Part shown: piece by piece, positions 1-64,000 of the stretch
How positions within the stretch are numbered: the stretch's first letter is position 1
Layout of the letters: each line of letters opens with the position of its first letter
Origin: Macrostomum lignano
Lineage: Eukaryota
Direction: 5' to 3'
Assembly: GCA_002269645.1 (NCBI GenBank)
Contig: NIVC01001312.1
Span: 1 to 64,000, forward strand
Length of the DNA stretch: 64,000 nucleotides
Translations under genes and position numbers: made by a program
Notes under the pieces: model-generated
What the model was told of the DNA's origin: nothing
The model's database searches: none
The model's input: only the letters and a program-made list of their open reading frames with translations

Positions 1-3000
1 GCCAGCCTCCTCTTCATCTTCGTCATCCTCGGCTCTAGTTTCGTAGCCGTACTCGTCGAAGTCGGTGTCTCCGCCGTTGTCATATTCTCCAGTTTTCTGC
101 CTGGGCTGGCGCGGTCTCGGAGCTGGCAATCTACGTCCGCGTTCAATGGCGTCAGCAGGACTTCTCCGTCGCTTACTCTGCCAAGATCTTCGCTAGAGAT
201 GGCCACGCTTGTGGGTGGAAGTCGGCGGTAAAAAGCCAAAGTTCGGCAGGCCAACCGGCGCCACTTGCGGCAGGCGACGCTGCGCGGTACCGGCGTCGGC
301 GGCTCCGACCCGGGCGAGAGGTACGATGCCGTGACCGGAGCTCGCAGTAGGACGGGTCCGCGTCGAGAGGGCGGCAGCGGCTGCCTCTTGTGGCCAGGCC
401 GCATCAGTGCTGCCTCTGGCTCTCCTGGTTCAATGTTTTTGGAGTTCATTGAACTATTAAATAACCGTTTCTTTACACACTATAATTTAAATAAAAAGGT
501 AAGGTCATACCTGCATTGCAGTTCCCTCTGAATCGACTGTCACTACCGATGTCGTTTGCCGCAGTTGCCGCTGTCGGTGTCTGCAGAGACGGCGGCGCCG
601 ACGGTCTGTACGCCTGCGGCACGTACTGGAAAAAGTTGGTGCAGTCCTCGTCAATGTCGCTCACCAGAACGTCGCTGATCTCGCCATCGTCGCTCTGCAG
701 GCCGCGAAGTGCATCCAGGTCTGTGTCGCAGCCGCCATCGCGACCGCCGCGACCGCTGACTCCTCCATCTGTGTTGTCATCCTCGTCACCGCTGGTCAGA
801 CACCCACCAATGGAGTCGGAGACCAGTGAAAGCAGCGAGTCGCCAACAGCCGCACCGCCAGACGCTACTCCGCCGATGCCACTACTTGAAGTCGTCGGTG
901 GAGCTACTGGCGCCAGTCGAACGCTCCGCTGCGTTCCTTGGCCAATCGAAACAGTACTGGAGGCACAGTAGAGCCGCTGCATGTGTTCGTCGTTTCCAGC
1001 CAGTATTGGCGGCTGCGTTTGAACGCTGCGAGGGTTCTGCGCTGGTTGATGTCGCGGACGCTGTAGAGATCGGTGCCTCAATTGGTGGAAGCGACAAAGT
1101 GGCCCCAGCCGTGTCTGATGGCGGTGAAGTCTTCAAGCCTCCAGCGCCGCAACGGCTTCCTCCAGAGGAGTCACTCAGCCGACTGGCTGGCGACAAGATC
1201 GGAGGACTCGGGCGCGTATACTCGGGAAGTCTAGGTGACGGGCACTGGGCGTGCTGCGCTGGCTACCTTCGGCTGATGGGCTTGCTGAGGTGCGAGACTT
1301 TCCAGAAGCGCGAGCTGCGGCTACTGGCGGAGGAGGCCGGTATTGGTGCTGAGGCTGAGACTGGTGATGTCCACTGGTGTCGGAGTTCGATCGTGTCATG
1401 CTTGTGCTATGACCGTGACTGCCACGTGGAGGTCGCGGCGGAGGCGGCACGGGAGCCGATGACTTCACAGCCGCCATCTCCATGAAGATGTTTGCGCTAC
1501 TCTCAGCCATAGAATCGTACTCAGTGTCAGTGTACAGCGGGTTTCTGTGGCTCACCGGCCCCGGCATCTCAGCAGAGGCGGTAGCGGTAGCCGAAGCGCT
1601 GACTGCAGCGGCGTTGTCCGTAGCCTCGGTTGCTACTTCATCTTCGTCAGAGGTGACAATCTGATCGAGCGTGTCACCCGGCGGATGCCTAGCCGCCGAC
1701 TGAAAGGCGGCACTCTCGTGCATGAGGAAACTGCTCAGGGATGACCTACTGGCAACGGTGTCGCTAATTCTTCGAGGCCTCTGCGGCTTCTGCTGGTGAG
1801 GCTGCGGTTGAATCTGAGGCTGAAGTTGAGGTGGCCGGAGGCGGCGGTGGCAGAGTCGGCGTCTGCGTTTCAGCAGCGACCACGCTCCGTGTGTGCGTCT
1901 CGGGTATCGGCTTGAGGCCGGAACCGCTGCCGCAATGGGCAGAGTAAATGTTATTGGAGACTCCGGCCTGTAGCCCACCGAGAAAGCTTCTTGTGGCGAC
2001 TCTAGCGGCTATTTTGTCCGGCGGCTCGGTTGATGATGGTGTTGCTGACTGCCTTGATGCTGACGGAAGCCCGTGGAATTTACAGTCACTTGAGAATTTC
2101 GGCCTAGAGGACGTGGCCGGTCGGCCCTCGCGCAGCACCATGGCGCGAACTCGCAAGCCGTCAACGTTGTGCGACGAATGCTCGGTAAAGTCGAACTGCT
2201 GCTGAGCACCCGGTGCACACGTTCGGACACTAGGATCTGTCCGGGGCGGCCGCTGAGGCCAGCACTTTCGAAATAGATGCTGCCTGGCCCCAGATGTCGA
2301 AAACTGGCCTGGAGCCGCCGACCACGCCGCAGAATCCGGGTCCGAGGTCGATGCCAACCCGCATACGGATGCGGTCCTCGTACAGTGTGGCGTTGAGTTC
2401 AGCCACCCTGCGGCGCATCAGCTGGGCCAGCTGGACCAGACCGGTGAGGTGGAACAGCTTGCTGGCCGGGTTGTCCTGCAGTTGCGGATTCATGCCAACA
2501 GCTACTACATAGTTTTCCCCAACTGTGCGCACTTTGACGAGCTCCTGGTGTCGGTCGGCACGTTGAATTAGCTCGTCCAGCTCGCAGATGACGTCATTGA
2601 GCACCCGGATGCTCTCCTGGACAAGCAGGGGAGCCTCAGTGCCAGGAGCTGGCTGCCAATCCGGTAGATTAGCCCACAGGATGCCCAGCAGCTGGTACTC
2701 TTGGGCGTACAGATCCTGTGTTGGCGAGAGACGTTAGGGGAGGGCATCAAAAGAGCACACAAAGGCGCACGGATATGCAGGCAAAAATCCACAGGATGTA
2801 CAGACGGCCCTGACTTTCTTATTGGCAGGCATTTCTCACTCTGTGACCTGGGGCTTTGGCCCTCATGGGCGATTTTTCGTGCCAAACGTCAGGTAAATTT
2901 TTTCACGAGCCTCAAATTTGTGTGGCCCAGGTACTTTGGTGCCTGGAGTCAAACGCCTTAACCCCTGAGCTTCTCTGTCAGTAAAAACGGTTTTCTAGCT

Positions 3001-6000
3001 TTTTGCTAAATTCCTACGCACTCCACATCCCTCTGGCTCCCTGCTGCACAGGTCGAAACTCGAAGGCTTTCCCGGCTTCAGCCCAGCATACTCCCAACTG
3101 GGGAACCGAAGTTATGACTGCTACCGAAACCGCGCGCGTCAAACTCCCAAACCCCCCAGCCATAGTGAAGTTTTCTCCTCTCCAGCTAGCTCTGATGACT
3201 CACCCAAGCTCGAATGCGGGCACGCGAGGCACGCGCAGATATGCATATATTGATGAGGAATCGGGCAAGTTTTTCCTATAGTTCCGCGTCGCTTTTTTCG
3301 GCTTCATTCCCTGCGCAACAACCGGCAAACCCCCACCGGCACTAGGTGGCAGGGGCAGGCTTTGGCTTTGGCATGCCCCATCCATCAAGGCATTCGGTAA
3401 GGTTTGCTGGGCCAGAGTGGATGAGGGGAGGGCATTTCGGGCCTCTAGTGCGACGCTTCGTCGTTGCGCGTCGGAGTTATGCTTATAATAATGCGTGGCC
3501 TGGCAACTGACCTCGAGTCTGTGCAACCCTCTCTATCTGTGTCTCTTATTCTATCAATATACATTACATGCCAAGTTCCCTATGTAAATATGAATAAGCT
3601 GTCTATGAATAAATTTGTCAGAAAAAATCGAACTCCTATTCTTCTGGTGAATTGCACACGACGTTACACTCGAATAGGATATTTCTGTCATTGCTGAAGT
3701 TGGGAGCTATTAGCTGATTTTAATAGATTAGATTAATTAAATAAGTGAAACCCGCTACCAGCTGTTCACCATCCTCACCACAGGATTTCGATAAGTCGTA
3801 TCCGTGAAATGCAGCGCAACGTGCTGCGGCAGCAGATTTTTCAGCAAACAGCAACTGGCCTCCTTGACCAGGAACATGTCGTGCTGGTTCTCGGCGGACT
3901 GAAAAAGTATTTGTTAAAAATGAAAGAGAATGATTCGATTTGGGCTGTACGAGGGTTGTAAGTCTGCTAAGTAGAAACGTTGATTTTTCTATTAAAAAGA
4001 AAATCTTTGCAAAATCCTCAATTAAAACACAACAGAATTGTGTTTTGAATTTTGAATTTACCACAGGAGAAGCAAATATGTGATTCATTTGCTATTCAGG
4101 ATCGGTAAACTCCGGCCCGCAAAGCCTTTCTATCCGGCCCTCGGGTCCTTTGAAACTTCACAATGGCAATCCGGCCCGCTCAGGGTTTGTGTCGCTTCTC
4201 AGCTCCCTACTCTCTAATCTCCTCCCTCTCCTCTCCTATTCCATCTTCTAATAGGTAATAGGCAGATGTGCAACCGACAGCTCGAGCCCGAGTAAATCTG
4301 AAGGTTGCGTACGGCTGTTCAGTCCAAAGACCCCCTAGAATTACTCCAGCTAATGCTGGCACCCATTTTACAGCTGGGTGAACTGAAGCAATGTAGAGTT
4401 AAGTGCCTTGCTCAAGAAGTCAAGGACAATAGATTGTTACAAGTGGGTCGAGAATGAAACCCCGGACCTTTCAGTCTCAATTCCGTCGCTCTAGCCACTA
4501 GGCTAAAACTCTAGGCTATAATGGAAGCTCACCTGCGACTTCCACTGGAACTCCTGTCGCTGGGCGAACTCGTGAAACCGAGAGTGCACGAAGATCAAGA
4601 TGGAGAAAGCGGTCAGGCAGACGAGGCCCCAGACAAAGGTTGGCACAGGGCCAGCTGACATGTCGTGAGCGGAGGCGGCCAGACCGGACAGACTCGCCAG
4701 CCCTCTGACATCGGAGTCAACCAGCGAGAACAGCGGACGATGCGTGACAGCTACAGTCAGGCCGAAGGTGGTGGACACGGCCACGAGCAGGAACAACTTG
4801 ATGAAGGAGGGCAGCGATGCGAACACAGCCACCAAGATCAGGCAGAGGGTGCCAGACAGGTAAATGAAGTCCGGAAGCGGGCACTGCAGCTCCAGTGAGT
4901 TGTCCGAGTCCTGCAGAATCGGTCCGTACGTGGTCCTGTTGCCCACTGTCGAACGGCAGCAGAACTGAAAACCGATGCCAAATAATCAATAAATTCGGTT
5001 GACAATCCTAAAACCAGCTCCAGCCCAAGCCCGACAGCACTAAACGCCAGCTCAGCTCACCACATTGGCCTGCGATACGGCGTACACAAACAGAACCGAA
5101 GTAATGATGACAACCACTCGTATGACGAATGAGCTCTGAATGTTGAATTCCAGGCACTGTCGATTGGAAATTGGTTGTTTTCACAATTACTGCATTGTGT
5201 ACAGTGAATGTAGATTCTTTCACGCGTGACTTAATAATCACCAATGAAATTGTTCAATTAATCTCTGAATAGTTGATGGGGCGCATAAATATCTACAAGG
5301 TAATAGATTAAAGTAACTGCCATTCAATATCTCATAGCCCAGTGGTCCAACTCGGCGCTCTGATGTGCCAGCGGCCCAGGCTCGATTTCAAGTGCAGTCA
5401 CATTAATTTGGGGCTGAATTGGAATCTCGGCTTGGCTCTGCTCGTGCAATTAACACCTTTGAAGGCCAACCCTAAAGACAGTGAAGTGTACATGCCTAAC
5501 AATAAATAAAGTTAGGGCCGCTGTACACTCCTGTGTGAGTGTGTGCCTGTGCGTATGACTGCGTACGCATCCGCGCGCTTGTGTGACATAACAAGCCATC
5601 CGTTCAAGGCCTTCAAATCTGGGACAAGATAGGTTCATTGGAGTCCAACTCAAACTTGATTTGAATTTGCTCACCTTAAGCCTGGCAGCCAGCAACACCA
5701 TGAGCATCATGCCAATCCAGGTGAACGCAATCATGAATAGCAGCAATAGCAGCATGGTTCTAAAATGGGGAAGGGTTCATTAATAATTAATTAAAACAGC
5801 TTTTGACAGCATCTCTACATTTGAATCGGTAAGTTGGAATTTTCTCCGCGAAGAGCTCACCTGGGCAGCACTGAAGCCTGAAGGCTGGCGCTAATTAGCA
5901 AAATGAATAGGGCCGCTAGCATTGCCGCTCCGAATGTGTGATCCTCCTGTCTGTGGTACTGGAATTCAAACGATTATTTTATTCGGTTGTTACGCAGTAG

Positions 6001-9000
6001 CTGTGGGGTTGCTAAGCGGTTGCTATACTATTTTAAAGCAATGTAGAGACTAGGTTGTATCTATCTGATTGATTACTGTTTAGTTACAATGCGGTTGGTA
6101 CGCAGTTGCTATGCGGTTGCCATACGGTTGCTATGCGGTTGCTATGCGGTTGCGATGCGGTTGCGATCCGTTTGCGATGCGGTTGCTATGCTGTTGCTTT
6201 GAGGTTGCTGAGATAGCTGTTTCTATCTCATTACTGTTCACGAGTTACGTAGTTACTATGCGGTTGGTACACGGTTGCTATGCGGTTGTTATGCTGATTG
6301 CTTTTTCATTACGTTTCTCGCTTGCTGTACAGTTGCTACACGGTTGCTACGCCGATGCTTTGTGATTGCTATGCGGTCGCTGTGCGGTTGCTATGCTATT
6401 TCTACGCAGTTGCTATGCGATTTGCTAAGCTGTTGTCAAGACTGAATTTCGAATTCTCAAACAAAAGCTATAATCAGACTTTCGGTTCGAGTTCAACTTA
6501 AGCACTCCCGCTCACCTCATTCTCTTTAGCCTGAGTTGAGAACTTCAGCGTCACCGGGTTCATGCTGGTTCGGCAGCGCCTCAGCACGGTTGTTGAGGCG
6601 CCGCTAGCAGCTACTTGACCACCGCAGCCTGAAGAGGTCGACGAAGTCTTGACGCTGCCCAGGCGGGTAAGTTCGGTGCCTTTGAACGAAGCCGCGTGCC
6701 CGTTCCCAATGAGAGGACTGGAGCTGCCACCGGAACTCCTGCTGCGAGGGTGGGTTCGAATATGTACTTTTACAATTTGTTTGAATACATTTTCCACGAG
6801 TTGTTAGGATTCTTACATTTTTCCTGAGGGCTGGCACTTCAGAAGTTCCTCGGTCAGCTTCTGAAAGATTTGTTAACATTTAAACTTGTGAAAGCATAGT
6901 TTTTACACAAATTCATAGATAGAGGCCAGCAGATCGAATTTAAGATGAGTGAGGTCCACTGACCTCCCCTATAGATAATTATATTGGGGTCAACTGACCT
7001 TCGCAATAGTTAACTAAATTGAAAGTGAAGTGACCTCTCCTTTAGGTTATTATCTTGGGGTTCAAATGACCCCCCCTATAGATTATTAGATTGGGGTCAA
7101 CTGACCTCCTTTTAGAAAATTCGATTAGGGGGGTCAACTGACCTCCCCTATAGATTATTAGATTGGGGGTCAATAATTAGATTGACCTACCCCATAGATT
7201 TTTAGGTTCGGTGTCAACTGACCTCCCCTAAAAATGGAGTCAGCTAAACTTCGCAATGGAAGTTCGATTAGAGGGTTGGTCAACTGACCACTCTATTGAC
7301 GATTTTCCCTGAAAATTCCCTGAAAATTCCCTGACCAGCTGTCAGAGTAGTCAATCAGCTGATTACTCAGCTTTGCTAAAAAAACTTGATCAAGTGCTTG
7401 CAGCCCGGTAATTACCATTCGCTGAGCCTGGTTGACTTTGGTCTCGCCAATGTACTGGAACGGCGATTCGCACTGGTGATTGGCAAACTGGCTCAACCGT
7501 CTGAGTCCTTCGGTCCGCTCCCCGTCGTCCAGATGATGCTGCTGTCTCGAGCTGCTCTTGGATGACTGCAATAGAAGAATACATTGTAGGAAGAAATTTT
7601 AGCTCCAGTAGTTTCCCCGAAGGTTGCTATGCGGTTGCTATGTGGTTGCTATGCCGTTGTTTTGCGGTTGTATGTTGTTACTATCCGATCACTCTGCGGT
7701 TACTATGCGGTTTCTATGCGGTTGCTATGCGGTTGCTATGCCGTTTTTTGCGGTTGCTATGTTGTTACTATCCGATCACTCTGCGGTTACTATGCGGTTT
7801 CTATGCGGTTGCTATGCGGTTGCTATGCCGTTTTTTGCGGTTGCTATGTGGTTGCTATGCCGTTGTTTTGCGGTTGTATGTTGTTACTATCCGATCACTC
7901 TGCGGTTACTATGCGGTTTCTATGCGGTTTCAATGCGGTTACTATGCGGTTGTTATGTTGTTGTTCTGCTCTTGCTGGCATTGCTATGCGGTCGCTGTGG
8001 TTGCTATATGGTTGCTATGCTATTTCTTGACTTTATAGTGTAAATCGACTCATTATACCTAGTTAAGGGCCGTTACAATCTCGCCGAACTTAAAAAAACT
8101 CAGTGGGCAACCCTTCATCTTCTCTCTGCTCCAACTCACGGACATGAGCTGCCGCGGCCGAACAATCACGGTCTCCAGTTTAGTTCGAACTCCGCCGTTC
8201 GCGCCCGGCCGATCCAGCAGGGGCCCGGGTTCGACTCTCAGGTCGGCGTCCGCCAGCTCCAGGTAGGTCGACTTAGACAGAAGAATGCGCCTGGTAGAGG
8301 AGAGTCTGACTGGTGAGGCTTGCGCTTCGAACTCTCACCCTTGCAATGAATTTAAGAATCTTACCTTTGATTCTGGATCAAGGGCTTTCAAAATCTAACC
8401 TCTGACCAAAATTGAAAAACAGAGAAGTTTCGAGATCTCACGCCTGAGATAACCTTGGGTGTCTCTCACTCTGAGATTAATTTAGGAATCTCATCCTGAG
8501 ATAAACTTAGAAATCTTACCCTTGAGATAAACGTAGAAATCTCACCCTGAGAAGAATTTAGAAATCTCAACCTTGAGATAAAATTAGAAATCTCACCCTG
8601 AGAAGAATTTAGAAGTCTCACTCTTGAAATAAAATTAAAAATCCTACCCTGAGATAAACTTAGAAATCTCATCCTTGAGATTAACTTAAAAATCTCATCC
8701 TTGAGATAAACTTAGAAATCTCACCCCGAGAAGAATTTAGAAATCTCACCCTTGAGATAAAATTAGAAATCTTACCCTGAGAAGAATTTAGAAATCTCAC
8801 CCTTGAGATAAACCTTGAAATCTCACCCTTGAGATAAACTTAGAAATCTCACCCTTGAGATAAACTTAGAAATCTCACCCTTGAGATAAACCTAGAAATC
8901 TCACTCTTGAGATAAACTTTGAAATCTCACCCTGAGAAGAATTTAGAAACCTTACCCTTGAGATAAATAGATCACATCTTCGATGAATTCAGAAATCTCA

Positions 9001-12000
9001 CCCCTGAGATTAATTGAGAAGTCTCACCTTTGAGATAAACTTAGAAATCTCACCCTGAGAAGAATTTAGAAATCTCGCCCTTGAGATGAATTTGCTATTC
9101 TCACCCTGAGATAAATCTAGAACTATCACTGAGGAATATCTAAATTCCACTTTCTAAACTTAATTCAATTCGCCCAGCTGTAGACTGTATGACAGCTCAC
9201 CCAGGCGGGCAGGCTTGCAGGAGGCGCCTGGCTATGACCACTTGCTCGCCCATGACGTCATAGGTGAGCCGGCATTTGCCCAGCAGGGCGGCGTAAGCTA
9301 CGCCCGAGTTGATGCCCACTCTGGCCTCCAGGGGCAGCTGTGAGCACTCGGAGAGATTCCTGCAAAATTGGGGGGGGGCGGAGTCGAACCATGGATCAAG
9401 GCTCAAGAGTCACCTGGGAGGTAAGTTGCGAATGCACTAAAGATTCGGCCTGTTTTACACAGAATATTCATAAAGCTTGCAGTGATTAAACTGCAGAGCA
9501 AATATCAAGTCCGAAGCCTAGGGATCATCTGATCCCCGTACAAGCTGATGGCTCATATCCTGTATATACAACCCAGACCTGTAATGGATTCCGATTCATT
9601 AACCCCAACCCCGGTCCATGCAGCAGGTGCTTGGAAAAGCCTGAACTACAAGTCTGTAACATCTGCTGTGCAGTCAGTAGGATTAAGCTAAACAGGCCTG
9701 GATTACACAGGATTAATCCTGCCGCAATTAAAACTCGCCCAATATTCGAGACTGACAATCCTCAAGCCTTCCCCTAGAAGCAGATAGCTATTGCCAGCGG
9801 CGGCACTCTGTATACATAGTTGGAAATAGTAACTGTGTCTTATCAAGTATAGCTATATGCCTGAAATAAGTTCCTAGGCTTTCTTTTACAAGCCGAATCA
9901 GTTTTGGGATGGTGAAGGAAAGAAAGAGGCTGAGGGCAATGCGTTGAGTGTGGAGTTTTGGGGTAAAAAATCCATAGTGGAGAGGCTGGGGAGCTGCTTG
10001 TGGCTGTGCTGGTTGCAGCCGTCTTTTGCTTGGAATATCGAACGGTGCGGAACTTGTTGCTTCTCCTTGGTTTGCCCCTGCATTGCTTGCTCTGCTCTTT
10101 TCCCCCTCTCACTCTCATCTCTCCCCTCATCTCTCCCTCTCATCTCTGCCCTCATCTCTGCCCTCATCTCTCCCTCTCATCTCTCCCTCTCATCTCTGCC
10201 CTCATCCTCTCCCTCTCATCTCTCCCTCTCATCTCTCATCTCTCATCTCTCCCCGCATCTCTCATCTCTTCTCTCTTCCTCTCATCTCTCATCTCTTATC
10301 TCTCCCTCTCATCTATCCCTCTCATCTCTGCCCTTATCTCTCCCTCTCATCTCTGCCCTCATCCTCTCCCTCTCATCTCTCCCTCTCATCTCTCATCTCT
10401 CATCTCTTATCTCTCCCTCTCATCTCTCCCTCTCATCTCTGCCCTTATCTCTCCCTCTCATCTCTGCCCTCATTTCTGCCCTCATTTCTGCCCTCATCTC
10501 TCCCCTCATCTCTCCCTCTCATCTCTGCCCTCATCTCTGCCCTCATCTCTCCCCTCATCTCTCCCCTCATCTCTCCCCTCATCTCTCTCCTCATCTCTGC
10601 CCTCATTCTCTCCCCTCATCTCTCTCCTCATCTCTCCCTCATCTCTCCCCTCATCTCTCCCTCTCATCTCTCCCTCTCATCTCTCCCTCTCATCTCTCCC
10701 TCTCATCTCTCATCTCTAATCTCTCCCTCTCATCTCTCCCTCTCATCTCTGCCCTTATCTCTCCCTCTCATCTCTGCCCTCATCTCTCCCCTCATCTCTC
10801 TCCTCATCTCTCCCTCTCATCTCTCCCCTCATCTCTCCCCTCATCTCTCCCCTCATCTCTCCCCTCATCTCTCCCTCTCATCTCTCCCTCTTATCTCTCC
10901 CCTCATCTCTCCCTCTCATTTCCCCCTCTCATTTCTCCCTCTCATCTCTCCTTCCCATCCCTCCTTCTCATCCCTTCCCTAATCTCTCCTTCTCTTTTCT
11001 CCGGCACATCCCTTCCCTAATCTCTCAATCTCATCAATCCCAATGATCTCCTTCTCATCTCTCTCGCGTCTCTCCCTCCCGCAGTAGCTGCCGCCAGCTC
11101 ACCCGATCATTTCCAGCAGAACCTGGCCAAAGCGAACAGCCAGAGTGGCGTGCTCGGCGCACTCGTGCGGGAACCCGATGGCGGCAGTGTACTCGTCGCC
11201 CTGGATTCGAACTCGGAACGCTTGATGCTCCTGCAAATGGATTATCGGGCTGGCTTTGAGTGCTCCTGTGCTCTCTGAGAGATGCTGTGTTGTCTCCCTG
11301 CTTCTCTCCACTCTCCCTCTCTTCATCTCTCCCGCTCTCGCTTCATCTCTCCGCTCTCGCTTCATCTCTCCGCTCTTCCTTAATCTCTCTACTCTCCCTT
11401 CATTCATCTCTTCGCTGTCCCTCCTCAATCTCTGTGCAATTTTGATTTACTTAGACCCAAAAAGTACGGCTAATGATTTCTCAAACTCAGCTAGCATAAT
11501 TGACGCAAATCTTTAGCCATGTTGCATTTGCAAAAACCCATTCTGCACTGGCCAATTCATGCAAAAAACTTTCTATTCAAGTTTCTAAAGAACCTCCCAC
11601 AGCACACAACACCCAGTCAGCCCCTCGGCAATTTGGATGACTCATCGCTGCTGCACTTCAAGCGGTCACTACCGCGCACAGACATACGCAGGCAAATGCC
11701 ATTTGCAATTTCTCTCTAAACCCTTTATTTGCTAAGCTGTCTTCGATATCTGCATACAACTGGCGAGATGAACTGCCGACAACTCTCCGGTTATTAATCC
11801 ATGTTTAGCATCGATTTATTACTGACTGTGACAGCTTCCACTGCCGTCTTTAGCTCTGTTTTCTGGCAAACAGTATTGTATCCTGCAGTGTTTTGTCACT
11901 TACGTAGGCTAATTGGTCCAGCCGACAGAACACCTGATTCATCAGCTTCACCGCGTCTGAGGCTGGGAAGCTGGCCGGGAACTTGGTGAGGCCAGAGATG

Positions 12001-15000
12001 CTGGCGCACATCAGGCTGCGGGGCGGTTGGTTGCTCCTGTGTGAGCGGTTTGTCTCAGTGTCTGGTCTAGTGTCTTAGTGTCTGATCTAGCGTTTGTCTT
12101 AGTGTCTGATCTAGTGTCTGTCTTAGTGTCTGATCTAGTGTCTGTCTTAGTGTCTGATCTAGTGTCTTAGTGTCTGTCTTAGTGTCTGATCTAGTGACTT
12201 AGTGTCTGTCTTAGTGTCTGATCTAGTGTCTTAGTGTCTGTCTTAGTGTCTGATCTAGCGTTTGTCTTAGTGTCTGTCTTAGTGTCTGTCTTAGTGTCTG
12301 ATCTAGCGTTTGTCTTAGTGTCTGTCTTAGTGTCTGTCTTAGTGTCTGATCTAGCGTTTGTCTTAGTGCCTGATCTAGTGTCTTAGTGTCTGTCTTAGTG
12401 TCTGATCTAGTGTCTTAGTGTCTGATCTAGCGTTTGTCTTAGTGTCTGTCTTAGTGTCTGATCTAGCGTTTGTCTTAGTGCCTGATCTAGTGTCTTAGTG
12501 TCTGTCTTAGTGTCTGATCTAGTGTCTTAGTGTCTGTCTTAGTGTCTGATCTAGTGTCTTAGTGTCTGATCTAGTGTCTTAGTGTCTGATCTAGCGTTTG
12601 TCTTAGTGTCTGTCTTAGTGTCTGTCTTAGTGTCTGATCTAGCGTTTGTCTTAGTGTCTGTCTTAGTGTCTGATCCAGTGTCTTAGTGTCTGTCTTAGTG
12701 TCTAATTTAGTGTCCTAGTTCCTGTCATAGAGTCTGATTTAGTGTATTTTTGTCTGTCTTAGTGACTGTCTTAGTGACTGTCTTAGTGCCTGTCTTAGTA
12801 ACTGTCTTAGTGACTGTCTTAGTGCCTGTCTTAGTGTCTGGTTTAGTGTCTGGTTTAGTGTCTTAGTTCCTGTCTTAATGCTTGTTTTAGTGTCTGTCTC
12901 ATCGCCTGTCTGACTGTCTTCTTGTCTATCTACCCGTCTGTCTTTCTTTCCGCCCAAGCTCCCTGTCCCCTTGAAGTCCATCACCCAGAGTCCCAACCTC
13001 ATGTACGGTGTCTGGTTGACCTGGGCCACCTTCCAGCCGAAGTTGCCATGCAGACAGTCGGCCCGCATGTCGTCCGTCAGGTCGGAAGGCACCACAGACT
13101 GCACCAGGCGTTCCTGTGGGAAGAGAAATGCACTGAGGTTGCGGTCTTGTTGCTATGGGGGGTTTGGGGGGCTCTCTGGGGCTGGTAAGGCAACACATGA
13201 CGCTTGAAGTGAAGCGAACAGCAGTGCTGGTGCGCCATACCTCTTCACGGAGCCTGCAGTTTGGACAGTCATCGGCTAGACTTTTATAGCTAATTGCAGC
13301 CTCAGCAGTGCGGAGACTTAGAAATTCCAATAATTTATAGCATAGCCTTGAATCTGCAGCCATACACAGGTCCCAACTCGAAATTTTATAACTGAAATTC
13401 CAACTAGCAAATTGGCCTTTCAGTTTCTCAGCCATGGTTACTCTATCCTGAAACCCATTCCTTAGATTGAAGAAATCCTAAACTACCTTGGAGCATTCAG
13501 AACCATAGCCTATACCAGCTTAAGTCTCTATCTTCAATATTATGATCCCAAATCCCCGTTGTACATTATGATCCCAAATCCCCGTTCTACATTATGATCC
13601 CAAATCCCTATTCTACATTATGATCCCAAATCCCTGCTCTACATTATGATCCCAAATCCCCGTTGTACATTATGATCCCAAATCCCTGTTCTACATTATG
13701 ATTCCAAATTCTTATTCTACATTATGATCCCAAATCCCTGTTCTACATTATGATCCCAAATCCCTGTTCTACATTATGATCCCAAATCCCTGTTCTACAT
13801 TATGATCCCAAATCCCTGTTTTACATTATGTTCTACAATTCCTGTTCTACAATAATACTAATTCTACATTATAATCCCGAATATATATTCTAGATTATAA
13901 TCCCGAATCCCGTTCTACATTCTAATCCCAAATCCCCATTCTATATTCCAATCCCAAATCCTAAATCTACATTATAATCCCAAACCCCAATCCACTTCAT
14001 GATCCAAGAATTTATTAATTTAAATTGACTCACTCAGTCGGCACATCGAACTATCCAGTGTCACGATGTACTTTAAACGTAAAAGCCAACAAATAATTTG
14101 AAATCCAATCCATTCTGAGATGCAATGCCCAAATAACTGAAAAAGGATTTATCTTTTTGTAGGAGACGAGATTTCCACGTCATATCAGCTGCGGACCGCT
14201 GGTCAGATCCCTTCTCCCATGAGACACGACGAAAATTTTCCCCAAAGTACCGCTGCACCAGACTCCCAGCTGCATCATTGCGAACTCAAAATCTAGAGAG
14301 ACAGATTCTATCCCCTGTCTGATTAGGAGGAAACAGATTTATCCTCATTTGTAAAGTGCAACCCCCTTGGAGACGAAATGTACTTTTAGACACATCGGTT
14401 CCTCATCAATCCCTTACTAGCTTGCTCCCGCTCAATCAATCTTGCACTCCCACTGGGGATGAAAAAATCCTCTTTTTCTTTAGGGAAAAAAGTTTGAAAG
14501 TCTGACTTAACAACCGAATTTTTGTCACCTCTATTTGTTCTTTGCTTTTTGCTGCTTTTTCTGGCTGTACTCTTGTAGGAGAAACAATTAATGCTGTTTA
14601 TAAGAGATACAAGATAATCCCATTATTGATAAAGTTTCTGGAATGGCGTACAGTGTAATAATTCCCATTTCCAGATCCCCAAGATCCCCGATTCTATAAT
14701 TTTTATGCCTAGATCCTCAAATTCATAATCCCTATAATAAAGTCCTAAATTTCATAATTCCCATAGCCAGATCCCCAATTTCATAATTCCCATATCCAAA
14801 TCCCAAATTTCGTAATTCCCATATCCAAATCCCCAATTTCATGATTCCCATATCCAAATCCTCAATTTCATAATTCCCATATCCAAATCCCCAATTTCAT
14901 AATTCCCATATCCAAATCCCCAATTTCATAATTCCCATATCCAAATCCCAAATTTCATAATTCCCATATCCAAATCCCAAATTTCATAATTCCCATATCC

Positions 15001-18000
15001 AAATCCCAAATTTCATAATTCCCATATCCAAATCCTCATTTTCATAATTCCCATATCCAAATCCCCAATTTCGTAATTCCCAAATCCAAATCCCCAATTT
15101 CACGATTCCCATATCCAAATCCCCAATTTCACAATTCCCATATCCAAATCCCCAATTCCATAATTCTGCCTAGCAACTAGCTCACCAGCTTGTAGGTCTC
15201 GTCCTCCAACTGCAGCTGATTGGCGATGCAGGCCTTGGTTTCCAGGAAACTGCGGCGCAACAGGCTGTCGCGAAAGCGCTGCAAACAGGCGCCACCCAGA
15301 TTGGCGCAGAGCAGCACAAGTGATGAGGCGATCAGCTGGAAAATTGGGAAAGAAAAAGTGATGTTGTTGTTGACTCTTGCTGGAGAAATTTAGGGTCATT
15401 CTCAAGGGTGATATTCTATGGGTGAGATTCGCTGAATTGAGGCTCTGTGGGAGGGGGTGAGACGCTGAGAAGTCAATCAAATTCTAAGCGGTTGAGATTC
15501 TGATAGGTAAGATTTGACGGGTAAGAATCTGAGGGATGAGAATCTAGACGGTGAGATTCTAAGAATCTAAGGTTTGAGATTCTGAAGTGTAACATTTCGA
15601 GGGGTAAGATTCTGAGAGGTTAAATTCTGAGGGATGAGATTCTGAATTATGAGATTCTGAATTGTTAGATTCGGAAGAGTGAGATTCTGAAGGGTGAGAT
15701 TCTGAAGGGTGAGATTATGAAGGGTGAGATTCTGAAGGGTGAGATTCTGAAGGGTGAGATTCTGAAGGGTGAGATTATGAAGGGTGGGATTCCTAAGGGT
15801 GAGATTCTGAAGGGTGAGATTCTGAAGGGTGAGATTCTGAAGGGTGAGATTCTGAAGGGTGATATTTTGAATTGTGAGATTCTGAGTGATGTGATTCTTA
15901 AAGATAAGATCCTAGGGGTGAGATTCTGAGAGATGAGATTCTGAATTCTGAGATTCTGAGGGGTGAGATTCTGCGAGGTAAGATTCCAAAAATGAGTTTC
16001 CATCGGGGTGAGAGTCAAATGAAGAAGGATTTTAATTCTACTGAATGAAACTCAGCGAAACGGCGGTGATTTACGAGTATCAGACTTGATTTTGTAAGGA
16101 TTAAAACTTGAATCGAAATTTTATCAATTCGAGAATTTACATGTACTTTAAAAAGCCTATTTTAAAGAAATCCAAAAGCTTTTGAGCATCGATGGGAGAA
16201 ATTTAAGGATGCTAGACCCAAAAACTCCCAGCCAACACGGAGGGATAAAAAACAGAGATAGAGAGAGAAAACTCGAAAGTTTGCCTTCTGAGGTCACTGG
16301 CAAACCCCACTTGACCTGACCCTCGCTTCCACACAGCACAGCTCCCATCGGATCGATTTAGACTGGGAAATTGGAGGGCCTCCATGATAATCGGTTTTCA
16401 AGTTTAATAGTCACAGCATTGGAATAAGAGTTCAGTTGTCCTGGGTTAAGTTTCTAAATTGCTCAAAGCATTCTCGTCCCATGTGCAATTGGTTGCTACT
16501 CAGCCGCATAATTTGCCTCGGTGCTTTCCTGTCGACTTTTCTGGCAAAAATTCCCTTTTTTCTGATGTGCTACTGTCTGTATAACTAGCAGGATTCTCTG
16601 TCTAACAGGTGTCTAGCTTCCGTCTAACAGGTGTCTAGCTTCCGTCTAACAGGTGTCTAGCTTCTGTCTAACAGGTGTCTATCTTCTGTCTAACAGGTGT
16701 CTATCTTCTGTCTAACAGGTGTCTATCTTCTGTCTATAACAGGTGTCTATCTTCTGTCTAACAGGTGTCTATCTTCTGTCTAACAGGTGTCTATCTTCTG
16801 TCTAACAGGTGTCTATCTTCTGTCTAACAGGTGTCTATCTTCTGTCTAACAGGTGTCTATCTTCTGTCTAACAGGTGTCTATCTTCTGTCTATAACAGGT
16901 GTCTATCTTCTGTCTAACAGGTGTCTATCTTCTGTCTAACAGGTGTCTATCTTCTGTCTAACAGGTGTCTATCTTCTGTCTAACAGGTGTCTATCTTCTG
17001 TCTAACAGGTGTCTATCTTCTGTCTAACAAGTGTCTATCTTCTGTCTAACAGGTGTCTATCTTCTCTCTAACAGGTGTCTATCTTCTGTCTAACAGGTGT
17101 CTATCTTCTGTCTAACAGGTGTCTATCTTCTGTCTAACAGGTGTCTATCTTCTGTCTAACAGGTGTCTATCTTCTGTCTAACAGGTGTCTATCTAAAAAG
17201 AAGGCATCTACATTTATCTAACAGGTAGGTGTCTATCTAACAGGTAGGTGTTTATCTAAAAAGTAGGTGTTTATCTAACAGGTAGGTGTCTATCAAACAC
17301 AGGGACCGCAGCACCAACATACAGCGCAGGTCACCTGTTCAACCCACACTGTATATTACTGATTATTGATTTCGGAAACATCGAATTCTATAATTCTATG
17401 TACGCCGTTCTTCAAACTTCAGCCAGTCAGTTAATTCCTAGAAAGAGATTTTATGCGCTCCGACTAGCAAATAGGATTGAACGGGACAGCTGTTGGATCT
17501 GCTACACTGGCTGGCATATTGGTTGGCTGTTCAGTCTGAATCTATCAAATTTGCGCAGTTAAAGGCGAAGGGACTTCAAAGCAGCTCGCAAAGTCATGAC
17601 TGAACCTCACATAGCCCCCACTAGAGACAGCTCTTGACGCAGGGGAAATCTTCCTCGTTTGTATTGCGCAGATACTCGTACGTCGTGAATGATTCGAAAC
17701 CATTCTGAAACAAGGTGATGCTACGAGAAGTATTGCCGGTTTGGACGATGCGGGCATTGTTAATCCCATAAGGGCTACGGGACGTGCAGGAAAACGCTGG
17801 TTTTTAAGAATTTTACCGACGGACCGAGTGCGTTAAATGTGAACTGTTGGCCTCATTCAGACCCTCGGAGATCTACACATGAAGACACTCAGAGAGTCAC
17901 CCATGAAGGCACTCAGAAAGTCACACATGAAGACACTCAGAGAGTCACCCATGAAGGCACTCAGAAAGTCACACATGAAGACACTCAGAGAGTCACCCAT

Positions 18001-19672
18001 GAAGACATCCAGAAAGTCACACATGAAGACACTCAGAGAGTCACCAATGAAGGCACTCAGAGAGTCATACATGACGACACTCAGAGAAGAGTCACCCATG
18101 ACGACATTCAGAGAGTCACCCATGAAGACATTCAGAAAGTTACCCACGAAGACACCCAGAGAGTTACCTGTGAAGAAACTCAGAGAGTTACCCATGAAGA
18201 CACTCAAAGTTACCCATGAAGACACTTTAAGACTCACCCATGACGACACTCAGAGAGTCACCCATGAAGGCACTCAGAGAGTCACACATGACGACACTCA
18301 GAGAGTCACCCATGAAGACATTCAGAAAGTTACCCACGAAGACACCCAGAGAGTTACCTATGAAGAAACTCAGAGAGTTACCCATGACGACACTCAGAGT
18401 TACCCATGAAGACACTCAGAGAGTCACCCATGACGACACTCAGAGAGTCACCCATGAAGGCACTCAGAGAGTCACACATGACGACACTCAGAGAGTCACC
18501 CATGAAGACATTCAGAAAGTTACCCACGAAGACACCCAGAGAGTTACCTATGAAGAAACTCAGAGAGTCACCCATGACGACACTCAGAGAGTCACCCATG
18601 ACGACACTCAGAGAGTTACTCACGAAGTCACCCAAAGATGCGCCTCTGACGCTCATTTTTAGCACATTCTATGCTTTAGCACCTAGCGGCCATCTCTGGT
18701 CATTTCATTGGCCCGCTTCTAACAAAAGTCTGTACTCACAGAAGTCCAGTAGCTCTCAGCGATATGCTTGCGAGCAACGCTGTCAGCTCTGCTTGGCTCC
18801 ACAAGCTGCTGCCTCGTGAGCACAGCCGAGCACGCCAGGTAGCAAAGGCTCAGAACCGATCCGTAGAGCGCCGTGGCCAGCAGCTGACCAGGCAGCAGGC
18901 AGTAGACTGCGAACACCGCGAATGCCACCTGCCACAGCCCGTCGGCCATGGTAAAAATCTGCTGTTGCTGGACTGTTGAAGCGCTGACCCAGCTGACGGG
19001 GAAAGCCGTGGCAGCGATCAGGCTGACTAGAAGCAGCACCAAAGCGCAGCCGGTGGACGTGTGCTCGGGCCGCATCAGCCGGCTGTGTAGGAACACCGCG
19101 GCAAACAGGAACGCCGAGGCGGAGGCGACGTACACCGCGGCTTTGTAGGAAAACCGGTGACCGAATGCGTAGTCGATTGACGTCAGCGCCAGCAGCAGGC
19201 AGACGTAGGTCAGCAGGAAGCGGCTTAGCATGGCCCGCTCCAGTCGGAAAGCGTACTTCCGGTACAAACGTTCGACGCTCCAGTCGACGAAAGCGTCGCT
19301 GTTGCAGAAGCGGCACAGGCGCATCCGGAGTCGGCGCCAACGGGAGCGACCGCCGCGGCCGCCCTCGCCAGCGTCGGACATTGTCGACGAGGCGGCGTCG
19401 GCGTACGAAGCCAAGTCGGTGTTCAACTCGGCGAAGAAGTGCGGCGCGAGCAGCTTCCGGTCGGAGCGATCGCTGCGCGGCAACGGCTGCTGATGGTGGT
19501 GATGCAGATGACTGCGAGGCGGGTCCGTGTCGATCAGAGAATGCTGGTTGCTGCCGCTGCCGAGGCTAACTGAAGCCGCCGCAGTCACTGGGGGTGTGCC
19601 GTTAGCGCATTGCGCGCCGCCTCCTCCGGCTAGGAGACTTTGATAGCCGTTGCAGTGCGAGTGGGAGCTCAT
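1..19672 (-). CDS. Transmembrane adenylyl cyclase-like protein (M1-C1-M2-C2 plus long low-complexity tail), multi-exon, 3' end beyond window; probably catalytically impaired
   Basis: Hand-spliced exons with GT-AG and consistent phases: 19672-18740, 15335-15186, 13113-12998, 12036-11904, 11230-11103, 9359-9201, 8290-8140, ~7568-7337, ~6732-6515, ~5960-5861, ~5760-5673, ~5157-5060, ~4965-4534, ~3899-3768, ~2716-510, ~425-<1. Motifs: RRSFLETKACI, ERLVQSVVP, RIQGDEY, ARVGINSG, GRILLS, MNPVTLKFS, NLLPQHVA, DLYAQEY, RMRVGIDLGP, VFDIWG. Several apparent 1-nt frameshifts in the 2716-510 exon. Confidence 0.9.
4097..4255 (+). mobile_element. hAT-like non-autonomous element end followed by CT-rich tract
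   Basis: Starts CAGGATCGGTAAACTCCGGCCCGC; the same sequence family occurs inverted at 49370-49694. Confidence 0.45.
4265..4505 (-). mobile_element. tRNA-headed SINE with CORE/MIR-like central domain (copy 1)
   Basis: Minus strand starts TAGCCTAGTGGCTAGAGCG (A-box-like) and contains CTTGAGCAAGGCACTTAAC...CAGCTGTAAAATGGG; related copies at ~21536-21750 and ~45434-45694. Confidence 0.65.
5337..5590 (+). mobile_element. tRNA-derived SINE family 2 (copy 1, partial)
   Basis: Near-identical to 24173-24480 and the inverted copy at 41277-41641; A-box-like CCCAGTGG and B-box-like GGCTCGATTTCA. Confidence 0.75.
5990..6430. repeat. Degenerate GCGGTTGCTAT (~11 bp) minisatellite
   Basis: Directly visible; the same unit recurs at 7620-8030. 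Confidence 0.9.
6955..7290. repeat. Degenerate repeat with GGGGTCAACTGACCTCCC core
   Basis: About 7 dispersed tandem units in an intron of the cyclase-like gene. Confidence 0.8.
7620..8030. repeat. GCGGTTGCTAT minisatellite with higher-order duplication
   Basis: Directly visible. Confidence 0.9.
8330..9150. repeat. ~26 bp minisatellite CCCTTGAGATAAACTTAGAAATCTCA
   Basis: Directly visible. Confidence 0.9.
10105..11430. repeat. CT-rich low-complexity repeat (CTCATCTCTCC), flanking the 11103-11230 exon
   Basis: Directly visible. Confidence 0.9.
12055..12900. repeat. TAGTGTCTGTCT / TAGTGTCTGATC minisatellite
   Basis: Directly visible. Confidence 0.9.
13535..13990. repeat. ~28 bp minisatellite TACATTATGATCCCAAATCCCTGTTC
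   Basis: Directly visible. Confidence 0.9.
14690..15160. repeat. ~26 bp minisatellite AATTTCATAATTCCCATATCCAAATCCC
   Basis: Directly visible. Confidence 0.9.
15400..16010. repeat. 15 bp minisatellite GAGATTCTGAAGGGT
   Basis: Directly visible. Confidence 0.9.
16600..17290. repeat. 21 bp minisatellite TCTAACAGGTGTCTATCTTCTG
   Basis: Directly visible. Confidence 0.95.
17870..18640. repeat. 24 bp minisatellite ACACTCAGAGAGTCACCCATGAAG
   Basis: Directly visible; produces spurious repeat ORFs. Confidence 0.95.
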
Positions 19673-21535
19673 TTCTGCCTGCCCAATGGCCCCGAATTGG
19701 GAACTGATGCCTGTCTCTCTCTGGTCTCGTGCGCGGGAAAGTTACCGTTGTTTATATTGCCTTACTTGGTTAGCTTTTGCAGAGCGTTTTTATGACGGAT
19801 AGTCCACGTGACTCATTTCAGTAGGACAGAGGGGAGAGGGGAAGGCGGTGACCGGCGGGACAAAGACCGGGGAATCAAACTATTGGGTGATTGTTAGCTC
19901 TTGTAAAAGTGGGAAGAAGTGTCTGAGGACAAAGGCTTTATACTGGGGTGGGTTGCAACAGAATAAGGGAAGCCTATGAATATATAGCGATGATTAACAG
20001 AAGTTTAAAGCCAAGCTCACTAGCTGACTTGCCGCTTTCTGAGACCGATATTAGCAGTGCGACACTTTGCACCTCCTTTCTCTCCTTGGCCTTGCCTCTC
20101 TTCGTATTGTTCGATCTTCTTCTTTATTTTTACTTTCTATTCCTGGGCTGCAATATTCCAGTGCGAAACGTAGCACCAGCAACCCCTAGAAGCAGCTAAA
20201 GCAGAGGAGGGCTTCTTTTTTGCTTTTCTCTTCTGGGCTGCTTTCTTCTTCTGTCTGTCTCTGTCTGCGTCTGAGGCTTTTGCGGTTGGCCCGCGAGGGG
20301 TCTTGCTTGTGGCACGCGCGAGAGGCAGAGGAGGGAGAGAGGGAGAGCCGGCCAAAGCAGAAATATTTGGGGTCTGGTTGGCGGTTGCCGGCTTATGCAG
20401 TAGGGAAGGAGGAGGACGAATGAGGCCTGGTGGGGCCGCTCTAATTTAGGGATAGAGCGAAGCCCGAGTGGAGGCCAGAATTGAATCAAGTCGAATATCC
20501 AACGGTCGGTCGCCGCCTCCACCCCCCAGCTACGTATTTTGCGCGTACGATCACGGTACTGCCGCCCCCGCTTCTGTCCCCTCAATGCCTCCCCTCCCTC
20601 TTCCCCTCCTCTTCCCGCCGCTTGACTCCAAACGCTAAACTGACACTTCAGACACGAGCATTGCGCCATTTTACGAGCCTTATAATCCCAAATGCGAATC
20701 CTAACTGGATGGATAAATTCTGTCGCTGCTGTGCTGCATCGCTGTGTATAAGCCGTCCTCCTTGACTTGCTCCACCCCCCCCCCAACCTAACAACCTCCC
20801 CAAATCGGGCCTTTCGAAATCGGAGGCGGCTTCATTCTATCCCCAGCCATTTCCACCGCTTCAGCTGTTCGCTGCAGCCATGAACGATCGCATACGCGAT
20901 CGCGTATTATGCACAATATTATATTCGTACTTGCAAGCGCAATCGATTCTAAACGGTATAATGGCCGACTAGATAGCACACACGGACATGTAGAGGCGTC
21001 GGAAACTTGTGCAACTGTTGCGGGAACTTTTGCAGCTCCTTGAACTATCACTTTGCCGCAGCAGCAGTACGAATTCATGTACGCGGTGTACAACGTTAAT
21101 AATTTTCTATTATACATTCCATGCACATCTGGATCTTCCATGCAATTTGTGAATTCGAACAGCATGATGTTTGTTCCCAAGATGTGCGCCAAGGACCACT
21201 AGAAGTTCTTGTCACTGAAGGACCAAGGAACACTGGCCTACGGTCAGCACTGTATGTGTTACATGTACATGTATCTTGCACTGAAAATCTTTAGCATTCT
21301 ACTCGTACTGTTGTTTCCTGTGCAGCATTCCGAAGTAGTAGTCTGACGATAAATACATGTACATGTACGATTACGAGTATATCAAAAGCAAAAGCATTGG
21401 CCATACATGTAACTGTACCGCCGACGTCGGATGGCTGTTCGGGCCGAAATGATTTGTAATTAAATTAACATAGAGTAACCCTTGCGATTTAATAAAATAA
21501 TAGTATATTACACCTGCCCTACCAAATTGGGCCAG

Positions 21536-21750
21536 ATATGCTCAGCCGCAGCTATTATGCGTAAGCGCATTTGAAGGCTGCGTCGGCTGTTCAGTCCAAG
21601 GACTGGGGGGGGGGGGTCGCTATACACACCCTCAATTACCCCAGGTACTCATTTTACAACTGGGTGAACTGAAGCAATGCAGAGTTACATGTACATGTAC
21701 GTGTCTTGCTCAAGGCCACAAGTTGTTCAAGTGGGTCGAGAATCGAAACA
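21536..21750 (-). mobile_element. CORE-like SINE (copy 2, partial, with TACATG micro-insertion)
   Basis: Shares GGCTGTTCAGTCCAAG, CATTTTACA.CTGGGTGAACTGAAGCAATG and GTGGGTCGAGAAT with 4265-4505. Confidence 0.6.
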
Positions 21751-24172
21751 AAACTTAATTGCTTTGCAATTTAGAATGTACATATGTACATTGCAATGCA
21801 TGTACATGTACATAATATCTAATCTACTTGTTACATGTACATCGTGTACATGCATATAAATTAAACACATGTACAGTGTATCATGCATTTAAATACAGCA
21901 AAATCGAAAACATGTACATGATGTAGCTTCCTAGGAAAGAGACAAGTTAAGTTGTATAAAATTTGTGTATTTTTTATTAAAAATGTTATGTTAAGTCAAA
22001 AGATGGTTCTGTTTCATCCACCCTCTATGCGAATGACTAAATTTGTGCACCTGTATAGACTTCGAATAAAATTCTGCTTGCTGCACCCCCCGGCTGCAGA
22101 CCATACATGTACGTACGTGTACACATGTACATGTACGTACGCAAAGCGCGCATATAAATCAACTTTTCTGCTTCAATATTGATTACGTGTCTATGAATAA
22201 AATCGCAAAAGGAGTTATTTTTAAATGCGGGATCAGGGGGACAATATTTTGTCTATTTTTGTCTAGGTTACAATAAAGGACGAGGGAGATTTATCAAGTT
22301 TCCTGCAGGCTACCTTTTTGAAAAAATCGAGCCATCATACAGTATTTTTGACTGGAACTTTACAATGAGAATTAAGCGTAAAGTCTTGTACTCGTGTTAA
22401 AAACGGATAGTAAGCTGACTCCATATTACACTATAGTTACTGTTACTGCACATTTAAATGAAGTATTGACAGACCTTTTATAACTAAAGGCTACTTGACC
22501 AACATTTTAAAGACTGACCTCTGTTTCTGAAATTCATCTCAAAGTTCTTAAAAACAATCAGTGGCGGATTTAGGGCGGAGGCGCACAGGGCGCCCCCCGA
22601 CGAGTTAGAATTTTTTTAATTTTTAATATGGAAAATACACATTATCGCGTACATTTACATGTACATAAAATACATATACATGTACCTTAGTATCTGCGCC
22701 CCCGTTCAAAATTTTCTGAATTATTCCGTACCTGAAAACGATAACTGCAATCTGCGCGAATAAACTTGTATTTGCCACTTAGGCCACGGTAACTGTTAAA
22801 TAGCTCGTTATATTACGAATGGGTTTCTTCCGCGACATAGCGTCGAGCACAAGTTTAACTTGAAAATTCTAGTAGATTTTATTTGGCTCTTCATGGTCTG
22901 CCCCTTCGCTTCAAGTAATCATATTAAAAATCGCACAGGCATTAAATAGATAGATAAAATAAAATTTAACACCCGTTTTGTCAATTTTTCTACGACTGTA
23001 TATTTAAAAAGTCTGTTAAATCAATATTTACTGTACCTTTCAGCTTCATGGAATTCACTTTTGAAAATTCGACAGTTGTGATAGTTTTCCTTTTGTACAA
23101 TATTATACTTAAGTAGGATACGTAAAGCCAAAGGATAGATTCTATCTCAATTGTAAGACTACAATCATAGGACGAATATTTAACTAATTAAATAGCGAAC
23201 AAAACCTGTGCTCTGCTTTAAGCTCTAGATTTCTAATAAATGTTTTTTGTTTCTTTTGTCCTAAGACAAGACAGATAGTCTTACCTTTAAACAAACAAAC
23301 AAAAAAACTTTTACTTTTTACTTCATCAAAACAGATCTTGGCTTCTGTAGATATTTTTTTGTTTTCTAATTTACTACTTACTATTATTATAGTATCATTA
23401 AATGTAAGCTTTTCCTAAACATTATATAAATATTTCTTAAAAATATTTCAATAATACAGTTTATACTTTTATTTGTTTGCATTTATATTGACTTAGTTTT
23501 GACTTCGAATTAGTTTTATTTTGCTGCATAATTCAATTTTTGAAGTGCATTATGACTATCCTAGTATTTCAAGAATAAAATTAAACTGCTTGCTAATTCA
23601 TTGTGATAATTTAATAGACAAGACTAATTTAAGACATTATATCTAAGGTAAAGAGGATTAATGTAAATGTCTAAGCGAGAATTTCACAGTTATAGTTCAA
23701 TCAACTGAAAACAAAACCATTGATTTTAATGTAAATATAAAATAGTCAGCTAACTTTATTGCGTGCATTTATGAAAATGAACTACTCTCTATAAATTTTT
23801 GTTTCCTTTCAATGCATGCTTTTAAACGGCGGTTTTCTACATAGCAAAATTAAAAGTAGCTACGCTTGTCCCAATATGCAAGTTGATCAAAACCTACTGG
23901 TCGAAAGTGACCGCATTATATCATCGTATCCATTGGTTAGAGCTTTTCATATGCTAACTGTCAAGCAATCAATTAAGCCTGCGCTCATATTTATCACTCA
24001 AGTTTCACCCGTTAAAAAACTTTTAGCCTCAGCTGGCAGAGTTCACACCCTATAAGGATGCCGACTTTCACCCAGTTGTAAAATCCACTTGCGCGACAAG
24101 ACGCGGATCAACTACGAGGTAAACACCATTGTGTGTACGTATTATTCAGCTGAGGAATTACTCAAACTGGGA

Positions 24173-24480
24173 TGTGGGCCGCAGCCCAGTGGTCCATCGC
24201 GGCGCTCTGATGTGCCAGCGGCCCGGGCTCGATTCCAAGTGCAGTCACGTTAATTTTGGGCTAAATTGGAATCTCGGCTTGCATGGCTCTGCTCGTGCAA
24301 TTAACGCCATTGAAGGCTGCAGTCCCCAAGGCACAGTGAAGTGTACATGCCTAAAGTTAGGGCCGCTGTACACTCCTGTGTGAGTGTGTGCCTGTGCGTA
24401 TGACTGCGTACGTATCCGCGCGCTTGTGTGCCTGCTCAGGGGAGTCGGCGGAATGGGCAGCAATGCCTCTCGCCGATTGT
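24173..24480 (+). mobile_element. tRNA-derived SINE family 2 (copy 2)
   Basis: Head GGGCCGCAGCCCAGTGG...GGGCTCGATTCCAAG; matches 5337 and 41277 copies. Confidence 0.8.
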
Positions 24481-25037
24481 GCAACAAGGTAGCTTGAGTG
24501 TTTAAGTGTCCACACAGCCCTCTGACTCTTAAACATTGTGCTAATTTTACAAAGCATTTTCTGATGTCAGATAACCGGAGCGTGTAAAATGACTCATTGG
24601 AGGTGGGACATGTACAGCAATTGGTACAGTACGCTCAAACCATGCAACCAATTGATATGATAGGCGCACCACACACTACTACTGTTCTAATGAACAAGTA
24701 GCCAGGCACAGACACACCACTCTGCATGTACCACACTGCCTAATCGCATAAAATTTTGTTTCTTGCCTGACGCGTTACAGTCACATAGGCTAAGCTGCAA
24801 AGTTAAGGGCTGGGGTTTTCTCAATCGCCTAAAATATACAATTTAGGCATCACCCACATAGCCCACTAGCCCACTGCTACCTTCAGTCAGATATCTGACA
24901 ATGGAGTATTGAAAATTGATCCAGCATAAAAGCTGCAACAGCTAAATATTTCTCATTTCATCGCGCTACAAGCTGCTGTAAAATTTGCCTTTCTCTTCAA
25001 CTGTCAATGCTGGATGGTTGCCAGCCTCTCGTTGGCT

Positions 25038-25045
25038 ATAAAAGA
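25038..25045 (+). promoter_or_regulatory. Candidate TATA box (TATAAAAG) upstream of the secreted-protein gene
   Basis: Consensus-like TATA ~105 bp before ATG 25146; position only. Confidence 0.35.
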
Positions 25046-25145
25046 AGCAAAAAAATCAATAAAAACCAGCTGCATTTAACTGCGACATCTATCTGGATAT
25101 TTGACCGTCAACAAGGAGTGCCACAGTGGAGCTTTCAAACTGAAG

Positions 25146-26054
25146 ATGCTGTTGCAGCAAAGTCGCATTGTTCTCACAATAGTGCTGGTTGAGGCAGCCA
25201 AGGCGGTCCTAACTGCCGCATCAGCTCACTGTTTCAAATACCGTCGGTACTCGTTCAAACCGATTTGCCCGAACCCCGCGAAGTCCCTAAAGACTGCGAA
25301 CGAAATTGACTGCGCAATCGCCGCGTCCATGCTAGACGCCGGGATCAGTATTGCTGTGACGTCATCAAATGGAGATCCGTGCCGGGTGACCGACGCCCTG
25401 TGCCCTCGCTACGAACTGTGCTTCACTGACTGTGCCGTGCTTATGCCAGTCAGCATGGTGAACACCCTTGAGCATCTTGTCATGAGCGTGAAGAGCGGCT
25501 GCGGTCACAAAGTGTTGAAGGTGCTGACAAACCCTGACCCGCCGCAACCTGACTACGTGATTCAACCGGCTCATCCGGATGCCGCCATTCTACCGGACAC
25601 CTTCCGTTCCGCTCTTCTGGACGACATTCCGCGCTTGATCTCCAGCCTGACCCACAAGCAGTTCATCGTGCAGCTGTACAAGAACTCAGAAGTCGTAGTC
25701 AGACTTGTATTCGACGTTGGGACGAATTCTGCCAGCGTTGACATCACGAACTGGTTCGCTAAAAACAGACTCATCGAGTCCTGGCCAATTACCGATATCG
25801 CTTCTCGAGACACCAACAAGTTTAGCATTGCCGGAGACAACAGTGAGCAGGTCAGCAGACATTTTTTTATCAACTACTTTTACGGCCACTGCCCCGGCGA
25901 CACTGGATTCGTGGCTGTACTGGATATGTCTGACGGCTGCAGTCACTGGAGCTTCACTGACCCTATTCCGAAGATTGTCTACAATACTAAGCCTGACCAG
26001 CCGTGGTCAACGAGCTCAATGTATGCCGACTACATCGCGGTGCTGGTGCGCTGA
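25146..26054 (+). CDS. Intronless putative secreted Cys-rich protein (~302 aa), PAN/apple-like N-terminal region plus uncharacterised C-terminal domain
   Basis: Long non-repetitive GC-rich ORF (track 25101-26054); hydrophobic N-terminus MLLQQSRIVLTIVLVEAAKAVLTAASA; Cys-rich segment; AATAAA at ~26309. Confidence 0.75.
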   Translation: MLLQQSRIVLTIVLVEAAKAVLTAASAHCFKYRRYSFKPICPNPAKSLKTANEIDCAIAASMLDAGISIAVTSSNGDPCRVTDALCPRYELCFTDCAVLMPVSMVNTLEHLVMSVKSGCGHKVLKVLTNPDPPQPDYVIQPAHPDAAILPDTFRSALLDDIPRLISSLTHKQFIVQLYKNSEVVVRLVFDVGTNSASVDITNWFAKNRLIESWPITDIASRDTNKFSIAGDNSEQVSRHFFINYFYGHCPGDTGFVAVLDMSDGCSHWSFTDPIPKIVYNTKPDQPWSTSSMYADYIAVLVR

Positions 26055-26080
26055 GGTCTGGCAGAACAGGGTCCAAGCAG

Positions 26081-30842
<4,762 letters not shown>

Positions 30843-31299
30843 CCCCAGCTCAGGCTCAGACATTTGACTAGTCCGAAAAAAGTCAAGTCTCCGATGCACT
30901 TTCATTGAAAGCCCGTGTTACAACATGCTACACCTGTTCAGTAATACTTCGTACGTACATATCTACACAGAACTCAATAGAATATCGGTATTTGTTAAAT
31001 AGCTGAAGCTACAGCTAAAACATGTATTGATCGCTTGCGGCCGAGTAGTGTAATATTCACTGCTATTTCACTGCTCTTCTCTCTTGTTGCTAAGTCATCT
31101 GTGCCTCGCAATATTTACGGGACTTCTGCTTAATCCGTCCATCATGCAGTCACAGGCTGTGCGTTTCTTTGCGCTGATTCGAACTTCATTTAAACAAATA
31201 AACTCGCAATGGCGTCCCGTTCCAAGCAGCTGCGCTTGCTTCACTTCCGCTTCAGCTGAATTTAGCTTGACAGGAGTTGTGTCTTTTTATTATTGTTAA

Positions 31300-32165
<866 letters not shown>

Positions 32166-33463
32166 CTATCATCTATCATTTTTGCAGTGGATTCGGCAGT
32201 CTGAGATCTAGTAAAACATCTCAAAAAATCATTTTCTTCCCTCCCAAACCAGCAGAATGCATAAACTCCACTTGATTAATTAAATATCGACCCGTGCGGT
32301 AGCATAGGTGGATATAACACACGGAACCAACTGAGCCAACCGCTTTAGTTTTTTGAATCAATTCCCAGGAATTTCGACAGGGCAAAAATCTGTCAGCAAG
32401 CGTAATAGAGGTGGAGGCACTACGCATTTCTCACAGAATTAGATTGCGCGCATTTGCTTCGAGCAATCAATAGCATCCAAATCCAAAGAAAGTTTTGCTT
32501 GAATTAGTTAAGGAGGAGAGGTTTTGGCAGGGTTCTATTAGCTGATGTGTGGAATTATCCAGAAAACGGGAATAGTTATGGGTAGGCTGCCTGGGTTGAA
32601 ACGCGATTGAAACGCTCTACATTTGTCCGCCGTCACTGTCTATGGTTGAAGCATATTTCAATTATATTCAATTCATCACTTATAGCCACTGTATATTTCA
32701 CTGCCAACAAACACAAGACCAAACACAACAGGAATGAAACACGAAGTAAACGAAATAATTCAGTAAATAACGCTTGGAAGCTCAAAATGATATGTGGCTG
32801 GAGAGTTCATCAATAGTTACCTCAATAGTTTTTTTAATCTCAATACCAGATATTTTTTGAAGCGCTTCACATGGAGAGCGGTTTGATTCGTGGTCGATTT
32901 GCGTTTGGCAGCCTCTTCGACGTCTTGCACAGCAGCTTCCTCTTCCTCTTCTATCCTCTTCTCGATGTCCAAGTTGCTGCAGAAACTCAATCTCATTCAT
33001 TTCTAAACCGCTAATATCTTCCTCTAGTATTGATTCCCAGTGAAACATGGCTAATTCCGAACCTTAAAGCTGTTTAAATCTTATTTTCTCTCCCACCCAC
33101 CAAGAGAAGAATGCTTCAAACCCTATTTGGGTTTCAACCATAGACAGTCTCCGCGGACTGCGAAACCGCCACGAAGCATATAGCTAAAGCTTTTTCAACC
33201 ATAGACAGTTTCTGTGGACGTGAAACCGCGTTGTGCTTCCGCGCTTCAGCCTAACCCATAACACTAATATGGACTGGCTTTTCAGCGCCGAGGCGTTTCA
33301 GTTCATTTTAGTCCTCAACAGCCAGTCTATATTAATATATTCCTGCCACAGAATATCCACAGTATGCTCTGCATGAAGTCGCAGATACGCACTGAGCCTA
33401 CTCTTTGGGGTAAAGAAATCAGGCACGAGTACATGTAGTAGAAACCATAGACTATCTAAAAGC

Positions 33464-34040
33464 AGCTAATTGCTCAATGCTTGTTTGTTCATCGGTTATA
33501 GTTTGACACTGCTGTGAGTCAAACACTTAGATATAGGAGCTTTTTCATTTCATTTGATAAGTAATAGCGCCTCAGCCCTAACTGGGCTCCTACGCTAATG
33601 GTACTTATATTTCAAACTATTTTTGAAAGTAAAATTCTTTTTACAAATCCCAGTTTAGAATTTAAGATCAAGGTGTCAAACTATAACCAGACTAACTAAC
33701 TAACTAAAATAAGTAAAAAAGGCGCCTCAGCCATTGAACAGGCTCCTACGCCACTAGGAATAAATTAGGTTCCAGGCTGGGAGTGTACTCAGGTACACTA
33801 AGCTTCTAAATTAGACTATAGGAGACTGTGACCAATCAAGCCGAGCAGGCGACACCAGTCGGGCTGAGGGCGGGCCCTACCCCCAGCTGTCGGGGCGTCA
33901 CACCTACTCCAAACTCCAAACTAAACCTCCCCGGGGCTAGAGGGGATTAAATGAACCAATCAAGGTGTCAAACTATAACCAGACTCACAGCAGTGTCAAA
34001 CTATAACCGCGATGAACGAAAAAGCATTGAGCAATTAGCT
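33464..34040. mobile_element. MITE-like element with ~55 bp imperfect terminal inverted repeats
   Basis: AGCTAATTGCTCAATGCTT...GGTTATAGTTTGACACTGCTGTGAGTC (33464-33520) is inverted at 33981-34040; internal direct duplications of TCAAGGTGTCAAACTATAACCAGACT. Confidence 0.65.
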
Positions 34041-35019
34041 TCAGTTTGAACTACTTGCTTTCTTCTCCACAAGAGTAGCTTGTTCGCATATTAATTTCCA
34101 AACATCGCGCAACAGCCGATCGGGCATTCCGTGTATATTCTGTGGATTTGCCTCAACGCTGCTTGTGGAAGGATTTGCAGGACTAGCAAAATGTATAATT
34201 AACTCAGACAGCTGGCTGGGCGCGCCAAAACCAATATTAAGAGGGCAGCTAATTGATTATTACAGCGCAGGCACAAGCGCAGACCAAACAGGGAGACGTT
34301 TTCATGCCAATGCCAGGTTCGCGGCCCCAAGGTGATGCAGTCTCACGCACTCTTCGCTCAGCTGCTCAGGACTGCCTAAGCCAAACAGTTGCTAAGCGTC
34401 CACAACAAGGCCTGCCTCATCAATAGTTCATCAGCAGGGGAAGGCAGGCCCGATGGGAAACAGGCAACATCGGCCAACCAATGCCAGAGCTCGAACAGGG
34501 GGCAGGCTAGTGTTACACTGAACTGCTTCTCACACCTTTATCGAAATATGAGGAGATGCCGGGGTTGAGACCGGAGCGTCGTCAATGCATAGAGCCTACT
34601 ACAAACGAGCGAAGTCCAGATACCTTAACAGTCGAAAGGCGTCAATGTTTTGAACAAAACGGCTTTGTAAAAGCCAAAAACAAAACATCGTCAAGGCAAC
34701 TGAAAGGTAAGGGAAGTTTCTGTTTTCAATTTATAGAAACAGCAGCAAGTCAACGGTTGACAGTAGTTAGTTCCCAACGGCCCATATTTGGTAACAAGAA
34801 AACGCCAATCACTCACGGCAACCGCATTAATTTATCCCCTTTTGAAAATCGCATTCTACTCCCAACGCCTGCATCTGGATAATGAAAATTATTTTACAAG
34901 CAATATCGAATGTCAAAGGCCGATCTGAAAGATTGGAACCAGTTTACTTTGCTGGCGACTGGCCCTGTCTACATTTGTAGGCCAGGTTGAAATTCAAAGG
35001 CGGTGCTGCTAACAGCAAC

Positions 35020-38000
35020 ATGGCGGAAGCAATGGCGATAATCCTAGGGCTCCTGGTTGCTCAGGCCTCCGCTGTAAACCTAAAAGTTGGCGTGATCACG
35101 GAGGCCTGGAACTTGAACAGCTCGCTCATCGACGTCGCCTTCGCCAGACGGGTCAACTACAACTGGAGAGTGCTGCAGGGCCACACACTCTCATATGTGC
35201 ATGTCAATGTGAGCTCGTGCAGCTCACACCAGGCTGTCAGGACTGGTGAGTTGAAGCATTTGCTACGCGACTCAATCGCTGCTCTGCTCAACCTGCTCAA
35301 TCAATGCACACAATTGAAGCATGAATTGCACGAATGCAAGTGTGAGTGCGAGCTGTGAAACTGTGCATGTGTCTGTGTGTCTCGCTCTGCAGTGTGCTCG
35401 GAAAGCGGCCTGTCAGGTCTGATTGGCGTCGGCAGCTGCTCTCTGCTGGATGAAGTGAGCTCACTGAGCAAGTCTCTGCAGCTGCCGCTGATCGCCCTGC
35501 CGACTGGACTGTGCGACTCTGCTCGGCTGAGCAAAGGTAACTGAGATCGATTTCTGACATCTTTCCATCATTTCTATCTGTATTCGGTTTCGACATGAAA
35601 TCACGCGGAAATTGCAGACATGACCATCGTGGGCAGCCACAGCTCAGCAAACATCGTCGCTGCAGCTGCCTCCGTCAGCACTTCGGACTCCGTAGCCCGT
35701 GATGTGGCTATTCTATACGATAAACAGCAGAGTGAGTGATATTTTGACAGTGATACAATAATTAGATGGCGTTTTTGAATGCGCTAGCCTGTGTGACTTA
35801 TTTGAAGTTATTTAGAAACTTAATGTTTAGGATTTTTAAATGCTATGTATTGATTCACGCGTGTGCATCCGAATCGCTTCAGGTACAGCAGTGCTGCAGA
35901 ACCTGCAGTCCAGTCTCTCCTCTGCCGGTGTGAGCAGTCTCACATTCCGAGTGGACGACACTCTCAACGCTTCTGTTACTCCTGACCTGGTGCACCACCT
36001 CAAGCGGCTGGTCAAGAAGAAAGTGTTCAAGCTGCTGCTGTTCGCCTCTCCTCGCAATGCTCTCAGTGTGCTCAGGCTCGCCAGGGAAGCTGCAGTGATG
36101 CAGCAGAACTACTTCTGGCTTGTGCTCGACACCGGACTGTCCAAGGCCGATGTGCTCAGCGTGACGCCGGCGAACGCGAACGTCGCTCTGCTGAGAGGCA
36201 GCGTGTTCACCGAGTGCACAGCAGCAGTGATGGATGTGTTTCCTCAGTGCCAGACGGACTGGCTTCGGGTGAGCGTTTCATGTGTGCTGCTTGATGGCTG
36301 CAGGGATTCATCATGCAGCACCGCACGTGTGCAATGCATGCCACTGTCGCACTCGATCTCGCACTCGATCTCGCACTCGATTGTCGCATTCGCATTTGCA
36401 TTCGACAGACTCTGGACGCTCGCTTCGTAGACGCCGTAGAAGCCATGGCCAAGGCGCTCAACGAATCGCTGCTAGATCCGGGATTCTCTCCCGGCAACGC
36501 CTCGTGTGCACCACTGCGCCACTGGACATCGGGCTCGGCTGTGTTCAACAGACTCATGAGTGTGAGTGAGCTCACTAGCTAGCAAGCATTGACAAGCATT
36601 ACTAGTTTCGAGCTGGTCTCTCCCCAATCCCTACTCGATGTGCAGATTAGCGACTATGACACTCAGCGAGGCCTGATCTCGTTCAACAGCTCGACCAGAC
36701 ACTTCAGCTCGCAACGAGTCGAAGTCGTCGCGTCCTACAATGAGCTGTGGTCGTCTCCGGTCTCGATGCTGAGGTCGGCTCAGTTCAATGTATCGAGCGG
36801 AGCTCTGAGCAAGCTGTTCCGCTACAAGGGAGTCAGTTTGGCATTCCCCAACACCTTCATGGGGTTCAAGAACCAGACCATTGTAGTTTGTACCCCGGAG
36901 GTATGTGCTTTACTTTTTTGTGAAATTTGCAGCCATATTTTGTGCTTTTTAAATTTAATTTACTGTTTGATTTCCGCAGAGTCCTCCAATGACAAATTTT
37001 GAGAAGAGGTTTTCCAACAGTACAGTGATTATTAACGGAATGACTTTTGATCTGCTTAATATTCTCGCTTCAAAGCTTGAGTTCCGGTGAGGCATTGTGT
37101 CTTTTGAGTTATTGGCAGAACTCTGGTTGTATTATGCCAGAATTGGCTAAGTAGAATTGGTAGTTTTCCAATGCAAACGGAGAGACCCAAGCCTATATAA
37201 GAACCCATAACTACCCATTCTGCGCAGGTTCTACACAAAAGACTCCGACGATGGCAACTGGGGTGCTCCAGTTCCGAATCAGCCATATTTTAATGGATGC
37301 GTTGGGGAGTTGCAGCGAGGTGTAAGTAACATTAAAAAATTGTTGTGCGCCTCTTTTTAGGATAACTACAAGTTAGCTTCAAGTTCTGTAGCGCCGACTG
37401 ACATTGAAAATTATCCGAAATTAGATTGAACTTTTTATGGTGACAAATTTTGGTATTATACGAGCGCTGAGCATGGCTCAACGTGCTTCTTCAACATATC
37501 CCACTCTATATATTATCAAAAAATTATTTTTTGGCCCGAGTTTAGAATTTCTGTTGCTTGACACGAACTGAGTAATAAATACATCATTAAACCACTTTAA
37601 AGTTCACTCTCAGGGAGGTTATTGACATAGATTTTTTTGCGGGATTTAACGATACTTTCCCGGACAGATTGCAAGGATTATTGTATGTATCTTCGCCCCC
37701 ACACCCCCATCCCCAACTTCAACCATAGACATACAAGTATGGCTCCGGGATTTATCTGAATACATCCCGCAAAATTGAAGTAGTTTAAATAAGATATTCT
37801 ATGGGTTTGAGGTCGGTATGCAATTAAATCCCGAGAGCCAAAGGTCAAAGGCTCGAGGGATTTAAGTGAAATACCGACCTCAAACCCATAGAATATCTTA
37901 TACTTACCCACTTGTTTGACTTATCTATGGTCGTAAGCGGCTGAGGACGCGTTTATTGGCCAAAATAAATAAAACAAGTGGGGAATAACATATACTATTA

Positions 38001-40907
38001 ATGGGTTTGGCGCTGCTAATGCGAGCTAGTTGCCATAAGATAACTGCAAATGCTAAATAAAAAAATGCAGTCAAGTGTGTGAAGAATAAATACTCCCAAA
38101 TCTACTTTACGCTCGTAGTTAGTCACGATCGCAGCCGGACCATTCACGAGGACTACAACGAGAGACTCAGTGATTGACTACTCAACGCCTCTGTTTCAAG
38201 AGTCGAATGGCATTCTACTGCCCAGGCCTCCTCCAGCGTCGAAAATGTGGAACGTCTATTTGCCTTTTAACTACGACGTTTGGATTTCAGTAATTGTACT
38301 CTTGTTCATCTGCTCGTTTATCACCTGGATTCTAGCGTACTTTTCACCTTTCACTGCCTACAATCTCAAAGAAGAATACGCGATTGCTGACGAAGTCTGG
38401 TTCCAAGAGTACGTTTGGAGCGTCGTTGGAAGCTTCTTACAGCAGGGCCAGGACTTTTATCCCTTTGCAATGTCGCCAAGAACTATTCTGGCATTCTGGT
38501 GGATGTTTACGGTCATTATATATGGACTTACACTGGTAGGTCTTTTTTAGTAACAAGCGCGGACTGTGAAATTTTAGTGATCGTGCCTGAAGCTCTTCAT
38601 ATCTGCATATTTTACTTACTCCTACACAGGAGATTTAACAGCGCATCTGACCGTCACCATCACTGACTATCCGATCAAGACATTGTCGGATCTGGTGTCT
38701 CAAACCGCCATCAAGCCGTACGTTCCAGCTGGCACAAACTTGTACACCCTGTTCAAGGAGTCTAACTCAGGCGTCTACAAGCAGGTTGCGGATGTCATGG
38801 TGGATTTGGGGCCCTACGATTACTGCCCGGATTCCGTGAGTTGCCAGTGGTTGTATTGCCCTTGCAGAGACGTGCGAATGTCAGGATGTGACTCAAATTT
38901 TTACCCACAAAGAGACAGGGGCGCCCACCCAGAGACAGAGAAGTCCACCAAAAGACCAAATATTGAAGCCTCTCATCGTTGCGGCCCCATCCAGATAAAA
39001 TTACTGCATACGTAACTGTTCGACAGTGAATTCAATGTTTATAAGTACGGCATGCTTTTTCATAATGCTCATACCTAGTTTGATTCTGATGATTAGATAA
39101 CATAAAATGCCGCCGTCTACGACCGTCTGCTATTTAGATTGCTTCATATAATTTGAGCTAATAGTATTGAAATATTTAATACCAGTTGAATTTGCGTTTA
39201 TTAGGACATCCAGTATTTTTTCTTGTCTGCGACCCTGTCAGCAAAAGATGGAGCCAGACGAAACAACCTGTTTAGCCTTAATCATCAAACAAAACATTAC
39301 ATGAGTTGGGTATATTTTTCTCGCTGAATGCAGCTCATGTTTCTATTCAGCTTTCCAACTCCCATGTTGTCTGAAGCACTTCAAAGCACTTCATCAAGAC
39401 TTACAAGTCAACTATGAAAATGAACACGAGGGGGGATCGATGATGCGAGAGTGATGCAGGAGTTTTAGGGCGAGAATTCGGCCGTTAAAAACGATAATCA
39501 GGAAGTGGTGCCAGCTCTTTTAAGATGGTTGGGACACCGTTGAGGAAGCTCATCACAGTGGAAGAGCTGCCTCAACAGGACACCGAGCGTGTGCGTCACA
39601 CAGGAGCTCTCAGAATTTGTTGGTCTGTCAACTCGAGCTGTCCATGAAATCTAGACCGCTGAGCACTGGAATGAGTCGCGTTATTGCAAGCGGGTTGCTA
39701 GGGCTGCTCAGCGACACCCAGCATTAAAACAGACTTGGAGCTTGCTGTCAGCTCCTGAATACCTACTGCACTCACAGGGCACGAATGGCAGTCACATTAT
39801 TCCTAGCCTGAATCCAAAAGGCAGAGCAGCGTCTGAAATTGGGTGATGGATATTAGGGTCTGACAAGCAAATAGCAACCGTGTTCTGAGATAGGCAAGAA
39901 AAATCTTGCATATCGAGGAGAAATTTATTATTTGTTACTTTTGAAAGAGTGTGTTTGGAAAAATTTATTAAAAAAATTCCTAGATTGGAAATTCTCTGTG
40001 AATAAATCAGTTTTTTTCTGTTTTCAGGCAGGACCATATAGTATAGCCTTGTATTTTTTCTACTATACACAATTTCAGGTTGTCAGACAAGAAAGGGCCT
40101 GTTTAAACGACTACACGTACCTATTGGCTATAGCCATGAAGAACTGCACACAATATTATCTTGCCGAAGAGACGTTCAACACGGCCACAGTGGCATTCAT
40201 GTATCCCGACGATGCCTACTTCGCTGAGTATTTTGACTTCTAGTGAGTATACCAACAACGCTTATAATCCTATTTGGCTTTTGTTGCATGCTACATGTTC
40301 CAAGGTCCATGGAATTTTGGACGCAAAACCAAGACCTAAGCCTAGCTTGTGTAAAATTTGTCCGCAGTCAACTGTCGTGCTCCAACGTTTTCTGGATACT
40401 ACGTAGAATTTAAAACTTACGAGTAGCAATTGTACCAAGTTAAATATGTTCATCGCTTTATCGAAGCATTTTAGCAAGACCTATGGAATAAAGCTTTGTT
40501 GGTGCAGTAGCAAAACAGGCAAAATAAGCATGCCTGTCATGCATTTTAGAACACTTCAGGAAAAGTAAAACAATAATGCTTTACTATTTCTAGCATTTAT
40601 TGTCAAGCTGTTCATTAACTACGGGCGTCAGTGACTACTCAGCTAAATAACTAATTCATTTTTTATTAGTATGCAGAAGCTGCTGGAGACTGGTCTGATG
40701 CAGCGGCTATTCAAAATCTATTGGTCAAGCGACATCGTCTGCACTGTTGGCAAGTCGACCGAAGCTAACTCCATCAATTTCAAAGGCGTTGAAGGCTGCT
40801 TTATTGTCACTGGCTGCCTTTACGGCGTTGGTTTAATTCTGCTGCTGCTGGAATTGGCCTGGACTAAGCTGGCCAAAAAACAGCCCTTGGATTGTGTCAT
40901 CTACTGA
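35020..40907 (+). CDS. Ionotropic glutamate receptor-family paralog A (ATD-S1-M1/M2/M3-S2-M4), apparent 1-nt deletion at ~38527
   Basis: Signal peptide; ATD exons; AAGPFTRTTTRDSVIDYSTPLF; SFLQQGQDF; GDLTAHLTV; MKNC; C-terminus AKKQPLDCVIY. Hand-spliced exons are otherwise in phase. Confidence 0.9.
39400..39780 (+). pseudogene. Degenerate mariner-type transposase N-terminal relic in an intron of paralog A
   Basis: Broken translation IRKWCQLF*DGWDTVEEAHHSGRAAST...VTQELSEFVGLSTRAVHEI resembles the mariner HTH region (W...FKDGR.SVEDE.RSGRP...ELA..GIS..TV..I); contains stops and frameshifts. Confidence 0.5.
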
Positions 40908-41119
40908 TTTTTTTAACTCTATGATTGGTTCGAATTAACGGACAGAACTAATCTAGCTGCGTCTCTTGAGTTAAATACTATTTTAATAATTGACGTTCAG
41001 TGGCGTACGCTGAATTTTTATTGATGATGTCAGGCCTTGTCAAGCCTTGGAGGGGCCGCAACCATAGGGGTGCCGTTATTTTGTGTCTTAGTTGGCGCCC
41101 CGCCTCCTATTTGGCATTC

Positions 41120-41700
41120 CTGTCTCTAGGCGACCGCTGCTGTCTCTAGGCGACCGCTCCTGTCTCTTGGTGACCGCTCTTGTCTCTTGGTGACCACTCC
41201 TGTCTCTTGGTGACCGCTCTTGTCTCTTGGTGACCGCTGTCTTGGTGACCGCTCTTGTCTATTGGTGACCGCTGTCTTTTTTTTTAATTCGAGGCAGGGG
41301 GGTTGTGTGCACCCTGGCGCACTTTAAGCGACATGGGCACACAACCGGCGAGAGGCATTACTGCCCATTCCGCCGACTCCCCTGAGCAGGCATACAAGCG
41401 CGCGGATACGTACGCAGGCACACACTCACACAGGAATGTACAGCGGCCCTAACTTTATATTATCGTTAGGCATGTACACTTCACTGCGCCTTAGGGGGTT
41501 GGCTCTCAAGGCCGTTAATTGCACGAGCAGAGCCAAGCCGAGATTCCAATTCAGCCCCAAATTAATGTGACTGCACTTGGAATCGAGCCTGGGTCGCTGG
41601 CACACCAGAGCAGCTGCGCTACCGCTGGGCTACGGCCCCCCTTGACCGCTGTCTTGGTAACCGCTCCTGTCTCTTGGTGACCACTTCTGTCTCTTGGTAG
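41120..41700. repeat. ~20 bp TCTTGGTGACCGCTCCTGTC repeat, split by the SINE insertion
   Basis: Units on both sides of 41277-41641. Confidence 0.8.
41277..41641 (-). mobile_element. Full-length tRNA-derived SINE family 2 with poly(A) tail and TSD-like flanks
   Basis: Poly-T at 41277-41285; TGACCGCTGTCTT on both flanks; head GGGGCCGTAGCCCAGCGG...GGCTCGATTCCAAG on the minus strand. Confidence 0.8.
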
Positions 41701-43594
41701 GTATTTACTGCAGCTGTCCTGTCCAAGTGGTGCTTATCAGATGAAGCTCTTACCTTAAGATCTTACGATCTTACCGTTTATGTTCGAGTTTTCTGATTCA
41801 ACTTTCGTTTGTGCTTTTGAATGGACAAATTATTTTAAGGGAAGGGCCATGACCCCCCCCTCCCCCAGTTGCACCTGCGTACGCCACTGTCGAAGTAAAA
41901 TCTTTCTGAATGCTTAATAGGCATCAGAAGGAAATTTGCTTAAATCAAGTTTTTTAGATATACCAAGACAAAGGAATCAAAGTAATCAAAATCTGTTTAT
42001 TTTTGAAAAAAATCAACATTTAGAATAGAATAGTATAATACACAATCGATTCTGAACGGCTCATACGAGTGAAAAATATCAATCCGGACACAAAGTGTTT
42101 AAAATCATTTTTCAGACAAATAATGCTTTATCTTTGCCATTGTTAAACAATTATTTTACGTTATATGTTTCATGAATTTCCTGAAATACTTAATTTTTTA
42201 TGAATCTGAGTCTTTTTTACTAATTTTTCTTTTAATCACCAATTTAGCTAGTACTGCATGGTGTTCACTTTTGTATTCAGCTCGTGTGTTTTAATAACGC
42301 ATGATAATAATCCGAACGCTCGTACATGTACATGTAATTAAAATCAACGCAGCAAATTGATAAGCTGTAAAATATTTTTACTGACGAAAATCGGTTACGC
42401 ACAAAGTTATTTTATTAAAACAAATACGCACTAGCCTACACTAATGTCTACTTTAGAGATTATGATTTTTCACTCGTAAATCGATTTATATATAAATATT
42501 TATTTTTGCTGACAGTAATATAGCACGTTCTCTAGCATAAAATATGGCTCGTACTTAAGACTTTACTCTATTCTTTACAAACTACTTTGATCAGTAATCA
42601 CATAATGGCAGCGACTGTTAGAATGAATGGAATTAATTTTTATTTCACAAAGCGGAGTCAGTCCTAAAAAATGGTTATATATTTTTATTAGGATTCAGTC
42701 AGGTCAACTGCCCACGCAAATAAACTGGAAAGCAATTAGCTACTTAATTAAAATCATAATTTTAAATTACCAATAACAATAATTCACTATCAGAAATAAA
42801 CTTAGTTGTAAAAATATTGCAAAGAAACGTATAAAACAGTAGATGATAATTTCAAAGTATTATATTTTTCCAGTTAGATTAAGAATAACAGCAGCATATA
42901 AAAAGTTGAATTCCCACGATGAAATATATAATATGAACTTTCTATACCGTCTGATTTGTTAAAATTCGATAATATTATCAGATATAACTTTAAAATAATT
43001 GAGCTCAATTCTAAGTAAAATAATTAAACAAAGAGGTATAGCACGTGCCTGCTACAACTTGATGTCAACGATCATAAAAACTTAGTTAGTGAACATCACA
43101 TGTATATATACTCTCGTAGACATAATTAACATGTTACCTCCTGCAAAAAATTCTAATTATTAATGTTAAGACTGGCAAAAAATTCAGTTTCTTAAGAAAT
43201 TATAGAAATATTTTGTTGTCACTTGTAGTTAACTATATAAGTATTATATATAGTCAGTAATGATTATATTAAGCGGTAGGTAGCTTCATGCATGTACTTT
43301 AATTTCTAGGAATTAAAAATCTATTAAAAGTAGAAATATAAACGCAAAAACGAGTTTTTGTTTAAACGAGTAAAGAAAGCAGCTCTTTAAAGCACATAAA
43401 ACCAAATAACATATAGCTACAAAACATTAGGATTTATAAAAGATACCGTTATTTTAAAGAATAATGTTACCAGCCAAACTATAAAATGAGTCTCTCATTT
43501 AAAAAAACTAGATTTTTGAGAAAATATTACATCGAACAACAGTTTAAACACTTATAGAACTCTTTTTTGGTTTCAAAAATGTTCCATATTGAGG

Positions 43595-46500
43595 TCAAAA
43601 TATCACGCAGTCCAGTGGCTGCTTCTTGGCCACTTTGGTCCAGAGCAGCTCCAGCATAAGGATGAGCAGACCGGCAACATAAAACGTCAGAGTGATAATG
43701 CAGCATCCACTGATGGCTTCAAGATTGACCGGTTCGGCATCAGAAATCCGGCTTTTGCTGCACACTGCACCGCTGGACCAATACTTTTGGAACCACCGCT
43801 GGATGAGGCCCGTCGCTTTTAGCTTCTGGAAGCTAGGTTATGGAATAAAAATATTCAGTACAAGCATATTTTAGATAGATAGATATAGATAGATAGATAG
43901 ATAGATAGATAGAACGGTGGCACTCACTGAAAGTTGAACAGATCTGCATACGGCGCGTCATCAGGAAACATGAAAGCAACCGTGCCTGTGTTAAATTGCT
44001 CGGCGGCCATGTAGAACTGGCTGCAGTTTCTCATCGCCAGCGCCAGCAAAGCCGTGTAGTCCGAGATGCAAGCCTGGTCAGGTCTTGGGGGCTTAAAGAA
44101 TGATTGGAATCGGGTATCAAGAGGTAGCATTTTTTAACAATTGATAAAAGCGTTTAATAATGAAAGATACGAACTATGCTTCTAAACGTCTCAAGCACTT
44201 ACCTTCATGGGACAATTTTCGTACGGACTGTAGACGACCATTTTATCGGCGATTTCTTTGTATATGCCCGACTTAGATTCTGTTAGCAGTGTGTACAAAT
44301 TTGTACCGTTTTGCACGTAAAGCTTGATCGACGATTGCGACAGCAAACCGCTTAGGGTGTTTATTTGCTCTTCCGTCTCCGTAGCGGTCAGATATGCAGT
44401 CAGATTGCCTATGAAATGTGTGCAGTAGGAATGATCGCTACGTCTTGAAGCAAGCTTCTTACGTCGCTTCACCCTATTGTGTTGTACTTTCTCGCAGACA
44501 GCCTGTCTGACTACCGCGGCCTCACTTGCGGTTGGGGCGGTGCTCTGAGCCTTCCTTTAGAATGATCTCTCAGAATTAAATGCAACAAAATAAGTTCTTT
44601 GGGCAGAAGGAAACCTACATGAACCTAAGTACGTACGTGTGTATTTTTAGTGAAACATGAATGCCAGTTAAATGTTTATTGTTCCTTTTAACTACGAGTG
44701 TATATGCATTAGACAACTAAATGGATAAAGCAAATATTCTCCTGTCCATTTTTCCGTCCCAGATAAACAAATCAATAGTTTACCAGCGAAACAGCCGTTT
44801 ACAATGACGGTAAAGATCCACCAAAAGGCCAGGCCTACACGAGGCGACATTGCGGAGGGATAAAAGTCTTGGCCCTGCTGCATGAAGCTGCCAATAAAAG
44901 CCCAAAAATATTCTTGTAGCCAAATCTCGTCGCCAATAGCATACTCCAGACCAAGGTTGTAGCCGGTAAATGGTGAGAAATACGCCATCAGCCAGGTAAG
45001 CAGCGCCGATACAAGCAGAGCACCAACAATGGCATACCAAACATATTCAGTGAATGGCGTGAATATATTCCACATTTTGGACTTCCTGCCCGGATTGGGC
45101 ACTAAAACGCCGTTGGATTCTTGGAACAGAGCGGCTGAGAAATCGATCACCGAAGCGCGTCCGGTAGTTTTAGTAAACGGCCCCGCTCCGATGGCGACAA
45201 TCTGTCGGAAGTTTTTGCTGACATTCATTATTTGTAGATTTCTAGACAAAATTCTAACCACTAAAATGTTTAATACTGCGTACAACACAGTGCATATAGA
45301 TGTAAATGAAAAGACAGAATGGAAACCGACAATATTAGTCGATTTCATCAATAGATGCCATACCTGCTTATGCCATCTCCAGAACTACTCCAGAAAGACA
45401 ATTAGAAACACTAATGGGCTGTGCAACCGACAGCAGATGTGCAACCGACAGCTCAGCCGCAGCTATTGCGCAGCTTATCTGAAGGTTGCGCACGGCTGTT
45501 CAGTCCAAGGACTGGGGTAGGGGGAACACACACCCTCAATTATCCAAGCTAATGCTGGTACCCAGTTAACAGCTAGGTGAACTAAAGCAATGCGTAGTTT
45601 ACTGTCTTTTTCAGGGACACAATTGTTCCCAGTGGGTCAAGAATCGAACCCCCGACCTTCCAGTCGTGAGTCCGACACTCTAACCACTAGGCTAAAACCT
45701 CCGCTGGCTCGACCCCACTGGCTACAACCGCCACTGGCTACAGCCCCCACTGGCTACAATCCACACCAGGACGAACACAGAATTTATTTCAGTCGACGCC
45801 ATCACAGTGAACGTCATGTCAATCATAGAACATCTCACTCCTCGTTGAAGCTCTCCGACGCATCCTGTGTAGTACTTCGAGTTCGGTTGGGGTGCACCCC
45901 AGCTTCCATCGTCCGGGTTCTTAGTAACGAAGCTAAAGAGTTAATGAATTTAAGCTGAGACAAACCTTCGGCCACATTAAAAACGAAATAAAAATCTTAA
46001 CATACCGGAAGTCCATCCTATCAGCAAAGTACTCGAGAATATCTAGTGTCATTCCAGTCATCTCAACGGTATTATTAGCATAAATCTTTTTAAAAACAGT
46101 CATTGGGTCGCTCTGAAAGATAGAAATTTTAAAAGCAAAACCAATTTCTCAAAAATTACCCGCAGGAAATTGTAAGACAAATATCGCAAAACTCGATTTA
46201 CCTCAGGAGTACAGGCGACAATGGTCTGGTTCTTGAACCCCATGAAGGTGTTGGGGAATGCCAAGCTGACTCCCTTGTAGCGGAACAGCTTGCTCAGAGC
46301 TCCGCTCGATGCATCGAACTGAGCCGACCTCAGCATCGAGACCGGAGACGACCACAGCTCATTGTAGGACGCAACCACTTCGACTCGTTGCGAGCTGAAG
46401 TGTCTGGTCGAGCTGTTGAACGAGATCAGGCCTCGCTGAGTGTCATAGTCGCTGATCTGCACATCGAGTAGGGATTAGGAAGAGACCAGCTCGAAACTAA

Positions 46501-48051
46501 TAATGCTTGTCAATGCTTGCTAGCTAGTGAGCTCACTCACACTCATGAGTCTGTTGAGCACAGTCGAGCCCGATGTCCAGTGGCGCAGTGGCGCACACGA
46601 GGCGTTGCCGGGAGAGAATCCCGGATCCAGCAGCGAGTCGTTGAGCGCCTTGGCCATGGCTTCTACGGCGTCTACGAAGCGAGCGTCCAGAGTCTGTCGA
46701 ATGCGACGATCGAGTGCGAGATCGAGTGCGACAGTGGCATGCGTTGCACACGTGCGGAGCTGCATGATGAATACCTGCAGCCATCAAGCAGCACACATGA
46801 AACGCTCACCCGAAGCCAGTCCGTCTGGCACTGAGGAAACACATCCATCACTGCTGCTGTGCACTCGGTGAACACGCTGCCTCTCAGCAGAGCGACGTTC
46901 GCGTTCGCCGGCGTCACGCTGAGCACATCGGCCTTGGACAGTCCGGTGTCGAGCACGAGCCAGAAGTAGTTCTGCTGCATCACTGCAGCTTCCCTGGCGA
47001 GCCTGAGCACACTGAGAGCATTGCGAGGAGAGGCGAACAGCAGCAGCTTGAACACTTTCTTCTTGACCAGCCGCTTGAGGTGGTGCACCAGGTCAGGAGT
47101 AACAGAAGCGTTGACAGTGTCGTCCACTCGGAATGTGAGACTGCTCACACCGGCAGAGGAGAGGCTGGACTGCAGGCTCTGCAGCACTGTTGTGCCTACA
47201 GTGATCAAGTATAGACTTTAGTTATGTCTGACTTTTTGAACTTTGATAGAAGAAACATTCGTAAATATACTGAAAATATTGGAGCTCTCTAGGATTTTAC
47301 TTTATTCACAGCACTCACTTTGCAGACCATCGAAGAAAACTGCCACACTGCTAACTATGGAATCTGACGTAAGGACGGTGGCGGCTGCAGCGACGATGTT
47401 TTCCGAGCTGTGGCTGCCCACGATGGTCATGTCTGAAACTTCCGCGTGATTTCATGTCGAAACCGAATACAGATAGAAATGATGGCAAGATGCCAGAAAT
47501 CGATCTCAGTTACCTTTGCTCAGCCGAGCAGAGTCGCACAGTCCAGTCGGCAGGGCGATCAGCGGCAGCTGCAGAGACTTGCTCAGTGAGCTCACTTCAT
47601 CCAGCAGAGAGCAGCTGCCGACGCCAATCAGACCTGATAGGCCGCTCTCCGAGCACACTGCGGAGCGAGACACATAGACACATGCACAGTTTCACAGCTC
47701 GCACTCACACTTGCATTCGTGCAATTCATGCTTCAATTGTGTGCATTGATTGAGCAGGTTGAGCAGACCAGCGATTGAGTCGCGTAGCAAATGCTTCAAC
47801 TCACCAGTCCTGACAGCCTGGTGTGAGCTGCACGAGCTCACATTGACATGCACATATGAGAGTGTGTGGCCCTGCAGCACTCTCCAGTTGTAGTTGACCC
47901 GTCTGGCGAAGGCGACGTCGATGAGCGAGCTGTTCAAGTTCCCGGCCTCCGTAATGATTGCGACTTTCAAGCCTAATGCGCTTGTAGATTCAGTAAGAGT
48001 CCATATCAGGCTGAGGAGATTAAGCAGTTTAGTACTTAAATGCTGCTTCAT
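43595..48051 (-). CDS. Ionotropic glutamate receptor-family paralog B (appears intact)
   Basis: ATG 48051; shared ATD; IGAGPFTKTTGRASVIDFS; SFMQQGQDF; VNGCFAGNLTAYLT; MRNC; C-terminus AKKQPLDCVIF. Confidence 0.9.
45434..45694 (-). mobile_element. CORE-like SINE (copy 3) in an intron of paralog B
   Basis: Homologous to 4265-4505. Confidence 0.6.
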
Positions 48052-48605
48052 TTCTGCTTTTTTATGTAAATGATTTTAAATATTAGCACAGCGCTATGCT
48101 TTAGTATTTTAGAACTTTTTAAATAGTGTATGGGAGGTAGAAAAATGGTTTGTGTTGAGCCCAAGTAGGACAGTTGAGTATGCTGATCTGTTTATAATCC
48201 TCAGTTTTTCCGTACTGGTAGGCATGCATGGGCGACGCTATTGGATAATTTTTTCGTTTGGTTGTAAGCTCGTAATTATCAAAATCCTTCTTTATTGGTT
48301 GAGAAAGGGCCAATATTTCTCTTTATCAGCAGTTTGATTGGGCTATCATATCAGCAACTTAGCTGCCTTTTGGCCATGAAAATGCACATTTTTGAGTTTT
48401 CGATGGATTTATTAGTCATAATCACTATTTAATTTGTTTCACGGTGATAAATGATCTATAGTCGTGTTTGTGTTTCTGTCTGCAACACTTACAATTGCTA
48501 ATATCGATTTTTACAAAAGAATTATGACTTGCTTTAAGAAGAAGGCTGACTATGGAAAAGGCTTTTCTTGGTATGGTCTTTGACTATTCAATCAACGGGT
48601 ATTGC

Positions 48606-48866
48606 CTTTGTCAGCCAAGTTGACAAGTTAAAAATTCACATTTAGCAGCAGTAGAGTTGGTCTTGCCCATAGACATAAAAATGGCGGCAAAAGGCAACCA
48701 AGTCGATGAGAGATGTTTCCACTGGCATTCTTCTTTGTGCTGATGTCTATGGCTGATTTTATCAACTTGGCACTTGTGTGCCTTTTCTGTCTATGTCTTT
48801 CTGTCTATGGTCAAGACCAATTCTACTCTGCTGCCAAATAGAAATTCTCAACTTGGTTGACAGAAG
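48606..48866. mobile_element. Small MITE-like element with ~65 bp imperfect inverted repeats (CCATAGAC/GTCTATGG inner motif)
   Basis: TTGTCAGCCAAGTTGA...GCAGTAGAGTTGGTCTTGCCCATAGAC versus GTCTATGGTCAAGACCAATTCTACTCTGC...TCAACTTGGTTGACAG. Confidence 0.6.
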
Positions 48867-49369
48867 CAATAGTGACGCATTGTATAGAGCTGCGTACCGA
48901 TGACTCAGCTTCTAAGTCACTTTTGTCGAATTCGAATTATGAATACTAAGAGGCATTTCTTCTATACGAGCGCACTGATCGTGGACTATGGGTATCTGGT
49001 GTTTTAGTTTGAGCGCATGCGGTCTGAGTAAGCTCAGAAAGCTAACTGTTGGTTTTTACAGCGTTAGAACTGGCCTCTACCCACTCTGACAATTTGTGGC
49101 AATGTGACAATAATTAATGAGAAACCGATGCAGGAGGCCTGAAATTCCATTTGCTGGGGTGGCAAATTAATAATTTACTAGATAGTGCTGTTTGCTGCAG
49201 CTCAACTGCGTAGCTTATTTTATGGGCATAGATAGAAAAAAGAAGATTTATTGATTAAATTTTAGTAAGCCCGCAGCATCTAGAGTGGCAAAAGGAACTA
49301 TATATGAAAAACGATACTCCATTAACTTAATCTAAAATAACTACGTGCGATGGATGCCTAAGCCGAAGT

Positions 49370-49694
49370 CGGAAAACTTGTTTACCTCATCGGCCAGATG
49401 GAGAATTTTGCTCATGGCTCCGGGCCAGATGAGAGTGGAAAGGAGAGGGAATGGAAGAGTAGAAGAGAGGGGAGAGAGAAGACAGAAGAGAGCAGAGTGG
49501 CGAGAGGGAGAAGAGAGGGAAGTGGGGAGAGAGGAGAGGGGAGAGAGAGGAGAGAGGGGAGAAAATAAGAGAGGCAAGGGTAGGGACATGGAGAGAGAGA
49601 AGAGAAATAGCTGAGCAGACACACAAACCTCGAGCGGGCCGGATTCTGGGGGCCGGACAGAGAGGCTTCGAGGGCCGGAGTTTGCGGACCCCTG
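49370..49694 (-). mobile_element. hAT-like element end (CAGGGGTCCGCAAACTCCGGCCC) with GA/CT-rich tract
   Basis: Same family as 4097-4255. Confidence 0.5.
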
Positions 49695-50596
49695 ACCTGA
49701 CCGATAACTATGAGTAGAGCCATGCCAAATTGTGTGCCAAATTGTGAGTTAATGAAATCGGTAAGCTTTTTTGGGACTTTGGGACAACCGTCAGCATGAA
49801 TATGAGCGTAGTTAGCTATAAAAGGAGAACAATCGATTGAGTATCTGGGTCATTTGGTAAAGACACGTGTCAAATCCTGTACACTTGTACACGTGTAGAT
49901 AGCTTCGGTTCAACACGCTGAAACGTGCTAGCAACACCCGGAAAACTAAGTTAGCTTCTCCTTGACAAAAATATATTAACAAACGGCCAAAAAAATCTTG
50001 AAGCCATCTATGACCAAAAGCTTCTCGAGGTAATCCAAAAGTCTACTGCAATGAAAACGCGATGATTTGTCTATACAGCAACGCCAGTGCCTGTCAAAAA
50101 GTATATATTGTTTCCATGTGAACACAGGCTTAACAAAAAACATAGACGAAGCAGTGAAAAGCAGAATACGGGCTAACACAACAGAAGCGCAGAGTTTCAC
50201 TTTTCCAGCATGTTAATTAAACATAAAAACCGATTAATTAGATTTTTTCTGTGTTATGAAACCAGCAAATTAGTTTAATCTCCTTATATCTGACATCAAA
50301 AGAGTTTTCATTAAAAAATCAAGTGGGATCACAATTCACGAAATTCAAGCAGCTTTTAAGCAATGATGCACAGGCTTGCCTTCTTTTTGATTAGCTAGCC
50401 TGATTAGACATTCGAGAAGAGACCAAACTAAAAAAGAAACTCAAGTAGCTTTCACCGAAATTTAAACCGGAAAGATTTAAAAAACCAATAAAGCAACAAG
50501 CACGGCATGGAAAGCACCATATTTAAGCAACAGAAATTTTTCTCAAACTAATTCCCCTAGAATGTCAAGATTAATTTTCGAAAATATTGTCTAGAA

Positions 50597-53500
50597 ATGT
50601 CTTCAATTATTTCAATCATTGTCTGTTCGCTGCTTTTCGGCAGCACTAGAGCCCTGGACCTCAAGATAGGCGTGATCACGGAGGCCGGAAGCTTGAACGG
50701 CTCGCTAATCGACGTCGCCTTCGCCAGACGGGTCAACTACAACTGGAGAGTGCTGCAGGGCCACACACTCTCATATGTGCATGTCAATGTGAGCTCGTGC
50801 AGCTCACACCAGGCTGTCAGGACTGGTGAGTTGAAGCATTTGCTACGCGACTCAATCGCTGCTCTGCTCAACCTGCTCAATCAATGCACACAATTGAAGC
50901 ATGAATTGCACGAATGCAAGTGTGAGTGCGAGCTGTGAGACTGTGCATGTGTCTGTGTGTCTCGCTCCGCAGTGTGCTCGGAAAGCGGCCTGTCAGGTCT
51001 GATTGGCGTCGGCAGCTGCTCTCTGCTGGATGAAGTGAGCTCACTGAGCAAGTCTCTGCAGCTGCCGCTGATCGCCCTGCCGACTGGACTGTGCGACTCT
51101 GCTCGGCTGAGCAAAGGTAACTGAGATCGATTTCTGACATCTTTCCATCATTTCTATCTGTATTCGGTTTCGACATGAAAACACGCGGAAGTTGCAGACA
51201 TGACCATCGTGGGCAGCCACAGCTCGGAAAACATCGTCGCTGCAGCCGCCACCGTCCTTACGTCAGATTCCATAGTTAGCAGTGTGGCAGTTTTCTTCGA
51301 TGGTCTGCAAAGTGAGTGCTGTGAATACAGTAAAATCCTAGATAGCTTCAATATTTTCAGTATATTTACGGATGTTTCTTCTATCAAAGTTCAAAAAGTC
51401 AGACATAACTAAAGTCTATACTTGATCACTGTAGGCACAACAGTGCTGCAGAACCTGCAGTCCAGTCTCTCCTCTGCCGGTGTGAGCAGTCTCACATTCC
51501 GAGTGGACGACTCTGTCAACGCTTCTGTTACTCCTGACCTGGTGCACCACCTCAAGCGGCTGGTCAAGAAGAAAGTGTTCAAGCTGCTGCTGTTCGCCTC
51601 TCCTCGCAATGCTCTCAGTGTGCTCAGGCTCGCCAGGGAAGCTGCAGTGATGCAGCAGAACTACTTCTGGCTTGTGCTCGACACCGGACTGTCCAAGGCC
51701 GATGTGCTCAGCGTGACGCCGGCGAACGCGAACGTCGCTCTGCTGAGAGGCAGCGTGTTCACCGAGTGCACAGCAGCAGTGATGGATGTTTTTCCTCAGT
51801 GCCAGACGGACTGGCTTCGGGTGAGCGCTTGATGTGTGCTGCTTGATGGCTGCAGGGATTCATCATGCAGCACCGCACGTGTGCAACGCATGCCACTGTC
51901 GCACTCGATCTCGCACTCGATCTCGCATTTGCATTCGACAGACTCTGGACGCTCGCTTCGTAGACGCCGTAGAAGCCATGGCCAAGGCGCTCAATGACTC
52001 GCTGTTGGATCCGGGATTCTCTCCCGGAAACGCCTCGTGTGCGCCACTGCGCCACTGGATATCAGGCTCGACTGTGCTCAACAGACTCATGAGTGTGAGT
52101 GAGCTCACTAGCTAGCAAGCATTGACAAGCATTATTAGTTTCGAGCTGGTCTCTTCCCAATCCTACTCGATGTGCAGATTAGCGACTATGACACTCAGCG
52201 AGGCCTGATCTCGTTCAACAGCTCGACCAGACACTTCAGCTCGCAACGAGTCGAAGTGGTCGCGTCCTACAATGAGCTGTGGTCGTCTCCGGTCTCGATG
52301 CTGAGATCGGCTCAGTTCGATGCATCGAGCGGAGCTTTGAGCAAGCAGTTCCGCTACAAGGGAGTCAGTTTGGCATTCCCGAACACCTTCATGGGGTTCA
52401 AGAACCAGACCATTGTAGTCTGTGCTCCGAAAGTAAATATTTTATGTTTTGAGCTATTTTAACGATTGATTTAACGTCTTAAATTCTTTAGGACGGTTTC
52501 TAGCTAACATTTCTTGAATTACTGTGTTTTAGACTAACCCATTGACGATGTACTCAGCGTCATACCCTAATAACACTGTTATCATTACTGGTTATACGTC
52601 GAACGTTCTCAGCACTTTAGCTTCAAAAATGGAATTTAGGTTAGTTTATACTATTTTTGTTTTTATAATGTTGCCGCTCTTGACGAACGCATGTCGCTAG
52701 AATCTAAAGTTATTGTGAAATCTCAATTACAGGTACATTGTAAAAGAACCAGACGATGGAAGTTTCGGCAGTCCGACACCAGACTCCAGCTATTTTACCG
52801 GTTGCGTTGGCGAGCTGCAGAAAGGCGTAAGTCGCTATATTACTGGGTTGTCTATTGTGCATTGAAGTCAAACATTTTATGTTCCATTTTGCTCGAATCG
52901 ACGCACAGATGGCTACCCTGGCTGCCGGACCATTTACCAAAACAACAACCCGCGACGATGTTGTTGACTTCTCCACTGCACTCTTCGAAGAGTCCAATGT
53001 TGTGCTCATTCCGAGACCCCCACGGGAGTCGAAGATTTGGAATGTTTTCAAGTCTTTTACTGTTGAGACTTGGCTTTTGATTGTTGCGTTTGTGTTTTTG
53101 TCGTCGTTTGCCACTTGGACTTTAGCATTCTTCTCACCGTTTACGGCTTACAACCTGAAGGTTGACTACTCCGTTGCCGACGAGATCTGGCTGCAGGAGT
53201 ACATCTGGAGTGCGGTAGGAAGTTTCATGCAGCAAGGCCAGGACTTTTACCCGTTCTCAATGTCACCAAGAATAACCATGGCGTTTTGGTGGATGTTCAC
53301 CGTGGTTATTTATGCGTCGTACACAGGTGAGATCAAGCTTGCAATTTTGTTTTTAATAAAACAAAAATTATAGCTCACATTAGCGTTGACCATTGCAGGC
53401 GACCTTACCGCCCATCTCACGGTAACCGTAACGGATGTCCCTATCAAAACGCTGTCGGATCTTGTTTCCCAATCTTATATTAAGCCCTACGTGGAATCCG

Positions 53501-54490
53501 GATCAAATCTGGAAACTCTTATGCTGGAAGCAAAATCAGGCATTTACAAGCAAATTGCTGAGAGGATGGTTATTATTAATGAAGTATGTACCACAGTAAG
53601 TACATGTAACTTGAAATTTTGCGTCTCAGTTTTTGTAAGCTTGTTTTCTATAATCTCAAGCAACAGCATTTTGACTCTAAAATCTTACGATCTCTTAAGA
53701 CGTGGAAGCCGGACCAGGCCTGCTTAGGGGACTACACGCCCCGGCTTGCCTCTGCAATGAGGAACTGCTCGCTGTACTACCTGGCGGAGGAGCATTTTAA
53801 CACGGCCACCATTGCGTTTGTTTATCCTGACGATGCTTTTTACGCATCACTGATGGACTTCTAGTAAGTTATTAGGTATTCTAAGAGGGATGCACGTTTT
53901 GGAAAAGTAGCAACACAAGAAAATTTCTGAAGCAGCGCCTCCTTTTGGCGTGTTTAAAACGCAAGCTGTATATGAAATCACTGAAAATAGTTTCTGGACA
54001 ATATATAGACAGTCGTAGCTTCAAGTTATTGTTACTAGTAAATATTATATTACTACTGAGAATAAGAGAGATGTAGTTTTGGGGAATTGCAGCTTTACTA
54101 CGAGTATTAAACGGAGTTTCCTTCAGCCACATGCTCTGCTAGCTCCTACTACTTTTATCTATTTATATAATAAATATCACTAAATAAAAGGCGCATTCAG
54201 CGACTAGAAGCAGCCTACTGAGCAAAATAAGAATCCAATTTATAACTTCCAGTATGCAGAAGATGCTGGAAACTGGCTTGACGCAGAGATTCTTCGCAAA
54301 CGTCTGGACAAACTACGACGCCTGCTCGTCGGGTCGCTCGACCGAGGCCGATTCTGTCAACTTGGAGGGCGCCGGCGGTTGCTTCATCATTGCACTCAGC
54401 CTGTACGGTCTGGGACTGCTGATCCTGCTGGTCGAGCTCTGCTGGACCAAGCTGGCGAAGAAGCAGCCGCTGGACTGTCGAATCTATTGA
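50597..54490 (+). CDS. Ionotropic glutamate receptor-family paralog C (appears intact)
   Basis: Signal peptide; shared ATD; LAAGPFTKTTTRDDVVDFS; SFMQQGQDF; YASYTGDLTAHLTV; MRNC; C-terminus AKKQPLDCRIY. Confidence 0.92.
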
Positions 54491-55604
54491 ATCTCAGAGG
54501 ATTCAAGTTGATTGATTTCGCAGAACTGGGTCGTTCGCAGATTACTGACCAATCATTAGCTGCAGACAACTGGTAACTGTCAGCGGTTGTTTACAGCAAA
54601 CGGTTGGAACTTAAAGTTTATCGTCAACACCACTGCAAGCAAGCACGGGGCCTACAAAACTATTTCCAGCACTGTCTATGATAAAAGGGTCGATTCAACG
54701 CAAAATTGCAACGATTCCCTTACGCAATCTTTCACTGCAATCTTTCACTGAAAGTATTGCGGCTGATACACAAAAGTACAGTGCAAAATTTACAAACTAT
54801 AGTTTTAGAACATAGCATATCAATAAATTCTTTTCTACTATTTCTTTTCAATATATTAGAATCGCTATGAAATTCTACACGCATAGCAAGTTTTCCACAC
54901 AATTTCTTAAAGTTTTTTAAAAAGTACTAAGCATCGCATTGCACAAAATTATCCAAAAATGCGTTTTTATTTACTTTTGCACTTCTCAGTTTCAATTAAA
55001 ATTAATTTTAGGCTTAACCTGGCATTAAAAATAACGAATTCCCTCAAACCGCATGAACTATCAGACTCAGCCTTTGTACAGTATCGTTTAATATCGAGTG
55101 TCTGTGCTTTAAAGCACTCATGGGCGAGGTTGAAAACATAAGAAAATCATAACAAACGTGTACCACCAACTGTGCTTTACAACGATGAGCAATTATAGCT
55201 AAGCTTTCATTTGATTTTAGCTCATGGATAATCATAATCTACTGCTCATCGTTAAGCCTACGTGCATGAAATTTGCTAGTAAATGCGAACCTTTTACTAA
55301 AATACTTTCACTACTACTGCATGTGTCCGGCTCTCGCAAGTCAGGACCGCTGTGCACCCTGTGTGAGCGTGTGTTTGAATGCGTGCTTGGCTTCGCTCTC
55401 TCAACCAGCAAATTGCCGAGACTCGAGCTCGCGACTCAGCCAGCAAAGCCGCAGCTAGCGCTGTCAATCACCACATCCAAGGCGAAGACGCTCGCCACTC
55501 TGCCGAGTCCCAGCTTCAGTCTCCGGCTATGTCTGTGGGCGAGACCGGCACTTGGTCACCGCCTCTGTCCGGCGAGGGACAGCAGATCTGCCTCCCAGAG
55601 TGTC

Positions 55605-56165
55605 AGTTGCTAGGCCAGCCTCCCAGATCCCCAGTTGCTGGGCCAGCCTCCCAGATCCTCAGTTGCTAGGCCAGCCTCCCAGATCCCCAGTTGCTGGGCC
55701 AGCCTCCCAGATCCTCAGTTGCTAGGCCAGCCTCCCAGATCCCCAGTTGCTGGGCCAGCCTCCCAGATCCCCAGTTGCTGGACAAGCCTCCCAGATCCTC
55801 AGTTGCTGGGCCAGCCTCCCAGATCCTCAGTTGCTGGGCCAGCCTCCCAGATCCCCAGTTGCTGGACAAGCCTCCCAGATTCCCAGTTGCTGGGCCAGCC
55901 TCCCAGATCCCCAGTTGCTGGACAAGCCTCCCAGATCCTCAGTTGCTGGGCCAGCCTCCCAGATCCTCAGTTGCTGGACCAGCCTCCCAGATCCTCAGTT
56001 GCTGGGCCAGCCTCCCAGATCCCCAGTTGCTGGGCCAGCCTCCCAGATCCTCAGTTGCTGGGCCAGCCTCCCAGATCCTCAGTTGCTGGACAAGCCTCCC
56101 AGATCCCCAGTTGCTGGGCCAGCCTCCTGGATCCCCAGTTGCTGGGCCAGCCTCCCAGATCCCTA
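55605..56165. repeat. 28 bp minisatellite CCAGCCTCCCAGATCCCCAGTTGCTGGG
   Basis: Directly visible. Confidence 0.95.
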
Positions 56166-56244
56166 GCTTCATCAGTCAGCACTGAACCCCGCAGGCAGCA
56201 GCAGCATTCGCACAGTGATGGCTTGAACGCATCGGCGGTGCACC

Positions 56245-56550
56245 AGCCCCACCACCACCCTGCCCCACCATCTACCATACCAATCTGGCTATCTACCATA
56301 CCAATCTGTCTATCTACCATACCAATCTGCCTATCTACCATACCAATCTGCCTATCTACCATACCAATCTGTCTATTTACCATACCAATCTGTCTATTCT
56401 ACTAGACTAATCTGCCTATCTACCATGCCAATCTGTCTATTCTACTAGACTAATCTCCCTATTGACCATACCAATCTGTCTATTCTACTAGACTAATCTC
56501 CCTATTTACCATACCAATCTGTCTATTCTACTAGACTAATCTGCCTATCT
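56245..56550. repeat. 21 bp minisatellite CTACCATACCAATCTGTCTAT
   Basis: Directly visible. Confidence 0.9.
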
Positions 56551-57344
56551 ACTAGGGGCCAAAAGAGAATGGAATAAAAATTATTTAATAAACTACATGT
56601 AGCTCCTTGACATCTCAGTCTTAACATCTCAGAAATTCTCCCGCAAGCCTTGATGACACTGTGAAAATGGATGCAGTGCTACTGACTTAGTCACAAAATA
56701 GAAATTTTAACACATGTTTTCTTTAAAGTCACTACAAAGTTAAATTCCTCCTACAAGAAGTGTTCCGCTCAAAGGACAAAAGAGGCTCAGAAAAAGTGTG
56801 GGACAAAGATTAGGAACGAACCATGTCACACATTTTGCTAAATTTTTTTACTGTAAGACTGTGGAAGTATTGAACGTTCTTTTAGAATAGTTATTCGATT
56901 AGAGCCTCATCTTTAAACTTTGTTGAGTTTGTGGTTTTAGGACAGTGTGTGGTAGGCCACTGCAAGCAGTGAGCTTCGCTCTTCATTAAGGCCATTGGAG
57001 ACAAACGGTAGTAGCACTGTGTTCGTGTGCATGTTTACTGAGGTCATGGTGACACTAGGCCGACAGGAAAGAATGTCTCAATACTCCACACGGTTAAAGA
57101 GAAAAAAAATCAATGCATAGCAACGTTAATTGGGCTCAGGTTTTTTAAAAACAAATCAAAAGTTTCCGATAATGCGGAGCCACAAACCGTTAAATCCATC
57201 GGAAGAAAACTGACCCATTGAAAATTAAAACTTAATTTGAGACTGGACGAAGCAAGAGACTTTAATTGTCTTCTATGCAGAAATACGAGTAAACTAATTA
57301 ACTAAGGTTACACATTTAATTTAATAGCACAAGTTGTAGCTGTG

Positions 57345-57765
<421 letters not shown>

Positions 57766-58098
57766 CGTGTACAGTTTGAAAATCTTAATGCATCAAAATG
57801 AATTTACGCTGACGAATTAAAAATCTAGCCCTGGGTGCCTTTAACGAGAACAAATTTTCCCTATCAAATTACAAATCGGTTTAATCCTAATGGAGCTTGA
57901 ATCGATTAAGATTCTCAAAGCTAAGGCAAAGTGACCGAAAAAACCACTTCAATAGTGGAAGCAAAGAAACCACGGCGCTTGGTTGAAAACTCAATAATGG
58001 CAAATCGACGATTCCTAACAAAAGCACACTGATGACAACTATTTAAGAAAATTAACTGACTTTGAAAAAGCAATTTTCTACTTCAGAGAAATCTAAAA

Positions 58099-61000
58099 AT
58101 GTACAGGTATATTTCACTCATTTTAAGCTCATTGCTATTTGGCTCCAGTGCGCTGGACTTCAAGATAGGCGTGATCACGGAGGCCGGGAACTTGAACAGC
58201 TCGCTCATCGACGTCGCCTTCGCCAGACGGGTCAACTACAACTGGAGAGTGCTGCAGGGCCACACACTCTCATATGTGCATGTCAATGTGAGCTCGTGCA
58301 GCTCACACCAGGCTGTCAGGACTGGTGAGTTGAAGCATTTGCTACGCGACTCAATCGCTGCTCTGCTCAACCTGCTCAATCAATGCACACAATTGAAGCA
58401 TGAATTGCACGAATGCAAGTGTGAGTGCGAGCTGTGAGACTGTGCATGTGTCTGTGTGTCTCGCTCCGCAGTGTGCTCGGAGAGCGGCCTGTCAGGTCTG
58501 ATTGGCGTCGGCAGCTGCTCTCTGCTGGATGAAGTGAGCTCACTGAGCAAGTCTCTGCAGCTGCCGCTGATCGCCCTGCCGACTGGACTGTGCGACTCTG
58601 CTCGGCTGAGCAAAGGTAACAGATCGACGTATGGCATTTTTGCATTTCTAATTATCTATCTTTATCCGGTTTCGACATGAAATCACGCGGAAATTGCAGA
58701 CATGACCATCGTTGGCAGCCACAGCTCGGAAAACATCGTCGGTGCAGCTGCTTCAATCGTTAACTCGGATTTCATAGTTAGCAGTGTGGGAATTTTCTAC
58801 GATGGTCTCCAGAGTGAGTGATGTGGTTAAAGGAAAATGTGACGTTTGCATTTTTGTTTTATAACTAGACATATCTTATTTAATCAAAACACAATTAGTA
58901 CTGGTAAATGTACTCCCATCATGATTCAAGTCTGCATTTGGTCACTGCAGGCACAACTGTGGTGCAGAACCTGCAGTCCAGCCTCTCCTCTGTCGGTGTG
59001 AGTAGTCTCACATTCCGAGTGGACGACACTGTCAACGCTTCTGTTACTCCTGACCTGGTGCACCACCTCAAGCGGCTGGTCAAGAAGAAAGTGTTCAAGC
59101 TGCTGCTGTTCGCCTCTCCTCGCAATGCTCTCAGTGTGCTCAGGCTCGCCAGGGAAGCTGCAGTGATGCAGCAGAACTACTTCTGGCTCGTGCTCGACAC
59201 CGGACTGTCCAAGGCCGATGTGCTCAGCGTGACGCCGACGAACGCGAACGTCGCTCTGCTGAGAGGCAGCGTGTTCACCGAGTGCACAGCAGCAGTGATG
59301 GATGTGTTTCCTCAGTGCCAGACGGACTGGCTTCGGGTGAGCGTTTCATGTGTGCTGCTTGATGGCTGCAGGGATTCATCATGCAGCTCCGCACGTGTGC
59401 AATGCATGCCTCTGTCGCACTCGATCTCGCACTCGATCGTCGCATTTGCATTCGACAGACTCTGGACGCTCGCTTCGTAGACGCCGTAGAAGCCATGGCC
59501 AAGGCGCTCAACGACTCGCTGCTGGATCCGGGATTCTCTCCCGGCAACGCCTCGTGTGCGCCACTGCGCCACTGGACATCGGGCTCGACTGTGTTCAACA
59601 GACTCATGAGTGTGAGTGAGCTCACTAGCTAGCAAGCATTGACAAGCATTATTAGTTTCGAGCTGGTCTCTTCCCAATCCTACTCGATGTGCAGATCAGC
59701 GACTATGACACTCAGCGAGGCCTGATCTCGTTCAACAGCTCGACCAGACACTTCAGCTCGCAACGAGTCGAAGTGGTCGCGTCCTACAATGAGCTGTGGT
59801 CGTCTCCGGTCTCGATGCTGAGGTCAGCTCAGTTCGATGCATTGAGCGGAGCTCTGAGCAAGCTGTTCCGCTACAAGGGAGTCAGCTTGGCATTCCCCAA
59901 CACCTTCATGGGGTTCAAGAACCAGACTATTATTATTTGTGCTCCTGAGGTATGTATGGCATGAGAACTGATTTGAATGTGTTTGAACTTTCTAACTACA
60001 AATTACATTCATCTCTGCATTGACTACTTCAGAGTGCTCCAATGACTGTGTTTTAGCAGAAGTTTGCAAACAAGACTGTTGTAATGAGTGGAATGGTTTT
60101 AGATTTGCTTCAGGTTTTATCAAAAAAGCTTGAGTTCAAGTAAGTTTGTGTTGACCTCGTTTGCCGTTTATATTGAATCGTACAAGTAGGAGTCCAAAGG
60201 CATCAGCATTGATTTTTAGGTTCATTACAAAGGACTCCCACGATGGAAACTGGGGCTCTCCTCAAAGCGACTCAGTGTATTTCACTGGATGTGTTGGGGA
60301 GCTCCAACGAGGCGTAAGTAGAATGATGTTTTTATTAAAGGCTAATCGATTCTAAGAAGCTTTTCGCAACGTTTTTAGGAAGCAGCAGTTGCAGCGGGTC
60401 CTTTCACAAAGACTACCATTCGTGACTCTGTCGTGGACTTTTCAGCACCACTTTTCGAAGAGTCCAATGCAATTCTAATCCCGAGACCGCCGCCAGAGTC
60501 AAAACTCTGGAACGTGTTTGCACCGTTTTCAATTGGAATCTGGATGATGATAGTTGCCGCCATGCTGGTGGCAGCATTTGTCACTTGGATAATAGCCTAC
60601 TTTTCGCCGTTCACGGCTTACACTTTGAATCTGGATTACGCAATCGCTGACGAGATCTGGCTGCAGGAGTACCTGTGGAGCATCATTGGCAGCTTTATGC
60701 AGCAAGGCCAGGACTTTTATCCATTCTGCATGTCCTCGAGAACTGTTCTGGCCTTCTGGTGGTTGTTTACAGTCATAATCTATGCTTCGTATACAGGTGA
60801 GACCTGGGGTTCCATAGTATTAGCTCAGTATTAGTATTGGTTTTTGCATGCTAAGTGGGACATTTTTCAAGCAATCTGAGACTGAATAGCAAAAACACTA
60901 TTGTCTATGGCCACCCCTCGCTGCAGCCCAGCTTTTTGGGCGCGCCTTGCAAGTAAATTGAGACATTTTTTCAAGCTAAGTGAGAACCATATTGAAAACA

Positions 61001-62897
61001 AAGGGGTGGTTTTACGAAATTACAAAATGATGTACTGTCGGAAACTATATATTTAGAAAAGGATACGCAGGAACACAACCAAACAAGCGGTACAAAAATT
61101 GTTGATAATGTTATAAGCGTTCAAATAAAGGGTTGCATGTTGATACACTGAGCAAACTTTCGAGTGCAGTGGAGCTCCCAGCCTGCGATCTTGTGCGGAG
61201 CAATGACATGCAGCGATTCTCTTCCAAGCCGATCCATCAGCATGTATCGCCAATCATCTCGTGTCATGCCTGGTGGGCAAACGTTTTCCTCAGCCACGAT
61301 TGCGGGCTCTACAAGGCGACGCTTAATCTCATTCTTAAGAGCGCTGTGCGCCATCTCCACGGGATTCAAAAACGGCGAGTACGCCGGGAAAATTTGCAGA
61401 CGAATGAGATCCTCAAACTGCTCAGGTATCTCAATCCCTTGGTGAAAATTTGGACCATCGAAAATGAGACTTTGTTTTCAATATGGTTCTCACTAAGCTT
61501 TAAAAAATTTCTCACTTTGCTTGCAAGGCGATCCCAAAAAGCTGGGCTGCAGCGAGGGGTGGCCATAGACAATAGTGTTTTTGCTATTCAGTCTCAGATT
61601 GCTTGAAAAATGTCTCACTTAGCATGCAAAAACCAATATTAGTCCATGGCTCTACACGTGTACTTGCTACACTGTAAATGGAAGTTGTAGAATATGTTAC
61701 AGTAAGCAGACTCTCTATAGCTTTTAATTTTTGCTTCCAGGTGATCTGACTGCGCACCTGACTGTAACGGTGACAGACTATCCAATCAAGACCCTTCAGG
61801 ACCTGGTGTCGCAGACAGCTATTAAGCCCTACGTTTCTGTTGGAACTAATCTGCACACTTTGCTGACTCAGTCGAACTCTGGAATTTACAAACAGATGGC
61901 CGACATGATGGTTGAGATTGGTCCGTACGAAGAATGCCCATCGTTTGTAAGTCCACTAAACGCTTGTTTATTAAATGCCAGAATATTTCCCAGCTTTTTT
62001 CAAATCACGAGTACACTGAATGATTTGATGCGTATTTTTTGTAACTTGGATTTTTCCTCATGTGTTGACAGCCTCGGAAAGCTGATGAAGGCTGCATGAA
62101 CGATTATTCATTTCTTCTGGCAATCGCAATGAAAAATTGTTCTGAATACTATGTGGCCGATGAGCTGTTCAACACGGCGACTTTGGCTTTCATGTTTCCG
62201 GAGGACGCATACTATGCGGATTCGTTTAATTTTCAGTGAGCAATTTTACTTAAAATTTATGACACGGGCTACTTTTCCTGCAGTACTGCTTCAAAATGCG
62301 CAAGATTTATTTTACTGAAGTAAAAACTTTCTATCAGAAAGGTGATGCAAACTTAGACACTGGAGTAGAGATCTAGACTTCATGTAAAGTGTTTTTCAGT
62401 GTTCTAGATCTGGCTTGAATTCCTAGTAGGAGAATGGTTTGATAAAATTGATATTTGGTTTTAAACTAAAAAACAATAGCTATTTGCAGTAGGTTATGAG
62501 CACCCTTACGTTGACATAAAATCCTAGTATTTATATATCCCTTTAATCTGCTAGAGCCCAAAGCAGAGACCTAGATGAGATGTCTTGAAGTTCCTAAGAT
62601 TAAAATAGCCTGACCTGCAGTTGGTTTGTCCACAGCTAAATTGGTTCAACGTAATTCAGATTGCAGAAGCTGCACGAGTCGGGTCAAATACAGCGCTGGT
62701 TCGAGTTCTATTGGTCCAGCGACACAGTTTGCACCGTTGGAAAATCAGCCGAAGCCGATGCTATTAACCTGGAAGGCGTAGGTGGCTGCTTCATCATCGC
62801 CCTGAGTCTGTTCGTGGCTGGACTTCTCATTTTGACGATTGAACTGATCTGGACTAATCTGGCCAAAAAGCAACCCCTTGACTGCCTGATTTACTGA
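58099..62897 (+). CDS. Ionotropic glutamate receptor-family paralog D, in-frame TAG at 60054-60056
   Basis: Signal peptide; shared ATD; VAAGPFTKTTIRDSVVDFS; SFMQQGQDF; YASYTGDLTAHLTV; MKNC; C-terminus AKKQPLDCLIY. Confidence 0.88.
60837..61636 (-). mobile_element. Non-autonomous IS630/Tc1/mariner element, ~165 bp TIRs, TA target duplication, retaining the C-terminal transposase fragment
   Basis: Long inverted repeats starting TTGGTTTTTGCATGCTAAG; TA on both flanks; minus-strand frame LIFDGPNFH...FPAYSPFLNPVEMAHSALKNEIKRR (DDE_3-type motif, D-x33-E by hand count). Lies in the intron after the M3 exon of paralog D. Confidence 0.85.
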
Positions 62898-63059
62898 TGC
62901 AGATCGTGAAAATTCCAGATTGGGCTACGATTTCTACGTGTTAATCAAGGTTGCTCTATTTCTGTGTGATAGAAGGTATTACTATGATACTTTTTAACAG
63001 ATAATGAAACCCTTTCAAATCAAATTACCTAAGACCAGTCACCGGTACTGGAATAACTA

Positions 63060-63710
63060 CACTCAGCAACAGTCAAAACCGCCACCCTACCGAGAGAGGC
63101 GACTTCTCTCTCACCTCACCTCAACTGCAAGTGACGTAACTTGCGCCACGGCGTGGCTAAAGCTGGGTGAGAGTGAATGCAGGAGAGGGCAATCAGGGGA
63201 TGCACTTTACTTAGCAGATTAGATGTTGCCCCATCTGCTTCTTTCACCCCACATTAGACGGAGCAGGTAGCTGGCGCGGTCGGAGTTCGCCTGACAATCC
63301 GCAGCAGACGTCGATTTGCCCTGGCTGTTGAGCCGCGGAGATCATGGCGCTAGCTGCCTATGGCTGCGTACTGAACACTACCAGTCTCTTGGGACTTCGT
63401 TAACAGCGCTCGAATTGTTGAACGTGATCGGCCAAATTGGCGAGCAGCTGCGCTGATGGTTGCACCAGCTTCTAGCATGCCAACAGCGCGCCATCGTTCA
63501 GCGTCTGTCATATGCCTGACCATTTTCACGTGTACAGTGAATTGAATGTTGCACCCCCAACCCCAACCCCAGTCCCTTTTGTACTCTCACCCTGAAATTC
63601 ACTCTCACCCAGCTTTAGCCACGCCGTGGCGCAAGTTACGTCACTTGCTGTTTAGGTGAGAGAGAAGTCGCCTCTCTCGGTGGGGTGGCGGTTTCGACTG
63701 TTGCTGAGTG
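63060..63710 (-). mobile_element. Non-autonomous Tc1-like element, ~125 bp TIRs, retaining the N-terminal HTH transposase fragment
   Basis: TIR CACTCAGCAACAGTC...GCTAAAGCTGGGTGAGAGTGAAT inverted at ~63595-63710; minus-strand ATG 63523 MVRHMTDAERWRAVGMLEAGATISAAARQFGRSRSTIRALLTKSQETGSV, then an in-frame stop. Confidence 0.85.
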
Positions 63711-64000
63711 TGGATATATCACTCGCAAGTCAACCAACCAACTCAAACACTCTTTTTCAGTAGAAGAATCTGAGTTTTCTGATTTTATAACAGTAAAACA
63801 ATACATGTAAATTAATGTACTTTAAACATATTTAAAAATTTAGCATCTGCAAAAATCGCATCTGGCTTTCTAATAGCGGATCCATTAAATTAGCATCTTC
63901 ATCCTGTTTTACCTACCCCCCCCAGACAAGCCTTAGACTTGAAATTTTTTGAAAAGGAAATCAGCTTAAGTCTGAGGATTCTATAAAAATTCAAAACACC

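Follow-up and report, generated by a model that had tools for sequence, protein, structure and literature searches.

A strongly diverged homologue of membrane adenylyl cyclases in Macrostomum lignano, probably a retained pseudoenzyme

Gene architecture and comparison with known cyclases

The Group I Ca2+/calmodulin-responsive adenylyl cyclases (AC8, AC1 and Drosophila rutabaga), as well as Ac78C and AC5/AC9, have the layout N-terminus–six TM–C1–linker–six TM–C2. One degenerate site per dimer is well known in class III cyclases. The forskolin/pseudo-site of mammalian transmembrane adenylyl cyclases (tmACs) and the non-catalytic site of NeoR/RGC are degenerate yet kept, serving in regulatory nucleotide or ligand binding (PMC12264004, PMC4174876). 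In these degenerate dimers one site stays active, whereas the flatworm-type gene described here, found in a 64,000-nucleotide stretch of Macrostomum lignano DNA (contig NIVC01001312.1; "the window"), has the same layout with both sites incomplete. Since this applies to the canonical and the pseudo-symmetric site alike, the whole protein, and not one site, would be non-catalytic.

The gene is located on the minus strand, from 19672 to 2230, and is larger than first flagged: the extent given in the preliminary description, 2230–12036, covers the C1-to-C2 part only, whereas the gene begins at the ATG at 19672. The gene model comprises 16 exons, with GT-AG at every splice site and consistent phases, and is in frame as assembled. 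The spliced ORF is about 3.5 kb long; no lesion is seen in the upstream 15 exons, which remain intact over about 3 kb of CDS. A Kyte–Doolittle scan, based on hydropathy only, revealed 6+6 hydrophobic segments (residues 147–328 and 733–942), one block of six predicted TM helices preceding each cyclase domain. Residues 122–380 match Pfam AC_N, and two stretches in one chain match Guanylate_cyc (PF00211; 173.6 bits with the frame-corrected model); the cyclase-domain scores on the exon translations as assembled are 4e-18 and 2e-13. Two PF00211 domains with two six-TM blocks constitute the architecture of a membrane (12-TM, C1/C2) class III adenylyl cyclase. The earlier statement that the structure of about 15 exons, the TM segments and the folds are otherwise preserved was not borne out: there are 16 exons, and as assembled the C2 frame is broken near its end. 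The exons are listed below; P0002 is a database model of the same locus, and P0154 is an M. lignano relative.

18740–19672, minus strand: exon 1; start ATG (19672–19670), cytosolic N-terminus, family motif FFAELNTDLASYAD, TM1–TM5
15186–15335, minus strand: exon 2; TM6 and juxtamembrane helix (LIASSLVLLCANLGG...RRSFLETKACIANQLQLEDETYKL), aligning to AC8 from residue 324 onward
12998–13113, minus strand: exon 3; ERLVQSVVPSDL..., lead-in to C1
11904–12015, minus strand: exon 4; start of C1, LMCASISGLT, first metal-binding Asp replaced by Ser405 (AGC, 12002–12000)
11103–11230, minus strand: exon 5; C1 segment RVRIQGDEY, second metal-binding Asp449 kept (11197–11195)
9201–9359, minus strand: exon 6; C1 segment RVGINSG...YDVMGEQVVIARR, pseudo-site with Val in place of Asn but Arg kept
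8140–8290, minus strand: exon 7; end of C1a (RILLSKSTYLELADADLRVEPG...)
7416–7565, minus strand: exon 8; variable C1b linker, its frame backed by likeness to the P0154 linker (ESPFQYIGE vs EAPFDYLAE)
6817–6860, minus strand: exon 9; short C1b exon (KLTEELLKCQPSGK) from P0002 mapping, splice sites and phase checked
6516–6741, minus strand: exon 10; end of C1b, to MNPVTLKFSTQAKENE directly ahead of the second membrane domain
5861–5958, minus strand: exon 11; TM7
5675–5759, minus strand: exon 12; TM8, the stretch in which the gene and its M. lignano paralogue are most alike (over 89 nt, 83% nucleotide identity)
5061–5156, minus strand: exon 13; CLEFNIQ loop and TM9
4533–4964, minus strand: exon 14; extracellular loop with NRT sequon, TM10–TM12
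3779–3898, minus strand: exon 15; lead-in to C2 (LLKNLLPQHVALHF)
2230–2715, minus strand: exon 16 as assembled; C2 with Arg1063, Asp1140, Ser1147 and Val1151, ending at TAG 2232–2230

The exon 1 motif is common to the M. lignano sequences P0001 and P0154 (88% nucleotide identity over 42 nt), and the window gene and P0154 have the intron position at exon 2 in common. The best matches among solved structures are AC8 (8buz; E 6e-35 for C1 and 9e-42 for C2), AC5 and AC9, and the best named library matches are AC8, AC1-like and rutabaga-type proteins. The closest canonical relatives are AC8/AC1/rutabaga-type enzymes, with no single-isoform orthology established. The window gene has AC_N and two PF00211 domains in common with the Group I cyclases; it is only about 30% identical to them, however, its first metal-binding Asp, substrate Lys and transition-state Asn and Arg are replaced, and both its N-terminal motif and its conserved TM7–TM9 block are specific to the family.

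Catalytic residues

The C1 stretch LMCASISGLT corresponds to ILFADVKGFT and ILFADIEGFT of AC8 and AC5 and has Ser at the first metal-binding Asp; this substitution, placed near 12000–12002 in the preliminary description, was borne out to the codon. The second Asp is retained in RIQGDEY (GAC, 11197–11195), as had been read in IQGDEY, and C1 has one of the two metal-binding Asp residues. In C2, VKVRTVGENY, against EKIKTIGSTY, has Arg in place of the substrate-specifying Lys (CGC, 2529–2527), in agreement with the earlier reading of RTVGE; the adenine-specifying Asp1140 (2298–2296) is retained. The transition-state pair, also claimed to be lost, is indeed gone: FDIWGQAASISKV, compared with YDIWGNTVNVASR, has Ser1147 for Asn (TCT, 2277–2275) and Val1151 for Arg (GTG, 2265–2263). 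The intact-frame P0002 gives the same reading at Ser1147 and Val1151, which the downstream frameshift leaves unaffected. A profile alignment of the window gene likewise returned Ser, Arg and Asp for C1 and Arg, Asp, Ser and Val for C2.

Among the best 149 non-self representatives out of 1.84 billion proteins (denominators being aligned residues), the two C1 Asp residues are present in 122/122 and 126/126 relatives. The C2 residues are conserved to a similar degree, Lys in 149/149, Asp in 148/148, Asn in 148/148 and Arg in 146/148. On this comparison, four simultaneous losses at (nearly) invariant positions far exceed chance. The pseudo-symmetric second site is incomplete as well, with Asn and Glu at the metal positions and Val in place of Asn. 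The Lys of the VKGKG motif makes a gamma-phosphate contact; the position of the first Lys of this motif is occupied by Asp in the window gene, and the IGSTYM Ser of the forskolin pocket is Glu. Replacement of four (nearly) invariant positions, together with the incomplete pseudo-symmetric site, argues for the loss of catalytic competence, and the original suggestion of a catalytically dead protein is well supported by the sequence.

An active nucleotidyl cyclase with non-canonical residues might, for example, employ Ser405 or a neighbouring acidic residue and Asp449 for the metals, Arg1063 for Lys and Lys1150, next to Val1151, for the transition-state Arg. The adenine-specifying Asp and one of the metal-binding Asp residues are indeed retained, the Lys-to-Arg replacement is conservative, a Lys stands one residue ahead of the lost Arg (SISKV), and in the paralogue from M. 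lignano an Asp occurs two residues past the lost one (ACIDGLT). Nevertheless, such activity is improbable, with four positions that are (nearly) invariant in the 149 nearest relatives altered together and the VKGKG Lys gone too. Moreover, the replacing residues vary between paralogues (Ser/Cys, Ser/Arg and Val/Ala), which argues that these catalytic positions are no longer constrained.

Reading frame at the end of C2

In the assembled sequence, translation of C2 stops early, at TAG 2232–2230, and the premature stop takes off the last two strands of the domain. The rest of C2 (GPGQILVSERVHRV..QQFDFTEHSSHNVDGLRVRAMVL) is located in the two other frames, and the last ~55 C2 codons require two single-G insertions, at 2247/2246 and 2207/2206, to follow the family frame. 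The frameshifts were called by aligning the DNA with the corresponding exon of the M. lignano paralogue, by P0002 mapping and by three-frame homology to AC8/AC9. The features of this region are as follows:

2246–2247, minus strand: first frameshift, one G absent relative to the family frame (GCGGCCG^CCCCGG)
2206–2207, minus strand: second frameshift, one G absent (CACCGGGTG^CTCAGCAG)
2100–2229, minus strand: out-of-frame C2 remainder (ILVSERVHRV / QQFDFTEHSSHNVDGLRVRAMVLREGRP), equivalent to beta7–beta8
1–2099, minus strand: GC-rich (about 60%) region, in which P0002 reads a long low-complexity C-terminal tail that leaves the window

Many single-base frame changes interrupt the tail region within the window, and a tail of the family type would extend past the left window end. 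The GC-rich tail contains ORFs in several frames and on both strands.

P0002 is 99% identical to the window over C2 and has both absent Gs. Otherwise, almost all that separates the two sequences is some 20 frame changes, each of a single base and in either direction, and substitutions are essentially absent; when P0154 is used as a comparator, the window is correct at two differing sites and P0002 at both C2 sites. Given the presence of both Gs in P0002 and the near-restriction of its differences to single-base indels, assembly indel errors are a likelier source of the two 1-nt deletions than real lesions.

The preliminary description had named a plain pseudogene as the alternative. This copy, as assembled, does carry two C2-truncating frameshifts, as a pseudogene would; the selection seen at the family level argues for retention of the family. 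A narrower version of the idea, in which the family is real and this copy is a genuine recent pseudogene with two true 1-nt deletions cutting C2 and the tail and near-identical sister copies in a recently duplicated genome buffering the loss, has an appreciable though minor probability. The two frameshifts within 40 nt that lead to the premature TAG are consistent with it, as are the additional breaks of frame that the tail shows when set against P0002. Genomes of the M. lignano type carry genes in several near-identical copies, and redundancy is plausible, with three M. lignano paralogue copies that are at least 90% identical; insensitive word-indexed searches brought up no annotated protein covering the gene's N-terminal half. 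However, the 15 upstream exons remain intact with canonical splice sites, and the almost pure single-base indels that separate the window from P0002 are a signature of sequencing error, not divergence. The out-of-frame remainder still resembles AC8/AC9 and P0154, and any lesion must therefore be very recent.

The Macrostomum subfamily, selection and putative function

The close relatives found by word-indexed searches, which are insensitive, are M. lignano proteins alone: Mlig009489g1 and its copies (BOX15_Mlig009489g1, Mlig012584g1 and Mlig012968g1; UniProt A0A267E4U7 and others), automatically named 'adenylate cyclase'. Together with the window gene they form a small subfamily, known so far from Macrostomum lignano alone, and the sampling of one genus with such searches limits estimates of its age and spread. 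The window gene is about 39% identical to this paralogue or orthologue and has at least 10 intron positions in common with it. In several copies the paralogue's ORF of 1656 aa is intact and, unlike that of the window gene as assembled, stays in frame through the end of C2. Other differences include an extra intron within C2, a fused TM7/TM8 exon and a C2 insertion, all lacking in the window gene. Common motifs are FFAELNTDLAxYAD, GLWQVA, PASKLFHL, GPGQxLVSE and QQFDF; the TM8–CLEFNIQ–TM9 block is common to them as well, and TM7–TM9, the best-conserved part, is 61% identical.

The relatives match the window gene in architecture and in the four catalytic residues lost. In P0154, P0158 and P0159 the first Asp is Cys, Lys and Asn are both Arg, and Arg is Ala, and the same four positions are replaced in every subfamily member examined. 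The replacing residues differ from those of the window gene except for Lys to Arg, and dS between the window gene and these relatives is about 1.4. The common catalytic loss could in principle represent convergence, the replacing residues being different at all positions but the Lys.

Comparison of the window gene with P0154 gives a Nei–Gojobori dN/dS of about 0.43 for the whole and 0.23 for TM7–TM9; these values are rough, since the protein-guided alignment has only about 39% identity and dS is close to saturation. Between the recent M. lignano copies P0154 and P0159, which across 1648 codons differ by 36 synonymous and 30 non-synonymous changes, dN/dS is 0.30. At the family level, purifying selection has acted after the catalytic residues were lost. 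The common losses, the common introns and dN/dS of 0.43 and 0.30 make the family look like a retained pseudoenzyme. The claim of retention as opposed to decay is upheld for the family, where these ratios and the intact paralogue ORFs support it; C2 of the present copy is frameshifted as assembled.

An old dead relic without a functional gene, its ORF owed to chance or over-generous modelling, would account for the premature C2 stop and for a GC-rich tail open in several frames and on both strands. This is highly unlikely in view of a spliced ORF of ~3.5 kb over 16 exons with perfect GT-AG sites and consistent phases, 12 correctly placed hydrophobic segments, at least 10 intron positions in common with an intact paralogue and dN/dS well below 1.

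Taken together, the sequence data show a strongly diverged homologue of membrane adenylyl cyclases at this locus, one that is probably retained as a pseudoenzyme incapable of cAMP synthesis by the two-metal class III mechanism. The replacements seem to predate the split of the window gene from Mlig009489, which would be old, with synonymous sites near saturation. After the split, purifying selection would have maintained the ORFs, both cyclase folds, the 12 membrane segments and at least 10 common intron positions, and a pseudoenzyme is therefore the most likely product. Its function probably depends on the membrane domain, where TM7–TM9 is best conserved, on the conserved N-terminal motif and on the C1–C2 dimer, which may still bind nucleotide without turnover. 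For the roles put forward in the preliminary description (scaffold, G-protein sink or receptor-like membrane protein), which are speculative, the single hint is this conservation of TM7–TM9. A more speculative and rather doubtful extension is that the 12-TM domain, not the catalytic dimer, is the working part of a lineage-conserved dead cyclase. The near-invariant TM7–TM8–CLEFNIQ–TM9 block and the N-terminal FFAELNTDLAxYAD motif would then serve to sense ligands or bind partners, for instance by heteromerising with active cyclases or capturing G proteins, and the degenerate C1–C2 would be only a nucleotide-binding or conformational module.

A limited literature search found no full-length 12-TM adenylyl cyclase with both sites dead that is kept under selection. 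If real, the protein would be a natural setting in which to ask what functions remain to the membrane anchors and the C1–C2 scaffold once catalysis is removed. The receptor role of adenylyl cyclase membrane anchors has long been debated, and a 12-TM working part, if confirmed, would be a natural separation-of-function case for it. RNAi and transgenesis are available in Macrostomum. The automatic name 'adenylate cyclase' carried by such proteins calls for caution in annotation. Single-base indel errors in GC-rich exons can look like pseudogenisation, and this locus is probably an example.

Architecture and catalytic residues

The window DNA is eukaryotic, with spliced genes. The product of the minus-strand cyclase gene is a membrane adenylyl cyclase homologue, as indicated by a hydropathy scan, which found six hydrophobic segments ahead of the first cyclase domain (C1) and six ahead of the second (C2), by Pfam matches to AC_N and two Guanylate_cyc domains, and by AC8, AC5 and AC9 being its top solved-structure matches. 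The gene thus shows the architectural features that define membrane adenylyl cyclases. The AC8/AC1/rutabaga group contains the nearest canonical enzymes by sequence; orthology to one isoform is not claimed. The gene model has 16 exons, with GT-AG at all introns and phases consistent throughout, and the as-assembled product has 1161 aa. The exon 8/9 junction and the exon of the ninth transmembrane segment (TM9) were placed using P0002, a database protein model of this locus, and hydropathy. The interval first assigned to the gene, 2230-12036, holds from C1 to C2; the gene is about twice as long.

Exons of the adenylyl cyclase gene
19672-18740, minus, exon 1
15335-15186, minus, exon 2
13113-12998, minus, exon 3
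12015-11904, minus, exon 4
11230-11103, minus, exon 5
9359-9201, minus, exon 6
8290-8140, minus, exon 7
7565-7416, minus, exon 8
6860-6817, minus, exon 9
6741-6516, minus, exon 10
5958-5861, minus, exon 11
5759-5675, minus, exon 12
5156-5061, minus, exon 13
4964-4533, minus, exon 14
3898-3779, minus, exon 15
2715-2230, minus, exon 16

The preliminary description reported the loss of four canonical residues, and alignment to solved and canonical cyclases bears these calls out to the codon. C1 has LMCASISGLT in place of ILFAD(V/I)xGFT, the first metal-binding Asp being replaced by Ser (codon AGC, 12002-12000); the second is retained in RIQGDEY (11197-11195). C2 has VKVRTVGENY in place of EKIKTIGSTY (Arg codon 2529-2527) and FDIWGQAASISKV in place of YDIWGNTVNVASR (Ser at 2277-2275 and Val at 2265-2263, for the transition-state Asn and Arg); the adenine-specifying Asp is retained (2298-2296). 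The gene departs from the definition of a catalytic cyclase in all three of its residue-level elements. The pseudo-symmetric second site cannot substitute for the first: its metal positions in C2 are occupied by Asn and Glu, and its Asn position in C1 by Val.

As a check on chance, an exhaustive HMMER search was run against 1.84 billion cluster representatives with the contiguous C2 exon as the only query. P0002 (1468 aa, UniRef) was the top match; the remaining matches listed were canonical cyclases of no more than 37% identity, mostly 25-32%. The 149 best non-self matches were then aligned to C1 and C2 profiles. Among the aligned relatives, the C1 metal Asp residues are present in 122/122 (first) and 126/126 (second), and the C2 residues in 149/149 (Lys), 148/148 (Asp), 148/148 (Asn) and 146/148 (Arg); no sequence other than the window protein deviates at as many as four of these positions. 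The replacement of four invariant or near-invariant residues is real and non-random.

Two further positions are altered: the Ser of IGSTYM, which we take to lie in the forskolin pocket, is Glu, and the first Lys of VKGKG, presumably also of functional meaning, is Asp both here and in the Macrostomum lignano paralogue P0154. These changes are weakly supportive of a non-catalytic reading. Class III dimers are well known to contain degenerate sites, among them the forskolin site in transmembrane adenylyl cyclases and, in NeoR/RGC heterodimers, a non-catalytic regulatory site (PMC12264004). Both of these systems keep one active site, whereas in the window protein neither site is complete; a limited literature search turned up no account of a 12-TM adenylyl cyclase that is degenerate at both sites.

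A diverged paralogue and the frame of C2

Word-indexed searching for homologues of the C1 region gave no match, the method being too insensitive to show that the family is absent elsewhere; with exon 1 as query, this insensitive search returned only one M. lignano fragment (P0001). A two-sequence profile then recovered the full-length M. lignano gene product P0154 (BOX15_Mlig009489g1, 1656 aa), which has two sister copies at least 90% identical to it. In the exhaustive C2-exon search this paralogue lies below the best 150 matches, where further family members may also sit. The M. lignano relatives are already in databases, automatically named 'adenylate cyclase'.

The window protein and P0154 align over their full lengths, with about 39% identity, and have in common FFAELNTDLAxYAD (N-terminal), GLWQVA, PASKLFHL, GPGQxLVSE and QQFDF. 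The TM7-TM8-CLEFNIQ-TM9 block is 61% identical, and for 10 of the window gene's 15 introns the M. lignano gene has an intron at exactly the same point of the alignment. In P0154 and its copies the first Asp is Cys, and Lys, Asn and Arg are Arg, Arg and Ala. Several observations hint at Macrostomum, perhaps M. lignano itself, as the source of the window: the family members recovered are all from M. lignano, an interspersed repeat is shared with an intron of the M. lignano gene, and P0002 is catalogued in UniRef alone, like two A0A1I8 M. lignano entries of the ML2 era (P0001 is in UniRef and MetaClust). If the source of the window is M. lignano, the two genes are old paralogues rather than orthologues. 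One exon of the paralogue, ending ...MALRDQ (25234/25235 in its locus, L001), is followed by GCGAGT instead of GT; a GC-AG intron or a peculiarity of the annotation would explain this.

The assembled C2 frame reads ...DIWGQAASISKVLASAAAPDRS and then meets a TAG stop at 2232-2230. The remainder of C2 is present in two other frames, GRPGQILVSERVHRVL in one and QQQFDFTEHSSHNVDGLRVRAMVLREGRP in the other, and the joined out-of-frame segments align to AC8/AC9. When the DNA is aligned with the corresponding paralogue exon, the window lacks exactly two bases, a single G at 2247/2246 and another at 2207/2206; in P0154 and its copies the frame is continuous through ...DLWGEAARVADALAGAGGPGQLLVSEPVHSLARQQFDFAPHPAVWLDG... 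inside a single exon. Because both gaps come after SISKV, the Asn-to-Ser and Arg-to-Val replacements are read in frame and do not hinge on the shift. A first frameshift placed before SISKV would turn the missing Asn and Arg into a reading-frame artefact. This option was rejected: nothing matches the alternative frame PGSIYFESAGLS, the DNA alignment has its gap after SISKV, and P0002 carries QAASISKVLASAAGPGQ in a single frame. A tiny intron bridging the frame changes had a sole GT...AG candidate of 29 nt and was set aside once the paralogue alignment pointed to 1-nt deletions instead.

P0002 was placed on the window residue by residue. It agrees exactly over long blocks, with essentially zero substitutions, and shows about 20 frame switches with net one-base differences in both directions. 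Several of its junctions use one base twice, which is impossible for any model derived from the window's own sequence; P0002 must therefore come from another version of the sequence at this locus. The differences are almost only single-base indels, a pattern of long-read assembly error and unlike divergence. Where the paralogue can serve as arbiter, it sides with the window in exons 7 and 8 and with P0002 at both C2 sites, and we therefore incline to assembly error as the cause of the two C2 deletions. A genome with several near-identical copies could, however, also hold one that is truly broken. Exact-product look-ups for P0001, P0002 and three window ORFs gave no match; the failure to meet the frameshifted ORF in independent assemblies is uninformative.

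Positions 1-2230 (minus strand) have 60% GC, and here P0002 reads a low-complexity tail, about 700 aa of it inside the window, running past the left end. The roughly 20 single-base frame changes of the model relative to the window, of both signs, suggest that one assembly or both contain indel errors. Conservation of the C-terminal tail with P0154 is too weak to arbitrate the remaining frame changes.

Selection and proposed role

Nei-Gojobori counts on a codon alignment of the window gene (two Gs restored) and P0154 gave pN 0.425 and pS 0.641, with dN/dS of about 0.43 overall, 0.23 in TM7-TM9 and 0.50 in C2; this ratio is rough, since dS is near saturation and probably underestimated and the alignment is protein-guided. 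A cleaner test is offered by P0154 and its recent near-identical copy P0159, which differ by 36 synonymous and 30 non-synonymous changes over 1648 codons (dS 0.027, dN 0.0083, dN/dS 0.30). The family is thus under purifying selection at present, long after the loss of its catalytic residues. As the losses are shared and the Lys-to-Arg change is identical, the simplest reading is that these residues were lost once, probably before the two genes split.

With the architecture, the loss of four residues, the sharing of this loss with a distant relative and purifying selection on the family established, the window protein would be incapable of two-metal catalysis. It may have been kept for a non-catalytic role that involves its membrane domain (TM7-TM9 especially), the motif at its N-terminus and a C1-C2 dimer that still folds. 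The functions suggested in the preliminary description (scaffold, G-protein sink, receptor-like protein) are hypothetical. Nucleotide binding without turnover by this dimer is possible, because the protein retains a single metal-binding Asp and the adenine-specifying Asp, and has Arg where Lys would be. The pseudoenzyme proposed in the preliminary description is supported for the family by the shared losses and purifying selection; for this gene, of which the as-assembled copy is frameshifted, it is probable.

Other features of the window

At least four ionotropic glutamate receptor-like genes, differing in orientation, form a tandem array across 34981-62900 on both strands. Their N-terminal-domain exons are nearly identical across copies; Pfam matches Lig_chan above the cut-off and ANF_receptor only below it. 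Between the cyclase gene and this array, an uninterrupted 324-codon ORF that is not low-complexity (25080-26051, plus strand) has no Pfam match. An Rfam scan of the window gave no match.

Receptor-array examples, transposase fragments and repeats
38119-38547, plus, receptor array
44695-45384, minus, receptor array
52831-53370, plus, receptor array
60379-60831, plus, receptor array
61124-61477, minus, Tc1/mariner-type transposase fragment (Pfam)
63353-63586, minus, Tc1/mariner-type transposase fragment (Pfam)
4330-4497, interspersed repeat (~150 nt)
21644-21747, interspersed repeat
45539-45686, interspersed repeat
5453-5776, second dispersed repeat
24248-24634, second dispersed repeat
41328-41567, second dispersed repeat
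9900-11100, micro-/minisatellite array
12070-12950, micro-/minisatellite array
26550-27730, micro-/minisatellite array
27940-28360, micro-/minisatellite array

The transposase fragments match DDE_3 just under the Pfam cut-off and an HTH_23-type helix-turn-helix above it, with a weaker Tc3-type match. The three copies of the interspersed repeat match part of the first intron of the M. lignano paralogue (L001 10911-11067) at 77-82% identity, a hint that the window derives from Macrostomum or a close relative. All copies of the second repeat translate as ...RHTSARIRTQ..., two of them going on ...SYAQAHTHTGVYSGPNF..., and one copy lies within intron 12 of the cyclase gene. The satellite arrays, found in introns and intergenic DNA, are long and strand-asymmetric, which accounts for the extreme GC skews at 10-12 kb and 28-30 kb. 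An intron of the M. lignano paralogue holds an array similar to that at 12.1-12.9 kb, with about 71% identity in simple sequence.

Follow-up and report, generated by a model that had tools for sequence, protein, structure and literature searches.

Near-identical N-terminal domains on old, diverged iGluR paralogs of Macrostomum lignano: a likely case of region-restricted interlocus gene conversion

In the window analysed in this work (the whole stretch of 64,000 nucleotides from Macrostomum lignano), four 12-exon iGluR genes are present (order and strands A+, B-, C+, D+), and the ATD block of these genes is very likely to have been homogenised by long-running, region-restricted interlocus gene conversion between old tandem paralogs. 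We infer both the recombination mechanism itself and its long-running character, rather than a single event, from the observed sequence pattern, the age contrast between the parts of these genes, the mosaicism of the sites and the paralogs elsewhere in the genome which do not participate. The genes are as follows.

Gene A, 35020..40907, + strand, 12-exon iGluR (ATD + S1 + M1-M3 + S2 + M4), frame broken in exon 9; exons (hand-built GT-AG model) 35020-35245, 35393-35536, 35618-35731, 35883-36268, 36409-36561, 36646-36900, 36980-37086, 37228-37321, 38119-38535, 38630-38835, 40079-40242, 40670-40907
Gene B, 43595..48051, - strand, intact iGluR, 841 aa; exons 48051-47805, 47657-47514, 47432-47319, 47195-46810, 46693-46541, 46456-46202, 46112-46006, 45932-45839, 45201-44784, 44408-44203, 44091-43928, 43832-43595
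Gene C, 50597..54490, + strand, intact iGluR, 832 aa; exons 50597-50825, 50973-51116, 51198-51311, 51435-51820, 51942-52094, 52178-52432, 52533-52639, 52733-52826, 52909-53326, 53399-53595, 53700-53863, 54253-54490
Gene D, 58099..62897, + strand, 12-exon iGluR, exon 7 carrying an in-frame TAG; exons 58099-58324, 58472-58615, 58700-58813, 58951-59336, 59459-59611, 59695-59949, 60033-60139, 60220-60313, 60379-60796, 61741-61946, 62072-62235, 62660-62897

Relative to gene B, A is arranged tail-to-tail and C head-to-head. A-D have all 11 intron positions and phases, as well as the exon lengths, in common, and in an outlying paralog (L001) the exon sizes from exon 5 onward are the same or differ by a few nucleotides. 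Due to this shared exon-intron layout, A-D are to be regarded as whole-gene duplicates and not as assembled modules. Intact reading frames in this assembly are limited to B and C, and the lesions in the other two genes are listed below.

Gene A 1-nt deletion, 38519..38541, + strand, exon 9, M3 motif (TATGG^ACTTACACTG), seen in the alignment of the exon 9 3' end and its translation; the exon is 417 nt versus 418 in B, C and D
Gene D in-frame TAG stop, 60054..60056, + strand, exon 7 (SAPMTVF*QK)

It is possible that an alternative donor GT at 38540 might rescue the frame of gene A, giving ...IIYGLTLVGDLTAHL, and the TTTTAG at the stop in gene D could serve as an in-frame alternative acceptor, skipping 8 codons.

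By their predicted proteins, the members of this cluster are four old tandem paralogs of the ATD-containing kainate/AMPA-like iGluR type. The Pfam matches of gene C are ANF_receptor (PF01094, LIVBP/ANF_receptor-type; residues 45-357, E 2.4e-14, 53.6 bits, the cut-off being 25.4), Lig_chan-Glu_bd and Lig_chan, with a bipartite S1/S2 LBD around the channel (PF10613, residues 420-530, E 1.5e-15; PF00060, residues 546-802, E 1e-26). Its best PDB match is GluK2, to which it aligns over the full length, ATD included, although the relation in sequence is distant (phmmer E 3e-38). As in GluK2 and GluA2, the domain order is ATD, S1, M1, pore loop, M3, S2, M4, and the pore carries QQG. Alignment to GluK2 and among A-D places the motif GPFT[KR]TxxR, with the S1 Arg and Thr that contact the ligand, in all four genes, and an acidic S2 residue is likewise present in each of them, as Asp (C[LIM]xDY[TS]) instead of Glu; in GluA2 numbering these alpha-amino-acid contacts are R485, T480 and E705. 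The M3 motif, canonically SYTANLAAF, reads SYTGDLTAHL in C and D and CFAGNLTAYL in B (that of A is disrupted by the 1-nt deletion), and it appears to be a recognisable but non-canonical variant. The cluster differs from GluK2/GluA2 also in its very short C-terminal tail, which ends KKQPLDCxI[YF], and in being a lineage-specific tandem expansion. Lineage-specific tandem expansions of iGluR-derived genes are also seen in the variant ionotropic receptors (IRs) of invertebrates, which are chemosensory relatives of iGluRs. However, in most IRs the ATD is missing and the glutamate-binding residues are gone, whereas the ATD is retained in all four cluster genes, and their LBDs are not IR-like, because the canonical alpha-amino-acid-binding Arg, Thr and Asp are kept.

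The original prediction described a near-identical ATD block, introns included, in all four genes, and such a block is indeed found by exact string matches, self-BLAST and MAFFT. According to the latter two, it extends over ~1.8 kb (A 35089-36885, B 47961-46217, C 50669-52417, D 58168-59934), and an intron-1 string is exact in all four copies (35246+, 47804-, 50826+, 58325+), where 0 matches are expected by chance. Some details require correction. The start was placed at GGCGTGATCACGGAGGCC, which matches exactly in A, C and D (35089, 50669 and 58168), but in copy B five of its first nine bases differ and the homology begins at ~47955-47961. The block was said to run to the end of the FKNQTI exon; it reaches that exon, but homogeneity ceases 15-17 nt upstream of the exon 6 donor (exon ends 36900/46202/52432/59949). 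Further, the block shared by all four genes is not one unit but two tracts with an island between them.

Homogenised tract 1, A 35089-35640 (+), B 47961-47410 (-), C 50669-51220, D 58168-58722, identity 95.8-98.4%
Divergent island, A 35641-35880 (+), B 47409-47198 (-), C 51221-51432, D 58723-58948, between tracts 1 and 2
Homogenised tract 2, A 35881-36885 (+), B 47197-46217 (-), C 51433-52417, D 58949-59934, identity 96.9-98.1%

Tract 1 holds the mature N-terminus in exon 1, intron 1, exon 2, intron 2 and the first 23 nt of exon 3, and tract 2 holds exon 4, intron 4, exon 5, intron 5 and exon 6 as far as ...AACCAGACCATTGT; in both, many 100-nt windows are 100% identical. Introns 1, 2, 4 and 5 are 95-100% identical among the copies, except for intron 2 of D (84-86%), and their lengths are conserved (introns 1 and 5 within 1 nt, intron 2 within 3 nt), with intron 4 varying by 24 nt at a short repeat. 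Both outer boundaries are intra-exonic, the 5' one lying in exon 1 directly after the signal peptide, at the mature N-terminus, and the 3' one at the ATD/S1 junction (gene C residue ~421; the Pfam Lig_chan-Glu_bd (S1) match begins at residue 420). Beyond the block, the predicted divergence of S1/M1-M4/S2 (exons 7-12, 56-65% aa and 55-80% nt identity) and of the downstream introns (introns 6-11, 65-1243 nt, unalignable) was confirmed. The signal peptides had been called unrelated, and this holds for A and B, but between C and D a relationship is recognisable (SLLFGS.ALD[LF]KI).

In gene A the island comprises 240 nt, viz. the 3' 91 nt of exon 3 (its 3' two-thirds) and intron 3. Its identity is 98% between B and C and 55-71% in the remaining pairs, and three versions of it occur within the cluster (A; B=C; D), which with genes E-H included become an A/G type, a B/C/H type and a D/E type. 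In the island, dS is 0 between B and C, 0.36 when D is compared with B/C and 0.87 when A is compared with the others. Genes B and C are the same across the island, yet in the tracts on either side they form one of the most dissimilar pairs, and their run of 40 identical polymorphic sites was matched in 0 of 2000 permutations. A run-length (GENECONV-style) test, an analysis which the original prediction had proposed, was significant for B-C only, weakly so for B-D and C-D, and not significant for the other pairs.

The nucleotide comparison, which covers four copies from one assembly, reveals a marked contrast in age. Similar synonymous divergence of ATD and LBD had been named beforehand as evidence against the original prediction; the values found are strongly different, dS (NG86) being 0.025-0.089 in the tracts (tract 1 0.025-0.083, tract 2 0.027-0.089) versus saturation (pS 0.75-0.84) in exons 7-12 and the signal peptides. 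For the pair B-C the synonymous contrast between tract and outside has a Fisher P of ~1e-69. The LBD/TM part of A-D, with dN 0.24-0.35 and saturated dS, looks like that of old paralogs under purifying selection and not like a hypervariable module.

Based on protein models, at least eight genes genome-wide carry the shared ATD, which is 92-98% identical among A-H. In contrast, P0010 and P0009/P0012 have ATDs that match it at only 55-57% identity, although in the LBD/TM part these proteins are 53-62% identical to A-D, compared with 56-65% among A-D. In the classical test for concerted evolution, paralogs group by species in the tract and by ortholog outside it; as a within-genome proxy for this grouping, the normal ATD divergence of P0010 and P0009 appears consistent with such evolution. 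The shared ATD type has almost no detectable relatives outside Macrostomum lignano, and since HMMER, run exhaustively against 1.84 billion representatives, yielded only 31 matches at E<=1e-3, this ATD is not intrinsically slow.

The informative sites in the tracts back all three four-taxon partitions (7/3/1), with 4 minority-pattern sites where parallel hits would be expected to give 0.25 (P=1.4e-4), and the private differences are clustered. The tracts are also richer in GC, both at third codon positions (GC3 0.72-0.77 versus 0.55-0.58 in the island and 0.53-0.59 downstream) and in introns (0.49 versus 0.32-0.35 and 0.34-0.41). The private substitutions in this block of 55.5% GC are AT-biased (39 S>W versus 15 W>S), which by our own arithmetic implies a mutational equilibrium near 32% GC, and hence a GC-biased force holding the tracts up. 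The gBGC argument is only suggestive, because the non-participating control paralog L001 has part of the same contrast (ATD GC3 slightly higher, 0.68 vs 0.63).

If interlocus gene conversion is responsible, then the family would have been duplicated and its promoters, signal peptides, S1-M1-M3-S2-M4 exons and introns 6-11 would have diverged in the ordinary manner, for long enough to saturate synonymous sites, with the mature-ATD segment being repeatedly homogenised by non-reciprocal homologous recombination in direct and inverted orientation. Conversion tracts would begin and end only where the copies remain nearly identical, so they would halt on one side where the signal-peptide codons have diverged and on the other shortly before intron 6. 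The island would have partly escaped, its three versions themselves being swapped between genes, and further genes elsewhere in the genome would participate, at least eight in total. A mechanical cause, namely that homology has been lost in the flanks, could also account for the boundaries without selection for co-assembly; that selection for a uniform ATD and/or against LBD conversion holds them in place is speculative. However, the 3' boundaries of the four copies coincide to within a few nucleotides. Such agreement is not predicted by simple neutral variation in tract length, and it may point to selection or a single founding event.

A rival reading is one recent copy-and-paste event or burst of events, by exon-block shuffling or transduplication, which placed a single ATD cassette before pre-existing, different LBD/channel genes with no ongoing exchange. 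The common 3' boundary is in its favour, as are the roughly star-like relations of the four copies in the tracts, where differences are mostly private, but we consider it improbable, as the boundaries are in-frame inside exons 1, 3 and 6 and not intronic. Further, the island dS of 0.36-0.87 versus 0.03-0.09 in its flanks would call for at least two tracts per gene, at the same places in at least four genes; informative sites conflict, the non-participating paralogs already own an ATD with the same exon structure, and the raised GC of the tracts speaks for exchange over a long period. At the block ends 35089 and 36885, which are in-frame coding sequence, no terminal inverted or direct repeats or target-site duplications were found, which speaks against a transposon-carried fragment (Pack-type/Helitron capture). 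Between the two mechanisms offered originally, exon-block shuffling is not supported, in view of these boundaries (outer and island), which fall within or across exons, the exon structure of the non-sharing paralogs and the missing transposon signature, whereas repeated gene conversion is supported by the silent-site and intron identity, the mosaic sites, the GC enrichment and the ordinary ATD divergence of non-participating paralogs.

It is less probable still that paralog reads were collapsed or cross-polished, or ATD-LBD junctions mis-joined, during assembly. The assemblies of M. lignano are highly redundant and rich in repeats, over half the genome being repetitive and 180 Mb lying in duplicated blocks >=95% identical (PMC5730564), and the 1-nt deletion in gene A is typical of long-read error. 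However, each copy has 14-21 private variants/indels and a distinct island version, frames and splice sites are continuous over both boundaries in all four genes, and cross-polishing presupposes copies that are already highly similar. The UniProt models, which may derive from the window's own assembly, repeat the gene-specific variant combinations and the C-then-D order (P0001, P0013, P0019) and the exons of gene B, with its continuity from signal peptide to ATD to S1 (P0004, P0019); residues 13-303 of P0001 equal gene C residues 1-291 (100%), and P0013 equals gene D residues 590-834 (99.6%). Lastly, extreme purifying selection on the ATD alone, without recombination, would fit the very low ATD dN (0.004-0.019) and the tract dN/dS of 0.1-0.5, but this highly implausible reading is effectively refuted, as protein-level constraint cannot account for near-identity in introns 1, 2, 4 and 5, synonymous sites are conserved like replacement sites, and the same ATD type is only 55-57% identical in P0010 and P0009 and has hardly any detectable relatives in other species.

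Gene conversion itself is well known, and the cluster adds a new case to a process already known in evolution, although we found no report of gene conversion homogenising this receptor domain. In the clustered protocadherin variable exons of vertebrates, ectodomain-specific homogenisation is described (Noonan et al. 2004, in PMC3966226). From that account, these are likewise tandem neuronal surface-receptor paralogs in which conversion evens out a single extracellular domain and leaves the remainder diverse, and trees of the homogenised part have very short branches. However, they belong to another protein family, the homogenised part is a portion of one large exon, whereas here it is an N-terminal LIVBP-type domain of six exons with their introns, and their truly constant region comes from shared exons via splicing. 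In RHD/RHCE and similar two-locus cases, conversion is limited by selection (Innan 2003, via PMC3966226); as outlined there, most of the gene is homogenised and a defined segment stays diverged, resembling the exon 3/intron 3 island, but two genes and a small escaping segment are involved, whereas in this cluster the larger gene half (the whole LBD and channel) escapes and at least eight genes participate. The resulting "constant plus variable" protein repertoire is similar to that of the Pcdh, UGT1A and Ig/TCR clusters, where a single set of constant exons is shared via splicing or rearrangement. In contrast, each gene here has its own six ATD exons and splice sites, probably kept alike by recombination, and a constant/variable exon cluster of the Pcdh/UGT1A type is excluded for A-D.

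In AMPA/kainate receptors the ATD drives subunit dimerisation and limits which subunits assemble, and of all iGluR domains it normally evolves fastest between lineages. It is conceivable, though doubtful, that selection keeps the ATD uniform as a common assembly or partner-binding module, with at least eight subunits co-assembling combinatorially, the three island versions acting as a specificity patch that sorts assembly classes, and gene conversion maintaining a "constant region" without shared exons. The original reading of constant assembly and variable sensing, as a chemosensory system of freely co-assembling subunits, seems somewhat tempered by the lesions in A and D, the canonical LBD residues and the purifying selection on the LBD/TM part. 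If the homogeneity is merely mechanical, the cluster is still a good textbook example of gene conversion, and no more. It offers a clean, quantifiable instance of domain-precise concerted evolution, with a more than 10-fold dS contrast at single-exon resolution, and lends itself to studies on the formation of conversion boundaries and escape islands. With at least eight subunits carrying a 92-98% identical ATD on LBD/channel parts which are 53-65% identical, it also constitutes a natural experiment, in a flatworm used as a transgenic model, on whether ATD identity suffices for promiscuous heteromerisation.

The models of the four ionotropic glutamate receptor (iGluR) genes were constructed manually, guided by reading-frame segments, matches to homologs and GT-AG sites.

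Gene A: 35020-40907, + strand
Gene B: 43595-48051, - strand
Gene C: 50597-54490, + strand
Gene D: 58099-62897, + strand

Each gene consists of 12 exons with phases that are identical throughout, and the exon lengths differ among the four genes only in the signal-peptide exon, in exon 9 (gene A) and in exon 10 (gene C). The reading frame is intact in B (841 aa) and in C (832 aa). Gene C is matched by the Pfam families ANF_receptor, Lig_chan-Glu_bd and Lig_chan, and its closest solved structure, in a full-length alignment, is GluK2; further, all four genes retain the S1 Arg and Thr and, at the alpha-amino-binding position, an S2 Asp, and their pore sequence is QQG. Based on these characteristics, A-D appear to be ordinary-looking kainate/AMPA-like subunits containing an amino-terminal domain (ATD, exons 1-6), and an IR-like identity was ruled out, as both the ATD domains and the core ligand-contacting residues are retained. 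The core ligand-contacting residues do not differ among the four genes. Differences are seen at one S2 position and at the lid position, which by our own residue mapping corresponds to GluA2 Y450; gene C has Tyr there and the other three genes have Met. All members of the family, A-D and the related UniProt models P0010 and P0014 among them, terminate about 12 residues past M4 in a conserved motif, KKQPLDC[VRL]I[YF] (e.g. 40875-40904 and 62865-62894), with the variants KRHPLDCVVY and NKDPLQCVLF; it is kept even in the distant P0014 and may be a trafficking or scaffold-binding signal.

According to the original prediction, the four genes share a near-identical N-terminal module, introns included. 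Both of the sequence strings anchoring this module are found at the positions given for them, which is not expected by chance, and self-BLAST bore out a near-identical block of about 1.8 kb in four copies, with no fifth copy found elsewhere in the window. In a sliding-window identity check run on the four-way alignment, identity, about 0.3 in the background, climbs at A 35089 to 0.95-1.00 in the space of some 20 nt, and past A 36885 it drops back to background, again in about 20 nt. The block is composed of two tracts separated by a divergent island.

Segments of the four genes and their divergence (dS, pS and dN are pairwise Nei-Gojobori estimates among A-D)
Tract 1: A 35089-35640, + strand; 95.8-98.4% identical; dS 0.025-0.083; dN 0.004-0.019 (range for both tracts)
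Tract 2: A 35881-36885, + strand; 96.9-98.1% identical; dS 0.027-0.089; dN 0.004-0.019 (range for both tracts)
Island: 240 nt between the tracts (last 91 nt of exon 3 plus intron 3); identity 98% for B-C, about 71% for D vs B/C, 55-60% for A vs all others; dS 0 (B-C), 0.36 (D vs B/C), 0.87 (A vs rest); dN 0 (B-C), 0.14-0.29 (other pairs)
Exons 7-12: pS 0.75-0.84, saturated; dN 0.24-0.35
Signal peptides: saturated except C-D (dS about 1.1); dN 0.52-0.94

Uniform near-identity hence describes the two tracts but not the island, where B and C are the only pair that is alike. Similarly, introns 1, 2, 4 and 5 are near-identical (95-100%), whereas intron 3, lying in the island, is not, and intron 2 of D, in which private changes are clustered, is only 84-86% identical to the others. 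The lengths of introns 1 and 5 agree within 1 nt among the copies and those of intron 2 within 3 nt, while the 24-nt length spread of the otherwise near-identical intron 4 is caused by a short tandem repeat (CGCACTCGATCT-like; A 36358-36400 and its equivalents in B, C and D) differing in copy number, the intron of A exceeding the other copies by 18-24 nt. Downstream of the block, introns 6-11 (65-1243 nt) are unrelated, as had been proposed, and no alignment of them is possible. The signal peptides were also described as unrelated, which is correct for most pairs but not for C and D, where similarity reaches about 60 nt farther upstream of the 5' edge.

If the tracts were identical due to constraint on the protein, then the introns and silent sites should not be identical as well; because they are, this explanation was rejected, and the common ancestor of the tracts must be far more recent than that of the remainder of the same genes. 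The ligand-binding/channel part (LBD/TM, exons 7-12), in turn, shows old divergence under purifying selection and no hypervariability. It will also be incorrect to interpret the ATD as an intrinsically slow domain. An exhaustive HMMER search with the ATD against 1.84 billion representative proteins returned 31 hits at E<=1e-3. Six of them reach E<=1e-30, namely five M. lignano models and P0024. Further, two paralogs lack the shared block, viz. P0010 (contig NIVC01000845.1, adjoining an Unc5-like gene) and P0009/P0012; their LBD/TM parts are as distant from those of A-D (53-62% identity) as the latter are from each other (56-65%), yet their ATDs reach only 55-57% identity with the shared one. 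From exon 5 on, the exon sizes of P0010 are the same or nearly the same as in A-D. These paralogs indicate that the ancestral gene already had the ATD and this exon structure, and that divergence in this family normally proceeds at similar rates in the ATD and in the channel, the ATD of one subset of genes having been kept uniform.

Several observations point to exchange between the copies and not to a single founding event. Differences inside the tracts are mostly private to single copies, and the 11 informative tract sites back all three possible groupings (AC|BD 7, AD|BC 3, AB|CD 1), the four minority-pattern sites comparing with about 0.25 expected from parallel mutation at the private-change rates (P=1.4e-4). 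Genes B and C are the same across 40 consecutive polymorphic sites of the island (0/2000 permutations), although in the tracts on either side they rank with the most divergent pairs. In a GENECONV-style longest-run permutation test, which is uninformative for most pairs because polymorphic sites in the tracts are few, only the pairs B-C (0/2000), B-D (40/2000) and C-D (29/2000) stand out. Private changes are also clustered (ten in 34 nt of D intron 2, five in 70 nt of C exon 5), as would follow from the copying of short patches from paralogs located outside the window. The tracts have a GC3 of 0.72-0.77 and an intron GC of 0.49, the island has 0.55-0.58 and (intron 3) 0.32-0.35, and the downstream part has 0.53-0.59 and 0.34-0.41; the private substitutions are AT-biased (39 S>W vs 15 W>S, block GC 55.5%), giving by our arithmetic a mutational equilibrium of about 32% GC, close to the GC content of the introns that are not homogenised. 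This contrast fits long-acting GC-biased gene conversion but is suggestive only, as GC3 of the control paralog (the genomic locus of P0010) is also slightly higher in its ATD (0.68 vs 0.63). Based on the silent sites, introns, conflicting sites and outlying paralogs, the explanation of the homogenised ATD block by gene conversion, which had been proposed earlier, is well supported and probably correct.

The 5' edge of the block lies within exon 1, where the mature protein starts, and the 3' edge within exon 6, 15-17 nt ahead of the donor, at about residue 421 of C; near this edge, the Pfam S1 domain starts at residue 420 of C and ATD-less GluA1 constructs align from residue 418. The homogenised segment is the mature ATD plus linker, and it is set by the domain and not by exons. 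Exon-block shuffling, offered in the original prediction beside gene conversion, is ruled out in its intron-mediated form, because both outer edges are at domain limits inside exons rather than in introns. A transposon origin was rejected, since neither terminal repeats nor target-site duplications were found at the block ends. With gene conversion as the process, the coincidence of edges and domain borders could result from selection, either against conversion of the LBD or for a uniform ATD. It could equally result from mechanics: divergence is unhindered in the signal-peptide codons and in intron 6, and tracts cannot extend through exons 7 and 8, which are only 107 and 94 nt long and are flanked by unrelated introns.

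The wider family was compared at the protein level from fragmentary or chimeric gene models, the P0010 locus being the one outlying paralog locus for which genomic DNA beyond the window was used. In these models the same ATD is carried by at least four further signal peptides (P0005, P0006/P0020a, P0020b and P0002/P0007) and is joined to two more LBD/TM types (P0021 and P0008), one extra set being another tandem pair, fused in model P0020; these models show that the ATD-sharing subset exceeds four genes. The island versions also recur on other genes: P0007 has the A type, P0005 the B/C type and P0006 a D-like type. The neighbor-joining tree of the LBD/TM part is star-like (bootstrap <=55%) and gives no topology to set against the ATD, and an AlphaFold2 model of the gene C ATD, from an 8-sequence family alignment, was unusable (mean pLDDT 34, pTM 0.22).

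The shared block, in rough translation, matched only Macrostomum lignano proteins. Gene B agrees exon by exon with models P0004 and P0019, P0001 is a 100% match to residues 1-291 of C and 11-124 of D, and the C-terminal third of D corresponds to P0013 at 99.6%; from these matches, the window is nuclear DNA of the free-living flatworm M. lignano, whose assemblies are repeat-rich and partly redundant (PMC5730564). Public gene models here are chimeric or fragmented (P0001 is a fusion of C and D, P0020 of two further tandem genes), exon 3 is read in the wrong frame in P0004, and due to this, family counts built on such models would be unreliable. Transcripts of the read-through or polycistronic kind, common in M. 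lignano (PMC5730564), might underlie the fusions. Gene A carries a 1-nt deletion within the M3 motif in exon 9 (38519-38541), which could be an assembly error, and gene D a TAG stop as codon 8 of exon 7 (60054-60056). Bypass would be conceivable in principle in both cases, by a weak donor GT at 38540, 4 nt downstream, in A, and in D by the TTTTAG acceptor ending at 60056 that the TAG itself makes.

Elsewhere in the window there are minus-strand exons of an adenylyl/guanylyl cyclase gene (2230-2604 and 18719-19672), one encoding a Guanylate_cyc catalytic domain (E 2.6e-17) and the other an AC_N transmembrane region (E 4e-7, just under the Pfam cut-off), and a plus-strand exon (about 28450-28830) with a Ras/Rab-like small GTPase core (WDTAGQERF...; Pfam Ras, E 3.8e-18), directly followed by a 25-nt minisatellite (28964-30652; 1.7 kb, 98% identical). 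A 317-aa open reading frame at 25101-26054 (+) gave no Pfam match. Long micro- and minisatellite arrays, e.g. (TGTC)n, (TCTA)n and (GTTA)n, are unusually dense (period 4 to about 120 nt, up to 268 copies), several of them sitting in the iGluR intergenic spacers.

Micro-/minisatellite arrays in the window
7622-8020, 8421-9129, 10106-11078, 12051-12863, 13539-13988
14713-15166, 15493-15973, 16597-17194, 17859-18638, 26623-27691
28964-30652, 31302-32177, 55590-56163, 56270-56552, 57344-57765

Two dispersed short-repeat families (5335-5585, 24176-24520 and 41300-41638; 4262-4509, 21540-21747 and 45433-45698), of about 250-350 nt and 70-88% identity, with one copy in the A-B spacer and one in B intron 8, are probably non-autonomous mobile elements. 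The segments 4262-4509 and 21540-21747 were rejected as further iGluR exons, their self-BLAST partner, 45433-45698, being the repeat in B intron 8.

Among iGluR domains the ATD usually shows the lowest conservation, and the inversion of this pattern noted originally is upheld here. The inverted pattern was not found in a literature search for iGluR ATD gene conversion or concerted evolution and for M. lignano or flatworm iGluR families. For tandem receptor genes there is ample documentation of gene conversion homogenising a single domain, and the iGluR locus resembles both the clustered protocadherin variable exons, where one ectodomain is homogenised by conversion, and RHD/RHCE, where conversion occurs with an escaping exon (PMC3966226). 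It appears to work like these cases in another family. It differs from shared-constant-exon clusters of the Pcdh/UGT1A type, as each iGluR gene has its own ATD exons. In AMPA and kainate receptors the ATDs drive dimer formation and subfamily-restricted assembly, and due to this role it is a reasonable hypothesis that identical ATDs would confer compatible assembly. Caution is called for, because genes A and D are both broken in the assembly, the LBD/TM divergence is old rather than hypervariable, and all four share their core ligand-contacting residues. The chemosensory constant/variable repertoire initially envisaged remains an unsupported hypothesis. The iGluR cluster adds a new and unusually clean case to a class of evolutionary phenomena already known, and its interest, which is moderate, would be higher if the uniformity of the ATD proves to be selected for co-assembly.
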